64,000 nucleotides of DNA from Alloprevotella sp. Lineage in GTDB: Bacteria > Bacteroidota > Bacteroidia > Bacteroidales > Bacteroidaceae. Of the stretch, positions 1-64,000 are shown in pieces. The stretch spans positions 160,914 through 224,913 of the forward strand of contig JAZQSL010000002.1 in NCBI GenBank assembly GCA_045630125.1, written 5' to 3'. The position numbers were made by a program, and so were the translations under genes. Each line of letters starts with the position of its first letter. The stretch's first letter is position 1. The notes under the pieces were generated by a model. The model saw only the letters and a program-made list of their open reading frames with translations, ran no database searches and had not been told where the DNA came from.

Positions 1-1999
1 CTTTCAAACCGAGTGACACGAAGGTATTGGTCTCCTTCACGCGATACACGAAGTTCGAACGACCTTGGATCATACCTTGGTTGACCAATTTTTGGAAAGG
101 TTCCTCTGAACGAGATACGCCCAAGTCGAACAAGAACTTATTCCAGAAGCGACTATAGATAAGGTGACCCGTAGCATGTTCTGAACCGCCGACATAGAGG
201 TCTACATTCTTCCAATAAGCGCCTGCTTTGTCGCCCACCAACGCCGTGTGGTTGCGAGGATCCATATAGCGGAGGTAATAAGCCGAAGATCCCGCGAAAC
301 CAGGCATAGTGTTGAGTTCAAGAGGGAAGACTGTCTTGTTGTCGATCAAAGCATTTTCTACTACTTCGCGCTTTTCTGTATCCCATGCCCAACGAGTCGC
401 GTTGCCAAGGGGAGGTTCGCCTGTTTCTGTAGGCAGGAACTTGGTCACTTCGGGCAAGCAGAGGGGCAAGCAGTCGGCGGGTACCATTTGTGGCATGCCG
501 TCCTTGTAATACACGGGGAAGGGTTCGCCCCAGTATCTTTGACGTGAGAAAATAGCATCGCGGAGGCGGTAGTTCACCTTCACACGTCCCATGCCCTTTT
601 CGGTGACAAATTTCTTGGTAGCGGCGATAGCTTCCTGCACGGTCAGACCGTTGAGCGAGAAACCGTCGCGAGTTTCCACGCCTGCTACGGGAGAATTTAT
701 CACGATGCCTTCCTTGGCGTCGAAACTTTCTTCCGATACATCAGCACCCTCGATCAGTGGGATGACTGGCAAACCGAAGTGGCGCGCAAAGGCATAGTCG
801 CGCGAATCGTGAGCGGGTACTGCCATAATAGCGCCGGTGCCGTAGCCTGCGAGTACGTAGTCTGAGATCCACACGGGGATTTCCTGTCCGGTGAAAGGAT
901 TTACGGCGTACGAACCCGAGAATACACCAGTCACACGGCGGTCTGCGATACGTTCGCGCTCGGTGCGTTTCTTCGTTGCGTCGAGGTAGGCCTCTACTTC
1001 GGCACGTTGTGCGTCGGTAGTGAGTTGTGCTACCAATTCGCTCTCGGGTGCGAGTACCATAAAGGTTACACCGAAGATGGTATCGGCACGTGTGGTGAAG
1101 ATAGTGAATTCTACGTCGCTATCCTTCACGCGGAATTGCATTTCTGTACCTTCCGAGCGGCCGATCCAGTTGCGTTGTGTTTCCTTGATCGAATCCGACC
1201 AATCCAATGTATTGAGTGAGTCGAGCAATCTGCCGGCATACGCTGATACACGCAGACACCATTGCTTCATCTTCTTTTGTTCCACAGGGTGACCGCCGCG
1301 TTCGCTCACGCCGTCCACTACTTCATCGTTGGCCAATACGGTGCCGAGCACAGGGCACCAGTTTACCATCGTTTCGCCCAGGTAAGCGATGCGATAGTTC
1401 ATCAGGACTTTTTGTTGGTCGAGGTCTGACATCGCGTTCCACTCGTCTGCGGTGAATTGCAGTTCTTCCGAGCAAGCCACGTCGAGTCCTGCTGTACCCT
1501 GTGCGGCGAAGTGTGCCACGAGGTTCTTGATGGGTTGCGCCTTCTGGCAGGTGTTGCAGTAGTAGGAGTTGAACATTTCCTGGAAGGCCCATTGTGTCCA
1601 GTGGTAGTATTCGGCATCGCAAGTGCGGATCTCGCGGCTCCAGTCGAACGAGAAACCTATTTTGTCCAACTGTTCACGATAGCGATTGATATTCGTTTCG
1701 GTAGTGATAGCGGGGTGCTGTCCGGTTTCGATAGCATACTGTTCGGCGGGCAGACCATAGGCATCGTAGCCCATTGGATTGAGTACGTTGAAACCTTGCA
1801 AACGCTTGTAGCGCGCATAGATATCCGAAGCGATATAGCCCAAGGGGTGACCTACGTGAAGTCCTGCTCCAGATGGATAGGGGAACATGTTGAGGACATA
1901 AAACTTTTCCTTTTGTTCGTCAGCCTCAACTTTGTAAGTTTGTTGTTCGGCCCAGATGCGGCGCCACTTTTGCTCAATTTCTCTGAAATTATATTCCAT
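1..1999 (-). CDS. leuS: Leucine--tRNA ligase (3' part runs off the window)
   Basis: Not in the ORF track because it is edge-truncated. Manual translation from the ATG at 1999 gives [12 protein letters not shown], then the HIGH motif [14 protein letters not shown] and, near the edge, [24 protein letters not shown]. Confidence 0.96.
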
Positions 2000-2041
2000 G
2001 ATATTATGATTTGTTTTCTGGAAGATTGATGTATAATGTGG

Positions 2042-2049
2042 CAAAGTTA
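2042..2049 (-). promoter_or_regulatory. Bacteroidetes sigma-A -7 box (TAACTTTG) for leuS
   Basis: Exact TAnnTTTG match about 45 bp upstream of the ATG. Confidence 0.7.
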
Positions 2050-2168
2050 GTGGATTTTCGCTGAATTTGGGGTGCTCGGAGCAAAAAACTATACATTTTT
2101 TTTGAATTTCTTTCGCTTTTTTGTTTCCCTTTGGGAAAGCCTGATTTTATGGACAATTTAGGGCGCTG

Positions 2169-2256
2169 AAAAAAAACTTAACCTTTTTCAAAAAAACTAA
2201 GACCTTTTTGAAAAAACATTAGACCTTTTTTCAACGAGACGTCGCAAAGTTTTTTT
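2169..2256. repeat. 21-bp-module intergenic array, copy 1 (A-A-A-B)
   Basis: aaaaaaaacttaacctttttc / aaaaaaactaagacctttttg / aaaaaacattagaccttttttc / aacgagacgtcgcaaagtttt. Confidence 0.9.
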
Positions 2257-2319
2257 CACTCCTTTGGGGCTGTTTTTTACCTTTGCTTTTCGGCTGAAAA
2301 GGATACGGCGCGAGACCAC

Positions 2320-2361
2320 AAAAAAAAGATGCCATCGTCCACTTGCGGGCGGTGGTATCTT
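2320..2361 (-). terminator. Intrinsic terminator of the GH20 gene
   Basis: aagatgccatcgtcc...gggcggtggtatctt imperfect stem with an A-run on the left (U-tract on the minus strand). Confidence 0.65.
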
Positions 2362-2381
2362 ATTCTGTTTAGTAAGGGAGA

Positions 2382-5300
2382 TCAAGGATTGACCAGCACC
2401 TTTTTGCCATTAACAATGTATAGACCTTTGGTAGCCTTTCGCACTTTTCTACCCGAGAGATCGTAGATTTCTTCTGGTTCCCCGTTCACTACAACAGGCG
2501 CAATGCCCACGGGAGTAGTGGGTACTTCTACGAAATAAAAGTCGCTGGAGAATGTCGCATTGTAGTAACCTGCGATAGAAGATTGGTCAAAACCCGAAGC
2601 ATTCTTGATGACCAAAAAGTTGGAACCAGCGAATGGTGCCTGCAGGGTGACACAACCTTCATTCACAACCTTTTTGTCGCCAACCGTTGCATCGAGCGTC
2701 CAACCATAGGGAGCGCTGATCAATTCCTTCCAGGCGAAATATTTGCCAGTAGCCACGTTAACAAAATCGTACTTGGTCTTGCCATTGGCTACACACTTCC
2801 AATGATAATTATCCTGGTCAGCTTGACTTTTACCAAAGCCTACCTGACCATTGTTGTCGAAAAAATAGACGTCCCCCGCCATGTGTTTGTTGCAGAAGTA
2901 ATAGGTTTTGCCCGCTACGGGAAAGTGTTCCGAGGGCACTACGACTTCTTCCTCCACCTCAACGGCTTGGATGCTGTACTTACATCCTGTATCGCTCGTG
3001 TTATTACCACTTCCCCAGTTGTAAACCTTCCAGCCCAACTGTCCGTTGTTGGTTTGGTTAAACTGCACACTGCCGCTGGTGATGATGAAGTAACCCACCT
3101 CGTCTGCAGGTGAGAGTTTCCAGCCTGCCGAGGGTGATGTGGTCTGTGTCTTGAGGGCTGTATTGTTGGCGCTGTTTGGTGACACGTAGGTACCATCTGC
3201 TCTGTTCACGATGTCGAGTGCGCCATCCGCGCGTTTTACAAATTTCCACTCTGCAGCAGTGCTTGCCGAGGTCTGACCGACCATATCTGTATTTGCACCG
3301 CCTGATGTTGCGTAGCGGTTGTCACGCAGAGGCGTTGATAGGGTATAAAACACTTCTTCAGCACCTGTGCTCAATTGTGGTTGTTGCAGTGACGCTGTAG
3401 CAAGGAGGGCTTTGAAGGCAGCAAGAGCAGCGTCGAGGTCGGCCAACTGTTGTGCGCGCTTTTCGGCGCTGAGGCTTTCCTGCAAAGTACCTTGAATTTC
3501 TGCCAACTTAGCATCGAGTGCTTCAGCCGTAGTGGTGGGATAAAAGCCCGGCTGATTCTTTACATAACGATTGCGTTCGGCTTTGATTTCCGAGATGCGT
3601 GCCATCACGTTCTCTGCCGCTTCGTCCACACACTTATTGGGCGAGTAGATGAGGCCTTCCACTGCAGCCACGCCATCAAGGTCGGTGAAGACGCAAGTAA
3701 ACATCCACTTGTCCAGACGAGTCGCTGCGTTGACATAAGGCAGCTTCATAAATACGAGGTTCCAGCCTTCATTCAAATTCACAGCGATAGGTTGGCGCGA
3801 GGGGAAGTTTTCGTCCTTCAATGTCACTTCCTTGTTGCTGATGCTCACACCTGTGTTCTTGTATTTAGGAGCAGGGATTTCCTTGCCGTTGAGCCAAATC
3901 TTTGAGCCCATTACGTCCCACTTGCCTGCGGCGGGAGCAGGGTCTTGTTCAGAACGGCTGTAGTTCTGGAATTCGATCTGTGCACCCACGGTCTGAACTT
4001 TTGGCGAGTAGACATAGGTCCATGCGTACGCCGTCTGATTGTATGCCGGCGACTTGTAGTAGGCATTGATGATAGATTGACCCCAAGTGTGACGCAAGTA
4101 GATGCCTGCACCAGTAGCCATACCTGTGCTGTAAGTTTGTCCACCTTCGACGAATTCATCAGGCAACACGTCGTATGTACCTTCCTTCATCATTTTTTCA
4201 GGAGCAAAGGTCGCGTCGACATTACCACCATTAGAGAAGGCGTCAGTAATGCGCCAGCGCACGTTGGTTTGTTTCACGTAGGGGATAGGTTCACCCTTGA
4301 GCGAATGTGCCTTGTGGAAGAGGAAGCGGCTTTCCCAGTTTTGGAAATCCTCAAACTCCTCACCACTCGAAGGCAGCATCACACCACCGCCGAAGTTGGT
4401 ACCGCCATTCGTGCCGTTGTCGATGTAGCGCTTACCGCCACCTTGCCAAGCACGAGATGCTGAAGCGATGACGTTAGCATAGAAGTTGTTTTGCGAGATA
4501 ATATCTTCTTCTGTCTCGAGCTTACGGTCGTTCCACATACCCGAGATGGTACCCGATACAGTCGCATCACCCTTTTCCTTATAATATATTGTACTCTTGT
4601 AGATACCTACCAAGTCAGCAAATACATCAAAGTGGTTGGTATAATTGTAACGGCAGTCTACGTTGAACTTACCGCTCACCGCTGCACCCGAAGTACTCCA
4701 CAATTGGCAAAGTTCTGCATTGGTTTGGTTGCCTGACACGCCGCGAATAGGGTTCCACACCATTGTGCGCATACCCTTGGCTTGAATGTGACCAAGCATT
4801 TCGTTGACGTACGCAGCGGTAGTAGATTGTTCGTCCGCACCGATGTGGATGTAGGGCGCTTTGTCAAATACAGCCACAACTTCGTCCAATACTTTTTTCA
4901 GAATAACCTTTCCTTCCGCACTCTGCATATCTACGCCCATTGCACGGACAAAGGCTTCAGAGTGTCCTGGCATATCAATTTCGGGAATGATGTGCATACC
5001 GCGTTCCCAGGCATATTCTTGCAATTCCTTGCATTGTTCCTGTGTATAGTACTTGCCAGGGAAACGTGTCATAGTGCTGGCAGAAGTCAATTGGGGATAA
5101 GCCTTCACTTCGAAGCGCCAAGCCTGATTTTCGGTCATGTGCCAGTGAAAAGTATTCACCTTGAAGCGAGAGAGCAAGTCCACGTGCTTCTTCAACGTTT
5201 CGAATTCGATGAAAGAACGACCTACGTCGTGCATATAACCACGCAATTTGAATGCGGGCCAGTCTACGATTTCGCCGCACTCAAGGTTGACGCCTGTCGC

Positions 5301-5720
5301 ATCATAACCTTCTGCCAATTGGGTCAGGGTTTGTGCCGCACGGATCACACCGATTTCGCTCGCGGCGGTGATGTGTACACCCGAAGCAGTGACTTTGAGC
5401 ACGTAAGCTTCATCTGCGTAACCAGTCAATTCGTGGTTGTGACTGCCGGGAATGCTTTGTACCATTTCCACAACGACATCACCGCTTTTCGCAGCTGCGT
5501 CGAACTTCACATCGTTCACCCCAAATTCCTGGAAGAAACGAACCAACGCCGAGGACTGACTGACGCCAGCCACAGTCATACTGGAACCTGCAGCATATTT
5601 GAGCACGCCATCAGCCACCGTTACCTTCTGTGGGATAGGCAAGATGTGCTCGCGCTTTGCCTCTACCGCAGTAGACAGCAACAAGCATGCAGCCAAGAGA
5701 GAGAAAAACTTTCTTTTCAT
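2382..5720 (-). CDS. GH20 beta-N-acetylhexosaminidase with accessory beta-domains and T9SS-type C-terminal tail
   Basis: Signal peptide MKRKFFSLLAAC (likely start 5720); GH20 motifs RGYMHDVGRSF, PEIDMPGH and HIGADE; tail IYDLSGRKV...GLYIVNGKKVLV. Confidence 0.9.
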   Translation of the reverse strand: MKRKFFSLLAACLLLSTAVEAKREHILPIPQKVTVADGVLKYAAGSSMTVAGVSQSSALVRFFQEFGVNDVKFDAAAKSGDVVVEMVQSIPGSHNHELTGYADEAYVLKVTASGVHITAASEIGVIRAAQTLTQLAEGYDATGVNLECGEIVDWPAFKLRGYMHDVGRSFIEFETLKKHVDLLSRFKVNTFHWHMTENQAWRFEVKAYPQLTSASTMTRFPGKYYTQEQCKELQEYAWERGMHIIPEIDMPGHSEAFVRAMGVDMQSAEGKVILKKVLDEVVAVFDKAPYIHIGADEQSTTAAYVNEMLGHIQAKGMRTMVWNPIRGVSGNQTNAELCQLWSTSGAAVSGKFNVDCRYNYTNHFDVFADLVGIYKSTIYYKEKGDATVSGTISGMWNDRKLETEEDIISQNNFYANVIASASRAWQGGGKRYIDNGTNGGTNFGGGVMLPSSGEEFEDFQNWESRFLFHKAHSLKGEPIPYVKQTNVRWRITDAFSNGGNVDATFAPEKMMKEGTYDVLPDEFVEGGQTYSTGMATGAGIYLRHTWGQSIINAYYKSPAYNQTAYAWTYVYSPKVQTVGAQIEFQNYSRSEQDPAPAAGKWDVMGSKIWLNGKEIPAPKYKNTGVSISNKEVTLKDENFPSRQPIAVNLNEGWNLVFMKLPYVNAATRLDKWMFTCVFTDLDGVAAVEGLIYSPNKCVDEAAENVMARISEIKAERNRYVKNQPGFYPTTTAEALDAKLAEIQGTLQESLSAEKRAQQLADLDAALAAFKALLATASLQQPQLSTGAEEVFYTLSTPLRDNRYATSGGANTDMVGQTSASTAAEWKFVKRADGALDIVNRADGTYVSPNSANNTALKTQTTSPSAGWKLSPADEVGYFIITSGSVQFNQTNNGQLGWKVYNWGSGNNTSDTGCKYSIQAVEVEEEVVVPSEHFPVAGKTYYFCNKHMAGDVYFFDNNGQVGFGKSQADQDNYHWKCVANGKTKYDFVNVATGKYFAWKELISAPYGWTLDATVGDKKVVNEGCVTLQAPFAGSNFLVIKNASGFDQSSIAGYYNATFSSDFYFVEVPTTPVGIAPVVVNGEPEEIYDLSGRKVRKATKGLYIVNGKKVLVNP

Positions 5721-5793
5721 TTGAATAAAGTTTAATGTATTTAGGTTTGATTTTGTACAAAAATAATCAGGCACAGTCTGCCCATAATCAAGG

Positions 5794-5931
5794 CAAAGAT
5801 AAACAAAAAAAAGATAAAATCGTCTTGCCTCAGTAAAAAAATAAAGAAAGCCTTGATTTCGTAAAAATAGTGTAATATTTCCGCTATAAAAGCCCTAGTT
5901 TCTTTTGTTTAGAAAAAAAGTCGTACCTTTG
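5794..5931. promoter_or_regulatory. Divergent -7 boxes for GH20 (5794-5801, minus) and ychF (5924-5931, plus)
   Basis: TATCTTTG and TACCTTTG matches. Confidence 0.65.
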
Positions 5932-5963
5932 CACCTCAAATATAATAATAAGGAAAGAAAAGT

Positions 5964-7067
5964 ATGAGTTTACAATGTGGAATAGTCGGTTTGCCCAACG
6001 TAGGTAAGTCGACCCTGTTCAACTGCTTGAGCAACGCCAAAGCACAGTCTGCCAACTTCCCCTTCTGTACGATCGAACCCAACGTCGGTGTCATCACCGT
6101 GCCCGACGAACGTTTGTCGGAACTGGCGAAATTGATCAACCCCAACCGTATCGTGCCCACAACTGTCGAAATCGTGGACATCGCAGGTCTGGTGAAGGGT
6201 GCATCAAAGGGCGAAGGCTTGGGCAATCAATTCCTCGGCAACATCCGCGAGACCGACGCGATCATTCACGTATTGAGATGCTTTGACAATGGCAACGTCG
6301 TGCACGTAGACGGTAGCGTGGATCCTGTACGTGACAAGGAAATCATCGACACAGAATTGCAATTGAAGGACCTCGAGACTGTGGAAAATCGTATCACCCG
6401 CGTAGAAAAAATCGCAAAGGTGGGTGGCGACAAAAATGCTAAGATGGAATACGACATTCTCCTAGCTTTCCGCGAAGCATTGCTCCAAGGCAAGTCAGCA
6501 CGTACCGTACAATTTGAATCAAAGGAGGAACAACGTGCAGCACGCAACCTCTTCCTGCTCACATCCAAGCCCGTGCTCTACGTGTGCAACGTGGACGAAG
6601 CATCAGCCGCTACAGGCAACCATTATGTTGAGGCTGTGCGCGCAGCAGTTGAGCCCGAGGGTGCAGAAGTCCTCGTATTGGCTGCACAAACCGAAGCAGA
6701 TATCGCCGAACTCGAAACCTTCGAGGAACGCCAAATGTTCCTGGCTGACGTAGGTCTGGAGGAAAGTGGTTGCAACCGCTTGATCAAGGCGGCATACAAG
6801 ATGTTGAACCTCGAGACCTATATCACTGCGGGTGTACAGGAAGTTCGCGCGTGGACATACTGCCGCGGCTGGAAGGCGCCCCAATGTGCCGGTGTGATTC
6901 ACACAGACTTCGAGCGCGGCTTCATTCGTGCCGAAGTGATCAAGTATGAAGATTATATCCGTCTCGGTAGCGAAGCCGCTGTACGCGAAGCTGGTCTGCT
7001 CAAGGTGGAAGGCAAAGAATATGTAGTGCAAGACGGCGACATCATGCACTTCCGCTTTAATGTATAA
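5964..7067 (+). CDS. ychF: Redox-regulated ATPase YchF (Obg family)
   Basis: GIVGLPNVGKST, NFPFCTIEPN and DIAGLVKGASKGEGLGNQFL motifs; C-terminal TGS domain ending FRFNV. Confidence 0.98.
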   Translation: MSLQCGIVGLPNVGKSTLFNCLSNAKAQSANFPFCTIEPNVGVITVPDERLSELAKLINPNRIVPTTVEIVDIAGLVKGASKGEGLGNQFLGNIRETDAIIHVLRCFDNGNVVHVDGSVDPVRDKEIIDTELQLKDLETVENRITRVEKIAKVGGDKNAKMEYDILLAFREALLQGKSARTVQFESKEEQRAARNLFLLTSKPVLYVCNVDEASAATGNHYVEAVRAAVEPEGAEVLVLAAQTEADIAELETFEERQMFLADVGLEESGCNRLIKAAYKMLNLETYITAGVQEVRAWTYCRGWKAPQCAGVIHTDFERGFIRAEVIKYEDYIRLGSEAAVREAGLLKVEGKEYVVQDGDIMHFRFNV

Positions 7068-7148
7068 TAAATGAGATACGGTTTCTATACTCTCGGTTGT
7101 GGAGTATATAAGCCGTATTGTTTTTTTTAGACTATTAATATTTGGATT

Positions 7149-8012
7149 ATGGTGATTTGGGATCCCTCTGAGGTAGCTTTTTCTCTGGGCGCCTTTGACG
7201 TACGCTGGTACTCGCTGATGTGGTGTGCTGGCCTGGCCGCAGCGTATTATGTTGTCTATGCCTTGTACAAGCGTCAACAGATTCCACAGGAAAAGTTCGA
7301 ACCGCTATTTCTCTACTGCTTTCTGGGTATCTTGATTGGTGCACGTTTGGGCCACTGTCTGCTCTACGAGCCCGCCTATTTCTTGAGTCACCCCCTGGAG
7401 ATGATACTCCCCCTGCGCGAAGTCAATGGCGAATGGCAATTCACAGGCTATGCTGGACTCGCTTCGCATGGTGGTACGGCGGGTCTGATGCTCGCATTGT
7501 GGATGTATGTGCGCAAGGCCAAGTTGCCCCTGATGCACGTGCTCGACAATATAGCCATAGCTACGCCCATCACAGCCGGTTTCATCCGTATGGGCAACCT
7601 GATGAACTCTGAAATTGTCGGCAAATATACGGGCACAGATTGGGGCTTCGTCTTCGCACACAACTGGGACGCCGTCAATCGTTGCCACGAGACGATGCCA
7701 CGTCACCCGGCACAGCTCTACGAAGCCATCGCCTACTTCCTATTCTTTATCGTGGGCATCGTAATCTACCGCAAGTACAGCCAGCGCGTTGGTTCGGGTC
7801 TCTACTTCGGTTGGTGCTTGTTCAGCATCTTCACCTTCCGCTTGTTTGTTGAATATTTCAAGGAAGTGCAAGAGCCCTGGGAGCAAACCATGCGCGCCAT
7901 GATCGGCTTGGACCAAGGCCAGTTGCTCAGTCTGCCCTTTATCGCTATCGGTGGCTACTATTTGTGGAAAGGGATTAAGCACAAAGCCGCTACAAATATT
8001 AGCACAAAATAA
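7149..8012 (+). CDS. lgt: Prolipoprotein diacylglyceryl transferase
   Basis: GARLGHCL, GLASHGG, IRMGNLMNSEIVG and RHPAQLYEA motifs. Confidence 0.96.
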   Translation: MVIWDPSEVAFSLGAFDVRWYSLMWCAGLAAAYYVVYALYKRQQIPQEKFEPLFLYCFLGILIGARLGHCLLYEPAYFLSHPLEMILPLREVNGEWQFTGYAGLASHGGTAGLMLALWMYVRKAKLPLMHVLDNIAIATPITAGFIRMGNLMNSEIVGKYTGTDWGFVFAHNWDAVNRCHETMPRHPAQLYEAIAYFLFFIVGIVIYRKYSQRVGSGLYFGWCLFSIFTFRLFVEYFKEVQEPWEQTMRAMIGLDQGQLLSLPFIAIGGYYLWKGIKHKAATNISTK

Positions 8013-8031
8013 AGGGAGCAAAATCTCCTTT

Positions 8032-8117
8032 TTCACAAACCTAGACCTTTTTAAAATTTCGCGACGTCTCGTTAAAATTTCGCGACGTCTCGTTTAAAAA
8101 AGGTCTAGGTTTTTTTT
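8032..8117. repeat. 21-bp-module array, copy 2 (A-B-B-A)
   Basis: Perfect tandem aaaatttcgcgacgtctcgtt at 8053-8073 and 8074-8094, flanked by the inverted pair aaacctagaccttttt / aaaaaggtctaggttt. Confidence 0.92.
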
Positions 8118-8295
8118 GCGCCGCTTTTTAGCCTATTTTTCAGAGCTTATTACCATAGTTCGAAAATGAGATTTCTGCGCAAAAAGGTAACCTCTGGATT
8201 GCAAAATCATCAACAAAGTACTTTCTTTGTCTTAAAAAGAACTAAAAAAGTAGTAAAATAGACCTGTTTTTAACAATTATCTCACACAAAAGCAG

Positions 8296-8303
8296 TAACT
8301 TTG
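8296..8303 (+). promoter_or_regulatory. -7 box (TAACTTTG) for the TPR lipoprotein gene
   Basis: Exact consensus match. Confidence 0.65.
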
Positions 8304-8375
8304 CGGATAGTTTGGACCACTTCGGACAAATTGGATATTGAACAAAAAATATAAACCCTATAAAATATAAACATT

Positions 8376-10079
8376 ATGAAGCACAGTTCGAAACTGTATC
8401 TCAGTGTAGCACTCGCATCAGGCGTACTGCTTACATCATGTAACAAATTGGGCGAACTCAGCGCCGACAACTTCACTGTAACTCCTTCTCCACTTGAAGC
8501 AGTTGCTGAGAAAGTTCCCGTGACTATTAATGGTCGTTTCCCTGAAAAGTATATGAAGAAAAAGGCTGTAGTGACAGTGACTCCAGTGCTCCGCTATGAA
8601 GGCGGCGAAACTGCTGGTCAACCTGCAACCTTCCAAGGCGAAAAGATTCAAGGCAACGATCAGGAAATCTCGTACAAGGTAGGTGGCAACTATACCATGA
8701 AGAATACTTTCGACTATGTAGACGCGATGGCTACAAGCGAACTCTACCTCACATTTGATGCTAAGGTAGGCAAAAAGGTTGTAGAAGTTCCTGCAGTAAA
8801 AGTAGCAAACGGCGTAGTAGCTACTTCAACGTTGATTAAGAAAACTGCACAAGACGCAAACACAGTGGTAGGTAAAGATGCTTATCAATATGCTATTGCA
8901 CAAAGTCAACAAGCGCAAATCAAATACCTCATCAATCAAGCAAATGTACGTACAAGCGAATTGAAGAGTGTATCAGTGCAAGACCTCGTTAAAGTGCTTC
9001 GTGAAATCAAGAACGACCAAAAGAGCTTCCAAATTGATAATATCGAAGTTTCTGCTTACGCGTCTCCAGAAGGTTCACTCAAATTCAACACTCAATTGGC
9101 TGAAAAGCGTCAAAACTCTTCTGCAGAATTCCTCCAAGGCGAGTTGAAGAATATGGAGCTTGATGCAGATATCAATACTCAGTATACAGCTGAAGACTGG
9201 GACGGCTTCCAAGAACTCTTGATGGCTTCTAATCTCCAAGACAAGGAAGTAATCCTCCGCGTACTCTCAATGTACGAAGATCCCGAAGAACGCGAAGTGC
9301 AAATCCGTAACCTCTCTGCAGGTTTTGAAGAGTTGGCTACAGAAATCTTGCCCGAACTCCGCCGTGCTCGACTCACTGTAAACTACAACCTCATCGGCCG
9401 CAGCGACGACGAAATCCAAGCGCAATATAAGTCTAACGCAAAGGAACTCTCAGTAGAAGAATTGCTCTATGCTGCTACTCTGACTGAAGATGCTAACGAA
9501 AAGAAAGATATCTACGCTACCACAACTAACGTATATCCTGCAGACTATCGCGCATACAACAACCTTGCAACCCTTGCTTTAGCTGAAGGAAGCATTGAAA
9601 ACGCTAAGAACTATCTGAAGCAAGCTGCAAGCAAAAAGGATTGCGCAGAAGTTAACGCTAACCTCGCACTCGTTGCATTGGCAGAAGGTAATGTGAAAGA
9701 TGCCGAAACTTACGTATCACGCGCTACTTCTGCACCAAACTACAACGAATTGGTGGGTAACCTTAATGTAGCTAAGGGTAACTTCGCTGTAGCAGCGCAA
9801 AATCTTGCTGGTACTAAAACAAATAGTGCAGCTCTCGCAGAAATCTTGACAAAGAACTATACTGCAGCAGAAAAGACTTTGGCAAGTGTAAAGAATGCTA
9901 ATGCAATGACAGACTACTTGAAGGCTGTACTTGCTGCTCGCACAAGCAAAAATAATGAAGCCGTGAAGCACTTGGCAAACGCTATCAGCAAAGATGCGTC
10001 TCTCAAGGCTCATGCAGCAAAGAACCTTGACTTTGTGACACTCTTCAACGATTCAGCATTCTTGAACTTAGTGAAGTAA
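8376..10079 (+). CDS. Lipoprotein with OmpA-like central domain and C-terminal TPR repeats
   Basis: Lipobox LLTSC; IEVSAYASPEG (OmpA_C-like); RAYNNLA-type TPR repeats; strongly biased codon usage suggesting high expression. Confidence 0.8.
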   Translation: MKHSSKLYLSVALASGVLLTSCNKLGELSADNFTVTPSPLEAVAEKVPVTINGRFPEKYMKKKAVVTVTPVLRYEGGETAGQPATFQGEKIQGNDQEISYKVGGNYTMKNTFDYVDAMATSELYLTFDAKVGKKVVEVPAVKVANGVVATSTLIKKTAQDANTVVGKDAYQYAIAQSQQAQIKYLINQANVRTSELKSVSVQDLVKVLREIKNDQKSFQIDNIEVSAYASPEGSLKFNTQLAEKRQNSSAEFLQGELKNMELDADINTQYTAEDWDGFQELLMASNLQDKEVILRVLSMYEDPEEREVQIRNLSAGFEELATEILPELRRARLTVNYNLIGRSDDEIQAQYKSNAKELSVEELLYAATLTEDANEKKDIYATTTNVYPADYRAYNNLATLALAEGSIENAKNYLKQAASKKDCAEVNANLALVALAEGNVKDAETYVSRATSAPNYNELVGNLNVAKGNFAVAAQNLAGTKTNSAALAEILTKNYTAAEKTLASVKNANAMTDYLKAVLAARTSKNNEAVKHLANAISKDASLKAHAAKNLDFVTLFNDSAFLNLVK

Positions 10080-10113
10080 TCCAAAGACAGTTTGTTCTTA
10101 ATAATTAGAATAC

Positions 10114-10158
10114 AAAAAACATGAGGGAATGTCAATTCGATATTCCCTCATGTTTTTT
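10114..10158. terminator. Bidirectional intrinsic terminator
   Basis: aaaaaacatgagggaat...attccctcatgtttttt between convergent genes. Confidence 0.9.
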
Positions 10159-10191
10159 TATTTTAGCCTAATGGCGTGTATTAATGGTTGG

Positions 10192-11481
10192 CTATTTTAT
10201 CGCCGCGTCTAAGGCTTGTTGGATATCTGCCAGGATATCGCGAACATCCTCGATACCTACTGATAAGCGGATCAAATCTGGTGCTACGCCAGCTTCGCGC
10301 AATTGCTCGTCTGAAAGTTGTCGGTGAGTGTGGCTGGCGGGATGTAGAACGCATGAACGAGCGTCTGCTACGTGAGTTACGATGCATACCAATTTCAGTT
10401 CGTCCATAAACTTGATAGCGTCTTCGCGTGTACCCTTCAAACCGAAGGCGATGACGCCGCAACCACCATTTGGCAAATACTTTTGACCTAATTCATAATA
10501 CTTGTTGCTGGGTAGACCTGCATAGTTGACCCATGCCACGCGCTTGTCACTTTCGAGGAATTCTGCGACGGCTTGTGCATTTTCGCAGTGACGCTTCATA
10601 CGCAAGTGCAGGGTTTCGAGGCCCATATTCAGGAGAAATGCATTCTCGGGGCTTTGGATGGAACCCAAATCGCGCATGAGTTGTGCTGTGGCTTTAGTAA
10701 TATATGCCATCTTGCCGAAAGATTCGGCGTAGGTCAGACCGTGATAACTTTCGTCGGGAGTGCAGAGACCGGGGAACTTGTCTGCGTGTGCCATCCAGTC
10801 GAAGTTTCCGCTGTCTACTATACATCCGCCCACGGCTGTAGCATGTCCGTCCATATACTTAGTAGTGGAGTGCGTCACAATGTCTGCTCCCCATTCAAAG
10901 GGTCTACAGTTGATCGGCGTCGCAAAGGTGTTGTCGACAATCAGGGGCACGCCGTGCTTGTGAGCCAACTGTGCGAAGCGTTCGATATCAAATACATTTC
11001 CGCCGGGGTTACTGATCGTTTCGCCGAAGAAGCACTTTGTGTTTGGGCGGAAATGCTTTTCTATTTCTTCGTCAGACAAGTCGGGATCGACAAAGGTACA
11101 TTCGATGCCCATCTTCTTCATTGTTACAGCGAAGAGGTTGAAAGTGCCGCCGTAGATAGTGCTTGATGAGATGAAGTGGTCGCCTGCTTCACAGATATTA
11201 AAGATAGCGTAAAATGATGCAGCTTGTCCGCTCGACGTGAGCATAGCTGCTATACCGCCTTCGAGTTCTGCTATCTTTGATGCTACGGCATCGTTGGTGG
11301 GATTCTGCAATCGTGTATAAAAATAGCCCGAGTCTTCCAAATCGAAAAGACGGGCCATTTGTTCACTATTGTCGTATTTGAATGTTGTGCTTTGATAGAT
11401 AGGCAACACGCGGGGTTCTCCCTTCTTGGGAGTCCATCCTGCTTGCACGCAGAGTGTGCCTGGGTGTTGTTTAGTTTTCAT
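10192..11481 (-). CDS. metY: O-acetylhomoserine aminocarboxypropyltransferase / sulfhydrylase
   Basis: [34 protein letters not shown] (PLP lysine), [10 protein letters not shown] and IRLSVGIE motifs. Confidence 0.9.
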
Positions 11482-11528
11482 AGTGAAGTTTGTTTTGTGT
11501 GGTTATCGCAGTGTGAACATTGTGTTGT

Positions 11529-12125
11529 TTATGTTCTATTCTTTTTCCATGTACTATAGGCTGCTGCCGTAGTTCGTTTATTTTGCGAGGTGTGTGCTGG
11601 GCGATGCGCTTTAGTGAGCGGAGCTTTGATTTTTGTAGAACTCTTTACGCCTTCACGTAGTTTCCATTCGGATACTTTATAATAGTCTCCTGAAAGGGGG
11701 TTGATGATTTTTAGTTCTGGCACGACTACTTTCTTTTGTGCTGCTTTTTTCTTAGATACGAAACCGATTTTTGTTGCTTCGACGCTGGCTACTCCTGATG
11801 AGATTATACCCAGTTCCTTAGCTGCGGCATAAGATAAGTCGACGATTCTGCCTTGGCAGAAGGGGCCGCGGTCATTTACTTTTACGATAACCTCTTTGCC
11901 ATTCTTTACATTGCGTACTTTGAGCAAAGTGCCAAAGGGGAGTGTACGGTGAGCGCAAGTCATACTATCGCGGTGGTAGATAGAACCATCGCTGGTGCGT
12001 CTGCCGTGAAATTTGTTGGCATAGTAAGATGCCTTTCCAGTTTGAATCTCTTGTCCGAATGCAATTGTGCTTGTCATGATGAATGACAGCGCGAGCAGTA
12101 GAAATTTGATTTTTCTGTTCATCAT
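11529..12125 (-). CDS. rlpA: Septal ring lytic transglycosylase RlpA family protein
   Basis: GKASYY, CAHRTLPFGT, VNDRGPF and IVDLSYAAA motifs. Confidence 0.92.
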   Translation of the reverse strand: MMNRKIKFLLLALSFIMTSTIAFGQEIQTGKASYYANKFHGRRTSDGSIYHRDSMTCAHRTLPFGTLLKVRNVKNGKEVIVKVNDRGPFCQGRIVDLSYAAAKELGIISSGVASVEATKIGFVSKKKAAQKKVVVPELKIINPLSGDYYKVSEWKLREGVKSSTKIKAPLTKAHRPAHTSQNKRTTAAAYSTWKKNRT

Positions 12126-12252
12126 TTGTTTTTTTTATAGGGTCAAGGCATCGACGAGAGAGACCAAAAAGGCTTTTCTCCGAGCCATCTCCTCCTTATA
12201 ATAATATATGGTGTCGGAGTGAAATGAGTCGACGCTTGTCCTAAATTCGCTG

Positions 12253-12260
12253 CAAAGTTA
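12253..12260 (-). promoter_or_regulatory. -7 box for rlpA-metY
   Basis: TAACTTTG on the minus strand. Confidence 0.6.
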
Positions 12261-12683
12261 CGATTTTTTTGTTACATGTCAAAGCTCTTTGCTCTAATTA
12301 TCACCACTTTAACATTATTATAGATTTTTTGAGGATAGGAAACGTGACGTTTTTTCTTGCCATTTTGTGTTGTGATAAAGGGGCTGTGACAAATTCGCTT
12401 GTGTGGCGTGGAGTTGGTATAAATGGGGCGTGTCGCTTGTGTGGCATGAGGTGGTGATTGCGTGTGGATGGCTCTGTGTGGCTTGGATGAGCGGTGAGTC
12501 GGGCAGATGGAATTTTAATATTTAAGTTTGTCGAAAATAGCGTTTGTTTTTTCGTGGAAACAAGGTGTGATCTGCTTTGTCAGGGGCGAGGTTTCGTGAT
12601 AAGATTTTGTCGTATTTTTTGAAATAGACTTTGCTAAAAAAATCCCATTTCATCGAAAAAAATCACTATGTTTTGCCCCCTTG

Positions 12684-12769
12684 AAAAAAAGTCTAACCTT
12701 TTTTAAAAAAGGTCTTGGTTTTTTTGAAAAAGGTTAAGGTTTTTTTTAACGAGACGTTGCAAAATTTTT
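12684..12769. repeat. 21-bp-module array, copy 3 (A-A-A-B)
   Basis: aaaaaaagtctaacctttttt / aaaaaaggtcttggttttttt / gaaaaaggttaaggtttttttt / aacgagacgttgcaaaattttt. Confidence 0.9.
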
Positions 12770-12880
12770 CGGAGATAAAAAACGCTATTCCGTTAGTCTC
12801 TGAAAGTGCAATTTTGAGAGAATCAAATTGGTGTGATACAATCCCTTTGTTTTCCTTTGGAAAAGTTCGAAAAAAATTAT

Positions 12881-12888
12881 TAACTTTG
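12881..12888 (+). promoter_or_regulatory. -7 box for the GNAT-parE operon
   Basis: TAACTTTG 43 bp before the ATG. Confidence 0.7.
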
Positions 12889-12931
12889 CGCAGTTTGTAT
12901 ATTAGCATCACCCTGAAAAACTGAAGATAAA

Positions 12932-14065
12932 ATGTCTGTGGTAATTAAAAAAGTCTCTACGAAGTCTGATTTGAAAAAATTCATTCGTTTCAACTACGAA
13001 TTTTATAAAGACAACCCCTACGCCGTGCCCGATTTGTATATGGATATGGTTGATACTTTTTCGCGTGAGAAAAATGCTGCTTTCGAATTTTGCGAAGCAG
13101 ATTATTTCTTGGCTTATCGTGATGGGAAAATCGTGGGACGTGTGGCAGCCATTATCAACCATCGTGCCAATGAGACTTGGCAACGTCAAGTAGTGCGCTT
13201 CGGCTGGATCGACTTTGTCGACGATGCCGAGGTCAGCGATGCTTTGATTGATACAGTGAAAGCTTGGGGGCGTGAACGTGGTATGAAGGAAATCGAGGGA
13301 CCATTAGGCTTCACAGACATGGATGCTGAGGGTATGCTCATCGAGGGCTTTGATCAACTCTCGACCATGGCGACTATTTACAACTATCCCTACTATCCCG
13401 TGCACATGGAACGTATGGGCTTTGAAAAATCCGCCGACTGGGTGGAAATGAAAATCTATATCCCCGACGCAATTCCTGAGAAACATAAGCGCATATCAGA
13501 TATCATACAGCGCAAATACAACTTGCGTGTGCGTAAGTTGACTAATAAAAAAGATGTGATCAAGAGTGGAGTCGCGCATGAAATATTCCGTCTGATTAAC
13601 GATGCGTATGCGCCGCTCTTTGGCTTCTCGCGAATGACCGAGGCGCAGATCGATCAGTATGTCAACGTATATATTCCCGTGCTGGATCTACGCATGGTGA
13701 CACTTGTTGAGACCGAAGAGGGCGAAATCGTAGCCGTGGGTATCTCGATGCCTTCGCTTTCTGAAGCTTTGCAAAAGGCAAAAGGAAAATTCTTCCCCTT
13801 CGGATGGTATCATCTCTTGAAGGCTTTGAAGTGGAATAGACCCAAAGTGCTCGACCTCCTGCTCGTGGCAGTGCGTCCCGACTATCAAAGCAAGGGTGTG
13901 AATGCTTTGCTCTTCACAGATTTGATCCCTATCTACCAGGAAATGGGCTTCGAATACGCAGAGTCTAATCCAGAATTGGAAGACAATGGTCGTGTGCAAA
14001 ATCAATGGCAATATTTCAAGACAGAACAACACAAGCGCCGCCGTTGCTTTAAGCAAAATTTATAA
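12932..14065 (+). CDS. GNAT-fold N-acetyltransferase (YghO-like, conserved in Bacteroidales)
   Basis: VGRVAAIINHRAN, YNYPYY, AVRPDYQSKGVNA and ESNPELEDN motifs. Confidence 0.8.
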   Translation: MSVVIKKVSTKSDLKKFIRFNYEFYKDNPYAVPDLYMDMVDTFSREKNAAFEFCEADYFLAYRDGKIVGRVAAIINHRANETWQRQVVRFGWIDFVDDAEVSDALIDTVKAWGRERGMKEIEGPLGFTDMDAEGMLIEGFDQLSTMATIYNYPYYPVHMERMGFEKSADWVEMKIYIPDAIPEKHKRISDIIQRKYNLRVRKLTNKKDVIKSGVAHEIFRLINDAYAPLFGFSRMTEAQIDQYVNVYIPVLDLRMVTLVETEEGEIVAVGISMPSLSEALQKAKGKFFPFGWYHLLKALKWNRPKVLDLLLVAVRPDYQSKGVNALLFTDLIPIYQEMGFEYAESNPELEDNGRVQNQWQYFKTEQHKRRRCFKQNL

Positions 14066-14095
14066 TCCCGAAACGAATAAGACACAATCATACGC

Positions 14096-16192
14096 ATGGC
14101 AAAAAAAGATGCACTCAGTTCGAACGCTTCATCAATACTTGAAAGCGCCGAAGCAGATGTAGAATTGCAGGATGTAAGTGGCACAGCTACCTATACCGAG
14201 GATAATATCCGCACGCTCGAGGGTGTGGAGCACATCCGTAGACGTCCGGGTATGTATATCGGACGCTTGGGCGATGGCTCGCACGCCGAAGATGGTATCT
14301 ATGTATTGCTGAAGGAAACAATCGACAACAGTATCGACGAATTCAACGAAGGATTTGGTAAGAAGATTGAAGTAAACATCATAGACGACAGAAACGCAGA
14401 AATACGCGACTACGGCCGTGGTATTCCCTTGGGCAAATTGGTCGATGCCGTTTCAAAATTGAATACAGGTGGTAAGTATGACACAGCAGTATTCACCGCT
14501 TCGGTCGGTATGAACGGTGTGGGTCTGAAAGCCGTCAATGCGTTGAGCCGAAAGTTTGTGGCGCGCAGTTATCGCGACGGCTTGATGCGCGAAGCCATCT
14601 TTGATTGCGGAAAACTCGTTTCGGAAACTGAACAACCCACCGAAGAAGAAAACGGAACTTACATCTATTTCGAACCAGACAAAGACCTTTTCCTCGACTT
14701 CAAGTTCCAGAGCGAATTTGTCAACAATATGTTGCGCAACTATACGTATCTGAACACAGGATTGGCTATCTTCTACAACGGACGTCGTATCATCAGCCGA
14801 AACGGTCTTGAGGATTTGCTCAACGATTCTATGACGGCGCCAGGACTTTACCCTATCGTGCATCTCAAAGGCGACGGCATAGATATCGCCTTTACCCACA
14901 CTTCACAATACGGCGAGGAATACTATTCTTTCGTTAACGGCCAGCACACCACCCAAGGCGGTACGCACCAAAGTGCTTTCAAGGAGCACATTGCCCGTAC
15001 TATCAAAGAATATTTTGGTAAGAATTTTGATGTACAAGACGTTCGCAATGGTCTTGTAGCAGCTATTGCAATTCGTGTGATAGAGCCGCTGTTCGAGAGC
15101 CAAACGAAAATCAAACTGGGGTCTTTGGTGATGGCTCCAGACAAAGATATGCACGGCAATCCCTTCCCACTTTCGGGCGTCTCGGTCAATAAGTTTGTGG
15201 GCGATTTCATTAAGAGTAACGTCGACAACTACCTGCACATGAATCTGGACGTTGCGGAAATTTTGCAACAAAAGATTCAGGAAAGCGAAAAGGAAAGAAA
15301 AGCTATCGCAGGTGTGACAAAGTTGGCACGCGAACGTGCTAAGAAAGCAAATCTCCATAATAGAAAATTGTGCGACTGCCGAGTTCACCTAAACGATGCG
15401 CCGCCTAAGACAAAGAAGGGTCAGGAAGAAGACAACGACCTTAGATTTGATTCGTCAATCTTCATTACCGAGGGGGACTCTGCTTCGGGTTCTATCACCA
15501 AGAGTCGTGATGTGAACACACAAGCCGTATTCTCCTTGCGCGGAAAGCCTTTGAATTGTTTCGGATTGACCAAGAAAGTGGTTTACGAGAACGAGGAGTT
15601 CAACCTGCTCCAAGCTGCGCTGAATATAGAAGACGGTCTTGATGGATTGCGCTACAACAAAGTCATCGTAGCAACCGATGCCGATGTCGACGGTATGCAC
15701 ATTCGTTTGTTGATGATTACGTTTTTTTTGCAATTCTTCCCGGATTTGATCAAGAAAGGCCACGTCTATATCCTGCAAACTCCCTTGTTCCGCGTACGAA
15801 ATAAGAAGAAAAAGGAACGCAAGCAGGCTTCGGCGGCAACATCCGACACTGCAAGTGCAGCAGGCGAGGCTATTTTGAAAAAGACCCGCACCAGCGACCG
15901 CTCAGAGTTTGAAACCATCTACTGTTATAGCGAAGAAGAACGCATTGCAGCGATAGAAAAATTGCAACCTAATCCAGAAATCACACGATTCAAAGGTTTG
16001 GGTGAAATCTCTCCTGACGAATTCCGCCACTTCATTGGTCCTGAAATACGATTGGAGCAAGTGACGCTACACAAGAGCGACCAGGTGAAAGAACTCCTGG
16101 AATACTACATGGGCAAGAATACCATGGAGCGCCAAAACTTCATCATCGACAATCTCGTCGTTGAAGAAGACCCCGTCGACGAGGAAGAATAA
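14096..16192 (+). CDS. parE: DNA topoisomerase IV subunit B
   Basis: [50 protein letters not shown] and RFKGLGE motifs; adjacent to coaD. Confidence 0.93.
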
Positions 16193-16332
16193 ATTCCTAC
16201 CGTCGCACATTTTCTCCGTGGTCTTGGTTTCTCAGCAGAGAGTCGGATGTATGCGCAAGATGATGCCGAAAAAGTGCGATGAATAGGCGCAAAAATGTAA
16301 TAATTGAATTGAAACGCAAAAAAAAAGTCTTG

Positions 16333-16794
16333 ATGGAAAGAATCGCCATCTTCCCTGGATCGTTTGATCCCTTTACTATTGGTCACGCCAGTATTGTGGA
16401 GCGCGGTCTGCCCCTTTTCGACAAAATTGTCATCGGCGTAGGTATCAACGAAAGTAAACGTTCGTTGTACTCAGTAGCTGAGCGCGTCGAGGCGATACGT
16501 CGTCTTTATGTTGACGAACCTCGTATCCGCGTAGTAAGTTATAATGATTTGACGATAGACCTTGCTCGTCGCGAAAATGCCCGTTTTATCCTGCGTGGTT
16601 TGCGTTCGGTCAAGGACTTCGAGTACGAACGTGATATTGCCAATATGAACGAACGTTTGTCGGGTATCGAGACTGTTTTGCTTTTCACCGAGCCTCATTA
16701 CTCCAGTATCTCATCTTCGGTGGTGCGCGAGTTGATTGCCTTTGGAAAAGACGTCGAGGAGTTTTTGCCACATCCTAAGAAAGTGGAAGAATAA
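16333..16794 (+). CDS. coaD: Pantetheine-phosphate adenylyltransferase
   Basis: AIFPGSFDPFTIGH, RGLR, DFEYE and ISSSVVRE motifs; likely start is the ATG at 16333. Confidence 0.97.
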   Translation: MERIAIFPGSFDPFTIGHASIVERGLPLFDKIVIGVGINESKRSLYSVAERVEAIRRLYVDEPRIRVVSYNDLTIDLARRENARFILRGLRSVKDFEYERDIANMNERLSGIETVLLFTEPHYSSISSSVVRELIAFGKDVEEFLPHPKKVEE

Positions 16795-16861
16795 GTAATG
16801 TTGCAGGAAAAAGGTGTAGTGTCGTAATGCCTATGCCTACCTATATATAATATATGTCTGT

Positions 16862-18457
16862 ATGAAAAAGAATTTGATGAATAGAATTTTTTTATCCCTC
16901 TTGCTTGTGTTGCCGTTTGTGTCGGCAGATGCGCAAATGAGGTTTGATGATAAAATCGTAGAGCAAGTTCGCAAGTTGCAAACGGCGCAATTGGCGATAT
17001 CCAACCTCTATGTAGACAGTGTAGACTACGAGAAAGTGACAGAAGACGCTATCCGTGGCATGCTGAAGGAGTTGGATCCGCACTCTTCCTATACCAATGC
17101 GGCAGAGACCAAGAAGATGACCGAACCTCTGGAAGGCAATTTCGAAGGCATCGGTGTGCAGTTCAATATGCTCAACGATACCTTGATCGTCATCCAACCC
17201 ACACCAAAAGGACCCAGCGAGAAAGTTGGAATTATCGCCGGCGACAGGATCGTAACCGTTGACGGCGAACCAATTGCCGGCGTCAAGATGGAACGTGACA
17301 GTATCATGCGCAAATTGCGTGGTCCAAAGGACTCAAAAGTCAAACTAGGCGTAGTGCGCAACGGCGTCAAGGATAAGCTATACTTCACTGTGGTGCGCGA
17401 TGTCATACCCGTGCACACCGTCAACGCCGCCTTTATCCTCCGCCCCGGCGTGGGATATATCCAATTGGATAGATTCGGTGCCACTACTGGTAAGGAAGTG
17501 AAAGAGGCTATCAAGAAGTTGAAAAAAGAAGGTATGCAGAGCCTAATCCTCGACTTGCAGAACAATGGCGGAGGCTACTTGATAGCAGCCGTCGATATCT
17601 TGTCCGAATTTCTCCCCGCCCGCTCCGAAGTGGTTTATACCGAGGGGTTGCAATCTCCCCGCCAAAGCCTTCGCACCAATATGAGCGGTGAATTTCGCGA
17701 CGGCCAGGTGGTCGTACTCGTTAATGAATACAGCGCATCCGCTTCCGAAATCGTCAGTGGTGGTATGCAGGACTACGACCGCGGTCTGATCGTGGGCCGA
17801 CGTACTTTCGGCAAGGGATTAGTGCAACGCCCCATCGATTTGCCCGACGGCTCGATGATACGCCTCACCGTGGCGCACTATTATACTCCCTCGGGCCGTT
17901 GCATCCAGAAGCCCTACGTCAAGGGACAAAAGGAAGAGTACGACCGTGATGTGCTGAATCGCTTGAATCACGGCGAATTGATGCACGTAGATAGTATCAA
18001 ATTGGACAGCACCAAGGCCTACAAGACATTGGTCAAGGGACGCACCGTATATGGAGGGGGCGGTATCATGCCAGACGTATTTGTGCCGCTTGATACGACT
18101 CGTTATGCCGATTGTTTCTCTAAGATCAACCGCAACAATATCATTATCCCTGCTGTGTTGAAGTATGTGGATAAGCATCGCAAGAGTTTGCTGAAGAAAT
18201 ACAAGAAATTCGACGACTACTTAGTAAAATTTGTGGCGCCCGATGAATTGTTGCAAGCGATAATGGACGAGGCGAAGGAGAAAAAGATCAAACCCAAGGA
18301 TGAAGCAGAGCGTGCAAAGACAATTGCCAATCTGCAGGAAACGCTGAAATGTCAAATCGCCAATAATTTGTGGGACTTGAACGAACTCTATCGCGTTTAT
18401 TGCGAGACAGACCCTATTGTGCAATGTGCACTACGGGAGCTACTAAAGAATGAATGA
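16862..18457 (+). CDS. S41 family carboxyl-terminal protease
   Basis: LDPHS, PDZ domain, DLQNNGGG, SASASEI and TFGKGLVQ motifs. Confidence 0.93.
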   Translation: MKKNLMNRIFLSLLLVLPFVSADAQMRFDDKIVEQVRKLQTAQLAISNLYVDSVDYEKVTEDAIRGMLKELDPHSSYTNAAETKKMTEPLEGNFEGIGVQFNMLNDTLIVIQPTPKGPSEKVGIIAGDRIVTVDGEPIAGVKMERDSIMRKLRGPKDSKVKLGVVRNGVKDKLYFTVVRDVIPVHTVNAAFILRPGVGYIQLDRFGATTGKEVKEAIKKLKKEGMQSLILDLQNNGGGYLIAAVDILSEFLPARSEVVYTEGLQSPRQSLRTNMSGEFRDGQVVVLVNEYSASASEIVSGGMQDYDRGLIVGRRTFGKGLVQRPIDLPDGSMIRLTVAHYYTPSGRCIQKPYVKGQKEEYDRDVLNRLNHGELMHVDSIKLDSTKAYKTLVKGRTVYGGGGIMPDVFVPLDTTRYADCFSKINRNNIIIPAVLKYVDKHRKSLLKKYKKFDDYLVKFVAPDELLQAIMDEAKEKKIKPKDEAERAKTIANLQETLKCQIANNLWDLNELYRVYCETDPIVQCALRELLKNE

Positions 18458-18581
18458 TAGACGGAATGAAAAGTAGGTGTATTCCGCATGAGATAGAGAA
18501 AAATGTCGGTTTCATCGGGAAAAACATACTCTATCTATGGCACAATATCTATCATAATCAATAAGGGATAAGCGGAAAGCA

Positions 18582-19661
18582 ATGCATCATCATCTTCCCC
18601 CCATTACTGCGCAAGAAGCCGCACTGTGTCGTCGCCTGAAATCGGTGGTGGCACAGTGCGGTTTTGTGTCGCTAGGTGTAGCCGGCGCCGAACCCCTTGC
18701 CCCCTGGCGCAGCGAACAGTTTGCTCAATGGTTGCGTAGGGGGCAGGCAGCAGGGATGGAATATTTGCACCGTCAGGCACCCTTGCGCCAGGATCTGACC
18801 GCCGTGTTGCCAGAAGTACAAACCGTGTTTTCCTTAGCTTTGCCATATGTCGCCGAGCAACCTTTTGGCGATGGAGATCTCAGAATTTCTCGCTATGCCC
18901 TTGGTCGCGATTATCACGAGGTGGTACGCGAAAGACTGCGTCAGTTTGTCGCGTTGCTCGACCTGCCCGATTCGCAACAAGGTAGGGTGTGTTGCGACAC
19001 TGCCCCAGTGGACGAACGCTATTGGGCTTGGCGCTGTGGCGTGGGGCAGTGGCTAGACAATGCACAGATAGCCGTCGAAGGCTATGGCACGTTTGTCTTT
19101 TTGGGCGAGTGGTTGTGTCCGCTCACTATCGACCAATTGATGGCGCACCTAGATACGATTTTCTCCGATGAAATGGACGAAAATGCAGTAGATGCGACGA
19201 CAAAAGGCAACGCCCCCACCATTTCGTCGTGCCTATCCTGTGGTCGGTGTCAGCGTGCCTGTCCCGGTGGCGCACTGACGGCGCATGGACTGGATGCCAG
19301 CAAATGTCTGTCCTATTTGACCATAGAGCATCGCGGAGACCTGCCTGCGAGTGTGTCACAGCAGATGGGTCAGCGCATTTATGGCTGTGATACTTGTGCT
19401 GAGGTCTGTCCTGTGAATCGCCCCATATTATTTGCAGAAGATATGCCGCCGATAGCCGTGTGCGAGGACTTTTTGCCATCGAACGAACTCCTGTCGATGC
19501 GCCCCGATGACTGGGTAAACCTCACCGTGGATCAATATCGCCGATTGTTCAAGGGGTCTGCGGTGAAGCGGGCAAAATACGAGGGGCTGATGCGCAATAT
19601 TCGTGCCGCGTGTGACTGCAAGAATATGAACGAGGCTAATGCGGGGAGTCGGGCCGAATGA
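18582..19661 (+). CDS. queG: tRNA epoxyqueuosine(34) reductase
   Basis: SRYALGRDYH, DTAPVDER, CxxCxxCxxxCP, CLSYLTIEH and YGCDTCAEVCP motifs. Confidence 0.9.
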   Translation: MHHHLPPITAQEAALCRRLKSVVAQCGFVSLGVAGAEPLAPWRSEQFAQWLRRGQAAGMEYLHRQAPLRQDLTAVLPEVQTVFSLALPYVAEQPFGDGDLRISRYALGRDYHEVVRERLRQFVALLDLPDSQQGRVCCDTAPVDERYWAWRCGVGQWLDNAQIAVEGYGTFVFLGEWLCPLTIDQLMAHLDTIFSDEMDENAVDATTKGNAPTISSCLSCGRCQRACPGGALTAHGLDASKCLSYLTIEHRGDLPASVSQQMGQRIYGCDTCAEVCPVNRPILFAEDMPPIAVCEDFLPSNELLSMRPDDWVNLTVDQYRRLFKGSAVKRAKYEGLMRNIRAACDCKNMNEANAGSRAE

Positions 19662-19752
19662 TTTCCCGACAAATAGCCCCAAGAAATGCCACTTCCCCCG
19701 TATGATAAAATCGCCAAAACTTGTGCTGTGAAATGCGACAAATTATGTGGTG

Positions 19753-19838
19753 AAAAAAAAGTCTTACCTTTTTCAAAAAAGGTCAAGGTTTTTTTAAAAA
19801 AGGTAAGGGTTTTTTTGAAAAAGGTTAAGGTTTTTTTT
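19753..19838. repeat. 21-bp-module array, copy 4 (A-A-A-A)
   Basis: Module cores gtcttacc, ggtcaagg, ggtaaggg and ggttaagg, each between an A-run and a T-run, at a 21-22 bp period. Confidence 0.9.
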
Positions 19839-20025
19839 GCCCCCTTTTTTGCCCTCAGTTTCAGACTAGATGTAGTGCTCCGTTTTGGGTACTTTTTTTG
19901 TAGCAGATCTTTCCTCTTTTTCACTATGTGAAACCAATGAATTCAGCATTCTTGTATTCTCTGTGCACAAACTTACCCCAATCTCCGTTTGTTTTCATTT
20001 CTTTGTTGTATCTTTGCAATACGAT

Positions 20026-21075
20026 ATGCACGACGATACATTTGACATCCGATCCGAGCAACATGCTCCCGCCTCCACCGAGAGGGATTTTGAAAACGCA
20101 TTGCGCCCCCTTGCTTTCGACGACTTCAGTGGACAAAGCAAGGTGGTCGAGAATCTGCGTATCTTTGTCGAAGCGGCAAAGTTTCGCGGCGAGCCCCTGG
20201 ATCATACCTTGCTTCACGGCCCTCCGGGTTTGGGTAAAACGACCTTGTCCAATATCATCGCCAACGAATTGGGCGTAGGTTTCAAGGTGACCTCGGGTCC
20301 CGTACTCGATAAGCCAGGCGATCTGGCCGGACTCCTGACCAGTCTCGAAGCCAATGATGTGCTCTTCATCGACGAGATTCACCGCCTCTCGCCTGTGGTC
20401 GAGGAATATCTCTACTCAGCGATGGAAGACTATCGCATCGATATCATGATAGATAAAGGTCCTGCGGCGCGAAGCATTCAGATCGACCTGAATCCCTTTA
20501 CCCTGGTCGGCGCTACGACTCGCAGCGGTTTGCTCACGGCTCCCCTGCGCGCTCGCTTTGGTATCAACCTGCACCTGGAATACTATGACGTATCGACGCT
20601 GACTACGATAATCGAGCGTTCGGCATACCTGCTCGGCGTGCCCATAGATCCCAGCGCTGCGGTAGAAATCGCAGGTCGTTCGCGTGGTACACCCCGTATC
20701 GCCAATGCCTTGTTGCGTCGCGTCAGAGACTTTGCACAAGTCAAGGGCAACGGACGTATCGACACCGAGATAGCACGCTTTGCGCTCGAAGCCCTGAATA
20801 TTGACCGCTATGGTTTGGATGAAATCGACAACAAGATATTGCTCACTATAATTGATAAGTTCAAGGGCGGCCCAGTGGGACTCACCACTATCGCCACGGC
20901 GATAGGCGAAGACCCGGGTACACTCGAAGAAGTCTACGAACCCTTCTTGATTAAGGAAGGTTTCATCCGTCGCACACCCCGCGGACGCGAGGTGACCGAA
21001 CAAGCCTTTACACACCTCGGTCGCAGTCCTTATACAGGCATGGCCTTTGATCCTAAACAACCCACCTTGTTCTGA
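20026..21075 (+). CDS. ruvB: Holliday junction branch migration helicase RuvB
   Basis: [19 protein letters not shown] and SRGTPR motifs; likely start is the ATG at 20026 just after TATCTTTG at 20009-20016. Confidence 0.97.
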
Positions 21076-21078
21076 TTT

Positions 21079-21435
21079 ATGAAAAGAATACTTGCTGCGC
21101 TATTGACCCTATACCTGCTGACGGGATGCTCGTCTACGGTGCATCAGACGCTTCGCATGGAGCGTCAGGAAACGTATGCGATCTCGGGCAAGATGCATGC
21201 TTCGGTCGGTACAATGTTTCATTTGGAATACGACGAGACCGCGTTTGACCGTCAGCGCGACTTGAAATACCTGCATCCCAAGAATATGGAAAAAGGTATG
21301 GTCGGCGCCGACGCAGTCAATATGACCTATACACTCTCTCCTAAGAAAAAGGGCAAACATGTGGTGTACGAGGTGCATTCCTTCAGAGGAAAGGAACAAA
21401 AGCGCGTGAAGCACGTGATACGAGTAAAGAAATAA
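21079..21435 (+). CDS. Small lipoprotein, possibly with a chagasin (I42)-like fold
   Basis: Lipobox LLTGC; GMVGADA loop; beta-rich sequence pattern. Confidence 0.55.
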   Translation: MKRILAALLTLYLLTGCSSTVHQTLRMERQETYAISGKMHASVGTMFHLEYDETAFDRQRDLKYLHPKNMEKGMVGADAVNMTYTLSPKKKGKHVVYEVHSFRGKEQKRVKHVIRVKK

Positions 21436-21456
21436 CCTCTAAATTCTGATAAATAT

Positions 21457-21912
21457 ATGATAACATACAACACTGTCAATACAAAATTGCCCGCTGTGCG
21501 CAAAAAAGATATCACACTTTGGGTAAAGAAAGTGGCTGAAAAATATGGCAAAACTGTAGGCGAAATTGCATACGTATTTTGCGATGACGAAGAGATACTT
21601 CGTGTGAACCAGCAGTACTTGCAACACGACTACTATACAGATATTATCACCTTCGACTACTCCGAGGGCAACAAGATCAGTGGCGACCTCTTCATCAGTG
21701 TAGACACCGTGACAACAAACGCCGAACAATTCGGTCGCCCCTATGCCGAAGAGTTGCACCGTGTGATGATTCACGGCATCCTGCACCTCTGTGGCATCGA
21801 TGATAAAGGTCCAGGTGAACGCGAAATTATGGAAGCAGCAGAAGACGACGCCTTGAAGGTACTTCCTCCCACCGAAGCGATGGCATGGGACTTGCAATAT
21901 TTGCTGGATTAA
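21457..21912 (+). CDS. ybeY: rRNA maturation RNase YbeY
   Basis: HDYYTDIITF, GDLFIS and HGILHLCG motifs. Confidence 0.95.
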   Translation: MITYNTVNTKLPAVRKKDITLWVKKVAEKYGKTVGEIAYVFCDDEEILRVNQQYLQHDYYTDIITFDYSEGNKISGDLFISVDTVTTNAEQFGRPYAEELHRVMIHGILHLCGIDDKGPGEREIMEAAEDDALKVLPPTEAMAWDLQYLLD

Positions 21913-21954
21913 GAACAAAACTATTACGCTGAAATATAAATAAAAATAAACGAT

Positions 21955-23250
21955 ATGAATTTTGTAGAAGAATTGAAGTGGCGCGGTATGCTCCACCAAA
22001 TGATGCCCGGAACCGAGGAGTTGCTCGAAAAGGGTATGACTACTGCTTACGTAGGTATTGACCCTACTGCAGACTCTTTGCACATCGGTCACCTTTGCGG
22101 TGTGATGATGTTGAGACACTTCCAACGCGCTGGCCACAAACCTTTGGCGCTTGTTGGCGGTGCAACGGGTATGATTGGCGACCCTTCGGGTAAGAGCGCT
22201 GAGCGTAATCTCCTGAACGAAGAAACCCTTCGTCACAACGTCGCTTGTATTAAGGAACAATTGTCTCGCTTCCTCGATTTCGAAAGCGATGCACCCAATG
22301 CAGCCGAACTGGTCAACAATTACGACTGGATGAAGGATTATACATTCCTGGATTTCGCTCGTGAAATCGGAAAGCACATCACTGTCAACTATATGATGGC
22401 TAAGGATAGCGTGAAGAGACGTTTGAACGGCGAAGCAAGCGATGGTCTCTCATTTACTGAGTTTACTTATCAATTGCTCCAAGGTTACGACTTCCTCCAC
22501 CTCTATCAAGAGAAAAACTGTAAGCTCCAAATGGGTGGATCCGACCAATGGGGTAACATTACTACTGGTACAGAGTTGATCCGTCGTAAACTTGGTGCAG
22601 AAGCCGACGCATACGCGCTCACATGTCCTTTGATCACCAAAGCAGATGGTAAGAAGTTTGGTAAGACAGAGCAGGGCAACGTATGGCTCGACCGCCGCTA
22701 CACCACACCTTACAAGTTCTATCAATTCTGGCTTAATGTAGGCGACGCAGAAGCTGAACGCTACATCAAGATCTTTACTTCGCTCGAAAAAGAAGAAATC
22801 GACGCGTTGATCGCAGAACACCAAACAGATCCAGGTCGTCGCGTATTGCAAAAGAGATTGGGCGAAGAGGTAACTTGCCTTGTTCACGGTCGTGCAGACT
22901 ACGAGATGGCGCTCGAAGCATCTAATATCCTCTTCGGTAAGGCTACCAAAGAAAGTTTGACAAAACTCGACGAAGAAACTTTCCTTAGTGTATTCGACGG
23001 TGTGCCTCAGTTCGAAGTATCTCGCGAACAAGTTGTCGGTGCTAAGGCAGTAGATTTGTTTGCTGAAACTACCAAGTGCTTCCCTTCAAAGGGCGAAATG
23101 CGCAAGATGGTTCAAGGTGGTGGCGTAAGCCTTAACAAGGAAAAGCTCGCTGCTTTTGACTATGAAATTTCTGCCGAGGATTTGATCGAAGGTAAGTATT
23201 TGTTGGTGCAAAGAGGTAAGAAGAATTACTTCCTCATCATCGTAAAATAA
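21955..23250 (+). CDS. tyrS: Tyrosine--tRNA ligase
   Basis: [24 protein letters not shown] and KFGKT motifs; C-terminal S4 domain. Confidence 0.98.
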
Positions 23251-23268
23251 GAAATATATGAAATAGAT

Positions 23269-23308
23269 TCAATCTGTCGGCAATGCAAATTGTTGGCAGA
23301 TTGATTTT
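23269..23308 (+). terminator. Intrinsic terminator after tyrS
   Basis: tcaatctgtcggcaat...attgttggcagattga followed by a T-run. Confidence 0.75.
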
Positions 23309-23353
23309 GCTTTTTCCTAGGTCTCACACTTCTCGTTTTTCCCCAATCCGTCG

Positions 23354-23893
23354 ATGATTCAGCACCCATTATCTCTGTTTTCCTACTGCCCTCGTTGCGG
23401 CGCGTCTGCGTTTGCGGAACACGATGCGCGCAGTAAGCGATGCCAGGCTTGTGGCTTTACCTATTATCACAATGCTTCGGCGGCCACGGTGGCGGTGATT
23501 GTCAACGCTAATAGGGAGTTGTTGGTTGTACGTAGGGCATACGATCCAGCAAAGGGGACCTTGGATCTGCCAGGTGGCTTTGTGGATCCCGGCGAAGGCG
23601 TGGATGATGGTTGTCGCAGGGAGGTGTTGGAAGAAACTGGCTTGCAGGTCAAACGCATGGAGTTTCTCTTCTCACTGCCCAACGTCTACGAATATTCAGG
23701 TTTCTCTGTGCATACAGCGGACTGCTTCTTCTTGTGTAAAATCGACGATGAAACCGCACTTTTTGCTGCCGACGATGCAGCAGAAGTACTCTGGATTCCC
23801 GTGGATGAATTGCGCTCGGAAGAGTTCGGCTTGCATTCTGTGCGTCGAGGTGTGGAGCGCTTGAAAGAAGAATATTTTGACAAACAGAAATAG
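23354..23893 (+). CDS. NUDIX hydrolase with N-terminal zinc ribbon (NudC-like)
   Basis: CPRCG...CQACG zinc ribbon; Nudix box PGGFVDPGEGVDDGCRREVLEETG. Confidence 0.9.
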   Translation: MIQHPLSLFSYCPRCGASAFAEHDARSKRCQACGFTYYHNASAATVAVIVNANRELLVVRRAYDPAKGTLDLPGGFVDPGEGVDDGCRREVLEETGLQVKRMEFLFSLPNVYEYSGFSVHTADCFFLCKIDDETALFAADDAAEVLWIPVDELRSEEFGLHSVRRGVERLKEEYFDKQK

Positions 23894-24019
23894 ATGATCA
23901 GCACTCGCCATAAGTGCCCGTCAAAAGAAAGATAAACCCTGTGCAAACAGAGATCCTATTTCAGTAAAGGAAATCTCTCTCCTCCAGGCATAGGACAAAC
24001 ATTATAAAAAAGAAATCAA

Positions 24020-24865
24020 ATGTCGAACAATCGGCCTCACTTATATCTTGTAAAAGTCGGTGGTAAAATCGTAGAAGATCCTGCTGCGCTGAAACTATTG
24101 TTAACCGCATTTTCTGCTTTGCCAGGCTATAAAGTCCTGGTGCACGGCGGCGGAAGGGCGGCAACAGACGTGGCAGCTCAACTCGGTATCGAAACAAAGA
24201 TGGTCGGAGGCCGTCGCATCACAGATGCTGATATGTTGCGCGTGGTAACTATGGTTTACGCTGGGTTGGTTAATAAAAATGTCGTGGCGCAACTCCAAGG
24301 GATGGGTATCTCGGCTATCGGTATGACAGGAGCAGACGCAGATGTAATCAGGGCAAACCGCCGACCAGTCGGAGAAGTAGATTATGGTTTTGTGGGAGAT
24401 GTTTCGCGTGTCGATGCGTCGCGTCTTTCGCTTTTGCTCAAAGGTGGTATTACTCCGGTCTTGGCACCATTGACTCACGACGGCGCGGGACAAATTCTAA
24501 ATACTAATGCCGACACCATTGCTGGCGAAGTGGCTGCAGCGCTCGCCGAGGAATTCGAAGTAGAACTGCTCTATGTCTTCGAATTTCCTGGTGTGATGCA
24601 AAATCCCGATGACTTGACTTCGGTAATACCACATATCAATCGCGAAAAGTTTACTCAATTGGCCGCAGATGGAGTTGTCGCAGGCGGAATGTTACCCAAA
24701 CTTGAAAATTGCTTAAAGGCCGTAGAACGTGGCGTACACCAAGTGCGCATTACACGCCTTGAAGAAAGCACAGCAACAGGGGAAACTGGCATAAATGCAG
24801 ACACGGCAGAAACTCCGCAATGTGTCGGTCGCTTTGCATCAGGTACATTGATTACACTTTCTTGA
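24020..24865 (+). CDS. argB: Acetylglutamate kinase
   Basis: VKVGG, VHGGG, GRRITD, LNTNAD and GGMLPK motifs. Confidence 0.92.
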   Translation: MSNNRPHLYLVKVGGKIVEDPAALKLLLTAFSALPGYKVLVHGGGRAATDVAAQLGIETKMVGGRRITDADMLRVVTMVYAGLVNKNVVAQLQGMGISAIGMTGADADVIRANRRPVGEVDYGFVGDVSRVDASRLSLLLKGGITPVLAPLTHDGAGQILNTNADTIAGEVAAALAEEFEVELLYVFEFPGVMQNPDDLTSVIPHINREKFTQLAADGVVAGGMLPKLENCLKAVERGVHQVRITRLEESTATGETGINADTAETPQCVGRFASGTLITLS

Positions 24866-24882
24866 AGAAAAAATAATACAAT

Positions 24883-26199
24883 ATGGATAACGAAAATAAA
24901 ATCTCATTGCAGGAAATCTCGGCACCGAAGAATCAGCCCATCCTCATTAATGGTGAACAGGTGGAAGTGATGGCGCCCGCTGGTTCCAGGGAATCTTTGG
25001 CCGCGGCTTTGCAAGCTGGTGCCGATTCCATTTACTTTGGTATCGAGGCTTTGAATATGCGCGCACACTCGGCGAGTCGTTTTACAATAGACGACTTACG
25101 TGATATCGCAATGATATGTGCTGAGCGCGGGGTGAAGTCTTATCTCACGGTGAATACGATTATTTATGACGACGACCTAGAACTGATGCGCCAGATTTGT
25201 GATGCTGCTCACGAGGCGGGTATTTCTGCTGTCATTGCGGCGGATGTGGCTGTGATGGACTACTGCAATCGCATCGGTCAGGAGGTTCACCTCTCTACGC
25301 AGTTGAATATTTCCAACACCGAAGCACTTCGTTTCTACGCTCGCTTTGCCGATGTTGTCGTTTTGGCTCGCGAATTGAATATGTTCCAAGTGCATCATAT
25401 CCGACAATTCATCGATCGCGAACAAATCAAGGGTCCTTCGGGCGAACCTCTTCGTATCGAAATGTTCTGTCATGGGGCGTTGTGCATGGCCGTTAGCGGA
25501 AAGTGCTATCTCTCCCTGGACAATCTCGGACGTTCTGCCAATCGTGGCGAATGTATGCAAGTGTGCCGCAGAGCCTACACCGTGCGCGACCGAGATACGG
25601 GCGTGGAACTCGATATAGACAATAAGTATATAATGAGTCCAAAAGATTTGAAAACTATCGGTTTCATCGACAAAATGGTCGGTGCTGGTGTGCGTGTTTT
25701 CAAAATTGAAGGACGTGCTCGCAGTGCAGAATATGTGTACAATGTGGTACGTTGTTACAAGGAGGCGTTGCAAGCTGTGGCTGATGGTACGTTTACGCCA
25801 GAGCGCGTCGCAGAGTGGGACGAAAAACTCTCGACTGTTTTCAACCGTGGTTTCTGGGATGGTTACTATCAAGGACAAAAACTCGGCGAATGGAGTGAAA
25901 AGTATGGTTCAAGTGCTACCGAGAAGAAAGTCTACGTAGCCAAAGGTGTAAAATACTTCTCACGCCTCGGTGTAGGTGAATTCTATGTTGAAGCAGGCGA
26001 GATCAATGTAGGTGATCGCCTACTGCTTGTCGGTCCGACTACAGGCGTACACTATCTGACAGCTACTGAAATTCACTTTGCAGATAAGGGCTCTATCCAA
26101 ACGGCAAAGAAGGGGCAATTAGTTTCAATACCTGTGCCCGACAAGATTAGATCTTCTGACAAACTCTATAAACTCGTGAAAAATGAACCTGCTTTTTGA
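24883..26199 (+). CDS. U32 family peptidase (PrtC/TrhP-like)
   Basis: EVMAPAG, HGALCMAVSGKC, NRGECMQVCR and FKIEGR motifs. Confidence 0.9.
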   Translation: MDNENKISLQEISAPKNQPILINGEQVEVMAPAGSRESLAAALQAGADSIYFGIEALNMRAHSASRFTIDDLRDIAMICAERGVKSYLTVNTIIYDDDLELMRQICDAAHEAGISAVIAADVAVMDYCNRIGQEVHLSTQLNISNTEALRFYARFADVVVLARELNMFQVHHIRQFIDREQIKGPSGEPLRIEMFCHGALCMAVSGKCYLSLDNLGRSANRGECMQVCRRAYTVRDRDTGVELDIDNKYIMSPKDLKTIGFIDKMVGAGVRVFKIEGRARSAEYVYNVVRCYKEALQAVADGTFTPERVAEWDEKLSTVFNRGFWDGYYQGQKLGEWSEKYGSSATEKKVYVAKGVKYFSRLGVGEFYVEAGEINVGDRLLLVGPTTGVHYLTATEIHFADKGSIQTAKKGQLVSIPVPDKIRSSDKLYKLVKNEPAF

Positions 26200-26809
26200 T
26201 TTCGGCGGGGTCTTGGTAGATCTCAACAAGCAAAGATGTATTGACGCCTTTGCAGGACTTGGATTCGACATTCGTCCCTTCTTGGGCACATACGCTCAGG
26301 CTGGTGTTTTCGCACAATTGGAAAGAGGTGAATTGTCCGTCGCAGAATTTTGCGAAGAGCTTAGACGATTGAGCGGACGCGCCGATTTGTCCAACGAAAC
26401 CTTGGTGAAAGCGTGGGAAAGTTACCTGATGGACGTACCAGCCGAACGTTTGGAGACATTGCTCAAGGCCAAAAAGAATTACCCCATCTATTTGTTGAGT
26501 AATACCAACGAGATCCATTGGCGACAAGGCAGAGAAGAATTCTTCCGCTACAAAGGTTTACAAGTCGAGGACTTCTTCGACGGCGTATTCCTCTCCTACG
26601 AGATGGGAGTAGAGAAACCGCACCCCTCAATCTTTGACAAAGTTGTTGAAGGTATTGGTTGCGCGCCTTCAGAAATACTCTTCTTCGACGATAGCGAAGT
26701 CAATTGCGAAGCAGCGCGTAAGCAAGGTTTGTTGGCGCGCTTGGCGCCTGCCGACGGAGTTTGGTTGAAGGATTTCGATGAGGCGGGAAAACTGACCTTT
26801 ACGCCTTGA
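26183..26809 (+). CDS. HAD family phosphatase
   Basis: FDFGGVL, LLSNTN, KP and FFDDS motifs. Confidence 0.88.
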   Translation: MNLLFDFGGVLVDLNKQRCIDAFAGLGFDIRPFLGTYAQAGVFAQLERGELSVAEFCEELRRLSGRADLSNETLVKAWESYLMDVPAERLETLLKAKKNYPIYLLSNTNEIHWRQGREEFFRYKGLQVEDFFDGVFLSYEMGVEKPHPSIFDKVVEGIGCAPSEILFFDDSEVNCEAARKQGLLARLAPADGVWLKDFDEAGKLTFTP

Positions 26810-26887
26810 AATAGATAAAAAGTGACGGTTTTATCGTAGGAAATGAGACCTGGTTGAGACGAAACTACGCGAAAGAAACGAAAGATA

Positions 26888-27838
26888 ATGGAGATTTTTA
26901 CCATCAATACACTGACTGTGAAAAGTGCTTTGCCTCGCCGTGCAGAATCGGGATTCTGTGCGACGATAGGCTTTTTTGATGGTGTGCATCTCGGACATCG
27001 TTTCCTGTTGGAGCAGGTCAAACAGCACGCTGCCCTGGAGGGTTTGCAGACCATGGCGATCACTTTCTCCGACCACCCACGCCGTGTGCTCAATCAAGCG
27101 TATCAACCCTCCCTACTTACTACCCGTGAAGAGCGCATCTCGTTGTTGTCGCACGAGGGTTTGGATGCTTGCGCCGTGCTGCAGTTTTCGCGCGAAATGG
27201 CTTCACTTTCTGCCTATGAGTTTATGCAAAAATGCCTTGCCGAGGCACTTGGTGTGAAAACCCTGGTGATTGGTTATGATCATCACTTTGGGAAAAAGAG
27301 CGCAGAGGGTTTTCAGGATTATCAGCGCTACGGCAACGAATTGGGAATCCAGGTGGTCGAGGCGCATCCCCTGACCTGCGGCGATTATACCGTCAGCTCC
27401 TCGCTAGTACGTAAATCCCTGGAGCAAGGCAATGTCGTTCTCGCAGCACAAGCCTTGGGCAGAAACTATAGTCTGCACGGAACGGTGGTGCATGGTCATA
27501 GAGTAGGGGGCGAAATTGGTTTTCCTACGGCAAATCTCCAACCCCAGTCCACACAACTATTAGTGCCTGGCATCGGAGTCTACGCCGGATGGGCACAGGT
27601 CGACGGCGAAATGTATGGCGCAATGATTAATATCGGTCGACGTCCGACTCTAGACAATGGTGACAACGTCTCGATCGAAGCCCATCTGTTTGATTTCACC
27701 GGCAACCTTTACGGCGAAGCAATTACCCTGCAATTCGTGGAAAAGATGCGCGAAGAAATGAAATTTGCTGATATTTCGGCTTTAATAAGACAATTGAAAA
27801 ACGATGCAGACGTTGCAAGAAAAATATTGTATGTATGA
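26888..27838 (+). CDS. ribF: Bifunctional riboflavin kinase/FAD synthetase
   Basis: IGFFDGVHLGH, GYDHHFG, GFPTAN and NIGRRPT motifs. Confidence 0.96.
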   Translation: MEIFTINTLTVKSALPRRAESGFCATIGFFDGVHLGHRFLLEQVKQHAALEGLQTMAITFSDHPRRVLNQAYQPSLLTTREERISLLSHEGLDACAVLQFSREMASLSAYEFMQKCLAEALGVKTLVIGYDHHFGKKSAEGFQDYQRYGNELGIQVVEAHPLTCGDYTVSSSLVRKSLEQGNVVLAAQALGRNYSLHGTVVHGHRVGGEIGFPTANLQPQSTQLLVPGIGVYAGWAQVDGEMYGAMINIGRRPTLDNGDNVSIEAHLFDFTGNLYGEAITLQFVEKMREEMKFADISALIRQLKNDADVARKILYV

Positions 27839-28623
27839 AAAACTCACTATTGTTAATATTGCTCTTTCTGGGTATGCAGGTAGTAGCTATGTGCATAGCA
27901 CTTTTGGGGGTGAATATGCCGAATTTGGCAGCCGGAAAGGGTTTGGATGAAACTTTGCTATTGGCTGATTCACGCGTTTCGCTTTATGCTTTGCTCGCCG
28001 TAGACCTGTTGGTGATAGGTGTGCTTTATTTGACAAAAGTCTGTCGCAGGGAAGCATTTGTTCGTCGTATTCGCTTGACTCAACGCGAGGTCGTGTTGGG
28101 ACTGTGTGCTTTCGTTTTACTCGTCCTCGGCGCCTCCTTCCTTTCCAGTCTGATTCCGCTGCCCGACGGTGGAACTACTGCAGTATTTTCCAGTGTCAAG
28201 GACGATTTCTTCTGCTTGTTGTTGCTCTGCGTCGTAGGACCGTTGACTGAGGAAGTAATCTTCCGCGAAGGCATCCTGAGAAATCTTGTCCAATCCAACT
28301 GGAATCCGATGGTGGCAGTGTTGATTTCGGCAGCAGCCTTCGCCATCGTTCACGGCAATTTGGCACAAATCATCCCCGCCCTGGTTCTCGGTATTGCCCT
28401 GGGCTTATTCTATCTGCGCACCGGCAATTTGTGGTTCTGTACCCTGGCGCACGTGCTCAATAATACTGCCGCCGTGATATTGCTCAACCTGCCCGGGGGC
28501 GAAGATTGGATGCATGATATGTCCACTCTGCCTTTGTTGGCTTGTACCCTGGTGACATTTGGCGCAGGTGCTTTTCTCCTTAATAAATGGTGGGGGATGA
28601 AGTCTCTGCCTCAGACCAAATAG
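27835..28623 (+). CDS. CPBP (CAAX/Abi) intramembrane metalloprotease
   Basis: EEVIFRE, FAIVH and HVLNN motifs; multiple TM segments. Confidence 0.9.
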   Translation: MKNSLLLILLFLGMQVVAMCIALLGVNMPNLAAGKGLDETLLLADSRVSLYALLAVDLLVIGVLYLTKVCRREAFVRRIRLTQREVVLGLCAFVLLVLGASFLSSLIPLPDGGTTAVFSSVKDDFFCLLLLCVVGPLTEEVIFREGILRNLVQSNWNPMVAVLISAAAFAIVHGNLAQIIPALVLGIALGLFYLRTGNLWFCTLAHVLNNTAAVILLNLPGGEDWMHDMSTLPLLACTLVTFGAGAFLLNKWWGMKSLPQTK

Positions 28624-28731
28624 ATAGAATAGTTGCGATGAAATCGCATATTTCTGATATAATACATTCCCGCTTTTGATTCGGTTTTCTGCGGATTCAC
28701 CGATGAAATCGGCAATAAATAGTTTTGCGAA

Positions 28732-29754
28732 ATGAAAATAGGTAATATCGATTTGGGCGAACGTCCCTTGCTTTTAGCCCCGATGGAGGATGTCACAGAT
28801 ATTGGTTTCCGTCTGCTCTGTCGGCAGTTGGGCGCCTCGATGGTGTATTCAGAGTTCGTAGCCGCCGACGCCTTGGTGCGCATGGTCAATAAGAGTCTGG
28901 AGAAGTTGACCGTCTGCGACGAGGAGCGCCCCGTGGTGATACAGATCTACGGCAAGGACCCCATAGCCGTGCGCGATGCGGCACAGATCGTAGTAGAGCG
29001 CGCACGCCCCGACGTGCTCGACATCAACTTCGGTTGCCCCGTGAAAAAGGTGGCTGGCAAGGGTGCAGGTGCAGGGATGTTGCAAAATGTGCCCCTGATG
29101 CTCGAGATTACCCGCGCCGTAGTGGATGCCGTAGATCTGCCCGTGACCGTCAAGACCCGACTGGGCTGGGATGATAGCCATAAGATTATCGTGCCCCTGG
29201 CTGAGCAGCTGCAAGATTGCGGTATCCAAGCCCTCACCATACACGGACGAACCCGAGCACAGATGTATACTGGTGAAGCCGACTGGACACTGATTGGCGA
29301 GGTGAAGAACAATCCCCGCATGCACATCCCCATTATTGGCAACGGCGATGTCTGTTGTGCCGACGATGCCCGTCGTGGTTTCGAGCAGTATGGTGTCGAT
29401 GCCGTGATGATCGGACGTGCTACATTCGGCCGCCCATGGATATTCAAGGAAATCAGAGATTCTGAAGGATTTTCGCCCATTTCATCGGCAGAAACCGAGG
29501 CTGTGATCGATAGCCAGTACGCACCATTGACCCCAGACTGGATGCTCGATGTGCTCAAAGCACAGGTACTGCAAAGCGTAGAACGCGCCGGCGAGCGTGG
29601 TGGTATCCTGCACACACGCAGGCACTTGGCTGCGACACCGCTGTTCAAGGGTATTCACAATTTCCGCCAGACACGCATCGATATGCTTCGCGCCGAAACT
29701 GTCGAGTCACTCTTTGAGATCATGGAACGTGTGCGCGGCATGTTGCCACGTTGA
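28732..29754 (+). CDS. dusB: tRNA-dihydrouridine synthase B
   Basis: LAPMEDVTD, DINFGCP, HGRTR and GNGD motifs. Confidence 0.93.
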   Translation: MKIGNIDLGERPLLLAPMEDVTDIGFRLLCRQLGASMVYSEFVAADALVRMVNKSLEKLTVCDEERPVVIQIYGKDPIAVRDAAQIVVERARPDVLDINFGCPVKKVAGKGAGAGMLQNVPLMLEITRAVVDAVDLPVTVKTRLGWDDSHKIIVPLAEQLQDCGIQALTIHGRTRAQMYTGEADWTLIGEVKNNPRMHIPIIGNGDVCCADDARRGFEQYGVDAVMIGRATFGRPWIFKEIRDSEGFSPISSAETEAVIDSQYAPLTPDWMLDVLKAQVLQSVERAGERGGILHTRRHLAATPLFKGIHNFRQTRIDMLRAETVESLFEIMERVRGMLPR

Positions 29755-29802
29755 TTTTTTATTGTCAAAAGTATAGAAAAAGAGACCACGAAAAAACCTT
29801 AG

Positions 29803-29888
29803 AAAAATTTCGCGCCGTCTCGTTAAAAAAAAGTCAAATGTTTTTTAAAAAAGGTCTTGGTTTTTTTGTAAAAGGTTAGACTTTTTTT
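29803..29888. repeat. 21-bp-module array, copy 5 (B-A-A-A; reverse of copies 1, 3 and 8)
   Basis: aaaaatttcgcgccgtctcgtt followed by A modules with cores gtcaaatg, ggtcttgg and ggttagac. Confidence 0.9.
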
Positions 29889-29931
29889 ACACCCATTAAA
29901 TACCCTATTTTTTTCAGTAAATAAATATACT

Positions 29932-31017
29932 ATGAAAACACTCTTTGTGCTCCTTCCTATAGTCTATCTCGCTGGTAATGGTTATCTGTTTTACAGACTA
30001 TTGCAGACGGCGTCTTGCCTGCCTATGTGGAGCAAGATTTTGCTTTCGGTCGTCTATTGGATAGTCGCCTTTTCGCTATTCATTTCATTGGGCTTGCGCG
30101 ACACAGACTTGCCTCATGGCCTCCTTCGCACCCTCTTTGCCGTAGGTTCCGTATGGCTTGTCTTCCTGCTCTACGCCGTGATGCTACTGCTCGTCGCTGA
30201 TATTGTCAAGCACTTCTTCCCGGCGATGGGCAATCCGCTGTGGTATGTATTGCCCTTGACCACAGCTATCCTGCTGTACGGCTACGTCAACTACAAACAC
30301 CCCAAAATCGAACAAATCAAGATCTCGACCCCGTATGATTTGGGCGGCAAAACCCTGCGTGCTGTGGTCGTCAGCGATGTCCACTTGGGATACGGTACAG
30401 GTGTGGCTTCGTTGAAAAAATATGTGCAGATGATCAATGCGCAAAAGCCCGATGTCGTGCTGATCGTCGGCGATTTGATCGACAACAGCATCACCCCCTT
30501 GCTAAACCGACCTTTCGATCAAATTTTGTCTGAAATCCAAGCACCGCAAGGTATCTATATGGTGCCAGGAAATCATGAATATCTCAGTGATATTGATCGC
30601 GTGAAGGATTATCTGGGTCGCACTCCCATTACACTGCTGCAAGACTCCATAGTAACTCTGCGCGAAGGAATACAGATAGTGGGCCGAGATGATCTGCATA
30701 ACAAGCGCCGTCTGCCACTGGAACAACTGTTGGCACGGACTGATCGCGAGCGGCCTACGATAGTTCTCGATCACCAACCCTATCACCTCTACAAGGCAGA
30801 TTCGTTGGGCGTCGACGTGATGCTTTGCGGACATACACATCGCGGTCAGATATTCCCCCTAAACCTACTGGTCGATCAACTTTACGAGCAGAGTCATGGC
30901 TATCGCAAGTGGTCTCATTCACACATTTGGGTATCCAGCGGCCTCTCCCTTTGGGGGCCAACTTTCCGCATCGGAACAAATAGCGAGTTGGCGGTGATCG
31001 AAATTTCAGGTGTTTGA
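29932..31017 (+). CDS. Membrane-anchored metallophosphoesterase (YkuE-like)
   Basis: N-terminal TMs; SDVHLG, GDLID, GNHE and GHTHRGQ motifs. Confidence 0.9.
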   Translation: MKTLFVLLPIVYLAGNGYLFYRLLQTASCLPMWSKILLSVVYWIVAFSLFISLGLRDTDLPHGLLRTLFAVGSVWLVFLLYAVMLLLVADIVKHFFPAMGNPLWYVLPLTTAILLYGYVNYKHPKIEQIKISTPYDLGGKTLRAVVVSDVHLGYGTGVASLKKYVQMINAQKPDVVLIVGDLIDNSITPLLNRPFDQILSEIQAPQGIYMVPGNHEYLSDIDRVKDYLGRTPITLLQDSIVTLREGIQIVGRDDLHNKRRLPLEQLLARTDRERPTIVLDHQPYHLYKADSLGVDVMLCGHTHRGQIFPLNLLVDQLYEQSHGYRKWSHSHIWVSSGLSLWGPTFRIGTNSELAVIEISGV

Positions 31018-31143
31018 CAAAAACGGTGCAGTCCCCGGTGCTTTTTTCGGGGAATTAGGGAATAATCGCCATTTTTTAAGCCAACAGAGCGCAAAAAGCA
31101 CGAAAAAAAGCACGATAAAAGCAAGTGGCTCAAAATAAATCTG

Positions 31144-31151
31144 TAACTTTG
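31144..31151 (+). promoter_or_regulatory. -7 box for pnp
   Basis: TAACTTTG match. Confidence 0.7.
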
Positions 31152-31195
31152 TGCGATTTATAGAAGTATTTCACAACTTTTTAAGTAAAAATAAG

Positions 31196-33406
31196 ATGAA
31201 CGTTATTACAAAGACCGTCTCGTTGCCTGATGGACGCACCATCAGTATTGAGACTGGAAAACTTGCTAAGCAAGCTGATGGATCCGTAATGTTGCGTATG
31301 AACAACACCATGTTGCTCGCAACAGTTTGTGGGGCAAAAGATGCAAATCCCGGCACTGACTTCATGCCCCTTCAGTGCGACTACAAAGAAAAGTACTCTG
31401 CAGCAGGCCGCTTCCCCGGTGGTTTCACAAAGCGCGAAGGCCGTGCTTCAGATTATGAAATATTGACTTCACGTCTCGTGGACCGCGCTTTGCGTCCCCT
31501 CTTCCCCAGCGATTATCACGCTGAGGTGTACGTGAACATCACCCTCTTCTCTGCCGACGGCGTAGATATGCCCGACGCACTCGCTGGTTTCGCTGCAAGT
31601 GCTGCTTTGGCATGTTCAGATATCCCCTTTGACGGTCCTATCTCTGAAGTACGCGTGGCGCGCATCAACGGCGAATACGTAGTGAACCCTACATTCGAAC
31701 AATTGGAAGGCGCAGACATGGACCTCATGGTAGCTGCAACTATGGACAACATCATGATGGTGGAAGGCGAAATGAACGAAGTGCCCGAAAGCGCTTTGCT
31801 CGAAGCCCTCAAGGTGGCTCACGAAGCAATCAAGCCTATGTGCCAATTGCAAATCGACCTGATGAAGGAATTGGGTACTGACGTGAAGCGTGAATACTGC
31901 CACGAAGTGAACGACGAAGAATTGCGCGAACAAGTGAAGAAGGAATGCTATGACGCATGCTACGCTATCACTAAGCAAGGACTCGAAAAGCACGCACGTC
32001 TTGAAGCATTCGAAGCTGTACGCGAAAACTTCAAGGAAGCTTACGCTGCTGCTCACGCTGATATGGCTGCTGAAGAATTGGACGAAAAGAACGGTTTGAT
32101 CGACAAATACTACCATGACGTAGAAAAGGACGCTATGCGTCGTTGCATCCTGGACGAAGGTATTCGTCTCGATGGCCGTCAAACTACCGACATCCGTCCT
32201 ATCTGGTGCGAAGTATCACCTCTGCCCATCCCCCACGGTTCAAGTATCTTCACACGTGGTGAGACACAAAGCCTCTCAACCGCTACATTGGGTACAAAAT
32301 TGGACGAAAAGATGGTAGACGACGTATTGGACAAGAGCTACATGAAGTTCTTGTTGCACTACAACTTCCCTCCATTCTCTACAGGTGAAGCTCGTGCATC
32401 ACGCGGCGTAGGTCGTCGTGAAATTGGTCACGGTCACTTGGCATGGCGCGGTCTGAAGGGTCAAATCCCTGCAGACTTCCCCTACACAGTACGCGTGGTG
32501 AGCGATATCCTCGAATCAAACGGTTCGTCATCTATGGCAACAGTTTGTGCTGGTACTTTGGCGTTGATGGACGCTGGTGTGCCCATCGCAGCTCCCGTCA
32601 GCGGTATCGCAATGGGTCTGATCAAGAATCCAGGTGAAGACAAGTATGCAGTACTTTCAGACATCCTCGGCGACGAAGACCACTTGGGCGATATGGACTT
32701 CAAGACCACTGGTACATTGAAGGGCCTCACCGCTACACAAATGGACATCAAGTGCGATGGTCTCTCTTACGAAATCCTTGAAAAGGCTTTGGCACAAGCT
32801 AAGGCTGGTCGCGAACATATCCTGGGCGAAATGATGAAGACACTGAGCGAACCTCGCGCAGACTTCAAACCTCATGTACCACGCATTGAAGCTATGGAAA
32901 TTCCTAAGGAATTCATCGGTGCAGTGATTGGCCCTGGTGGTAAGATTATCCAAGGTATGCAGGAAGAAACTGGTGCTACTATCACTATCGACGAAGAAGA
33001 TGGTGTTGGTAAGATCCAAGTTTGCGGTGCAAACAAGGCTATCATCGATGCTGCTATCGCTAAGATCCGTGCTATCGTAGCTATCCCCGAAGTGGGCGAA
33101 GTGTACGATGCTAAGGTCGTAAGCATCATGCCTTACGGTTGCTTCGTTGAATTCATGCCAGGCAAGGAAGGTTTGCTCCACATCAGCGAAATCGCTTGGA
33201 AGCGCCTCGAATCAGTGGAAGAAGCTGGTCTGAAGGAAGGTGACACTATCAGCGTGAAGTTGCTCGAAATCGACGAAAAGACTGGTAAGTTCCGCCTCTC
33301 ACACAAAGTGCTCGAAGAAAAACCTGAAGGATGGGAAGACCGCCCAGCACGTCGTCCCCGTCGTGAAGGCGAAGGTCGTCCAGCACGTCGTGAAAACAAA
33401 GAGTAA
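31196..33406 (+). CDS. pnp: Polyribonucleotide nucleotidyltransferase
   Basis: [27 protein letters not shown] and DHLGDMDFK motifs; KH and S1 domains; likely start is the ATG at 31196. Confidence 0.98.
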
Positions 33407-33429
33407 TTAGGTCTAACCTAGATATATTT

Positions 33430-33471
33430 AAAAGGTCTTGAAGGCGAAGTGAATTCCCTTCAAGACCTTTT
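33430..33471 (+). terminator. Intrinsic terminator after pnp
   Basis: aaaaggtcttgaagg...ccttcaagacctttt, a perfect 15-bp stem. Confidence 0.88.
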
Positions 33472-33603
33472 CTCGTAAGTAATTGTGATGCCCAAAAAAC
33501 CTGAAATGAATATTGAAATCATTGATAAAAGTAGGTTGATTGCGTAAATCTTATACCGAACTCACGTATTTCTAAAATGAAAAATCCAGAGCAGAAAAAG
33601 GAG

Positions 33604-33706
33604 AAAAAAGTAAGACCTTGTGAAAATTTCGCGACGTCTTGTGCAAAAAACATTAGACCTTTTTTCAACAAGGTCTTGACTTTTTCAAACAAGGTCTAAT
33701 GTTGTC
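33604..33706. repeat. 21-bp-module array, copy 6 (A-B-A-A-A)
   Basis: Cores taagacc / aaaatttcgcgacgtcttgtg / cattagacc / ggtcttgac / ggtctaatg. Confidence 0.88.
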
Positions 33707-33772
33707 GCTACGACTCAAATTATCCGACACACACCGTTTGTCAAAATTTTTCGTTTTTTTTAAAACAGAAAA

Positions 33773-35089
33773 TTAGTTCTGTATAGCAGTCAGAATTCCA
33801 TTATCAAAGTACAAATAACTGCCCCAATATACCCATTGTTCATAAACAAATCCTTTGAGAATTGTTGAGTTAATGTAATTAGGCTCCCCCCAAGCTTCTA
33901 TACACATTTCTTTGGTCATATTTAGACACACACGTCCTTCGCTAATCAATTTGCCATACCTACTCCCATATTTTTTTATGATGCGTTTGCTACGCTCTAT
34001 ACGAGCTTGCTCTGCCAAACGCAGTCTTTCCTCCTCCTTAATTCTTTGCTCTTCCTCAGAGTTTTTCCTTTCCGCTATAATATTATCATATTCTCTTTCT
34101 AATATAAATCGATTACGATATTTTCTATCTTTAGGGGTAAAGACACCATAACATTCTTCTGTAAAAGAACTAAACGGAATTTTTACTTTAGCACCATCCC
34201 TTTCCAACAAGAAGAACGGCTTAACCAGCTCATGGTCTTTTGAATGTACAAATGTAACATCACAACAATGCCATTTTTCTTCAGGCTTAATATTTACAAG
34301 TGAGCCATTATTAATATCAACAAGCTCATCCAAACCAGTTGTTGATATAACATCCTGACCTTTATATAGTTTTTGCATTTTTTCAAAATAAGGTACTAAG
34401 AAAAATTTACTTCTATTTAATTCATTATCTCTACAAATCCAATATAATTCCTCTCCAGAAGTCTCATTCTTTAATGTAAACCGCAAATAATATTTACTGT
34501 CGGATTTACTCTCCCAATCTTCCAAAGCAATGAAAAGTCCTTTTTTTGCATCAATATATTCTGCAATTTCGATATTAAGAATTGTAAAGTATGTATTCTG
34601 AATAGAATCGTATGGCGTGTAAATATTATGACCTTTCTTGTCTTCTACTGCTTTGTATATAGAAGTTTTTACGACAAAACCCTTCTCGTATTTTTCTTTC
34701 ATCTTCTGATATGAAACCAGAGCATTCCCCTCTAAACTGCTTACATCACCAAAAACTACAGCCAAGTCAGATTTTTCAAACGGTACATGTTTTTTAACAA
34801 TTTCACGAATAGACTTTGACTTCAAGTAGGAAGTAAAGCTATTGAAACCGAACATTTCTGACACATCTTTCGTATATTTATTTGAAAGTAAAGGACAATA
34901 CAACTTATATCCAATGTATTTTTTGTATTGAATACAGTTTTCTTGAATAGATATATTAGAAAGACTATCAAAGGGCTCTGGTTTAATCACATTTTTTTCT
35001 TGAACTTCTTCATCCAAAATTGTAATTTGAGCTTTAACAAAAACACTCCACAAACATAAACAACCTGTTAGTAAAAAAAATTTATTCAT
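33773..35089 (-). CDS. AT-rich hypothetical exported protein with a C-terminal BamE/SmpA-like small domain
   Basis: 438-aa ORF with signal peptide and coiled coil, ending MTKEMCIEAWGEP...EQWVY...YLYFDNGILTAIQN; markedly more AT-rich than its neighbours. Confidence 0.75.
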   Translation of the reverse strand: MNKFFLLTGCLCLWSVFVKAQITILDEEVQEKNVIKPEPFDSLSNISIQENCIQYKKYIGYKLYCPLLSNKYTKDVSEMFGFNSFTSYLKSKSIREIVKKHVPFEKSDLAVVFGDVSSLEGNALVSYQKMKEKYEKGFVVKTSIYKAVEDKKGHNIYTPYDSIQNTYFTILNIEIAEYIDAKKGLFIALEDWESKSDSKYYLRFTLKNETSGEELYWICRDNELNRSKFFLVPYFEKMQKLYKGQDVISTTGLDELVDINNGSLVNIKPEEKWHCCDVTFVHSKDHELVKPFFLLERDGAKVKIPFSSFTEECYGVFTPKDRKYRNRFILEREYDNIIAERKNSEEEQRIKEEERLRLAEQARIERSKRIIKKYGSRYGKLISEGRVCLNMTKEMCIEAWGEPNYINSTILKGFVYEQWVYWGSYLYFDNGILTAIQN

Positions 35090-35330
35090 AAAAAAATGCG
35101 AATAAAACTATAATAGTAGTTCAACTGACATAAAATTGCTGCAAATAAACTCATTATATTTTATTTAACCAAATATTTACATTAAAAGTTTATGATAGGT
35201 AAAGCAGTTAACGCAATTAATTTGCGATAAAAGACAACACTCCTATTAATGGGACAAACTAAGCAACATTGCCTTAGTTTCTCCACTTTGCAGTCCTATA
35301 AATATAAATACTTTTCAAAAATCACCCTTC

Positions 35331-35366
35331 AAAAAAGATTGGAGCACCCAGGGGCACTCCAATCCT
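35331..35366 (-). terminator. Intrinsic terminator
   Basis: gattggag...ctccaatc stem with an A-run on the left. Confidence 0.7.
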
Positions 35367-35401
35367 AATTATATTCTAACGACACTGGGTCGTAAGTTCA
35401 A

Positions 35402-35527
35402 TTATTGAGCAGTCACTTCAATTGCATATTCGTGGAAGTGACGAACGCTCTTGAGCAAGCGGCGCAATTCGACGATGATTCTCTCTGTTTCCTGCAAGAT
35501 GTCAAGAAGAGAGTAGCGCCCCTCCTC
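35402..35527 (-). pseudogene. Startless 3' gene fragment (about 40 codons)
   Basis: Reads EEGRYSLLDILQETERIIVELRRLLKSVRHFHEYAIEVTAQ* with native-like codons and is followed by a terminator; no ATG start. Confidence 0.45.
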
Positions 35528-38500
35528 TATTTTATATATACCTTGCGACCATCGATGATGTAGATGCCACGAGTAGGATGTGCTACTTGGCGTCCGCTAA
35601 GGTCATAAACTTTCCCGTCGCATTTTGCAGATACACTTTCTATTGCTGTGGGCACTGTAGCTTCGATGCGAAAGAGGTTGCTGTAGTTGCTGGCATAACC
35701 TACTCCGCTAGACCAAGCATCGAATACGCCTGATGAAAGCAAAATCAATGTGCCATCAGTAGTACCATTGGCGCGTTTGCTGGTAATGTAGTAGGTGCCT
35801 GGTACGGTGCCGCTAGCATCGTTGATGCTCCAATCGCAATAGGTGGCGTTGTAGGTAGACAATGTACCAGCATTGTTGTTGTAACCATAATTATTGCCTG
35901 CACGCCAAATCATATACGAGTTTGAAGCTTCGTTGTAGAGGCTGTACTTGCCACTATTTTCTTTTTTGCAAACAAACTTTGCTGCATCGCCCAAGTATTC
36001 TACTGGATCATTGCTGATAGAGAGCACGTTTTGGTCATTGATATAAAGCGCATACTCTTTGCCATTTTGTTGTACATTGGTAAATGTTACCACCTTGCCA
36101 TCCCAAGGGTCTGCCAAAGGTTCGCCTGCCAATACGCCATAAACCTTGTCTACTTCTGCAGTTGTGGGGTTGTCTGACAATGCTACGACGGCTTTCTTCG
36201 CATCTGCCTTTGTTGCTGCTGATACACTCGAAGCATCAATCATCGCATTGAGGTAATTCTGGACAAATGCCCCACGAGATACATTGCGATTGACCACGTA
36301 TGTGCCGCCTGTGATATAGTCGAGGTCGTATGCTACGTAGATGTTGTCAAAACCGTCAAAGTTGTGTTGACCTTCACCATTAGGGAAACTTGTTGATACA
36401 GGGTTATTACGCTTGCCCCAGCCAGTCAATGTCTCTTCGTAGATAAAACCGATGCGGTCGTCTGCTTGCAAGTCGAGTGAGCTATAAGCCGAAGATGTGT
36501 TGCTGACTTGATAGAAACCATTCCAGTCGGTAGAGAAATTGGCTACCGAGTTCATGTCGGTGTAGTCTGTCAATTCCTTGTAGTAGATACCTACGTTGGT
36601 ACGACCGCTACCAGTGGGCAGTGATTGCAAAGCGAGATACATATCCTTGTTGTCAGTAGTTCTCTTGACAGGTACGATCAAGATTTCGCCGTTTGTGGAG
36701 TTGCCACCAGGAGTGAGACCAGAACCAGCGAAAGTACATTTTACGTCGGTAGACCAAGCGCCCTCGCCAGCCAATGTATTAGTGTAGGTATATATATTAT
36801 AAATACGTCCACCACCTACGCGGCTTGACAGGATCACGCGGCCGTCTGGCATTTCTTCACATTTGGGTTCATCACCACCAGGAGCGGGCAAAGCAGATGC
36901 ACCGCCCAATGCGTGCCATGTACGACCGAAGTCGTCAGAATAAATCACACGGTTGCCGTTTGGACGAGCACACATTGCTGCATAGAGACGATAGTATTTG
37001 TCTTTCTTGACAATGCGGCTTTGGAATATCTTACCACCGCCAACGAATGCAGCTTGCATAGGGTTGCCTGCGTCGAAGAGGCTGTAAATGTCTTCAGTCA
37101 CATTGACAGGCTTCTCCCAAGTATTACCATTATCCTTGCTGTGGATGGTTGCAATCATATTGGGATTTTGGCGAGTCGTATTGCCATTGCCATATACCGT
37201 ACATCCTGCCACAGCGATGATCAGTACTTCATTGCTAGTCCTGTCGGCAACAATAGCAGGATCACCAAAGGCTGTATCAAAATAGTTGACAGTAGCAGAA
37301 GTTTTTCCGTTGCCCACTGCCACATCGATCATATTGCTCCAGGTGGTACCATGGTCATCGCTTGTGCGACATACGATATCCACCTGTCCATATCCAGGGT
37401 CGGTACCACATACCAAGCGTGCTGCAGCAGTAATCAAGCGGCCGTTGCTGGCTGTTGTGATGCCGGGGATACGATAGGGGGGGACGACCCCATCTCCCTT
37501 ACTCGTGTTGTAGAGATCTTGCTTTTGAGCAGGAGTTTTGATAGTTACATTACTCACTTTAATCGTTGTGCCTTCCACCTTTACATCAGCAGATCTCACG
37601 ATATTTCCCACGATTCCCACAGAAAGAGAAACTGTAGAGATATCTGTATCGGTAATGAAGAACCCTCCATTAAATGCCGTTTCAGATATACCGCCATTCT
37701 TATAGGTTACGTAGACGTCTTTGCCGCCATCAATCTTTACTTCATAAACCTTTTTATCATCCACATTAACTTCTTCAAAGCGCCACAGATTGTCATCGGC
37801 TGTTGCTCCACCGTCTGTCCATGTAGTCACGAAATCTACTCCTGAGAGTTTAAAGTTGCTACCACCATTGGTACAGTTGATGGCTTCGGTGAAGTAGTAG
37901 TAGCGATGCTCGCCAACGTCAGAGGTAGAACCTACTGTCAGTTCATTAAAGGTTCCCACCACAGAACCGCCATAGCTGGCGCCAGCCACAAGTGCATTGC
38001 CATCGCCATTTTTCACTCCCAGCTTGTTGCCATCCTTCACGGTGATGTGCCAAATACCATTGTTTGTATTTACCATTTGGTTGGATTGGAGTGTGAAGCG
38101 CATACTATTGCCGCTCAACAACGCATCATTATAAAGGTGCTCCGTACGGTTTGTGGCTTTACTTACCAAGTGATAATAGCCAGTCTTTACATCCTTGGGT
38201 TCGGGAATTTCTACCTCCAGACCATTGAGGAAATTCTCAAGGTCATTAACCATTGGGGCGCAATCTTCGCCCACTACAGCATGACCTTCGAAACGCTTCA
38301 GGAGTGCATTCAACTTTTTCAATTGCTCAGGATTATTCTTGTATTCCTCCTTGAGAATTTGCACCTTTTCGTATTGATGAATACCTTCGATCAATCTTTC
38401 GAAGCGTACACTGGAGCGATTGCCAGGATAGTAGCAATAGGTGTCGCCCGAACCAAACTTGCGGAAACGGCTATCTGTCAGTGGATGCTCGTCCCAGTTG

Positions 38501-40545
38501 ATCCATGCCCAATGCAAATAGCCACTCAAATCATTGGCTGCCGCATAAAGAGGTAGGAATGTCGCTTCAGCAGGGAAGGAGTTGGTGTAGATATTAGGCT
38601 CAACATCGGCACAACTGGTATAGATGGTTGTCACACGATTTTTGGCTTTGCGGTCTGCACGTTGAGCTGCTGTAAACTGCTTATCTTGTCCCAAAGCCAC
38701 GCAGAAGTCTTGCAATTTGTCACTCAATGAAGAATGGTAATTGCCCGCCAATGCCATGTTGAAGCCATGCGCTTTGGCTATGTTGTAAGCATTCAGCATA
38801 TCTGCTTCTGCGCGTTCATCCATCGCGATATTAGTTTTTTCGAACCATCCCTTTTCTTGCAGGTGAACCTTAAACGCCGCCAGGAAATTGTTCCACAAAT
38901 CTTTATATTCAGATGAAGATGTTGTCGTCTTGATAAACTTGAACTGTGCCGTAGCTTCGTCCCAGTATCTGAAATTCATATCCCAGGGAACCATGCTGAA
39001 ACAGTTGATTTGTTTGTCTATACCATACTCAGCACAAAGTTCAACGTACTTGTCGAAGATGGTGTAGTCATAAGCCCATGTACCATTAGCCTTCTTGGTA
39101 GTTTGTACCATAGGATCAAAAAGGTCGTGAGTCTGCTCGCCCCAAGGTTCGTAGAACATAATGGCACTCACTGTGCGTTGTCCGGCACGACCCAAAGCTG
39201 CAAGATATGGGCGCAAAGCCTCAATGTGCTCGTTGCTCCAACGTTCCACTTGGTAGTAACGGCTTACGGAATAAGGTTGTTGCCAAAAGTCGAGATGGAA
39301 CTTTTGATCCTTTACTTCGGGCAGTTGATGATCGTTTACACATATGTCGAGGGGAAGCGTTCTGACTACTTGCCCTTGCTCGTCTACAACCTCTAATGCT
39401 GTGTTGTAGACGCCTGCCTGTATTCCGCGAGGAACTTCGATAGTACACCAGACGGGGCGTGTCTCCATAGCTGGTACGGCGTGAGCTTTGTCTTGGTCGA
39501 TGACGTCTGCGACGAGCCATTTTTGCAAGCCTGTGGGGTGATAGCCGCAAGCTTTGTAGTCGTCGGTGATGACATAATTCACGAAACGAGCATCGCCAGC
39601 ATTGATGCCAGTAGTCGCTCCGTCCTTTTTCCACTCAGTCATACGTACACGCAACATACCTTGGTCACTCTTGCTGAACAGTACTGCTTGGATGTTGGCA
39701 CGTTCGCCTTGCCAAGCATATATCTTGGCGGTATTCTTGATAGCATGATCAGGTACTTCGTGCAAGCTGTAGAATCCATCGCGCGAACCCCAACTTGCTT
39801 GCAAACCTTCTGCCAGTTGGTTCCATGAAACTGTATTTGGCGTAGTGCCTACGCGAGGTTCCTTGTAGTCATTGATCGGATATTTTTCTTCTTCAACTCC
39901 TTCAGCAGCCTTGCCAGTTACCTTCAGCATAACATCGATGATGGCACCGCCATCGCTCAGGAACTTGTTGCCAGAACCTGCAGGGTCGATGCTGTTCCAC
40001 TCAACCTTGTAGCGCATGCGATAACTTGTACCGATCTCAGCATCAGCTGGTACCTTGAAACTTCCAGGGGTCAAAACATTACCCGACGACAAGTAAACGC
40101 CGTCGCTGTTCCACCCACTATCGCCATCGCCATCCTTACTGTAGAGCGACCAACACATCAATTCGTTGCCAGCACCTTGGGTGTAAGGGCCAGCACCCTC
40201 GATGTTCACATCGAACTGCTTGTTTTGGTTCCAGTCTACATATACGTAGCCGTGCATCCACTCGCCGTTGATAGAAATGTTGGGTGTGACCACTTCGCCA
40301 GCCAAGACTTCAAATGTGGTAGATGTCTTGTCGAAGTAGGCTTGACAACGCGGAGCCGAAGCAATGTTCTGTAGCACTTGTTCTGGAGATTGACTACCCT
40401 CTATGCTCACCGCTTTGGGGTAGTGTGTCGCATGACTAACGTTGACGTTAGCTCCATGCGCTACATAGTAGTCGGATTGCGCATAAGCACCTGTGCTGAA
40501 CAATGTGCTGAATAGCGCAAGAAGAGAAATGATTTTGTTTCTCAT
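35527..40545 (-). CDS. Secreted multidomain glycosidase: GEVED-like domain + GH123/DUF4091-like hexosaminidase + GH33 sialidase + T9SS-type tail
   Basis: Signal peptide MRNKIIS (start 40545); YVYVDWNQNKQF; FHLDFWQQPY, IAMDER and SSVRFERLIEGI; YRIP plus Asp-boxes SDDHGTTW, SKDNGNTW and SDDFGRTW; tail VYDLSGRQV...GIYIIDGRKVYIK. Confidence 0.85.
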   Translation of the reverse strand: MRNKIISLLALFSTLFSTGAYAQSDYYVAHGANVNVSHATHYPKAVSIEGSQSPEQVLQNIASAPRCQAYFDKTSTTFEVLAGEVVTPNISINGEWMHGYVYVDWNQNKQFDVNIEGAGPYTQGAGNELMCWSLYSKDGDGDSGWNSDGVYLSSGNVLTPGSFKVPADAEIGTSYRMRYKVEWNSIDPAGSGNKFLSDGGAIIDVMLKVTGKAAEGVEEEKYPINDYKEPRVGTTPNTVSWNQLAEGLQASWGSRDGFYSLHEVPDHAIKNTAKIYAWQGERANIQAVLFSKSDQGMLRVRMTEWKKDGATTGINAGDARFVNYVITDDYKACGYHPTGLQKWLVADVIDQDKAHAVPAMETRPVWCTIEVPRGIQAGVYNTALEVVDEQGQVVRTLPLDICVNDHQLPEVKDQKFHLDFWQQPYSVSRYYQVERWSNEHIEALRPYLAALGRAGQRTVSAIMFYEPWGEQTHDLFDPMVQTTKKANGTWAYDYTIFDKYVELCAEYGIDKQINCFSMVPWDMNFRYWDEATAQFKFIKTTTSSSEYKDLWNNFLAAFKVHLQEKGWFEKTNIAMDERAEADMLNAYNIAKAHGFNMALAGNYHSSLSDKLQDFCVALGQDKQFTAAQRADRKAKNRVTTIYTSCADVEPNIYTNSFPAEATFLPLYAAANDLSGYLHWAWINWDEHPLTDSRFRKFGSGDTYCYYPGNRSSVRFERLIEGIHQYEKVQILKEEYKNNPEQLKKLNALLKRFEGHAVVGEDCAPMVNDLENFLNGLEVEIPEPKDVKTGYYHLVSKATNRTEHLYNDALLSGNSMRFTLQSNQMVNTNNGIWHITVKDGNKLGVKNGDGNALVAGASYGGSVVGTFNELTVGSTSDVGEHRYYYFTEAINCTNGGSNFKLSGVDFVTTWTDGGATADDNLWRFEEVNVDDKKVYEVKIDGGKDVYVTYKNGGISETAFNGGFFITDTDISTVSLSVGIVGNIVRSADVKVEGTTIKVSNVTIKTPAQKQDLYNTSKGDGVVPPYRIPGITTASNGRLITAAARLVCGTDPGYGQVDIVCRTSDDHGTTWSNMIDVAVGNGKTSATVNYFDTAFGDPAIVADRTSNEVLIIAVAGCTVYGNGNTTRQNPNMIATIHSKDNGNTWEKPVNVTEDIYSLFDAGNPMQAAFVGGGKIFQSRIVKKDKYYRLYAAMCARPNGNRVIYSDDFGRTWHALGGASALPAPGGDEPKCEEMPDGRVILSSRVGGGRIYNIYTYTNTLAGEGAWSTDVKCTFAGSGLTPGGNSTNGEILIVPVKRTTDNKDMYLALQSLPTGSGRTNVGIYYKELTDYTDMNSVANFSTDWNGFYQVSNTSSAYSSLDLQADDRIGFIYEETLTGWGKRNNPVSTSFPNGEGQHNFDGFDNIYVAYDLDYITGGTYVVNRNVSRGAFVQNYLNAMIDASSVSAATKADAKKAVVALSDNPTTAEVDKVYGVLAGEPLADPWDGKVVTFTNVQQNGKEYALYINDQNVLSISNDPVEYLGDAAKFVCKKENSGKYSLYNEASNSYMIWRAGNNYGYNNNAGTLSTYNATYCDWSINDASGTVPGTYYITSKRANGTTDGTLILLSSGVFDAWSSGVGYASNYSNLFRIEATVPTAIESVSAKCDGKVYDLSGRQVAHPTRGIYIIDGRKVYIK

Positions 40546-41265
40546 AAGTATGAATTTAAGTTGAATATATTCTTGTATGGCAACAAATTTACCATAAAAA
40601 ATGTTTTTCTGCAAATTTTTTAAGGCGTTTTTGTAGATTACCCCCCCCTAAGGAACTGCTAATCAGAGGAGTAGAGAAGAATGTTGTGAGCCGCGACTAT
40701 GGCTTTCACTCTATGAAGGTAAAGTCCTGTCAGCATGTGTAGAGTAACCTGAATGCATGGTAATATCTATTCCAAGGTTATGGCACAAGAAAAGGATATC
40801 TCGTGTTGAGACATCTCCTCCTGTTTGTATATGTATATTTATATGTATGTCTGTGAGGCGTAGCTGCTGTGAAAGTCTTTTCATTTGTTGCCAAATAGGT
40901 TTATGACTTGTTAGGAGTAGTCCACATTTTTAGTAGGCTACGAAAAAATAAAAAAACTTTCTGTTGTTGAAACCGCCTGTAGATAAACGGTGAGTAGGGT
41001 GTTTTTGAAATGTTAAAAAAATCTATCTACATCAATTAAGATGAAGACGCCCTGGTATATGTATTATCTTTGCACTTGAAATGAGAAGGCCGACATGTCA
41101 GATTGAAAAGTCAATCATTGTCTGCATACTCCTTTCGCGCTCTTTGACTTGTTGTAAACAGATTTTAATTTGGACCGTTGGATGGTTGGTCAGTCTAGGC
41201 AGATATTAGACTTATATAATATTCGTATGGAATAGTATTGCTGCTTGTGCCTCAATGCATACGTC

Positions 41266-42588
41266 CTACACTTCTAGTCGTGTGCCCTCTGGGGCATAGA
41301 CCAATAGTATTAAATGTTCGGGACGGAAGGTGTCGAGCGCAGCTTGATGCAGTTCTTCGGCGGTCAGTGCATTAATGGTTTTGGCCAGTTCGTCCAAATC
41401 ACGATGAGAGGCATAGCGAGAGTAGGCACGTCCCAATGCCACGGCATACCCCTCGTGAGCATCGCGGGAGATTCCGATCTGTCCGATGAATTGGCGCTTG
41501 GCTGCATTGAGTTGTCGTTCGGTCATGGGTTCGCGGAGCAAACGTACCAATTCACGATAGACCAACTTGAGGCATTTGCGCACGTCCGAAGCGTCGCAAC
41601 CAAAATAGGTGGTCCATTCGCCGACGTCGGGGTAGGTGGAGTAGGTGGATTCGACGGTGTATACAAGGCCGGCCTTCTCGCGCAGTTGCATATTCAAGCG
41701 TGCATTCATGCCCGGTCCGCCCAGTATATTGTTGAGTAGCATCAAGGCAAAGCGGCCCGGATGGCGTCCGCCGTAGGCTTTGGTGCCCAGCACAACATGT
41801 GCTTGGTGGGTGGCGCGGTCTACGAGACGTCGCGTCGCGGGTTGGAAGTGTAAGAAATCGATAGGAGATCCTTTGTCAGAAGATGGGTTTTCTATTTCCT
41901 CTGTCACCTGATTTTCTCCCATTTCATCGCCAAATTTGACATTGCCTGTACAGTCCTCTTCGGCTACATCGAACAAACGACACAAAGTCTTGATTACGGT
42001 CTTGAAGGAGACTTGCCCATAGACATAAAATACAGTATTCTCGGGTTTGTAGTAGCGTTGTGCAAAGTCAAGCGCATCTGCAGTGGTATATGTACGTAGA
42101 CGTTCGGCAGACCCCAATATATCTCTGCCCAAAGGTTCGCCCAGGAATAAATTTTCCTCGAATTCATCGAAGATTATCTCGCTCGGTGAGTCCTGATAAC
42201 TATCGATTTCATCGCAGATAACTTCGACTTCGCGTGTAATCTCTTGTTGTGGATAGGTGCTGTGAAATACGATGTCCGTCAGTAGGTCTGCTGCACGGCG
42301 GAAGTCTTGGCGCAGCACTGTGGCGCAGTATACCGTCTCCTGTTTGTTGGTGAAGGCATTCAGTTCGCCACCTACGCACTCTAGACCGTTTGAGATTTGC
42401 CATGAGCGTCTCTTCTTTGTTCCTTTGAACGTCATGTGCTCGATAAAGTGTGCCATGCCAGATTCATGGGGCAACTCGTGGCGAGTACCTGCAGCAATGA
42501 CATAGCCACAATAGAGCACCTCCGACGTGGAAGGTTCGTGGATGATGCGCAGGCCGTTGGGCAATGTATATATAGAGTGTGCTTTCAT
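41266..42588 (-). CDS. M16 family zinc peptidase
   Basis: GMAHFIEHMTFKGT (HxxEH) motif, LNAFT and LREKAGLVY. Confidence 0.92.
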   Translation of the reverse strand: MKAHSIYTLPNGLRIIHEPSTSEVLYCGYVIAAGTRHELPHESGMAHFIEHMTFKGTKKRRSWQISNGLECVGGELNAFTNKQETVYCATVLRQDFRRAADLLTDIVFHSTYPQQEITREVEVICDEIDSYQDSPSEIIFDEFEENLFLGEPLGRDILGSAERLRTYTTADALDFAQRYYKPENTVFYVYGQVSFKTVIKTLCRLFDVAEEDCTGNVKFGDEMGENQVTEEIENPSSDKGSPIDFLHFQPATRRLVDRATHQAHVVLGTKAYGGRHPGRFALMLLNNILGGPGMNARLNMQLREKAGLVYTVESTYSTYPDVGEWTTYFGCDASDVRKCLKLVYRELVRLLREPMTERQLNAAKRQFIGQIGISRDAHEGYAVALGRAYSRYASHRDLDELAKTINALTAEELHQAALDTFRPEHLILLVYAPEGTRLEV

Positions 42589-42632
42589 TGTCAAGGTGTT
42601 TGCAAGAGATATTACACGGTTTGGTCTTCTAC

Positions 42633-44102
42633 TCAGTGAGTCTTTCTAAATCTGTCAAGAAAATGCTCGTGGTACAAAATGTGAGCAGCAAAGAGCAATA
42701 AGCAAACGGTATTTATCGCCAACTTAACACCTATACCCCACGACTCGGGCTGCTGTGTCATCACGGTGTAGAACAATGCGGTCATTGCGACGTATACCGC
42801 GATAGACTTCAAGGGATAATTGATGGGATAGTAGCGTTGGCCAACAAAGTAACTGAGCAGCATCGCCGTACCATAACCTGCTACACCAGCCCAAGCACAG
42901 GCAATATAGCCAAACTGAGGTACAAAGATGACATTGACAACTATCAGTACGGCGCAACCTATTCCCGAGAACCAGGCACCCCAGATGGTTTTGTCAATGA
43001 GCTTGTACCAGAAGGATAGGTTGAAGTAAATGCCCATCATGATTTCTGCTGCCATCACAATAGGTACTACGCGCAGGCCAGGCCAATATCCCGGTGCAAT
43101 GATGTGCTTCAAAATATCAAGATATGCTATTACTGCAAGAAATGCCAGTAGGTTGAGGATGATGAAATACTTCATCGCTTTGGCATAGGTGTCGCGATTA
43201 TCTTTGTCCTTGTGCTTCCCAAATACGAAAGGCTCATAGGCGTAACGAAAGGCTTGGGTAATCATCGCCATAATCATAGCAATTTTTACGCAGGCACCAT
43301 ATATGCCCAATTGAGCGTGGGGAGTGACACCATCCACCGTTTCTGAAATGTGAGGATATAAGATCTTGTCGGCAGTTTGGTTAAGAATCCCTGCAATACC
43401 TAAGATTAAGATTGGCCAGGCGTAGGTCCACATTTGACGAAACAAAGCCTTGTCAAAAGTCCATTTGAACCCTGTGAGTTCTTTCCAGAATAGGAATGTG
43501 ATGCTGCTTGTGCAAAGCAAATTGATAGCAAAGATATAGAAGACATCACTGCCATCCAATGCAAGGAAGTAGATGAGATTGAGCGTGATATTAAGGGTGA
43601 TAAAAAGCAACTTGAGCGCAGCAAATTTCAGCGGTCTGCGCTTGTAGCGCAAGTAAGCGAATGGGATGCATTGGAAGGCATCCAGTGCGACGCATACTAC
43701 CATCATGGCGATATATTCAGGATGTTGGGCATATCCCATAGCTACAGAAATCGGTTGAAGCCCCAGCATTATCGCAATGACAAAGAGCAAACCGACACTA
43801 CCTACTGCTATGAGTGTCGTAGAGTAGACACGCTCGGGTTGATCTTCTCCCTTGTTGACAAAACGAAAGAAAGCTGTCTCCATACCAAAGGTGAGTAGCA
43901 CTAGGAGTAGAGCTACATAACTATAAACTTCGGTCACTACGCCGTAGCCACCGTTTTCTACTGCCAACTTTGCTGTATATAGTGGCACCAATAGGTAGTT
44001 CAGGAAACGTCCTACGACACTGCTCATGCCGTAGATTACAGTATCTTTCATCAATGCGCCGAGGCCGCCGCCCGAGAGTTTGTTTTTTTGCTTTGAAGCC
44101 AT
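42633..44102 (-). CDS. MATE/Wzx-like polysaccharide biosynthesis flippase
   Basis: DTVIYGMSSVVGRFLNYLLVPLYT and GMETAFFRF motifs; many TMs. Confidence 0.85.
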   Translation of the reverse strand: MASKQKNKLSGGGLGALMKDTVIYGMSSVVGRFLNYLLVPLYTAKLAVENGGYGVVTEVYSYVALLLVLLTFGMETAFFRFVNKGEDQPERVYSTTLIAVGSVGLLFVIAIMLGLQPISVAMGYAQHPEYIAMMVVCVALDAFQCIPFAYLRYKRRPLKFAALKLLFITLNITLNLIYFLALDGSDVFYIFAINLLCTSSITFLFWKELTGFKWTFDKALFRQMWTYAWPILILGIAGILNQTADKILYPHISETVDGVTPHAQLGIYGACVKIAMIMAMITQAFRYAYEPFVFGKHKDKDNRDTYAKAMKYFIILNLLAFLAVIAYLDILKHIIAPGYWPGLRVVPIVMAAEIMMGIYFNLSFWYKLIDKTIWGAWFSGIGCAVLIVVNVIFVPQFGYIACAWAGVAGYGTAMLLSYFVGQRYYPINYPLKSIAVYVAMTALFYTVMTQQPESWGIGVKLAINTVCLLLFAAHILYHEHFLDRFRKTH

Positions 44103-44161
44103 ATCTGTATAGATTGATGTCTTGTTGTAATTGAAAATCTAAGTTTATCGCAAGTTGTTTT

Positions 44162-45394
44162 CTACGTAAAGAATAAATAGCATACCCCTATGGCTGCGAT
44201 GATACCTGCTAAATCGGCCAAAAGCCCACAGGTAACAGCATGGCGCGTATGGCGAATGCCGACAGAACCAAAGTAAACAGCTAAGATATAAAACGTAGTG
44301 TCTGTGGACCCTTGGAAAATACAACTTAATCTACCTACGAATGAATCTGCACCATACGTTGTCATCGCATCAACCATCATACCGCGTGCACCGCTACCGC
44401 TAAGTGGTTTCATCAGTGCCGTTGGCATAGCCCCTGCCCATTCTGCATCACATCCGGTCAAGCCTATCAGCCAGCGTAGTCCGTCGATGAGCCAATCCAT
44501 AGCACCCGATGCGCGGAACACACCAATGCCGACAAGCATGGCAACGAGATAGGGGATGATGCGAATGGCTGTGTCAAATCCTCCCTTGGCTCCTTCGACG
44601 AAGGCTTCGTAGACATTGACTTTCTTGCGAATCCCTGCTAAGAGGAAAGCCATGATGATAAGGAAGAGTAGGATATTTGCAATATTGGTGCTGAGTATTT
44701 CTACTTCGGCGCTACTGAGTTGATGAAATCCCCAGGCCATTGCAGCCAGGAACACTGAGATACCCCCCAAAGCAAGGAGGATGGTGCGATTAAGCAAGTT
44801 GATGCGCTGATAGAGCGACGTTACGATGATTCCGACCAAGGTCGAAACGAAAGTGGCTAAAAGGATAGGTAAAAAGACGTCTGTAGGTTGTGCGGCATTT
44901 TGCTGTGCACGGTACACCAAAATGCTGACCGGTATCAGCGTCAGTCCACTCGTGTTGAGTACCAAAAACATGATCATCGAGTTTGATGCAGTGTCTTTCT
45001 TAGGGTTGAGTTCTTGTAGCCCCTCCATCGCTTTTAGACCGAGCGGTGTTGCTGCGTTGTCCAGACCAAGCATGTTGGCAGACAAATTCATAAAAATGTT
45101 GCCTACGACAGGGTGGTTCTTGGGGATTTCAGGGAAGAGTTTTGCAAACAGAGGTCCCAGTAAGCGTGCAAGGAAGTTTACCACGCCCCCCTTTTCTCCG
45201 ATCTTCATTACACCCAACCAAAGCGACAATACACCAGTCAAACCCAAGGAAATCTCGAATGCTGTCTTTGCGGTCGAAAAGGTAGAATCCATAATTGCAG
45301 GAAAGACGCCAGTGTCTCCCAAGAAAATCAATTTGATCAATGCTATGACAAATGCGATAACAAAGAATGCAATCCAAATATAATTTAATACCAT
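44162..45394 (-). CDS. Fused SpmA/SpmB nucleoside-recognition (Gate) membrane protein
   Basis: ANMLGLDNAATPLGLKAM, KPLSGSGA and GSTDTTFYILAVYFGSVG motifs. Confidence 0.9.
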   Translation of the reverse strand: MVLNYIWIAFFVIAFVIALIKLIFLGDTGVFPAIMDSTFSTAKTAFEISLGLTGVLSLWLGVMKIGEKGGVVNFLARLLGPLFAKLFPEIPKNHPVVGNIFMNLSANMLGLDNAATPLGLKAMEGLQELNPKKDTASNSMIMFLVLNTSGLTLIPVSILVYRAQQNAAQPTDVFLPILLATFVSTLVGIIVTSLYQRINLLNRTILLALGGISVFLAAMAWGFHQLSSAEVEILSTNIANILLFLIIMAFLLAGIRKKVNVYEAFVEGAKGGFDTAIRIIPYLVAMLVGIGVFRASGAMDWLIDGLRWLIGLTGCDAEWAGAMPTALMKPLSGSGARGMMVDAMTTYGADSFVGRLSCIFQGSTDTTFYILAVYFGSVGIRHTRHAVTCGLLADLAGIIAAIGVCYLFFT

Positions 45395-45749
45395 GTTTTA
45401 CGAATAGTTGTTGTGGTTCTTAGCCAGTTCCTCTAAAAATTCAAAACTTCTCGCAAAGTTAAAGAAATTCGTTGAGTTGTACAATAAATAGCCTATTTCT
45501 TTGTTTTGAGGATATAGCGATAAAACTATGGGCTTGTCATGTGGGAACGTATGTCTGCTATAAGTTAAAAAAGGACTTGTTGCCATGCTAATAACGTTTC
45601 TTGGTAGGATAGAGTTCAAAATGTCGTACAAAATAAGTAATTTTTTACTGTGTGCACATTTAATTTCTGCTTGATATGGCTTTTTCAAAAAACATTGATT
45701 ACTTTTGTGCGACTTGATGAATTATAATAAAAACAAACAATATAAATAT

Positions 45750-47042
45750 ATGAAACCAGCAAGTGGAAAATTGGGTGTACTTTGCGTCGGTTTGGGCGCA
45801 GTCACCACTACTTTTATCACCGGAGTCCTGATGGCACGCAAAGGTTTGGCTAAGCCTGTGGGTTCGATGACTCAATATGATAAAATCAGAGTAGGTCGAG
45901 GCGAAAATAAGCAATACCTGCACTATGGCGAGATAGTTCCGCTGACAGAACTAAAGGATATGGTGTTTGGCGCATGGGATGTATTTCCTGCGAATGCTTT
46001 TGAAAGCGCTGTCAATGCTGACGTTCTTCGTGCGAAGGATATTCTACCTGTCGAGGATGAGTTGAAAGCCATTGTGCCGATGAAGGCTGCTTTTGACAAG
46101 AACTATGCTAAGCGTCTGGATGGCGATAATGTGAAAGATTGTGCTACGCGTTGGGAAATGGTGGAAGCATTGCGTGAAGATATTCGCAAGTTTAAGGCAG
46201 AGAACGACTGCGAACGCATCGTCGTGCTTTGGGCTGCTTCGACCGAGATTTATGTTCCTGTCTGCGACGAAGTACATGGCACACTCGCAGCGCTTGAAAC
46301 TGCGATGAAGGCAGACGATCGTGAACACATCGCCCCCTCTATGTGCTATGCTTATGCAGCTTTGGCGGAAGGAGCTCCTTTCATTATGGGTGCGCCCAAC
46401 ACCACGGTGGATATTCCCGCCATGTGGGAAATGGCAGAAAAGGTTAAAATGCCAATTGCTGGTAAGGATTTCAAGACGGGACAAACCCTTGTGAAATCAG
46501 GATTTGCACCTATCATCGGCACCCGTTGTCTGGGATTGTCGGGATGGTTCTCTACAAATATTCTTGGCAACCGCGACGGATTGGTGCTTGACGAACCAGC
46601 AAATTTCCATACCAAAGAAGTGTCAAAGCTTTCGACTTTGGAAAGTATCCTTGTTCCCGAAAATCAGCCCGACCTCTATACCGACTACTATCATAAGGTG
46701 CGTATCAACTACTATCCACCTCGCAACGACGACAAGGAAGGTTGGGACAACATAGACATTTTCGGTTGGATGGGCTACCCTATGCAAATCAAGATCAACT
46801 TCCTTTGTCGCGACTCCATCCTGGCTGCTCCACTCTGCCTCGACCTTGTGTTGCTTTCCGACTTAGCAGCGCGTGCTGGTAAGTATGGCAATCAGCATTT
46901 CCTGAGCTTCTATTTGAAGAGCCCAATGCATGATTACACCAAGGGTGAAGTTCCCGTAAACCACCTCTTCCAACAATACACCATGCTCAAGAATGCTATC
47001 CGCGAGATGGGAGGTTACGAGGCGGACGAAGAGTTGGATTGA
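45750..47042 (+). CDS. ino1: myo-inositol-1-phosphate synthase
   Basis: GLGAV, GKDFKTGQTLVKS, NILGNRDG and RDSILAAPL motifs; likely start is the ATG at 45750 after TACTTTTG at 45700-45707. Confidence 0.94.
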   Translation: MKPASGKLGVLCVGLGAVTTTFITGVLMARKGLAKPVGSMTQYDKIRVGRGENKQYLHYGEIVPLTELKDMVFGAWDVFPANAFESAVNADVLRAKDILPVEDELKAIVPMKAAFDKNYAKRLDGDNVKDCATRWEMVEALREDIRKFKAENDCERIVVLWAASTEIYVPVCDEVHGTLAALETAMKADDREHIAPSMCYAYAALAEGAPFIMGAPNTTVDIPAMWEMAEKVKMPIAGKDFKTGQTLVKSGFAPIIGTRCLGLSGWFSTNILGNRDGLVLDEPANFHTKEVSKLSTLESILVPENQPDLYTDYYHKVRINYYPPRNDDKEGWDNIDIFGWMGYPMQIKINFLCRDSILAAPLCLDLVLLSDLAARAGKYGNQHFLSFYLKSPMHDYTKGEVPVNHLFQQYTMLKNAIREMGGYEADEELD

Positions 47043-47107
47043 TCCTCCTCGTTACCGCTTGGGGCATTTAAGTTTTGTCAATATCTAAGCGTTATAAGAA
47101 ATCTTTT

Positions 47108-47155
47108 GCGAAGCACTCTGTTGATTGCAACAGGGTGCTTCGCCTTATTTTTTTT
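47108..47155 (+). terminator. Intrinsic terminator after ino1
   Basis: gcgaagcactctgttg...caacagggtgcttcgc followed by a T-run. Confidence 0.88.
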
Positions 47156-47253
47156 ATGCCATTATGCCTTTGTCCCACATCTCCTTTTGTGGCGTTTTTA
47201 GTTTGTTTATAGTACGGATTAAGAGGTGTTTTTGAATCTGTCAGGAAGGTAGG

Positions 47254-47336
47254 AAAAAAGTCAAAGCCTTGTTTGAAAAAACCGTTCTGGAATTTGAAAA
47301 AGGTCTAAGTTTTTTTGAAAAAGGTCTAATGTTGTG
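47254..47336. repeat. 21-bp-module array, copy 7 (A-degenerate B-A-A)
   Basis: Cores gtcaaagcc / aaaaaaccgttctggaatttg / ggtctaag / ggtctaatg at about a 21-bp period. Confidence 0.8.
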
Positions 47337-47371
47337 AAAATGGTCCTTTGCTTAGTGCCTTTTGAAAGATA

Positions 47372-47412
47372 AAGGGGAGGCAATCTCTAGTCGATAGAGT
47401 TTGCTTCCCCTT
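47372..47412. terminator. Hairpin, probable terminator of the ECF operon
   Basis: aaggggaggcaa...ttgcttcccctt. Confidence 0.6.
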
Positions 47413-47569
47413 GATATCAGGTCTTATCCCACTGGATAAGTGCTTTTGAGAGAACTGAAACCATTATGGCTTCGTAGGTGTTTTAATAAAGCGAGTTAAC
47501 CATTTTGACTCGTTGCTTTGCCGCGTTTCGGCTAGGCTTTATAGTATTTATATTCAGATTCTTCTATTT

Positions 47570-48040
47570 TTACTCGGCCAGGCATTTGATAAAATCTTTC
47601 GTCATCTGTCCAGTCAGGTCCGTGATACAAAAAGTGTCATCATTTAAGTAGATGTGCACCAGTTCTACGATGGTGTTGCCTTTTCTTCTTTGATAGATTT
47701 GGTACTTATCGCCATAGGCGTAGAGTGTAAATCTCTTTTTGTTGAGTGTCGCCAGATTTAGCGCATTTTTATAGTGGAGTGGCGCTGTGTCTTTGTCTAC
47801 GCTGCGGATCACTTGTAGTGTCTTTATTTGGCGTATGATATTTTTTGTATCATTATCATTCTTCACCATTTCGGTTTGCAACATTTCTGTCATCATTTCT
47901 GGACTGACCGTTTTGCAGGTTAGATTTGCATCTTCATGGGCATATAATGCCATAAACTGTGTAGCAAAATCTCGTTCCTGCTGTGCCGATGCATACAATG
48001 GCAGGCAGAGTAGCAATAAGGCAAATATCACTTTTCTCAT
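47570..48040 (-). CDS. DUF4252-like exported protein
   Basis: Signal peptide; VSPEMM, IVELV and ITDLTG segments; typical third gene of this ECF operon. Confidence 0.65.
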   Translation of the reverse strand: MRKVIFALLLLCLPLYASAQQERDFATQFMALYAHEDANLTCKTVSPEMMTEMLQTEMVKNDNDTKNIIRQIKTLQVIRSVDKDTAPLHYKNALNLATLNKKRFTLYAYGDKYQIYQRRKGNTIVELVHIYLNDDTFCITDLTGQMTKDFIKCLAE

Positions 48041-48070
48041 TTCGTCGTGTGGCGAATAGATGATGAGTCT

Positions 48071-48607
48071 TTATTTAATCTTGCGCATTGTGGAGTCTAC
48101 GACAACCAGGTTGGTGTCTCTCAGACTCTTGCTGATATTACCTAATTCCTTGAGACTAAACTCTAAGGCTTCGTCTACCTCTGTTGCACTGTAGGTATCT
48201 TTGTACGAGCTCTTGTTGTAATCCCAAGAGATCTTAGGTCCATTGTCTTGGAATAGACCCTGTGCAGCCGAACCAACGAGTACAACGATTGCGACTGAGG
48301 CTGCTGCGCGGAAGAAGGGGCGTAGGCGATAGAAAGTTGTTGCACGTTGAGCGCGGACAACCGTTTTTCCCGCTTTGGGTTCTTCGTTTTTCTCGCCCAC
48401 CAACTCCAGCATCTTTTTGTCAAAGTCTGCGCCAAGGGGTTCTATTTGTCCAGCCACTTCTTCGTATTCGAACAGCGACTTGTATTGCGCCAAGTGAGCA
48501 GGCACCTCCTCTTGTGTGAAGAAGGCGTGCAGGATGCTTTCCTCTGCAGCAGAGGTCTGGCATTCCCAGTAGCGCTCTAGTAGTTGTTCGATATATTTAT
48601 AATCCAT
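48071..48607 (-). CDS. Putative anti-sigma factor (single TM)
   Basis: IEQLLERYWECQTSAAEE..L..FF N-terminus; AAASVAIV TM segment; overlaps the sigma gene. Confidence 0.75.
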   Translation of the reverse strand: MDYKYIEQLLERYWECQTSAAEESILHAFFTQEEVPAHLAQYKSLFEYEEVAGQIEPLGADFDKKMLELVGEKNEEPKAGKTVVRAQRATTFYRLRPFFRAAASVAIVVLVGSAAQGLFQDNGPKISWDYNKSSYKDTYSATEVDEALEFSLKELGNISKSLRDTNLVVVDSTMRKIK

Positions 48608-49109
48608 GACTTTCTATTTTTTGATATTGTTGACGGAGCAATTGTCGTGCGCGGTGATGTGTCACCTTGACGTTCTCTTCTGTCATCTCGAGGATTTGCG
48701 CTGTCTCTCTCACGCTTTTCCCTTCGATGTCGCGAAGTTGCAGGATAGTTCGCAGTCGTTCGGGCAGTTGGTTGAATAGGCGGTGTACGTGCCTGAGTCG
48801 TTCGTCTCGTTCCAACCGTTCGTCGGGTAGTGGGCTAATATCGGCGGTCTCTATCGGATTTTCGTCGAGTGAGAGATGCTGTGCGTCGCGCTTTTCCCGT
48901 CTGTCGAGTGCCAAATTTCTGCAGATGGTCATGCAGTAGGCTTCGATAGAGTCGACTTTCCCAAGTTCTTCCCGCCGTTGCCAGGCTCTAATGAGCGTGT
49001 CCTGCGTCACGTCCTCTGCTTCCGCGCTATCGAGAGTGATACGCAGAGCCAACCTGAAGAGTTTGTTCTTCAAAGGCAAGAGGTCGTATCTGAAGTCGAT
49101 CTTTTTCAT
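48597..49109 (-). CDS. ECF RNA polymerase sigma factor
   Basis: AEDVTQD...AW region 2; LRDIEGKS..ETA...VKVTHHRAR region 4. Confidence 0.93.
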   Translation of the reverse strand: MKKIDFRYDLLPLKNKLFRLALRITLDSAEAEDVTQDTLIRAWQRREELGKVDSIEAYCMTICRNLALDRREKRDAQHLSLDENPIETADISPLPDERLERDERLRHVHRLFNQLPERLRTILQLRDIEGKSVRETAQILEMTEENVKVTHHRARQLLRQQYQKIESHGL

Positions 49110-49124
49110 TGCTCTCTATAGTTA

Positions 49125-49151
49125 AGACGGATAAGTGACGGAAAGGTTACA
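49125..49151 (-). promoter_or_regulatory. Putative ECF autoregulatory promoter TGTAAC-N16-CGTCT
   Basis: Minus strand reads tgtaac ctttccgtcacttatc cgtct, 15 bp upstream of the sigma ATG. Confidence 0.7.
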
Positions 49152-49243
49152 AAAAAAAGTGAGATTTTTTTTATTTTTTTCGGAAAAAGTGCTTTTTCTT
49201 CATTTTTTCAGCCTTTAAGACTTCGGGGTAAGGTGCCTTGGTG

Positions 49244-50314
49244 CTATTGGCAGTCGACTACCTTTTGGGTAGCAATGATGACGTGGCGCTCATTGTATAA
49301 TGTGGTAGCGAACCAGTAATCCTCGCCACCGTCGCGCAGTTTGAAACGTTTACGTAGTTCCGCCACTGTGCCTGGAAAATTGCGCACGGCCAGATTGGCT
49401 TGCTTTGTTGCGGCGAGCAGAGGACGAATCTCGCGCTTGCCGAACCCGCTGATGGTATGCACGCGAAAGACTCTACCTGGGAAATCCTCCACGAGGTGTT
49501 CTGCGGTGTAAAGGTGGCTGTTGGGGTGAAGTTTTTCCAGTCCAAAGCGCTCGCTCATCAGGCGAAATGCACCCGCTTTGAGTACTGCTGCACCCGGTTC
49601 GTAGAGAAAAGTTTTTACTTCGTCGGTATATTTCACGGCAGCCCTACTTTCAGCATTGGCATCAAAGGAAAAGTCGTAGCGGTCGTCGTGGCAGATAATT
49701 TTTGTTAGACCTTTATCACAGGGGTAAAGCAGGAGTAATTCTTTGCATTCGCCTCCGACAGCTACAATGTGTACTTCGGCAGCAGGCCCTAAGGATTGCA
49801 TGGCGCGAGTAATATCCAGCATAGGCGAGAGCTTGATCATGACGTGCTTTGCTTTTTCCAACAGACTTGGCATTAGTTCTACTGCGTTGGGGGTGCAATC
49901 TTCTACCAATAAGACTTTGCGTCCTACATCCGAACGGCGGGCTGGATCTAAATAGATCAAATCCTGAGGTGGTAGGGTGGGGAGAATTTCTTCGGCCACG
50001 CCGTTGATCACATCCACAGACTTGGTGCCGAGCAAGGGGAAATTGTGTCGTGCTATACGGCAGAGTTCTTCGCTTTGCTCCACGTAGGTGCCGTGCTCGA
50101 ATAGTTGTGACAGGGTAGAAAAGTCCACACCAAATCCACCTGTCAAGTCGGTCATTTTGTCGCCACCCTTGGGAAATAGCTGCAAGATGACTTGCTTTTT
50201 GTATAGTGCTGCCTTTTCGCTAGAACACTGCTCCATAGAAATCGATGGTGGAGCGAGTAGATCATCGATTTCAGCCCAGCGTGGTAATTTCTTGGCAAGA
50301 GGTGAATGCTTCAT
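49244..50314 (-). CDS. Class I SAM-dependent methyltransferase with THUMP-like domain
   Basis: SMEQCSS, DLTGGFGVD, YLDPARR, KLSPMLD and LYEPGAAVLKAG motifs. Confidence 0.85.
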   Translation of the reverse strand: MKHSPLAKKLPRWAEIDDLLAPPSISMEQCSSEKAALYKKQVILQLFPKGGDKMTDLTGGFGVDFSTLSQLFEHGTYVEQSEELCRIARHNFPLLGTKSVDVINGVAEEILPTLPPQDLIYLDPARRSDVGRKVLLVEDCTPNAVELMPSLLEKAKHVMIKLSPMLDITRAMQSLGPAAEVHIVAVGGECKELLLLYPCDKGLTKIICHDDRYDFSFDANAESRAAVKYTDEVKTFLYEPGAAVLKAGAFRLMSERFGLEKLHPNSHLYTAEHLVEDFPGRVFRVHTISGFGKREIRPLLAATKQANLAVRNFPGTVAELRKRFKLRDGGEDYWFATTLYNERHVIIATQKVVDCQ

Positions 50315-50403
50315 GTATTAAATATTGTATTATATAAAAACTGCTGTTGCACTACCATCTATTCGAACAAACGAGGTTAGATGTTGGTGCAACAGTTGCT
50401 TTT

Positions 50404-51759
50404 TTATTGTGGCCATCCCAATTTGCTGATTTGAGCAGCATAGGGGTCTTTTTGAGTCAAGAAACCGGCATATTGATTTTTGATATTACCGTCGTATGCC
50501 TTAAAAATATTGTTGGCAAACAGGATGTCTGTGATTTTGTTGTTTCTGACATAGTCCTTCATATTCCTTGTGAAATAGCGGTGGTCTATGACATGGATTT
50601 CTTCGAAAGAGTAGAACAAGAAACCTGGTATGAGGTTGCCAAAACTATCCTTAAGTATGATCAAGCGGCGCTTGTTCTTGGTGCCAGTTTGTACTTTGAC
50701 GATTTGGCAGTCTGAAGCCATGTAGGTACAGTAAGCACCGCCGCTACCATCTTTGTACTTCCAGAAGAAGGGACCTTTGCTTGCGGCGCGAACGCCTGTC
50801 ACCTTGTACTTCTTGTCTATATTGTAGCCGTAATAAGTCGTTTCGTAGTCGATATTTTGTGGAACGTAGTATACAAAATCTTCGGGAGCGCGCTTCAGAG
50901 CAATATCATTGGAATAACCATACATCGAACCGACGTAACCGCGTACAGCCTTGCGCTCATAACTGCTGAGGGGCTTGAATGGTACGCCTGCCACTTTTGC
51001 AAATTCTTCTGCTGCGTAGTAAGCGCCCAACGGTGCCCAGTGGTGGTCTGTACGCAAGTAGATAGGTTCTGCTGCGTGGTCGCCCAGGGCATTGTAGACG
51101 TTGACCTTCTTCACGCTATCGTCTAAGTGGGCAAAGATATTCTTGATGACAGGTAACTGGGGCTTTGAGAATTCCTTAGCCTTTTCTGGCAGATAATACT
51201 CTGTCGAGGTTGGGATGACTGTGCAATATACATTAACCTTGTCTCCAAAAGTCTTTTTATAGAGATTGGCCGCTTCAGCATAGCCAACACCACCCTTTTC
51301 GGTTCCACCAAATGCCATCAGAGCACGTACATTTTCGCCAGAGCCAATCACAACGATACCGCGGTTAGCAATTTTTGCCTTTTCGTCAGCGGTCACTTTG
51401 TTGTTGTATTCACCCAGTTCGCGACCTTGGTTGGCATTGTCCTCCTCGGGGACAGGTTGGTCTTTTGACGAGTGGAATGTGATTTGTTCTTCTTCTGAGA
51501 AACTGAAACGGAGCTTATCCTTGATGTTCATGCTCAGTAGCATCAGGGTGTCGCGGTATGGCTCAGTGTCGCTGAACCAAGCAGAGAGCTCTGTGGTGTA
51601 AGTCCCCTTGAACAATTTGTCGAAAGAGAATTTGGGGAGAGTAGCCAGCTCTCGCTTTTCTAATTGAGAGATGGTGCTACGTGGAAAGGTGTCGAAGACC
51701 AAAGTGAAAGCTCCGAAAAGCAGAGCTATTATAACTATGTATATGGTATGCTTGTTCAT
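50404..51759 (-). CDS. DHHW-family (AlgX/AlgJ/DltD-like) acyltransferase, membrane anchored
   Basis: N-terminal TM; EKRELA; YLRTDHHWAPLGAYY and LKDSFGN motifs. Confidence 0.85.
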   Translation of the reverse strand: MNKHTIYIVIIALLFGAFTLVFDTFPRSTISQLEKRELATLPKFSFDKLFKGTYTTELSAWFSDTEPYRDTLMLLSMNIKDKLRFSFSEEEQITFHSSKDQPVPEEDNANQGRELGEYNNKVTADEKAKIANRGIVVIGSGENVRALMAFGGTEKGGVGYAEAANLYKKTFGDKVNVYCTVIPTSTEYYLPEKAKEFSKPQLPVIKNIFAHLDDSVKKVNVYNALGDHAAEPIYLRTDHHWAPLGAYYAAEEFAKVAGVPFKPLSSYERKAVRGYVGSMYGYSNDIALKRAPEDFVYYVPQNIDYETTYYGYNIDKKYKVTGVRAASKGPFFWKYKDGSGGAYCTYMASDCQIVKVQTGTKNKRRLIILKDSFGNLIPGFLFYSFEEIHVIDHRYFTRNMKDYVRNNKITDILFANNIFKAYDGNIKNQYAGFLTQKDPYAAQISKLGWPQ

Positions 51760-51760
51760 A

Positions 51761-52825
51761 TTATTGTGTCAGATAAGCTTTGTACGAATTGATGGTTTTT
51801 GTCATGCAAGCGTGCGAGATGTTGTTTGCAAAGAGGATGTCGGTCACATTGTGTTCGGCAACGTATGCTTTCAGGTTTTTGGTGAAGTATCTACAGTCTA
51901 CGATGTGAATGTGCTCGAAGGAGTAGAATAGATACCCTGGGACTGCATTGCCGAAACTATCCTTCAAGATGAGCAGGCTTCTGCCATTCTTTGTATCAGT
52001 GTTGACGTGTACCAGCCTGTCGTCGCCACCGAAGAAAGTACAATAGGCTAATCTGCTACCATCAGGATATTTCAAGAAAAAGGGTTCTTCGCATGGTGCA
52101 CTTGCACTGATGACTTTGCGACGAGATTTGTCCAAAGTGTACTTGATGTATGTTGTGGTATATTCGATGTCCTTTGGTGTGTGATAGTAGAAAACCTCTG
52201 GATTTTTTCTAATAGAGGCATCTTTCGCAAATGTAGGCATCGTACCTACATAGTTTGACACACAGAGGGTGTCATAGTGGGAAAGGTCGCGAAAGGGGAG
52301 ATCGGCAACATGGGCAAACTGTTTTGCTGCATAGTAGGCGCCGAGTGCTGCCCAGTGGTGGTCTGTGCGCGAGTAAATGCCTTCGGCGGCATGTGTGCCG
52401 AGTGTAGTATAGATGTTGACAGGATTCACTTCCTTGTCCAAATGCTTAAAGATGGTTTCGATCGTCTTACCTTCGCTTCGAGTCCACTCCTTTGCACCAT
52501 CAGGGCAGTAGAATGCGCCTTGTGTGGGGATAGGCATCACGTAGATATTGACGTTGGGGAATTCCTTTTTGTAGAGGTTGGCCACTTGTGCATAGAGGGT
52601 GTCTCGTCCGCCGCCACCGCTCCATGGGCTGAATGCTCTCAGGCTGTCGCCCTTGCCTGCGATGATGATATTTCCGGCTGGTGCTTTGCGCACAGTGGCT
52701 GTGGCATTGACCTGATTGATGTATTCAGGGATTGGCGTAGTGTGCCAATCTATTTGTGCGACAGTCGTGCTCGGTGCGAGAAGGCAGAGCAGAGTCGCTA
52801 GGGCGAATGTATAAATGTTTCTCAT
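51761..52825 (-). CDS. DHHW-family acyltransferase, signal peptide
   Basis: YSRTDHHWAALGAYY and LKDSFGN motifs; paralog of the neighbouring gene. Confidence 0.85.
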   Translation of the reverse strand: MRNIYTFALATLLCLLAPSTTVAQIDWHTTPIPEYINQVNATATVRKAPAGNIIIAGKGDSLRAFSPWSGGGGRDTLYAQVANLYKKEFPNVNIYVMPIPTQGAFYCPDGAKEWTRSEGKTIETIFKHLDKEVNPVNIYTTLGTHAAEGIYSRTDHHWAALGAYYAAKQFAHVADLPFRDLSHYDTLCVSNYVGTMPTFAKDASIRKNPEVFYYHTPKDIEYTTTYIKYTLDKSRRKVISASAPCEEPFFLKYPDGSRLAYCTFFGGDDRLVHVNTDTKNGRSLLILKDSFGNAVPGYLFYSFEHIHIVDCRYFTKNLKAYVAEHNVTDILFANNISHACMTKTINSYKAYLTQ

Positions 52826-52831
52826 GGCTGA

Positions 52832-54277
52832 TTAGAATCTGGTGTAGATGAAAGCATTGTTTGTGGCGCCAACGAGCAGAGCTACACTCAGTATCAGGAG
52901 TGCCGCCGAGATGACTACTCGTGTTGTGGTGGCAACGACTTCGCCATATTTCTCGTTGTTGGCAAAGGCGCGTTGGTAGACTTTGTTGACAGTGTCGTAG
53001 ACTGGCAGACAGAAGACTAGTGCTACGACCCACAACCAGAAATTGTCTGTGATAGCAGTCTGACTGAGCAGGTCGAATCCCTTGCTTGCATTGCCAAAGA
53101 ATGAACGGAAGAATATTTGCATCTTGCCGAAATCTTCAAAATAGAAGATTCCCCAACCGATAGTGACGAGTAGCAGGCTGTATAGGTGTAGGAAAAAGGC
53201 AGGGATGCGTCCTTTCCAGCGCAGGATGGTATACTTTTCCAGCATCACGATCACGCCGAAGTAGACACCCCAAATGATGAAGTTCCAACTAGCACCGTGC
53301 CACATACCGGTGAGGAACCACACGGTCATGATGTTCAATGCCTGGTGGCGACGATTACCGCCCATGGGGATATAGACGTAGTCGCGGAAGAAACTACCCA
53401 GCGACATGTGCCATCTGCGCCAGAAATCGGTGATCGAATTGCAACAATAGGGGTGGTTGAAGTTCTCGTTGAAGTGGAAACCCAAGCAGCGGCCCATACC
53501 GATGGCCATGTCGGAGTAACCAGAGAAGTCAAAGAAGATCTGCAATGCGAAAGCCAGGATTCCGACCCAAGCGCCCGAGGTAGACAGGTCGTTCAGGCCA
53601 TTCGCTAGGAACTGATCAGCGATAGTAGAGAACTGGTTTGCCAGAATCACCTTCTTGCCCAAACCGATCAGGAAGCGATACGAGCCATCTGCAAAGTCTG
53701 CGGCAGTGACGCGTCTGTTGGAAATCTCGGCAGCCACGGTGTTGTAGCGCACGATAGGGCCGGCGATCAATTGGGGGAACATCGAGATATAAAGCAATAA
53801 GCCGAAGAAGTTCTTTTGTGCTGGAGACTCCTTGCGATAGACGTCTATCAGGTATGATATAGATTGGAATGTGTAGAAACTGATACCGATGGGTAGCGAG
53901 ATCTTAGGGTCGGCCACTGTGATACCTATTGATGTCAGTGTTTGGGCAAAGAAGCCTGCATATTTGAATGTGCCGAGAATAAGTAGGTTGCAGATCAGAC
54001 CTACTACCAGTGCTACCTTCCTCTTTTGCTCTTGTTTGTCGATGACGCGGCCGGCGATAAAGTTGATGACAACGCTACCCAGCATCAAGAATACATAGAC
54101 GGGTTCGCCCCAAGCGTAGAAGATCAGGGAGAAGGCTACCAAGATGCTGTTCTTGGCCAGGTTGCTTTGCTCCAGTGGGGTCGAGAAAAACTTTTTGTCC
54201 AACCATCCTGCCAACAGATAGCACAGGGCAAAGGAGGGAAGGAATACGAATAGGAAAAATAGATCAGAAAAAACCAT
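52832..54277 (-). CDS. MBOAT family O-acyltransferase (AlgI/DltB/PatA-like)
   Basis: LPIGISFYTFQ, FPQLIAGPI, DFSGYSDMAIG, FWRRWHMSL and GMWHGA motifs. Confidence 0.95.
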   Translation of the reverse strand: MVFSDLFFLFVFLPSFALCYLLAGWLDKKFFSTPLEQSNLAKNSILVAFSLIFYAWGEPVYVFLMLGSVVINFIAGRVIDKQEQKRKVALVVGLICNLLILGTFKYAGFFAQTLTSIGITVADPKISLPIGISFYTFQSISYLIDVYRKESPAQKNFFGLLLYISMFPQLIAGPIVRYNTVAAEISNRRVTAADFADGSYRFLIGLGKKVILANQFSTIADQFLANGLNDLSTSGAWVGILAFALQIFFDFSGYSDMAIGMGRCLGFHFNENFNHPYCCNSITDFWRRWHMSLGSFFRDYVYIPMGGNRRHQALNIMTVWFLTGMWHGASWNFIIWGVYFGVIVMLEKYTILRWKGRIPAFFLHLYSLLLVTIGWGIFYFEDFGKMQIFFRSFFGNASKGFDLLSQTAITDNFWLWVVALVFCLPVYDTVNKVYQRAFANNEKYGEVVATTTRVVISAALLILSVALLVGATNNAFIYTRF

Positions 54278-54352
54278 GTAATTCGTTTTTGCTATTTTGA
54301 CGAGCGCGACTCGTCGTTTTTATGATTGATAGTGTAAATTCGGTATTGGGTG

Positions 54353-55216
54353 TTAGAAATAGAGCATCGCTGCTACCTGGCGTGCCACGTAGCGGCCGTT
54401 TCTGCGCGCTCCGGCTTCGTTGGTGTGTGTGCCGTCATAGGTGAATTTGTTCTTCACCTTCTCGCGTGGGCGATACAGACTGCTACCGCCGTCCATACGC
54501 ACAAGGCCTACGCTCAACCATTTTGCACATTCTGCGATAGTGTCAGCTGTGCGCAGGATTTCTGTAGTCGGAACAGCTGCGGCCTGCATGGGGGTGAGTA
54601 GTATGATTTGAGCATCGGGAAAGGCTTGTATCAGCAATTCGCAGTTGTATCGGATAGATTCGGTCAGCGAAGTGATGGTGTTGACCTTACGGTCGGTGAT
54701 GAATTTGTCTTGTATGCTGAATGCTTGTGCCGCGCTTTTGTCAAAGACTCCCGGACGGCGCTTCTGAAACCACGCATCGTTTGTGCCAGCGGCGATGATG
54801 ATCAGGTCGGGGGTAACTTGTTCGCCCGCCTTGACCGCAGCTTTCAGTCGTTCCACTTGATTGTAGATCACATTGTCATCGCCCAGGATGCCGATGTTTT
54901 CCTCGCGATTCAGCTTGGTGCGTATGGTGTTGGTCCAGGTGGCTCCGCTGCGAGCATAACTGCGACATGATGCAGGCTGCAAGGCTTCTGCAAACCATTT
55001 GTTCCACCCGAGTGGCTGGTCGCACTGGTCTCCACCGATGGCGGTCTCGGAATCGCCTAGCAGGACTACGTGTAGATTTGAGTAGTCGTTTATTGCTGGT
55101 AGGCTGTCTACAACATAGCAGTCGGAGTAAGCCATAGGCGACGGCGTGAGTAAAGCCTTTGCCATCTGTGGCAGATGCAATGCGAATAATGTCAATAGAA
55201 TGTGCAAATAGTGCAT
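54353..55216 (-). CDS. SGNH/GDSL hydrolase
   Basis: LLGDS, AGTND and DGTH motifs; likely start is the ATG at 55216; -7 box TACCTTTG at 55323-55330. Confidence 0.85.
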   Translation of the reverse strand: MHYLHILLTLFALHLPQMAKALLTPSPMAYSDCYVVDSLPAINDYSNLHVVLLGDSETAIGGDQCDQPLGWNKWFAEALQPASCRSYARSGATWTNTIRTKLNREENIGILGDDNVIYNQVERLKAAVKAGEQVTPDLIIIAAGTNDAWFQKRRPGVFDKSAAQAFSIQDKFITDRKVNTITSLTESIRYNCELLIQAFPDAQIILLTPMQAAAVPTTEILRTADTIAECAKWLSVGLVRMDGGSSLYRPREKVKNKFTYDGTHTNEAGARRNGRYVARQVAAMLYF

Positions 55217-55393
55217 TTGTGGTTCGGTTTTGTCAACAAAACAATGGGGAAACACGGTTTGGTGTCCCCTTTTACTCTACTCGATGACAGTGTCAATAGT
55301 ATGGTGCTCAATTTAAGCGCTGCAAAGGTACAAAAAAACAGTGATATGTCACTGCTGTCTCTTGCTCTTTGTTTGGTTGTCGTAGGGGTAAAA

Positions 55394-55478
55394 AAATAAA
55401 GTCTTGGTTTTTTGAAAATATCCAAGACTTTTTTTGAAAAAGGTTAGACTTTTTTTTAACGAGCCGTTGCAAAGTTTT
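55394..55478. repeat. 21-bp-module array, copy 8 (A-A-A-B)
   Basis: Cores gtcttgg, ccaagac and ggttagac, then aacgagccgttgcaaagtttt. Confidence 0.9.
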
Positions 55479-55499
55479 GATAACTAAAAATGCTGGAGA

Positions 55500-56114
55500 T
55501 CAAAAGTCAAATCCAAACAAATCTTCCTCGGGCAACAACGTAAATGTGCGACGGTGTATCGGGGTGATGCCGTGCTTGATGATGCCCTCGCGGTGAGCTT
55601 TGGTGGGATAACCTGCATTCTTGTCCCACGCATAGTGGGGATAGAGTTGATGCTGCGCCATCATGTAGTCGTCACGATAGGTCTTCGCCAAAATACTCGC
55701 CGCTGCGATGCTCAGATATTTACCATCGCCTTTCACCACCGTTTGCGAGGGGATCTTTTCATAAGGCTTAAACCTATTGCCATCTATTATAATAAATTCG
55801 GGACGTACACTCAGCGCATCAAGAGCACGGTGCATCGCCAAAATCGAGGCGTTCAGAATGTTGATGCGGTCGATTTCTTCTGCCGTCACTACACCCAGTG
55901 CCCACGCTACGGCATCTCGTTCGATTTCTTCGCGCAAGGCATAACGCCGTTTGGCGGATAGTTGTTTCGAATCGTTCAGTCGTTCGTTTTTATAGTCGGG
56001 CGGCAAGATCACGGCAGCGGCATATACACTACCGGCCAGGCATCCGCGCCCAGCCTCGTCGCATCCTGCTTCGATCCAACCCTTGTCGTTGAAAATAGGT
56101 GAAAGTTCGGGCAT
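55500..56114 (-). CDS. rnhB: Ribonuclease HII
   Basis: GCDEAGRG, LNDSKQL and SIAAASILAK motifs. Confidence 0.97.
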   Translation of the reverse strand: MPELSPIFNDKGWIEAGCDEAGRGCLAGSVYAAAVILPPDYKNERLNDSKQLSAKRRYALREEIERDAVAWALGVVTAEEIDRINILNASILAMHRALDALSVRPEFIIIDGNRFKPYEKIPSQTVVKGDGKYLSIAAASILAKTYRDDYMMAQHQLYPHYAWDKNAGYPTKAHREGIIKHGITPIHRRTFTLLPEEDLFGFDF

Positions 56115-56124
56115 GCTGTGTCTA

Positions 56125-56442
56125 TTAGATAACTACAGCAGTGCCGCTGCATGTCACCATCAGCATAGAACCGCTTGAACCTACAGTCTCGTAGTCAAAG
56201 TCGATGCCCACGATTGCGTTGGCGCCGAGCGCTTGTGCACGAGATGTGAGTTCTTGAAGCGCCGCGTCCTTGGCTTCGCGCAGCACTTGTTCATAAGCAT
56301 TAGAACGTCCGCCGACAAGATCGCGAATACCTGCCATAAAATCCTTGAAGACGTTGGCGCCGATGATTGTTTCGCTGGTCACTACGCCCAAATATTGACG
56401 TACGGGATAACCTTCGATAGTTGGTGTGGTTGTGAGTATCAT
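56125..56442 (-). CDS. YbjQ/UPF0145 heavy-metal-binding family protein
   Basis: [27 protein letters not shown] and GTAV motifs. Confidence 0.92.
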
Positions 56443-56490
56443 AATTTTTTTGTTTAAGTGGGTAAATTCAAAAAAAGATAAAGCTAAAGG

Positions 56491-57717
56491 TCAAAACATC
56501 TTTTGTACTCTGCGCAAAGCGGCGATGAATGCGTCAATTTCCTCCTTAGTGTTATACAAAGCAAAGGATACGCGCGCCATGCCCTCTACGCCGAAGCGCT
56601 GCATCACGGGTTGTGCACAGTGATGACCAGTGCGGATGGCTACGCCCAGACGGTCGAGCAATGTGCCAAGGTCTAGGTGATGGATGCCTTCGATATTGAA
56701 AGAGATGACGGCATCTTTTTTATCGGATTCACCGTAGATTTTCATACCTTCAACGGTTCGCATTTGCTCCATAGCATAATGTAGCAACTCGTCCTCATAT
56801 CGTGCGATATTGTCCATGCCGATTTTCTCCAGATAGTCGATGGCTATGGCCAGAGCATGACTGCCTACATAGTCGGGCGTACCGGCTTCAAATTTGTAGG
56901 GCAAATCTTCGTACGTGGTCTTCTCAAAACTGACGGTCTTGATCATTTCTCCGCCGCCCTGGTAGGGTGGCATTTGCGACAATAGACTTTCTTTGCCGTA
57001 GAGTACACCAATTCCTGTGGGACCGTACATTTTGTGACCGCTGAATACGAGGAAATCGCAATCCATCTGCTCTACGTTGATGGGCATGTGGGGTACGCTC
57101 TGCGCGCCGTCGACAATAATCAAACAACCCTTATCGTGCGCAATTTTTGCCATTTCATCGACAGGATTGATCGTACCAAGGACGTTGCTGACGTGTGCTA
57201 CGCTGACCAATTTAGTGCGTTCGGTGAAAAGTTTCTCGTACTCGTCGAGCAGCAGGTCTCCTTTGTCGTCCACGGGGATAACCTTCAGTACAATTCCCTT
57301 ACGATCGCGCAACATTTGCCAAGGCACAATGTTTGAATGGTGTTCCATCGTTGAGATGATAACTTCGTCTCCTTCGCCGAGCAACCATTCTCCGAGAGAA
57401 AAAGCCAGTAGGTTGAGACTCTCTGTTGTACCTCGGGTGAAAACAATCTCCTTTTCGTGATGCGCACCGATGAATTCTTTCACGCGGATACGGGCAGCTT
57501 CGTGCAACTCGGTGGCTTGTTGCGACAGATAGTGTACACCGCGATGCACATTGGCGTTTAGGTTGTAGTATTCGTCGGCAATGGCGTCGACCACGCACTT
57601 TGGTTTCTGCGTAGTGGCAGCATTGTCCAGGTAAACCAGGGGACGATTGTAAATCTGTCTGCCCAGGATAGGGAAGTCGGCGCGAATTTGTTCGATATTT
57701 TGAGAAATTGGATTCAT
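56491..57717 (-). CDS. sufS: Cysteine desulfurase SufS
   Basis: YLDNAATTQKP, EHHSNIVPW, SGHKMYGPTG and RTGHHCA motifs. Confidence 0.96.
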   Translation of the reverse strand: MNPISQNIEQIRADFPILGRQIYNRPLVYLDNAATTQKPKCVVDAIADEYYNLNANVHRGVHYLSQQATELHEAARIRVKEFIGAHHEKEIVFTRGTTESLNLLAFSLGEWLLGEGDEVIISTMEHHSNIVPWQMLRDRKGIVLKVIPVDDKGDLLLDEYEKLFTERTKLVSVAHVSNVLGTINPVDEMAKIAHDKGCLIIVDGAQSVPHMPINVEQMDCDFLVFSGHKMYGPTGIGVLYGKESLLSQMPPYQGGGEMIKTVSFEKTTYEDLPYKFEAGTPDYVGSHALAIAIDYLEKIGMDNIARYEDELLHYAMEQMRTVEGMKIYGESDKKDAVISFNIEGIHHLDLGTLLDRLGVAIRTGHHCAQPVMQRFGVEGMARVSFALYNTKEEIDAFIAALRRVQKMF

Positions 57718-57873
57718 ATTCAAATGTAGTGCGCACGAGACGGCGTGTGATTCTATGAGAAAGTTGTCTATTAACTAAAAGGTCTTTTGGCTAAGTCATC
57801 ACGATATGGATATTTTTATCCACTCGTAGTAAAAAGGTAAAAAGGCGAAATAGAAAAGCAAAAAAGTGCCGTT

Positions 57874-59217
57874 TCATCGGCACATTTTGCATCCTTGACA
57901 AGGCGAGAGTTCGCCTCGGAAACGCATCTCAACGAGGTGTGTCAATCTGTCGCGGAGTTGTTCCATCTTGACGTGATTCAGCACTTCGTTGACAAAGGCT
58001 TGTTGCAACAGCAAACGGGCTTCTTGCTCGGCAATACCACGTTGGCGCATGTAGAATAGAGCATTTTCGTCCATCTTCCCAATGCTTGAACCATGGTTGC
58101 ATTTAACGTCGTCCGCATAAATCTCTAGCATGGGTTGAGTCAATACACGTGCTTCGGGCGAAGCGAGAAGATTGGCGTTGATCTGCTCTGATAGACTCTT
58201 TTGAGCATCTTTTCGCACCAACACCTTGCCTGTAAATGCGCAGGTGCTCTTACCATTCACCACATATTTGTAGAGCATTTCGCTGGTGCATTGTGGTACG
58301 GCGTGGTCTACTAATAAATAGTTGTCCACCTTTTCTTCTGCATCCGTCATTAGGGCTCCGCGTGCTTCTATCTTGGCATTTTCGCCCAATAAGCGGAACT
58401 CTGCGCGATTGCGAGTCTTGCCGTTGGTCAGAGTGACGTTTGTGTATGAAATATGGCTTTCTGCTGCTTGTTCGGTGTAGAGATTGCTGAAACGGGTGTT
58501 GGTAGATTTCGTTTCCTCAATACTATAAATATCCAACAGAGCATGTGGCGCGGCGAATACTTCGACAACTTGTGTAGACAAGTGATTTTGTTCGCCCTCG
58601 GCGTGGTCGCAGAGCAAAATGCTGCCTTGTGCGCCCTCTTCCACAACGACCAAGATGCGGCGATTCATCATCAAATCGTTTTTTGCCGCCGATACGTTGA
58701 CAATTTGTATAGGCTTTTTCAGCTGTACCCCTTTAGAAATATGTACCAGGATACCATCTTGTGCTAAAAGTGTATTGATTGCAGCAATTCCATCATAGTT
58801 TTTGCCAGCGGCACGATGATAAAATTTTGCGATGAAATCGGGATTTTTCGCCGCAGCCTGACATAATGTTTCCACCACGACGCCTTCGGGCAATGGTGCA
58901 GCATGTCCTTCGCTCGGCATCACGACATCGTTCACCACGAAGTAGAGCCATGTGCTCAGATTGGGTACTGCGCAGCGGTAGGTCTGATAGGGATCGATGG
59001 CAGGAACGGCGCGATTCAAATTGACGCCGTAATCAGGAACCAATGCCGCTTCGACGTCGGTATAGAGATACTCCTCGTTGCGTTTTGTAGGCAGACCATG
59101 CTTTTCGAGTAGAGCTAATTGCTCCTCGCGCAAAGCATTGAGTGGTGCACAACTGCCCGCGGCGATCCTTTGCTTTTCGGCGTGATATAATTGCAGGTAT
59201 TGTTCAAGGCTACTCAT
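57874..59217 (-). CDS. sufD: Fe-S cluster assembly protein SufD
   Basis: PMLEIYADDVKCNHG and LFYMRQRGI motifs. Confidence 0.94.
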   Translation of the reverse strand: MSSLEQYLQLYHAEKQRIAAGSCAPLNALREEQLALLEKHGLPTKRNEEYLYTDVEAALVPDYGVNLNRAVPAIDPYQTYRCAVPNLSTWLYFVVNDVVMPSEGHAAPLPEGVVVETLCQAAAKNPDFIAKFYHRAAGKNYDGIAAINTLLAQDGILVHISKGVQLKKPIQIVNVSAAKNDLMMNRRILVVVEEGAQGSILLCDHAEGEQNHLSTQVVEVFAAPHALLDIYSIEETKSTNTRFSNLYTEQAAESHISYTNVTLTNGKTRNRAEFRLLGENAKIEARGALMTDAEEKVDNYLLVDHAVPQCTSEMLYKYVVNGKSTCAFTGKVLVRKDAQKSLSEQINANLLASPEARVLTQPMLEIYADDVKCNHGSSIGKMDENALFYMRQRGIAEQEARLLLQQAFVNEVLNHVKMEQLRDRLTHLVEMRFRGELSPCQGCKMCR

Positions 59218-59226
59218 AGCGGCGCA

Positions 59227-59976
59227 TTATTTGAGTTCTTCCTTAATCCAATCAAATCCCTTTTCTTCGATAGCATAACCTAGCGAAGCGTCACCTTCTT
59301 TGACAATTTGTCCGTTTACCAAGACATGTACAAAATCAGGCTTGAGATAGTCCAGCATGCGCTGATAGTGTGTGATGACCATCGCTGATGTCTGTGGAGT
59401 GCGGAGCAGGTTGAAACCCTCTGCCACAATGCGCAGAGCATCTACGTCAAGTCCAGAGTCTGTTTCGTCAAGGATGCTGAATTTTGGTTCAAGCACAGCC
59501 ATCTGGAAGATCTCATTGCGTTTGCGCTCGCCGCCGGAAAATCCTTCGTTCACGCCGCGGCTCATAAAGTGTGCGTCGAGTCCTACGAGTTTTCTCTTTT
59601 CCTTGAGCATTTTCAAGAAGTCTCCTGCGGCAATAGGTTCTTCGCCAAAATATTTGCGTTTGGCATTTACAGCCGCACGCAGGAAGTTGGTCATTGATAC
59701 GCCGGGGATTTCGATGGGTGCCTGGAATGACATGAAGATACCCTCGTGCGAACGATCTTCGGGCGAGAGTTCGAGCAAATCCTTGCCATTGAATGTGATG
59801 CTACCCTCTGTGACGGTATATTTAGGATTGCCCACCAGGACGTGGCTCAAAGTACTTTTACCCGAACCGTTGGGTCCCATCAATACGTGCACTTCGCCGT
59901 CGCCAATGGTCAGATTGACGCCCTTTAATATTTCTTTGCCTTCGACCGAGGCATGTAGGTTTTTGATTTCTAACAT
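59227..59976 (-). CDS. sufC: Fe-S cluster assembly ATPase SufC
   Basis: MGPNGSGKST, NEGFSGGERKRNEI and DETDSGLD motifs; likely start is the ATG at 59976; own -7 box at 60031-60038. Confidence 0.96.
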   Translation of the reverse strand: MLEIKNLHASVEGKEILKGVNLTIGDGEVHVLMGPNGSGKSTLSHVLVGNPKYTVTEGSITFNGKDLLELSPEDRSHEGIFMSFQAPIEIPGVSMTNFLRAAVNAKRKYFGEEPIAAGDFLKMLKEKRKLVGLDAHFMSRGVNEGFSGGERKRNEIFQMAVLEPKFSILDETDSGLDVDALRIVAEGFNLLRTPQTSAMVITHYQRMLDYLKPDFVHVLVNGQIVKEGDASLGYAIEEKGFDWIKEELK

Positions 59977-60116
59977 AGCGTTTGTGTTCAAGTTTAGAGC
60001 AAGTTTTTCGACTCACTTGCTTTGTTGTTGCAAAGATAAAACTTTTTTTTTATCCGCTATGATTAGTAGAGTCCTTGATTTGGCTTCGTACGTGGTAAAA
60101 GACTTAAAACGTATGA

Positions 60117-60191
60117 TTAAAAACCATTTCCATTGGTCAACTCCTTGAAAGCTGATACAATGATCCATATAATAACGAGAACTTCAAACAT
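60117..60191 (-). CDS. Putative 24-aa hydrophobic small protein MFEVLVIIWIIVSAFKELTNGNGF
   Basis: ATG preceded by AAAGGAGGAAAT; single TM-like stretch; directly downstream of the 94-aa gene. Confidence 0.5.
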   Translation of the reverse strand: MFEVLVIIWIIVSAFKELTNGNGF

Positions 60192-60223
60192 ATTTCCTCC
60201 TTTTTTAAGTTGTGTTGAATAAA

Positions 60224-60508
60224 CTATTTGCTTTTTATTGTTTTGTGTAAGGCAAAACATACCCAGCACAAGAGGAGTAATGTTCCCCCAACGGATGCCC
60301 CGCCAAAAAGGATGAGTGAGAAGAAAGCCATCTGAGCGTGTACCAATTGCAAAGTACGCCATGTTGACACTTCTTCTTCCAATAGGTCTGAATAAATAGT
60401 TGCGAGAGATTTCACCGCTGAGCAAGTGCACAAATATTGTTTGAGTGAAAATGGTGCACAGGCTTGTGGTGCGAATGTCATCTTCAATGTGGCTTCTTTC
60501 TTTGTCAT
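60224..60508 (-). CDS. Hypothetical 94-aa protein with C-terminal hydrophobic hairpin
   Basis: Likely start MTKKEAT at 60508 after an AT-rich leader; YSDLLEEEVS..TL.LVHAQ segment followed by TM segments. Confidence 0.7.
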   Translation of the reverse strand: MTKKEATLKMTFAPQACAPFSLKQYLCTCSAVKSLATIYSDLLEEEVSTWRTLQLVHAQMAFFSLILFGGASVGGTLLLLCWVCFALHKTIKSK

Positions 60509-60551
60509 AATACTAAATGTTTTAGGTTTCTGATGCAAAGGAACAGCCAAA

Positions 60552-60572
60552 AAGTGACAAAGTACGTCACTT
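60552..60572. promoter_or_regulatory. Palindromic operator candidate AAGTGAC-N7-GTCACTT
   Basis: Perfect 7-bp inverted repeat overlapping the WYL stop codon, 8 bp upstream of a degenerate -7 box (TTCCTTTG, 60536-60543). Confidence 0.6.
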
Positions 60573-61475
60573 CTGAATTTTTTGTGTTAAAAGTTCTGCT
60601 TGAGCTTGCAAATATTGGGTTAGTTCCGGGCTATCTATGATTTCGATGTCGTCAAACAGCCCGAGTACGAAGCGTCCTATCCCCTTGAAACTACACACAT
60701 TTGTGGTCAATAGGTAGCGTCCGTCTTCTTGTTGTTTCATTTCGTGTTCTGCGGCGGGATATTCTTCCAGCAGTAGGCTGGTAGCTAAGGTTCCCAGGAG
60801 TAGTCTTACGGTAGTAGTTGTTTCGCTCGAGAAGTGAAACAGATCTGTATATATAGGTTTGTGTTTGTCTTTGTGCGACCAGAGCATATCCAGCAATTCT
60901 ATGCTTTGGGCACGACTTATCTTGAATGTTTTGTTCATACCCGAAGCCACTTCGTAGCAGCGTACTTCTGTATTGTCAGAGAGGAAGAGGTAGGGCTCGA
61001 CGATGCGGTCACTCATTTTACCACTACTGGGAGATGAATAGCCCTTCAGCACGACCATGTGCTCCGTACGTACAGCTTCGTACAGTTTTGTCAGGTTTTT
61101 AGCTACGTGGGTATCTATGCCATGGCTAGCCAGAGCTTTGTCGTCGTAGAGTTGTGCCAGTTTTGCGCGCAGATGTCTCACCTGTGGCGAATTGTCGGGC
61201 ACAGTGTTCAAGATATTGTTCAGTGTGATAGCCTCGTCCTGGGTGAGGTGAATCTTGTCTGTGATGTCACGGAAAAATGGTGAAGAATGGTCCAAGCGAT
61301 AGTAGCTCCCCTCCTTGATCACCTTGAATCCCATGTCACGAAACGAATCGAGATATCTATAGATACTGCGCTTGCTGAGATGAAGCATACAGCTGATATC
61401 CTCGACGCTGTGTGCGCGATTTTGTGTCAGTAGGACCATCAGTCTCAGCTGGCGATCAAATTTTTCGAGTTCCAT
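60567..61475 (-). CDS. WYL-domain transcriptional regulator (HTH-WYL-WCX)
   Basis: N-terminal wHTH SKRSIYRYLDSFRDMGF; WYL domain YSS..SGKMSDRIVEPY...CYE....NKTFKISR. Confidence 0.9.
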   Translation of the reverse strand: MELEKFDRQLRLMVLLTQNRAHSVEDISCMLHLSKRSIYRYLDSFRDMGFKVIKEGSYYRLDHSSPFFRDITDKIHLTQDEAITLNNILNTVPDNSPQVRHLRAKLAQLYDDKALASHGIDTHVAKNLTKLYEAVRTEHMVVLKGYSSPSSGKMSDRIVEPYLFLSDNTEVRCYEVASGMNKTFKISRAQSIELLDMLWSHKDKHKPIYTDLFHFSSETTTTVRLLLGTLATSLLLEEYPAAEHEMKQQEDGRYLLTTNVCSFKGIGRFVLGLFDDIEIIDSPELTQYLQAQAELLTQKIQK

Positions 61476-61676
61476 ACGTTTTTTTGTAGACCTTAAGTTA
61501 TCTCAGTAGAAAGACCAGCGATACGAAGCCGGCAACCCATCACCACCATTTCATCCTACTGCAATCATCGATTGGGCTTCACAAAAGTAATCATTTTTCT
61601 CTACAAAATCAGCGTCTACAAAGAATAAATCTTTTTTCTCACCTTACGACTCGCGCCTGTCTATATTATTATATGT

Positions 61677-61904
61677 TTACCTACCGTTCTTCTTCTGGCG
61701 TTCATACTCCTCAGCAAGGCTGCGTCCAAACTCTACAGCCTTGTCCTCTATCTTTTTGTAACTTCCCACTGCAGCTTTTTCAACAGCTTTATAACTGGCA
61801 ACTGCTGCATTTTCGATAGTCTTATAACTACCTACCACAGCGTTTTCAATACTTATGTAGGTTTCAACTACACCTTCCTTTACCTCTGATACTTTCTTTG
61901 TCAT
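61677..61904 (-). CDS. Small protein made of 11-residue repeats
   Basis: VVETYISIENA / VVGSYKTIENA / AVASYKAVEKA / AVGSYKKIEDK; -7 box TACCTTTG at 61952-61959. Confidence 0.8.
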   Translation of the reverse strand: MTKKVSEVKEGVVETYISIENAVVGSYKTIENAAVASYKAVEKAAVGSYKKIEDKAVEFGRSLAEEYERQKKNGR

Positions 61905-62095
61905 ACTCTTATTTTTTTACCGTTAATGTTATTGACGCTTATTTACGAGTGCAAAGGTAGGATGGAAAACAAGACAAACAAAGTGCCCTGAGTCGGATTG
62001 AATGGACGATTGTTCTGGTGATACGAGTAATTGTCTCCTAATATTCTTATCTTTGTGGAGTAATAGTCGGATTTTTAATTTAAACGAGGGAAAAT

Positions 62096-63010
62096 ATGAC
62101 ACTTGCTGAGACAATTGACAAATATATAGACGAAGGGCATCGCTGCAGTGCTTATAGCCTTGGTGACGAAATATCCGTTATCGTCAACCCATCGTTTGCT
62201 ATACTACCGAGCCAGCCACACCATTCACCCTTTGTAGTGGCGGCATACTGTCAGCACGGCAAGGGCACGGGGCGAGTCAACACGCGCATCTACAATATCG
62301 AGGCGGGCGGATTGTTTATAGTGCTCCCTGGCCAAATCACCGAACTAGTAGAGCTGAGCGACGATTTCGAGGCAACATATCTGCTTATGACGGACCATTT
62401 CACCGAGAGCTTGAGCATAGGCAACACCTTCAATCTGCGCAATATCATACAGTCGTGCCCCTATCAACTATTGTCTGCACCTGCACGCGAGGCAATCGAA
62501 GACTACCTGCGCATGGTGAAAAATACCATCACCATTGAGGCCAATCCCAACCGACTGGAGATTGTGCAACTTATCACGCGCGCCTTCTTCCTAGGCCTGG
62601 GCTACTTTCTCCACGAGAAAGACAAAGCGGATGAGGGGGATAGTCGACAGGTGAAACTCACGTCGGAATTTCTAAAACTTGTTGAGGCAAACTACCGCGA
62701 ACATCGCGACCTGAAGTACTATGCCGAACGCATGGGACTCACGCCAAAGTATATATCCACTATAGTTAAAGCCTCGAGTGAACGTAGTGCCATGGAATGG
62801 ATTGAGCGTTACGTCACGCTGGATGCTATTGCTCAACTGACCTCAACTGATCGCTCTATAAAGTATATTGCCTACGACCTGAACTTTCCCTCACTATCAT
62901 TCTTCGGCAAGTATTTTACACGCGTCGTAGGCCTTTCGCCTAGCGCCTATCGTGCTGAGCTGAAAAAACAAGGACCTGTCATAGAATGTCTGCCAACCCC
63001 TACGGCATAA
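62096..63010 (+). CDS. AraC family transcriptional regulator
   Basis: Cupin-like N-terminus; YYAERMGLTPKYIS and IAYDLNFPSLSFFGKYF double HTH. Confidence 0.93.
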   Translation: MTLAETIDKYIDEGHRCSAYSLGDEISVIVNPSFAILPSQPHHSPFVVAAYCQHGKGTGRVNTRIYNIEAGGLFIVLPGQITELVELSDDFEATYLLMTDHFTESLSIGNTFNLRNIIQSCPYQLLSAPAREAIEDYLRMVKNTITIEANPNRLEIVQLITRAFFLGLGYFLHEKDKADEGDSRQVKLTSEFLKLVEANYREHRDLKYYAERMGLTPKYISTIVKASSERSAMEWIERYVTLDAIAQLTSTDRSIKYIAYDLNFPSLSFFGKYFTRVVGLSPSAYRAELKKQGPVIECLPTPTA

Positions 63011-63169
63011 TGAGGTAAATAAAAAGATTGCAGCAAAATGAAGTAAATAAAAACACACTACCTCAGGTTTTCGAGTGCCATACCTTGTTATATAATATAT
63101 AGGTGTAGTGTGCTGGGGGACTTTTGGAGTGCAAAATAATCTGCCTAAGGTCACCCATAATAAAAGCAA

Positions 63170-63198
63170 AAACACTTACCGCCTTTGAGTAAGTGTTT
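63170..63198 (-). terminator. Hairpin downstream of the tRNA
   Basis: aaacacttac...gtaagtgttt. Confidence 0.7.
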
Positions 63199-63210
63199 GT
63201 GAATGATTTG

Positions 63211-63284
63211 TGGACCAGCCTGGGCTTGAACCAGGGACCTCCAGATTATGAGTCTGTTGCTCTAACCAACTGAGCTACAAGTCC
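63211..63284 (-). tRNA. tRNA with CAT anticodon (probably tRNA-Ile2 with lysidine; otherwise Met)
   Basis: GGACTTGTAGCTCAGTTGGTTAGAGCAACAGACTCATAATCTGGAGGTCCCTGGTTCAAGCCCAGGCTGGTCCA folds as a cloverleaf; -7 box TATTTTTG at 63316-63323. Confidence 0.93.
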
Positions 63285-63489
63285 AGTGAAAGGGATTGTT
63301 TCCTTCTTTCGGGTGCAAAAATAATACTTTCTGCGGCAAAAACCAAATAAAAACAGACAAATTTGGATTTTACGGCAGAAAGTATGTGATAGACTTAGGG
63401 ATTTTGTCTCTTACGCAAATATCGGGAATTGCTTGATTTCGAATATGAATATATTATGTATCGTCCTGGATTTGCGCAAGAGCATCTTT

Positions 63490-64000
63490 TTATGTGAAGT
63501 CAGCTGCAGTCACAGTGTAGCATTTGCCCTTTTGGGTTTCAAGGCGTAGTGTTTTGTCGCCATAGCGCAGGGTGCATGGTTCGCCAGACTCTGACAAGAT
63601 CACAGCCTTTTGCAGTTTGCCGTCTTTCCATTCGATATCTACGCCAAAGTTGCCGCGTGCGCGCAATCCCTTGATGTGTCCTTCAGCCCAGGCATCGGGG
63701 AGCGAGGGCAAGAGGTGCAGGCAGCCCGCATGGCTTTGCAGGAGCATTTCGGTCACACCTGCTGTGCCGCCGAAGTTACCATCGATTTGGAAGGGTGGGT
63801 GAATGTCCCACAGATTGTCTGCAGTACCATTTTTCAGCAAGTTGCCGTAGAGCGTATACGAACGGTTGCCATCGTGCAGGCGTGCCCATTGATTGAGTTT
63901 CCAACCCATACTCCAACCCGTAGCACCGTCTCCGCGGTGATTCAGTACGACGCGTGAAGCGTCAGCCAATTCTGGTGTGGTCAGGGGCGATATTGTGGTG
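63490..64000 (-). CDS. GH95 alpha-L-fucosidase, C-terminal part (5' end outside the window)
   Basis: RGDGATGWSMGWK..WARL, HPPFQIDGNFG, EMLLQSH and GLRARG motifs. Confidence 0.93.
   Translation of the reverse strand, partial: TTISPLTTPELADASRVVLNHRGDGATGWSMGWKLNQWARLHDGNRSYTLYGNLLKNGTADNLWDIHPPFQIDGNFGGTAGVTEMLLQSHAGCLHLLPSLPDAWAEGHIKGLRARGNFGVDIEWKDGKLQKAVILSESGEPCTLRYGDKTLRLETQKGKCYTVTAADFT

What the first reader, a model, noticed from the sequence alone, without database searches (positions are those of the whole stretch)
2169..55478. Family of eight ~85-bp intergenic arrays assembled from two interchangeable 21-bp modules
Seen directly at 2169, 8032, 12684, 19753, 29803, 33604, 47254 and 55394. 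Module A is a degenerate palindrome (A5-8, GGTCTAGACC-like core, T5-8). Module B is AACGAGACGTCGC(G/A)AAATTTT with a central GACGTC. Seven copies have four modules (about 83-88 bp) and one has five. Layouts are AAAB (three), BAAA, ABBA, AAAA, ABAAA and A(B)AA, and A cores occur in both orientations within one array. All copies are intergenic, about one per 8 kb. The 21-22 bp period equals two helical turns, so the cores would lie on one face of the DNA. Inference: a genome-wide array of binding sites for a nucleoid or chromosome-organising protein, or a non-autonomous mobile, recombining element loosely analogous to BIME/REP mosaics or Porphyromonas BrickBuilt repeats. I do not recognise this sequence as a described element.
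Basis: partly seen in the sequence, partly recalled or inferred. Interest (0 to 1): 0.85.

Follow-up and report, generated by a model that had tools for sequence, protein, structure and literature searches.

The report
Evenly spaced lattice of phased repeats
This Bacteroidales genome carries about 220 intergenic arrays, mostly of four 21-base modules and never closer than 3.6 kb to one another, and related species carry the same layout written in different letters; the arrays likely serve as docking sites for an HU-type DNA-bending protein that would organise the chromosome, but that protein was not found in this assembly.

Summary
All eight arrays are real and belong to a genome-wide family: 217 arrays of three or more modules in 2.33 Mb (164 with four; 582 of 641 steps exactly 21 bp), almost all intergenic; shuffles give none. 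Arrays repel each other: smallest gap 3.6 kb, no gap under 3 kb against at least 14 in every simulation. A second, sequence-unrelated array family keeps the same distance, and even spacing appears restored after rearrangements between sister species. This sequence occurs in 3 of 148 genus genomes, but other species carry 21/22-bp arrays with different cores. The same architecture lies upstream of 24 of 30 HU-winged-helix genes, and in one clade the genome-wide family itself does. REP/RAYT, iteron/Rep_3, a single MITE, hairpin RNA and a recombination hot spot were tested and not supported; about a quarter of arrays ride in small carrier elements. Best reading (55%): selected binding lattice for HU-family dimers. 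Ten literature searches found no description. This scan reported similar four-site arrays before in other Bacteroidales genomes.

The parts
2169..2252 (.). array of four 21-bp modules, layout aaaB
8033..8116 (.). array, layout abbA; the sister species G063 has six modules at this locus (two extra B modules, 42-bp indel)
12684..12767 (.). array, layout AAAB
19754..19837 (.). array, layout AAaA, between queG and ruvB
23890..24020 (.). empty site: 130-bp gap between a Nudix gene and argB; in G063 the whole gap is replaced by a longer patch holding a five-module array, with no terminal repeat or target duplication seen
29805..29888 (.). array, layout bAAa; shared with G063
33551..33567 (-). solo copy of the terminal inverted repeat of the MITE239/ISPg3-like carrier family, 36 bp left of the array
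   Evidence: compared with Table 2 of PMC4596501
33603..33707 (.). five-module array abaAA in the convergent gap after pnp; absent from the G063 and G002 pnp loci, which hold one array each
33737..33755 (+). solo copy of the 19-bp direct-repeat motif that bounds the 332-bp carrier element elsewhere in the genome
47254..47337 (.). array, layout aBAA (second module a weak variant), convergent gap
55394..55477 (.). array, layout AaaB

Best explanation
The eight arrays are members of a chromosome-wide family of about 220 phased intergenic arrays that are spaced far more evenly than chance, and they likely work as double-stranded docking platforms on which three to five dimers of an HU-family DNA-bending protein would sit on one face of the helix, one platform every 6-10 kb. 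Shown: the family, the 21-bp period, intergenic position, a preference for convergent gaps and gene 3' ends, the exclusion distance, its sharing between two unrelated array families, and the same architecture upstream of most HU-winged-helix (HU-wHTH) genes in the genus. Inferred: each module binds one dimer; the platforms bend or wrap DNA and set supercoil or loop domains; arrays closer than about 3.5 kb are redundant or harmful and are lost, while long empty stretches favour a new array; modules are homogenised genome-wide by gene conversion and slippage; the family began as the operator array of an HU-wHTH gene and was spread partly by small carrier elements. Not shown: which protein reads the arrays in this clade (an HU-wHTH gene missing from three incomplete assemblies, or the ordinary HU/IHF proteins reading DNA shape).
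For: Spacing: 182 gaps between 217 arrays, smallest 3766 bp, CV 0.52 against 0.90 (lowest 0.72 in 2000 placements into intergenic gaps); 0 gaps under 3 kb against 42 expected. With 229 arrays and the strictest pool (485 long gaps): smallest gap 3625 bp, 0 against a mean of 27 and a minimum of 14. Six arrays of a second, unrelated 21-bp family all lie at least 4.6 kb from the nearest first-family array; 30% of 128 empty long gaps do (p about 7e-4). G000 arrays moved onto the G063 gene order give CV 0.53 (lowest 0.43 in 1000 draws), 3.3 gaps under 3 kb and 4 over 12 kb, against 0.34, 1 and 0 actually seen in G063; the reverse move gives 0.51 against 0.37. In collinear DNA 28 of 31 G063 arrays and 29 of 30 G000 arrays are shared, while the layout is the same at only 4 of 28: position outlasts sequence. 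Convergent gaps hold arrays more often in each size class (57 of 140 against 149 of 861 gaps of 100 bp or more; OR 3.3). 134 G000 arrays fold no better than module-permuted arrays (-18.9 against -20.4 kcal/mol), which favours double-stranded DNA. Other species carry 3 x 21-bp or 22-bp arrays with different cores; G067 shows 28 detector hits in 200 kb, about 26 of them true arrays, with smallest gap 3.7 kb. 24 of 30 HU-wHTH genes have a 21/22-bp array within 450 bp upstream and 2 of 30 downstream; a control family gave 4 of 30 upstream. In G160, G023 and G161 (one clade) the genome-wide 22-bp family lies about 130-160 bp upstream of one HU-wHTH gene, and that operator ties for the best match to the G000 family among the upstream arrays compared (14 of 17 bases). 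The 9-bp core between A-tracts of module A equals the 9-bp distance between the two proline kinks of IHF (PMC9519438); this is a geometric fit only.
Against: No full-length HU-wHTH gene was found in G000 (87% complete), G002 (74%) or G063 (63%): only a 142-aa HU-HIG protein without the winged helix. G043 (96%) has arrays but no full-length HU-wHTH match. In closed G047 and in G067, G072 and G052 the HU-wHTH upstream arrays do not match the dispersed family (10-12 of 17). None of 28 array-bearing metagenome loci held an HU-wHTH gene. HU and IHF-like proteins look closely similar between G000 and G067 although the cores differ (by eye), so they could read only shape. In closed G047 exclusion is weaker: 104 clusters from two exact motifs, smallest gap 1.4 kb, 7 under 3 kb, patchy density. 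G013 showed no array in 60 kb, so the lattice is not universal in the genus. In G067/G072 arrays do fold better than permuted ones (-31.3 against -25.8). Deep positional conservation against G067 and G072 (OR 3.8 and 6.8) is not significant once gap size is controlled (p 0.33 and 0.054). The transplant test compares two living genomes, not an ancestor, and segments unique to G063 lengthen the transplanted gaps. PMC5499826 judged HU-HIG proteins unlikely to be sequence-specific. No binding or topology experiment exists.
Confidence: 0.55

Rival explanations
1. Selfish non-autonomous mobile family (MITE or REPIN-like). The arrays are transposase-binding or enhancer modules, and even spacing comes from target immunity (as recalled for Mu, Tn3 and Tn7), not from host selection.
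For: About 12 arrays lie in or beside 270-340-bp elements whose terminal repeat is close to that of MITE239/ISPg3, several copies 93-98% identical. 24 lie in a 332-bp element bounded by 19-bp direct repeats. Two arrays of the second family lie inside the same MITE ends. Arrays are gained or lost between species about 90% alike. 13 of 106 contig ends have an array within 400 bp, about 4 expected.
Against: 144 of 229 arrays have flanks unlike any other. No excess of flanking duplications in 134 arrays. Three filled/empty sites show patch replacement without terminal repeats. Family PF13612, used as a proxy for the carrier's transposase, has no match in G000 or G063 and one fragment in G002. The RAYT gene is flanked by another repeat. 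Exclusion holds between sequence-unrelated families. Immunity alone would not remove close pairs created by rearrangement.
Confidence: 0.17
2. Arrays are recombinogenic repeats that prune themselves: neighbouring arrays recombine, delete or invert the DNA between them and merge, which removes close pairs and shuffles modules and gene blocks.
For: 53 synteny blocks in 369 kb of G063 against G000, 21-bp indels and module swaps at shared loci, and modules in both orientations.
Against: Breakpoints are not enriched at arrays among gaps of 200 bp or more (22 of 49 against 32 of 79; OR 1.2, p 0.71). Only 15 of 97 block ends have an array in both genomes. Unrelated families also avoid each other. Neighbouring arrays are no more alike than distant ones on the same contig (p 0.79). 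It does not explain the absence of long gaps.
Confidence: 0.1
3. Arrays are regulatory sites of a global transcription factor, or act as terminator or mRNA-stability hairpins at operon ends; even spacing only mirrors operon length.
For: Enrichment in convergent gaps; 77% of arrays in codirectional gaps lie nearer the upstream stop than the downstream start. Arm covariation in G067/G072. 22 arrays have a sigma-A-type promoter and a covarying terminator hairpin at a fixed distance.
Against: Spacing stays non-random when only long gaps are allowed. 30 arrays lie in divergent gaps. G000 arrays are not optimised for folding. No phasing to outward-facing promoters (Rayleigh z at most 3.3 over four periods tried). 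No Rfam family matches at gathering score in the window; in five other loci only tRNA passed, with sub-threshold miRNA matches on one G067-type array.
Confidence: 0.12
4. Arrays are strong sites for DNA gyrase or topoisomerase IV (as recalled for BIME-2 and the Mu strong gyrase site) and need no dedicated reader.
For: Preference for convergent gaps, where positive supercoils build up; weak A/T-rich peaks at about 10-11-bp steps continue into the flanks; spacing near the size of a supercoil domain (recalled).
Against: It does not explain species-specific cores or the link to HU-wHTH genes. Not testable here.
Confidence: 0.06

Closest known systems
REP/BIME/REPIN repeats with RAYT transposase (PMC3733652, passages read; PMC3116915, search listing only; BIME binding of IHF and gyrase recalled)
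   Same: Hundreds of short palindromic intergenic units, mosaics of interchangeable modules in both orientations, a bias to gene 3' ends, species-restricted sequence.
   Different: No GTAG tag and only rare CGTC beside arrays; the RAYT gene has its own different repeat; strict two-turn period; exclusion distance of several kb; weak hairpins in G000.
BrickBuilt MITE and MITE239/ISPg3 family of Porphyromonas gingivalis (PMC4596501, abstract and first part of section 7 read)
   Same: Bacteroidales, intergenic, tandem units of about two helical turns (23 bp) inside IS-type ends; about 12 arrays here ride in elements with MITE239-like ends.
   Different: BrickBuilt has 19 copies of head-to-tail direct repeats with leader and tail; here there are about 220 arrays, two module types, mixed orientation, 144 of 229 without any carrier, and even spacing.
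HIP1 of cyanobacteria (PMC5861425, abstract read)
   Same: Repeat kept by selection, periodically placed, proposed role in nucleoid structure, no known reader.
   Different: HIP1 is an 8-bp word also found inside genes, with 10-90-kb periods; this is an 84-bp phased intergenic array with a hard lower distance and fast sequence turnover.
HU-HIG clade, wHTH subclade (PF18291; PMC5499826, passages and section 10 read)
   Same: 24 of 30 such genes have an array of the same architecture upstream; in one clade it is the genome-wide family.
   Different: The paper describes no DNA sites and doubts sequence-specific binding; the gene is not found in this genome.
Iteron arrays of Rep_3 plasmid origins (21-22-bp period recalled)
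   Same: Three to five units at two-turn spacing; a DnaA-box-like word in the G094 carrier element.
   Different: Quasi-palindromic modules in mixed orientation, about 220 chromosomal loci, no Rep3_N match in G000 (6 of 148 genomes have one, none of this clade), no plasmid match.
Sequence-specific chromosome organisers matS/MatP, ram/RacA, NBS/Noc, SBS/SlmA, parS/ParB (recalled, not read)
   Same: Dispersed palindromic sites thought to be read by a dimeric protein that shapes the chromosome.
   Different: Those are single sites, tens per genome, biased to origin or terminus; these are phased multi-site arrays, hundreds per genome, found on all large contigs but one.

Membership tests
REP/REPIN/BIME | terminal GTAG or CGTC tag beside the palindrome | tested here: not met
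   8 bp on each side of 229 arrays (458 flanks): GTAG 0, CTAC 9, CGTC 2, GACG 7. Module B holds an internal CGTC.
REP/REPIN/BIME | RAYT gene flanked by the same repeat | tested here: not met
   One Y1 transposase in G000, flanked by a different palindrome family; nearest arrays about 5-6 kb away.
REP/REPIN/BIME | stable stem-loop | tested here: inconclusive
   G000 arrays fold less well than permuted arrays; G067/G072 arrays fold better.
REP/REPIN/BIME | binding of IHF, gyrase or Pol I | not testable with these tools
   needs biochemistry
MITE (BrickBuilt or MITE239 type) | terminal inverted repeats around each copy | tested here: not met
   26 TIR copies genome-wide; 3 complete pairs enclose a first-family array, about 12 arrays are in such flanks, 144 of 229 have unique flanks.
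MITE (BrickBuilt or MITE239 type) | target-site duplication | tested here: not met
   134 arrays: 5-8-bp flanking repeats at chance level; none seen at three filled/empty sites.
MITE (BrickBuilt or MITE239 type) | autonomous partner transposase in the genome | tested here: inconclusive
   PF13612: none in G000 or G063, one fragment in G002; the choice of this family is my recall, and MAGs lose IS elements.
Iteron origin (Rep_3) | linked Rep_3 initiator gene | tested here: not met
   PF01051 in 6 of 148 genomes, none of G000, G002, G063, G067 or G072.
Iteron origin (Rep_3) | direct orientation of units | tested here: not met
   mixed orientation in most arrays
HU-wHTH operator array | three or more units at 21-22-bp period | tested here: met
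HU-wHTH operator array | cognate HU-wHTH gene with the same array upstream in the same genome | tested here: not met
   No such gene in G000, G002 or G063; the assemblies are 87, 74 and 63% complete. Met in G160/G023/G161 and weakly in G058/G104/G078.
HU-wHTH operator array | direct binding | not testable with these tools
   no protein-DNA assay or model available
Site-specific recombination sites or cassette system | rearrangement breakpoints fall at the sites in both genomes | tested here: not met
   OR 1.2, p 0.71; 15 of 97 block ends have arrays in both genomes
Catalogued RNA family | Rfam match | tested here: not met
Origin- or terminus-biased organiser sites (matS, ram, NBS) | restriction to one chromosome sector | tested here: inconclusive
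   G000 is in 53 contigs; one array per 8.4 kb in GC-rich and per 12.4 kb in AT-rich contigs; in closed G047 every 200-kb bin has clusters, 3 to 19 per bin, origin not located.

The most novel reading that the evidence does not exclude
Prevotella-like Bacteroidales lay down a DNA-encoded lattice of domain boundaries every 6-10 kb, a bacterial counterpart of insulator or nucleosome-positioning arrays. The lattice arises again and again when the operator array of a fast-evolving HU-winged-helix gene is copied across the chromosome by small carrier elements.
Probability: 0.3. Interest if true: 0.92.

Novelty: new variant of a known kind. Interest (0 to 1): 0.72.

Why it matters
How bacterial chromosomes are cut into roughly 10-kb topological domains is usually put down to moving, sequence-independent barriers (recalled). 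Here a group of gut Bacteroidales has fixed marks at that scale, with a measurable lower distance that holds across unrelated repeat families and appears to be repaired after rearrangement. That makes the question testable: delete, add or move a mark. Separately, the arrays upstream of 24 of 30 HU-wHTH genes give the first candidate DNA sites for a large protein clade that PMC5499826 left without targets. The species-specific cores could also serve as taxonomic markers.

Tried and rejected
Recombination hot spot: searches suggested that breakpoints sit at arrays, but the gap-controlled test removed the effect. Inversion with duplication of a carrier: two G063 junctions share the layout bbbbAA, but their flanks are unrelated. 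Iteron/Rep_3: rejected. RAYT/REPIN: rejected. Clade-specific tyrosine recombinase: the PF00589 matches of G000 are two XerC/D-like proteins and two weaker ones, and G067 and G072 have similar sets; not followed further. A 189-aa unannotated protein with an array 110 bp upstream in G000, G002 and G063: its orthologs in G067, G072 and most others have none (4 of 30; no Pfam family; Atlas names only hypothetical clusters). PF14848: no match in the clade. Local copying: not supported within contigs. Phasing to outward promoters: not found. Laying four metagenome runs on window 1001-21000 was uninformative, because joints between arrays cannot be told from other arrays mapping in part. Viral contigs: 9 matches to the loose A pattern, none an array; 0 matches to the B pattern; no relative of the L381 protein. 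Sixteen genomes of other families, at most 20 kb each and five under 8 kb, showed no 21/22-bp array, but the detector finds only 12 of 29 G000 arrays at a similar threshold, so this is no evidence of absence. A first motif scan used a wrong pattern and was redone. No structure or complex was predicted: the tools do not model protein with DNA.
Full report
OBSERVATION. The window is part of a 2.33-Mb, 53-contig assembly, G000, 87% complete. Its genes are Bacteroidales-type housekeeping genes. A scan of one genome per GTDB species with a 31-base two-module pattern found 26 stretches in two records only, titled Bacteroidaceae and Prevotellaceae MAGs. Public runs holding 28-40% of the words of the first 10 kb are mostly labelled gut or bovine gut metagenomes; four were laid and cover the stretch with related sequence.

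THE FAMILY. Matrices trained from the window found 217 arrays of three or more modules: 164 of four, 33 of three, 17 of five, 3 of six. Twelve two-module remnants bring the working set to 229. 582 of 641 steps are 21 bp. Shuffled sequence gave no array of two or more modules in three runs over 793 kb, against 83 real arrays of three or more. With my own simple gene caller (1523 genes, 73% coding, so some genes are missed), 198 of 217 arrays lie in classified gaps, 17 at contig edges and 2 overlap a call. A and B share AA(2-3), Y9, W11, R13 and TT(19-20), so the array has a dyad every 10.5 bp. Arrays are over-represented in convergent gaps in every size class (OR 3.3).

EVEN SPACING, the main new result. 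Among 182 gaps the smallest is 3766 bp and the CV is 0.52; random placement into intergenic gaps gives CV 0.90 and 42 gaps under 3 kb, never fewer than 24. With 229 arrays and only 485 long gaps allowed, the observed count under 3 kb is still 0 (smallest gap 3625 bp) and the null never falls below 14. A second 21-bp family of unrelated sequence has six loci, all at least 4.6 kb from the first family, several in the middle of its longest gaps. G063, about 90.6% identical over 307 kb aligned, differs from G000 by 53 synteny blocks in 369 kb examined, yet has CV 0.34, one gap under 3 kb and none over 12 kb. G000 arrays carried onto its gene order give CV 0.53 (never below 0.43), 3.3 short and 4 long gaps. 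I read this as gain and loss that repair spacing; the test is pairwise, and unmatched segments inflate it. In collinear DNA positions are kept (28 of 31 and 29 of 30) while layouts change (4 of 28 identical, 18 differ in module number; B share 40% in G063 against 25%).

RANGE. The A/B sequence is in 3 of 148 genus genomes (G000, G002, G063), plus one stray match. Other species have the same architecture with other cores: G067 and G072; 9 of 27 five-kb pnp loci by my reading (G067, G072, G058, G104, G078, G119, G096, G091, G101); and G005, G094, G016, G047, G043, G052, G046, with a 22-bp period in G160 and G108. A period scan from 17 to 25 bp peaks at 21 in G067 and G000. G013 showed none in 60 kb. 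In closed G047 two exact motifs give 104 clusters (100 of 107 matches of the first were listed), found in every 200-kb bin, smallest gap 1.4 kb, 7 under 3 kb: dispersal is no binning artefact, but exclusion is weaker there. Positional conservation between G000 and G067/G072 is significant without, and not significant with, a gap-size control.

CARRIERS. 144 of 229 arrays have unique flanks. About 12 lie in or beside 270-340-bp elements with a terminal repeat close to that of MITE239/ISPg3 in Table 2 of PMC4596501. 24 lie in a 332-bp (or 353-bp) element bounded by 19-bp direct repeats, with length kept better than sequence; G094 has a 413-bp counterpart with its own array. 22 have a sigma-A-type promoter followed at once by a covarying hairpin and a T run, pointing at the array from 64-65 or 86 bp. 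There is no excess of target duplications. Three filled/empty pairs, one at window 23890-24020, show short patches of roughly 150-230 bp placed at a gene 3' end, with no ends and no source found in the DNA at hand. Carriers help to spread arrays but do not define them.

READER. A note from this scan (e1-5245279) pointed to HU-HIG proteins. Of the 30 best HU-wHTH loci in the genus, one per genome, 24 have a 21/22-bp array within 450 bp upstream, mostly each with its own core, and 2 have one downstream. A control family gave 4 of 30 upstream at a laxer threshold, three of them from the G000 clade (p 3e-7; kin are not independent). Pfam gives HU-HIG plus a sub-threshold helix-turn-helix, and solved-structure hits are HU/IHF for the front and winged-helix Z-DNA domains, weakly, for the back. 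In G160, G023 and G161 the genome-wide family lies upstream of one such gene (16 of 17 bases); G058, G104 and G078 match at 14-15 of 17; G067, G072, G047 and G052 do not; G043 has no full-length gene. G000, G002 and G063 have only a 142-aa HU-HIG protein without the winged helix, also with a 31-sequence profile over all six frames of G000. 28 array-bearing loci among 130 metagenome and viral loci held no such gene.

MECHANISM. Most likely each module binds one HU-family dimer (inferred from the dyads and from the 9-bp core between A-tracts, the kink distance given for IHF in PMC9519438). Three to five dimers at two-turn spacing would bend or wrap about 85 bp on one face and fix a loop or supercoil boundary, most useful where transcription converges (inferred). 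Selection would remove crowded platforms and fill long gaps (inferred). I give this 55%; a selfish element with target immunity 17%; regulatory or terminator sites 12%; self-pruning recombination 10%; topoisomerase sites 6%.

LITERATURE. Ten searches of the held library returned no description of these arrays; subscription papers are largely missing from it. Read: PMC4596501 (abstract, outline, first part of section 7), PMC5499826 (passages, section 10), PMC5771137, PMC10969869, PMC9519438 and PMC3733652 (passages), PMC5861425 and PMC3940949 (abstract and outline), PMC3116915 (listing only). No supplements were opened; the repeat tables of PMC3733652 and the gene-neighbourhood files of PMC5499826 could bear on novelty. 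Statements on BIME binding partners, iteron periods, target immunity, matS/ram/NBS and domain size are recalled.

VERDICT. Real, genome-wide and, as far as searched, undescribed. It fails the membership tests for REP/BIME, MITE and iteron families while resembling BIMEs in build and HIP1 in proposed role. New variant of a known kind (dispersed protein-binding repeats), interest 0.72; a 30% chance that it is a new kind of DNA-encoded domain lattice.

Noticed in passing
G000:C46:230552, C20:21450, C28:66147 and 19 other arrays (flank family 2); also L097 (G094) and L112 (G096): A sigma-A-type promoter followed within about 10 bp by a 12-14-bp covarying hairpin and a T run, which would give a 45-50-nt transcript aimed at the array edge from a fixed distance; no Rfam match at gathering score in L097 or L112.
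   Followed up: partly
G000:C2:110551-110922, C2:134045-134395 and about 24 more; L097-L103 (G094): A 332-bp (353 with one more module; 413 in G094) intergenic element bounded by 19-bp direct repeats, with length conserved better than sequence; the motif holds a TTGACA-like hexamer on the reverse strand; the G094 version has a perfect DnaA-box-like word. Mode of spread unknown.
   Followed up: partly
G000:C5:85524, C8:50301, C17:4705, C20:133569, C20:233642, C52:9445: A second 21-bp array family (five to six modules) of unrelated sequence; two copies lie inside the same MITE239-like ends as first-family arrays.
   Followed up: partly
L165-L194, L381, L399-L424: HU-HIG plus winged-helix genes nearly always have their own 21/22-bp array upstream, each with a different core: candidate operators for an uncharacterised protein clade.
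   Followed up: partly
G063 against G000 (C36, C4, C7 against C2, C46 and others): Very dense local gene-order shuffling (53 blocks in 369 kb) between genomes about 90% identical; the cause is unexplained, no array-free control pair was examined, and misassembly is not excluded.
   Followed up: partly
G000:C2:53950-56100: A RAYT-type Y1 transposase gene (151 aa) inside long tandem clusters of a separate palindromic repeat family (18 matches on three contigs).
   Followed up: partly
G000:C39:9632: One array with a G067-like core inside G000, upstream of a small unannotated gene; possibly acquired from another species.
   Followed up: no
G160 (L382-L398): About 15 near-identical copies of a 134-aa HU-HIG gene scattered over the genome, suggesting a mobile unit.
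   Followed up: no
G000:C2:150995-151564 (L195): A 189-aa protein with no Pfam family, found in 66 of 148 genus genomes, with a helix-turn-helix-like N-terminus by eye; fast divergence (69% to G063, 98% to G002).
   Followed up: partly
window 60570-61475 and 63211-63284: An HTH plus WCX (WYL-type) regulator gene and a tRNA gene near the window end.
   Followed up: no
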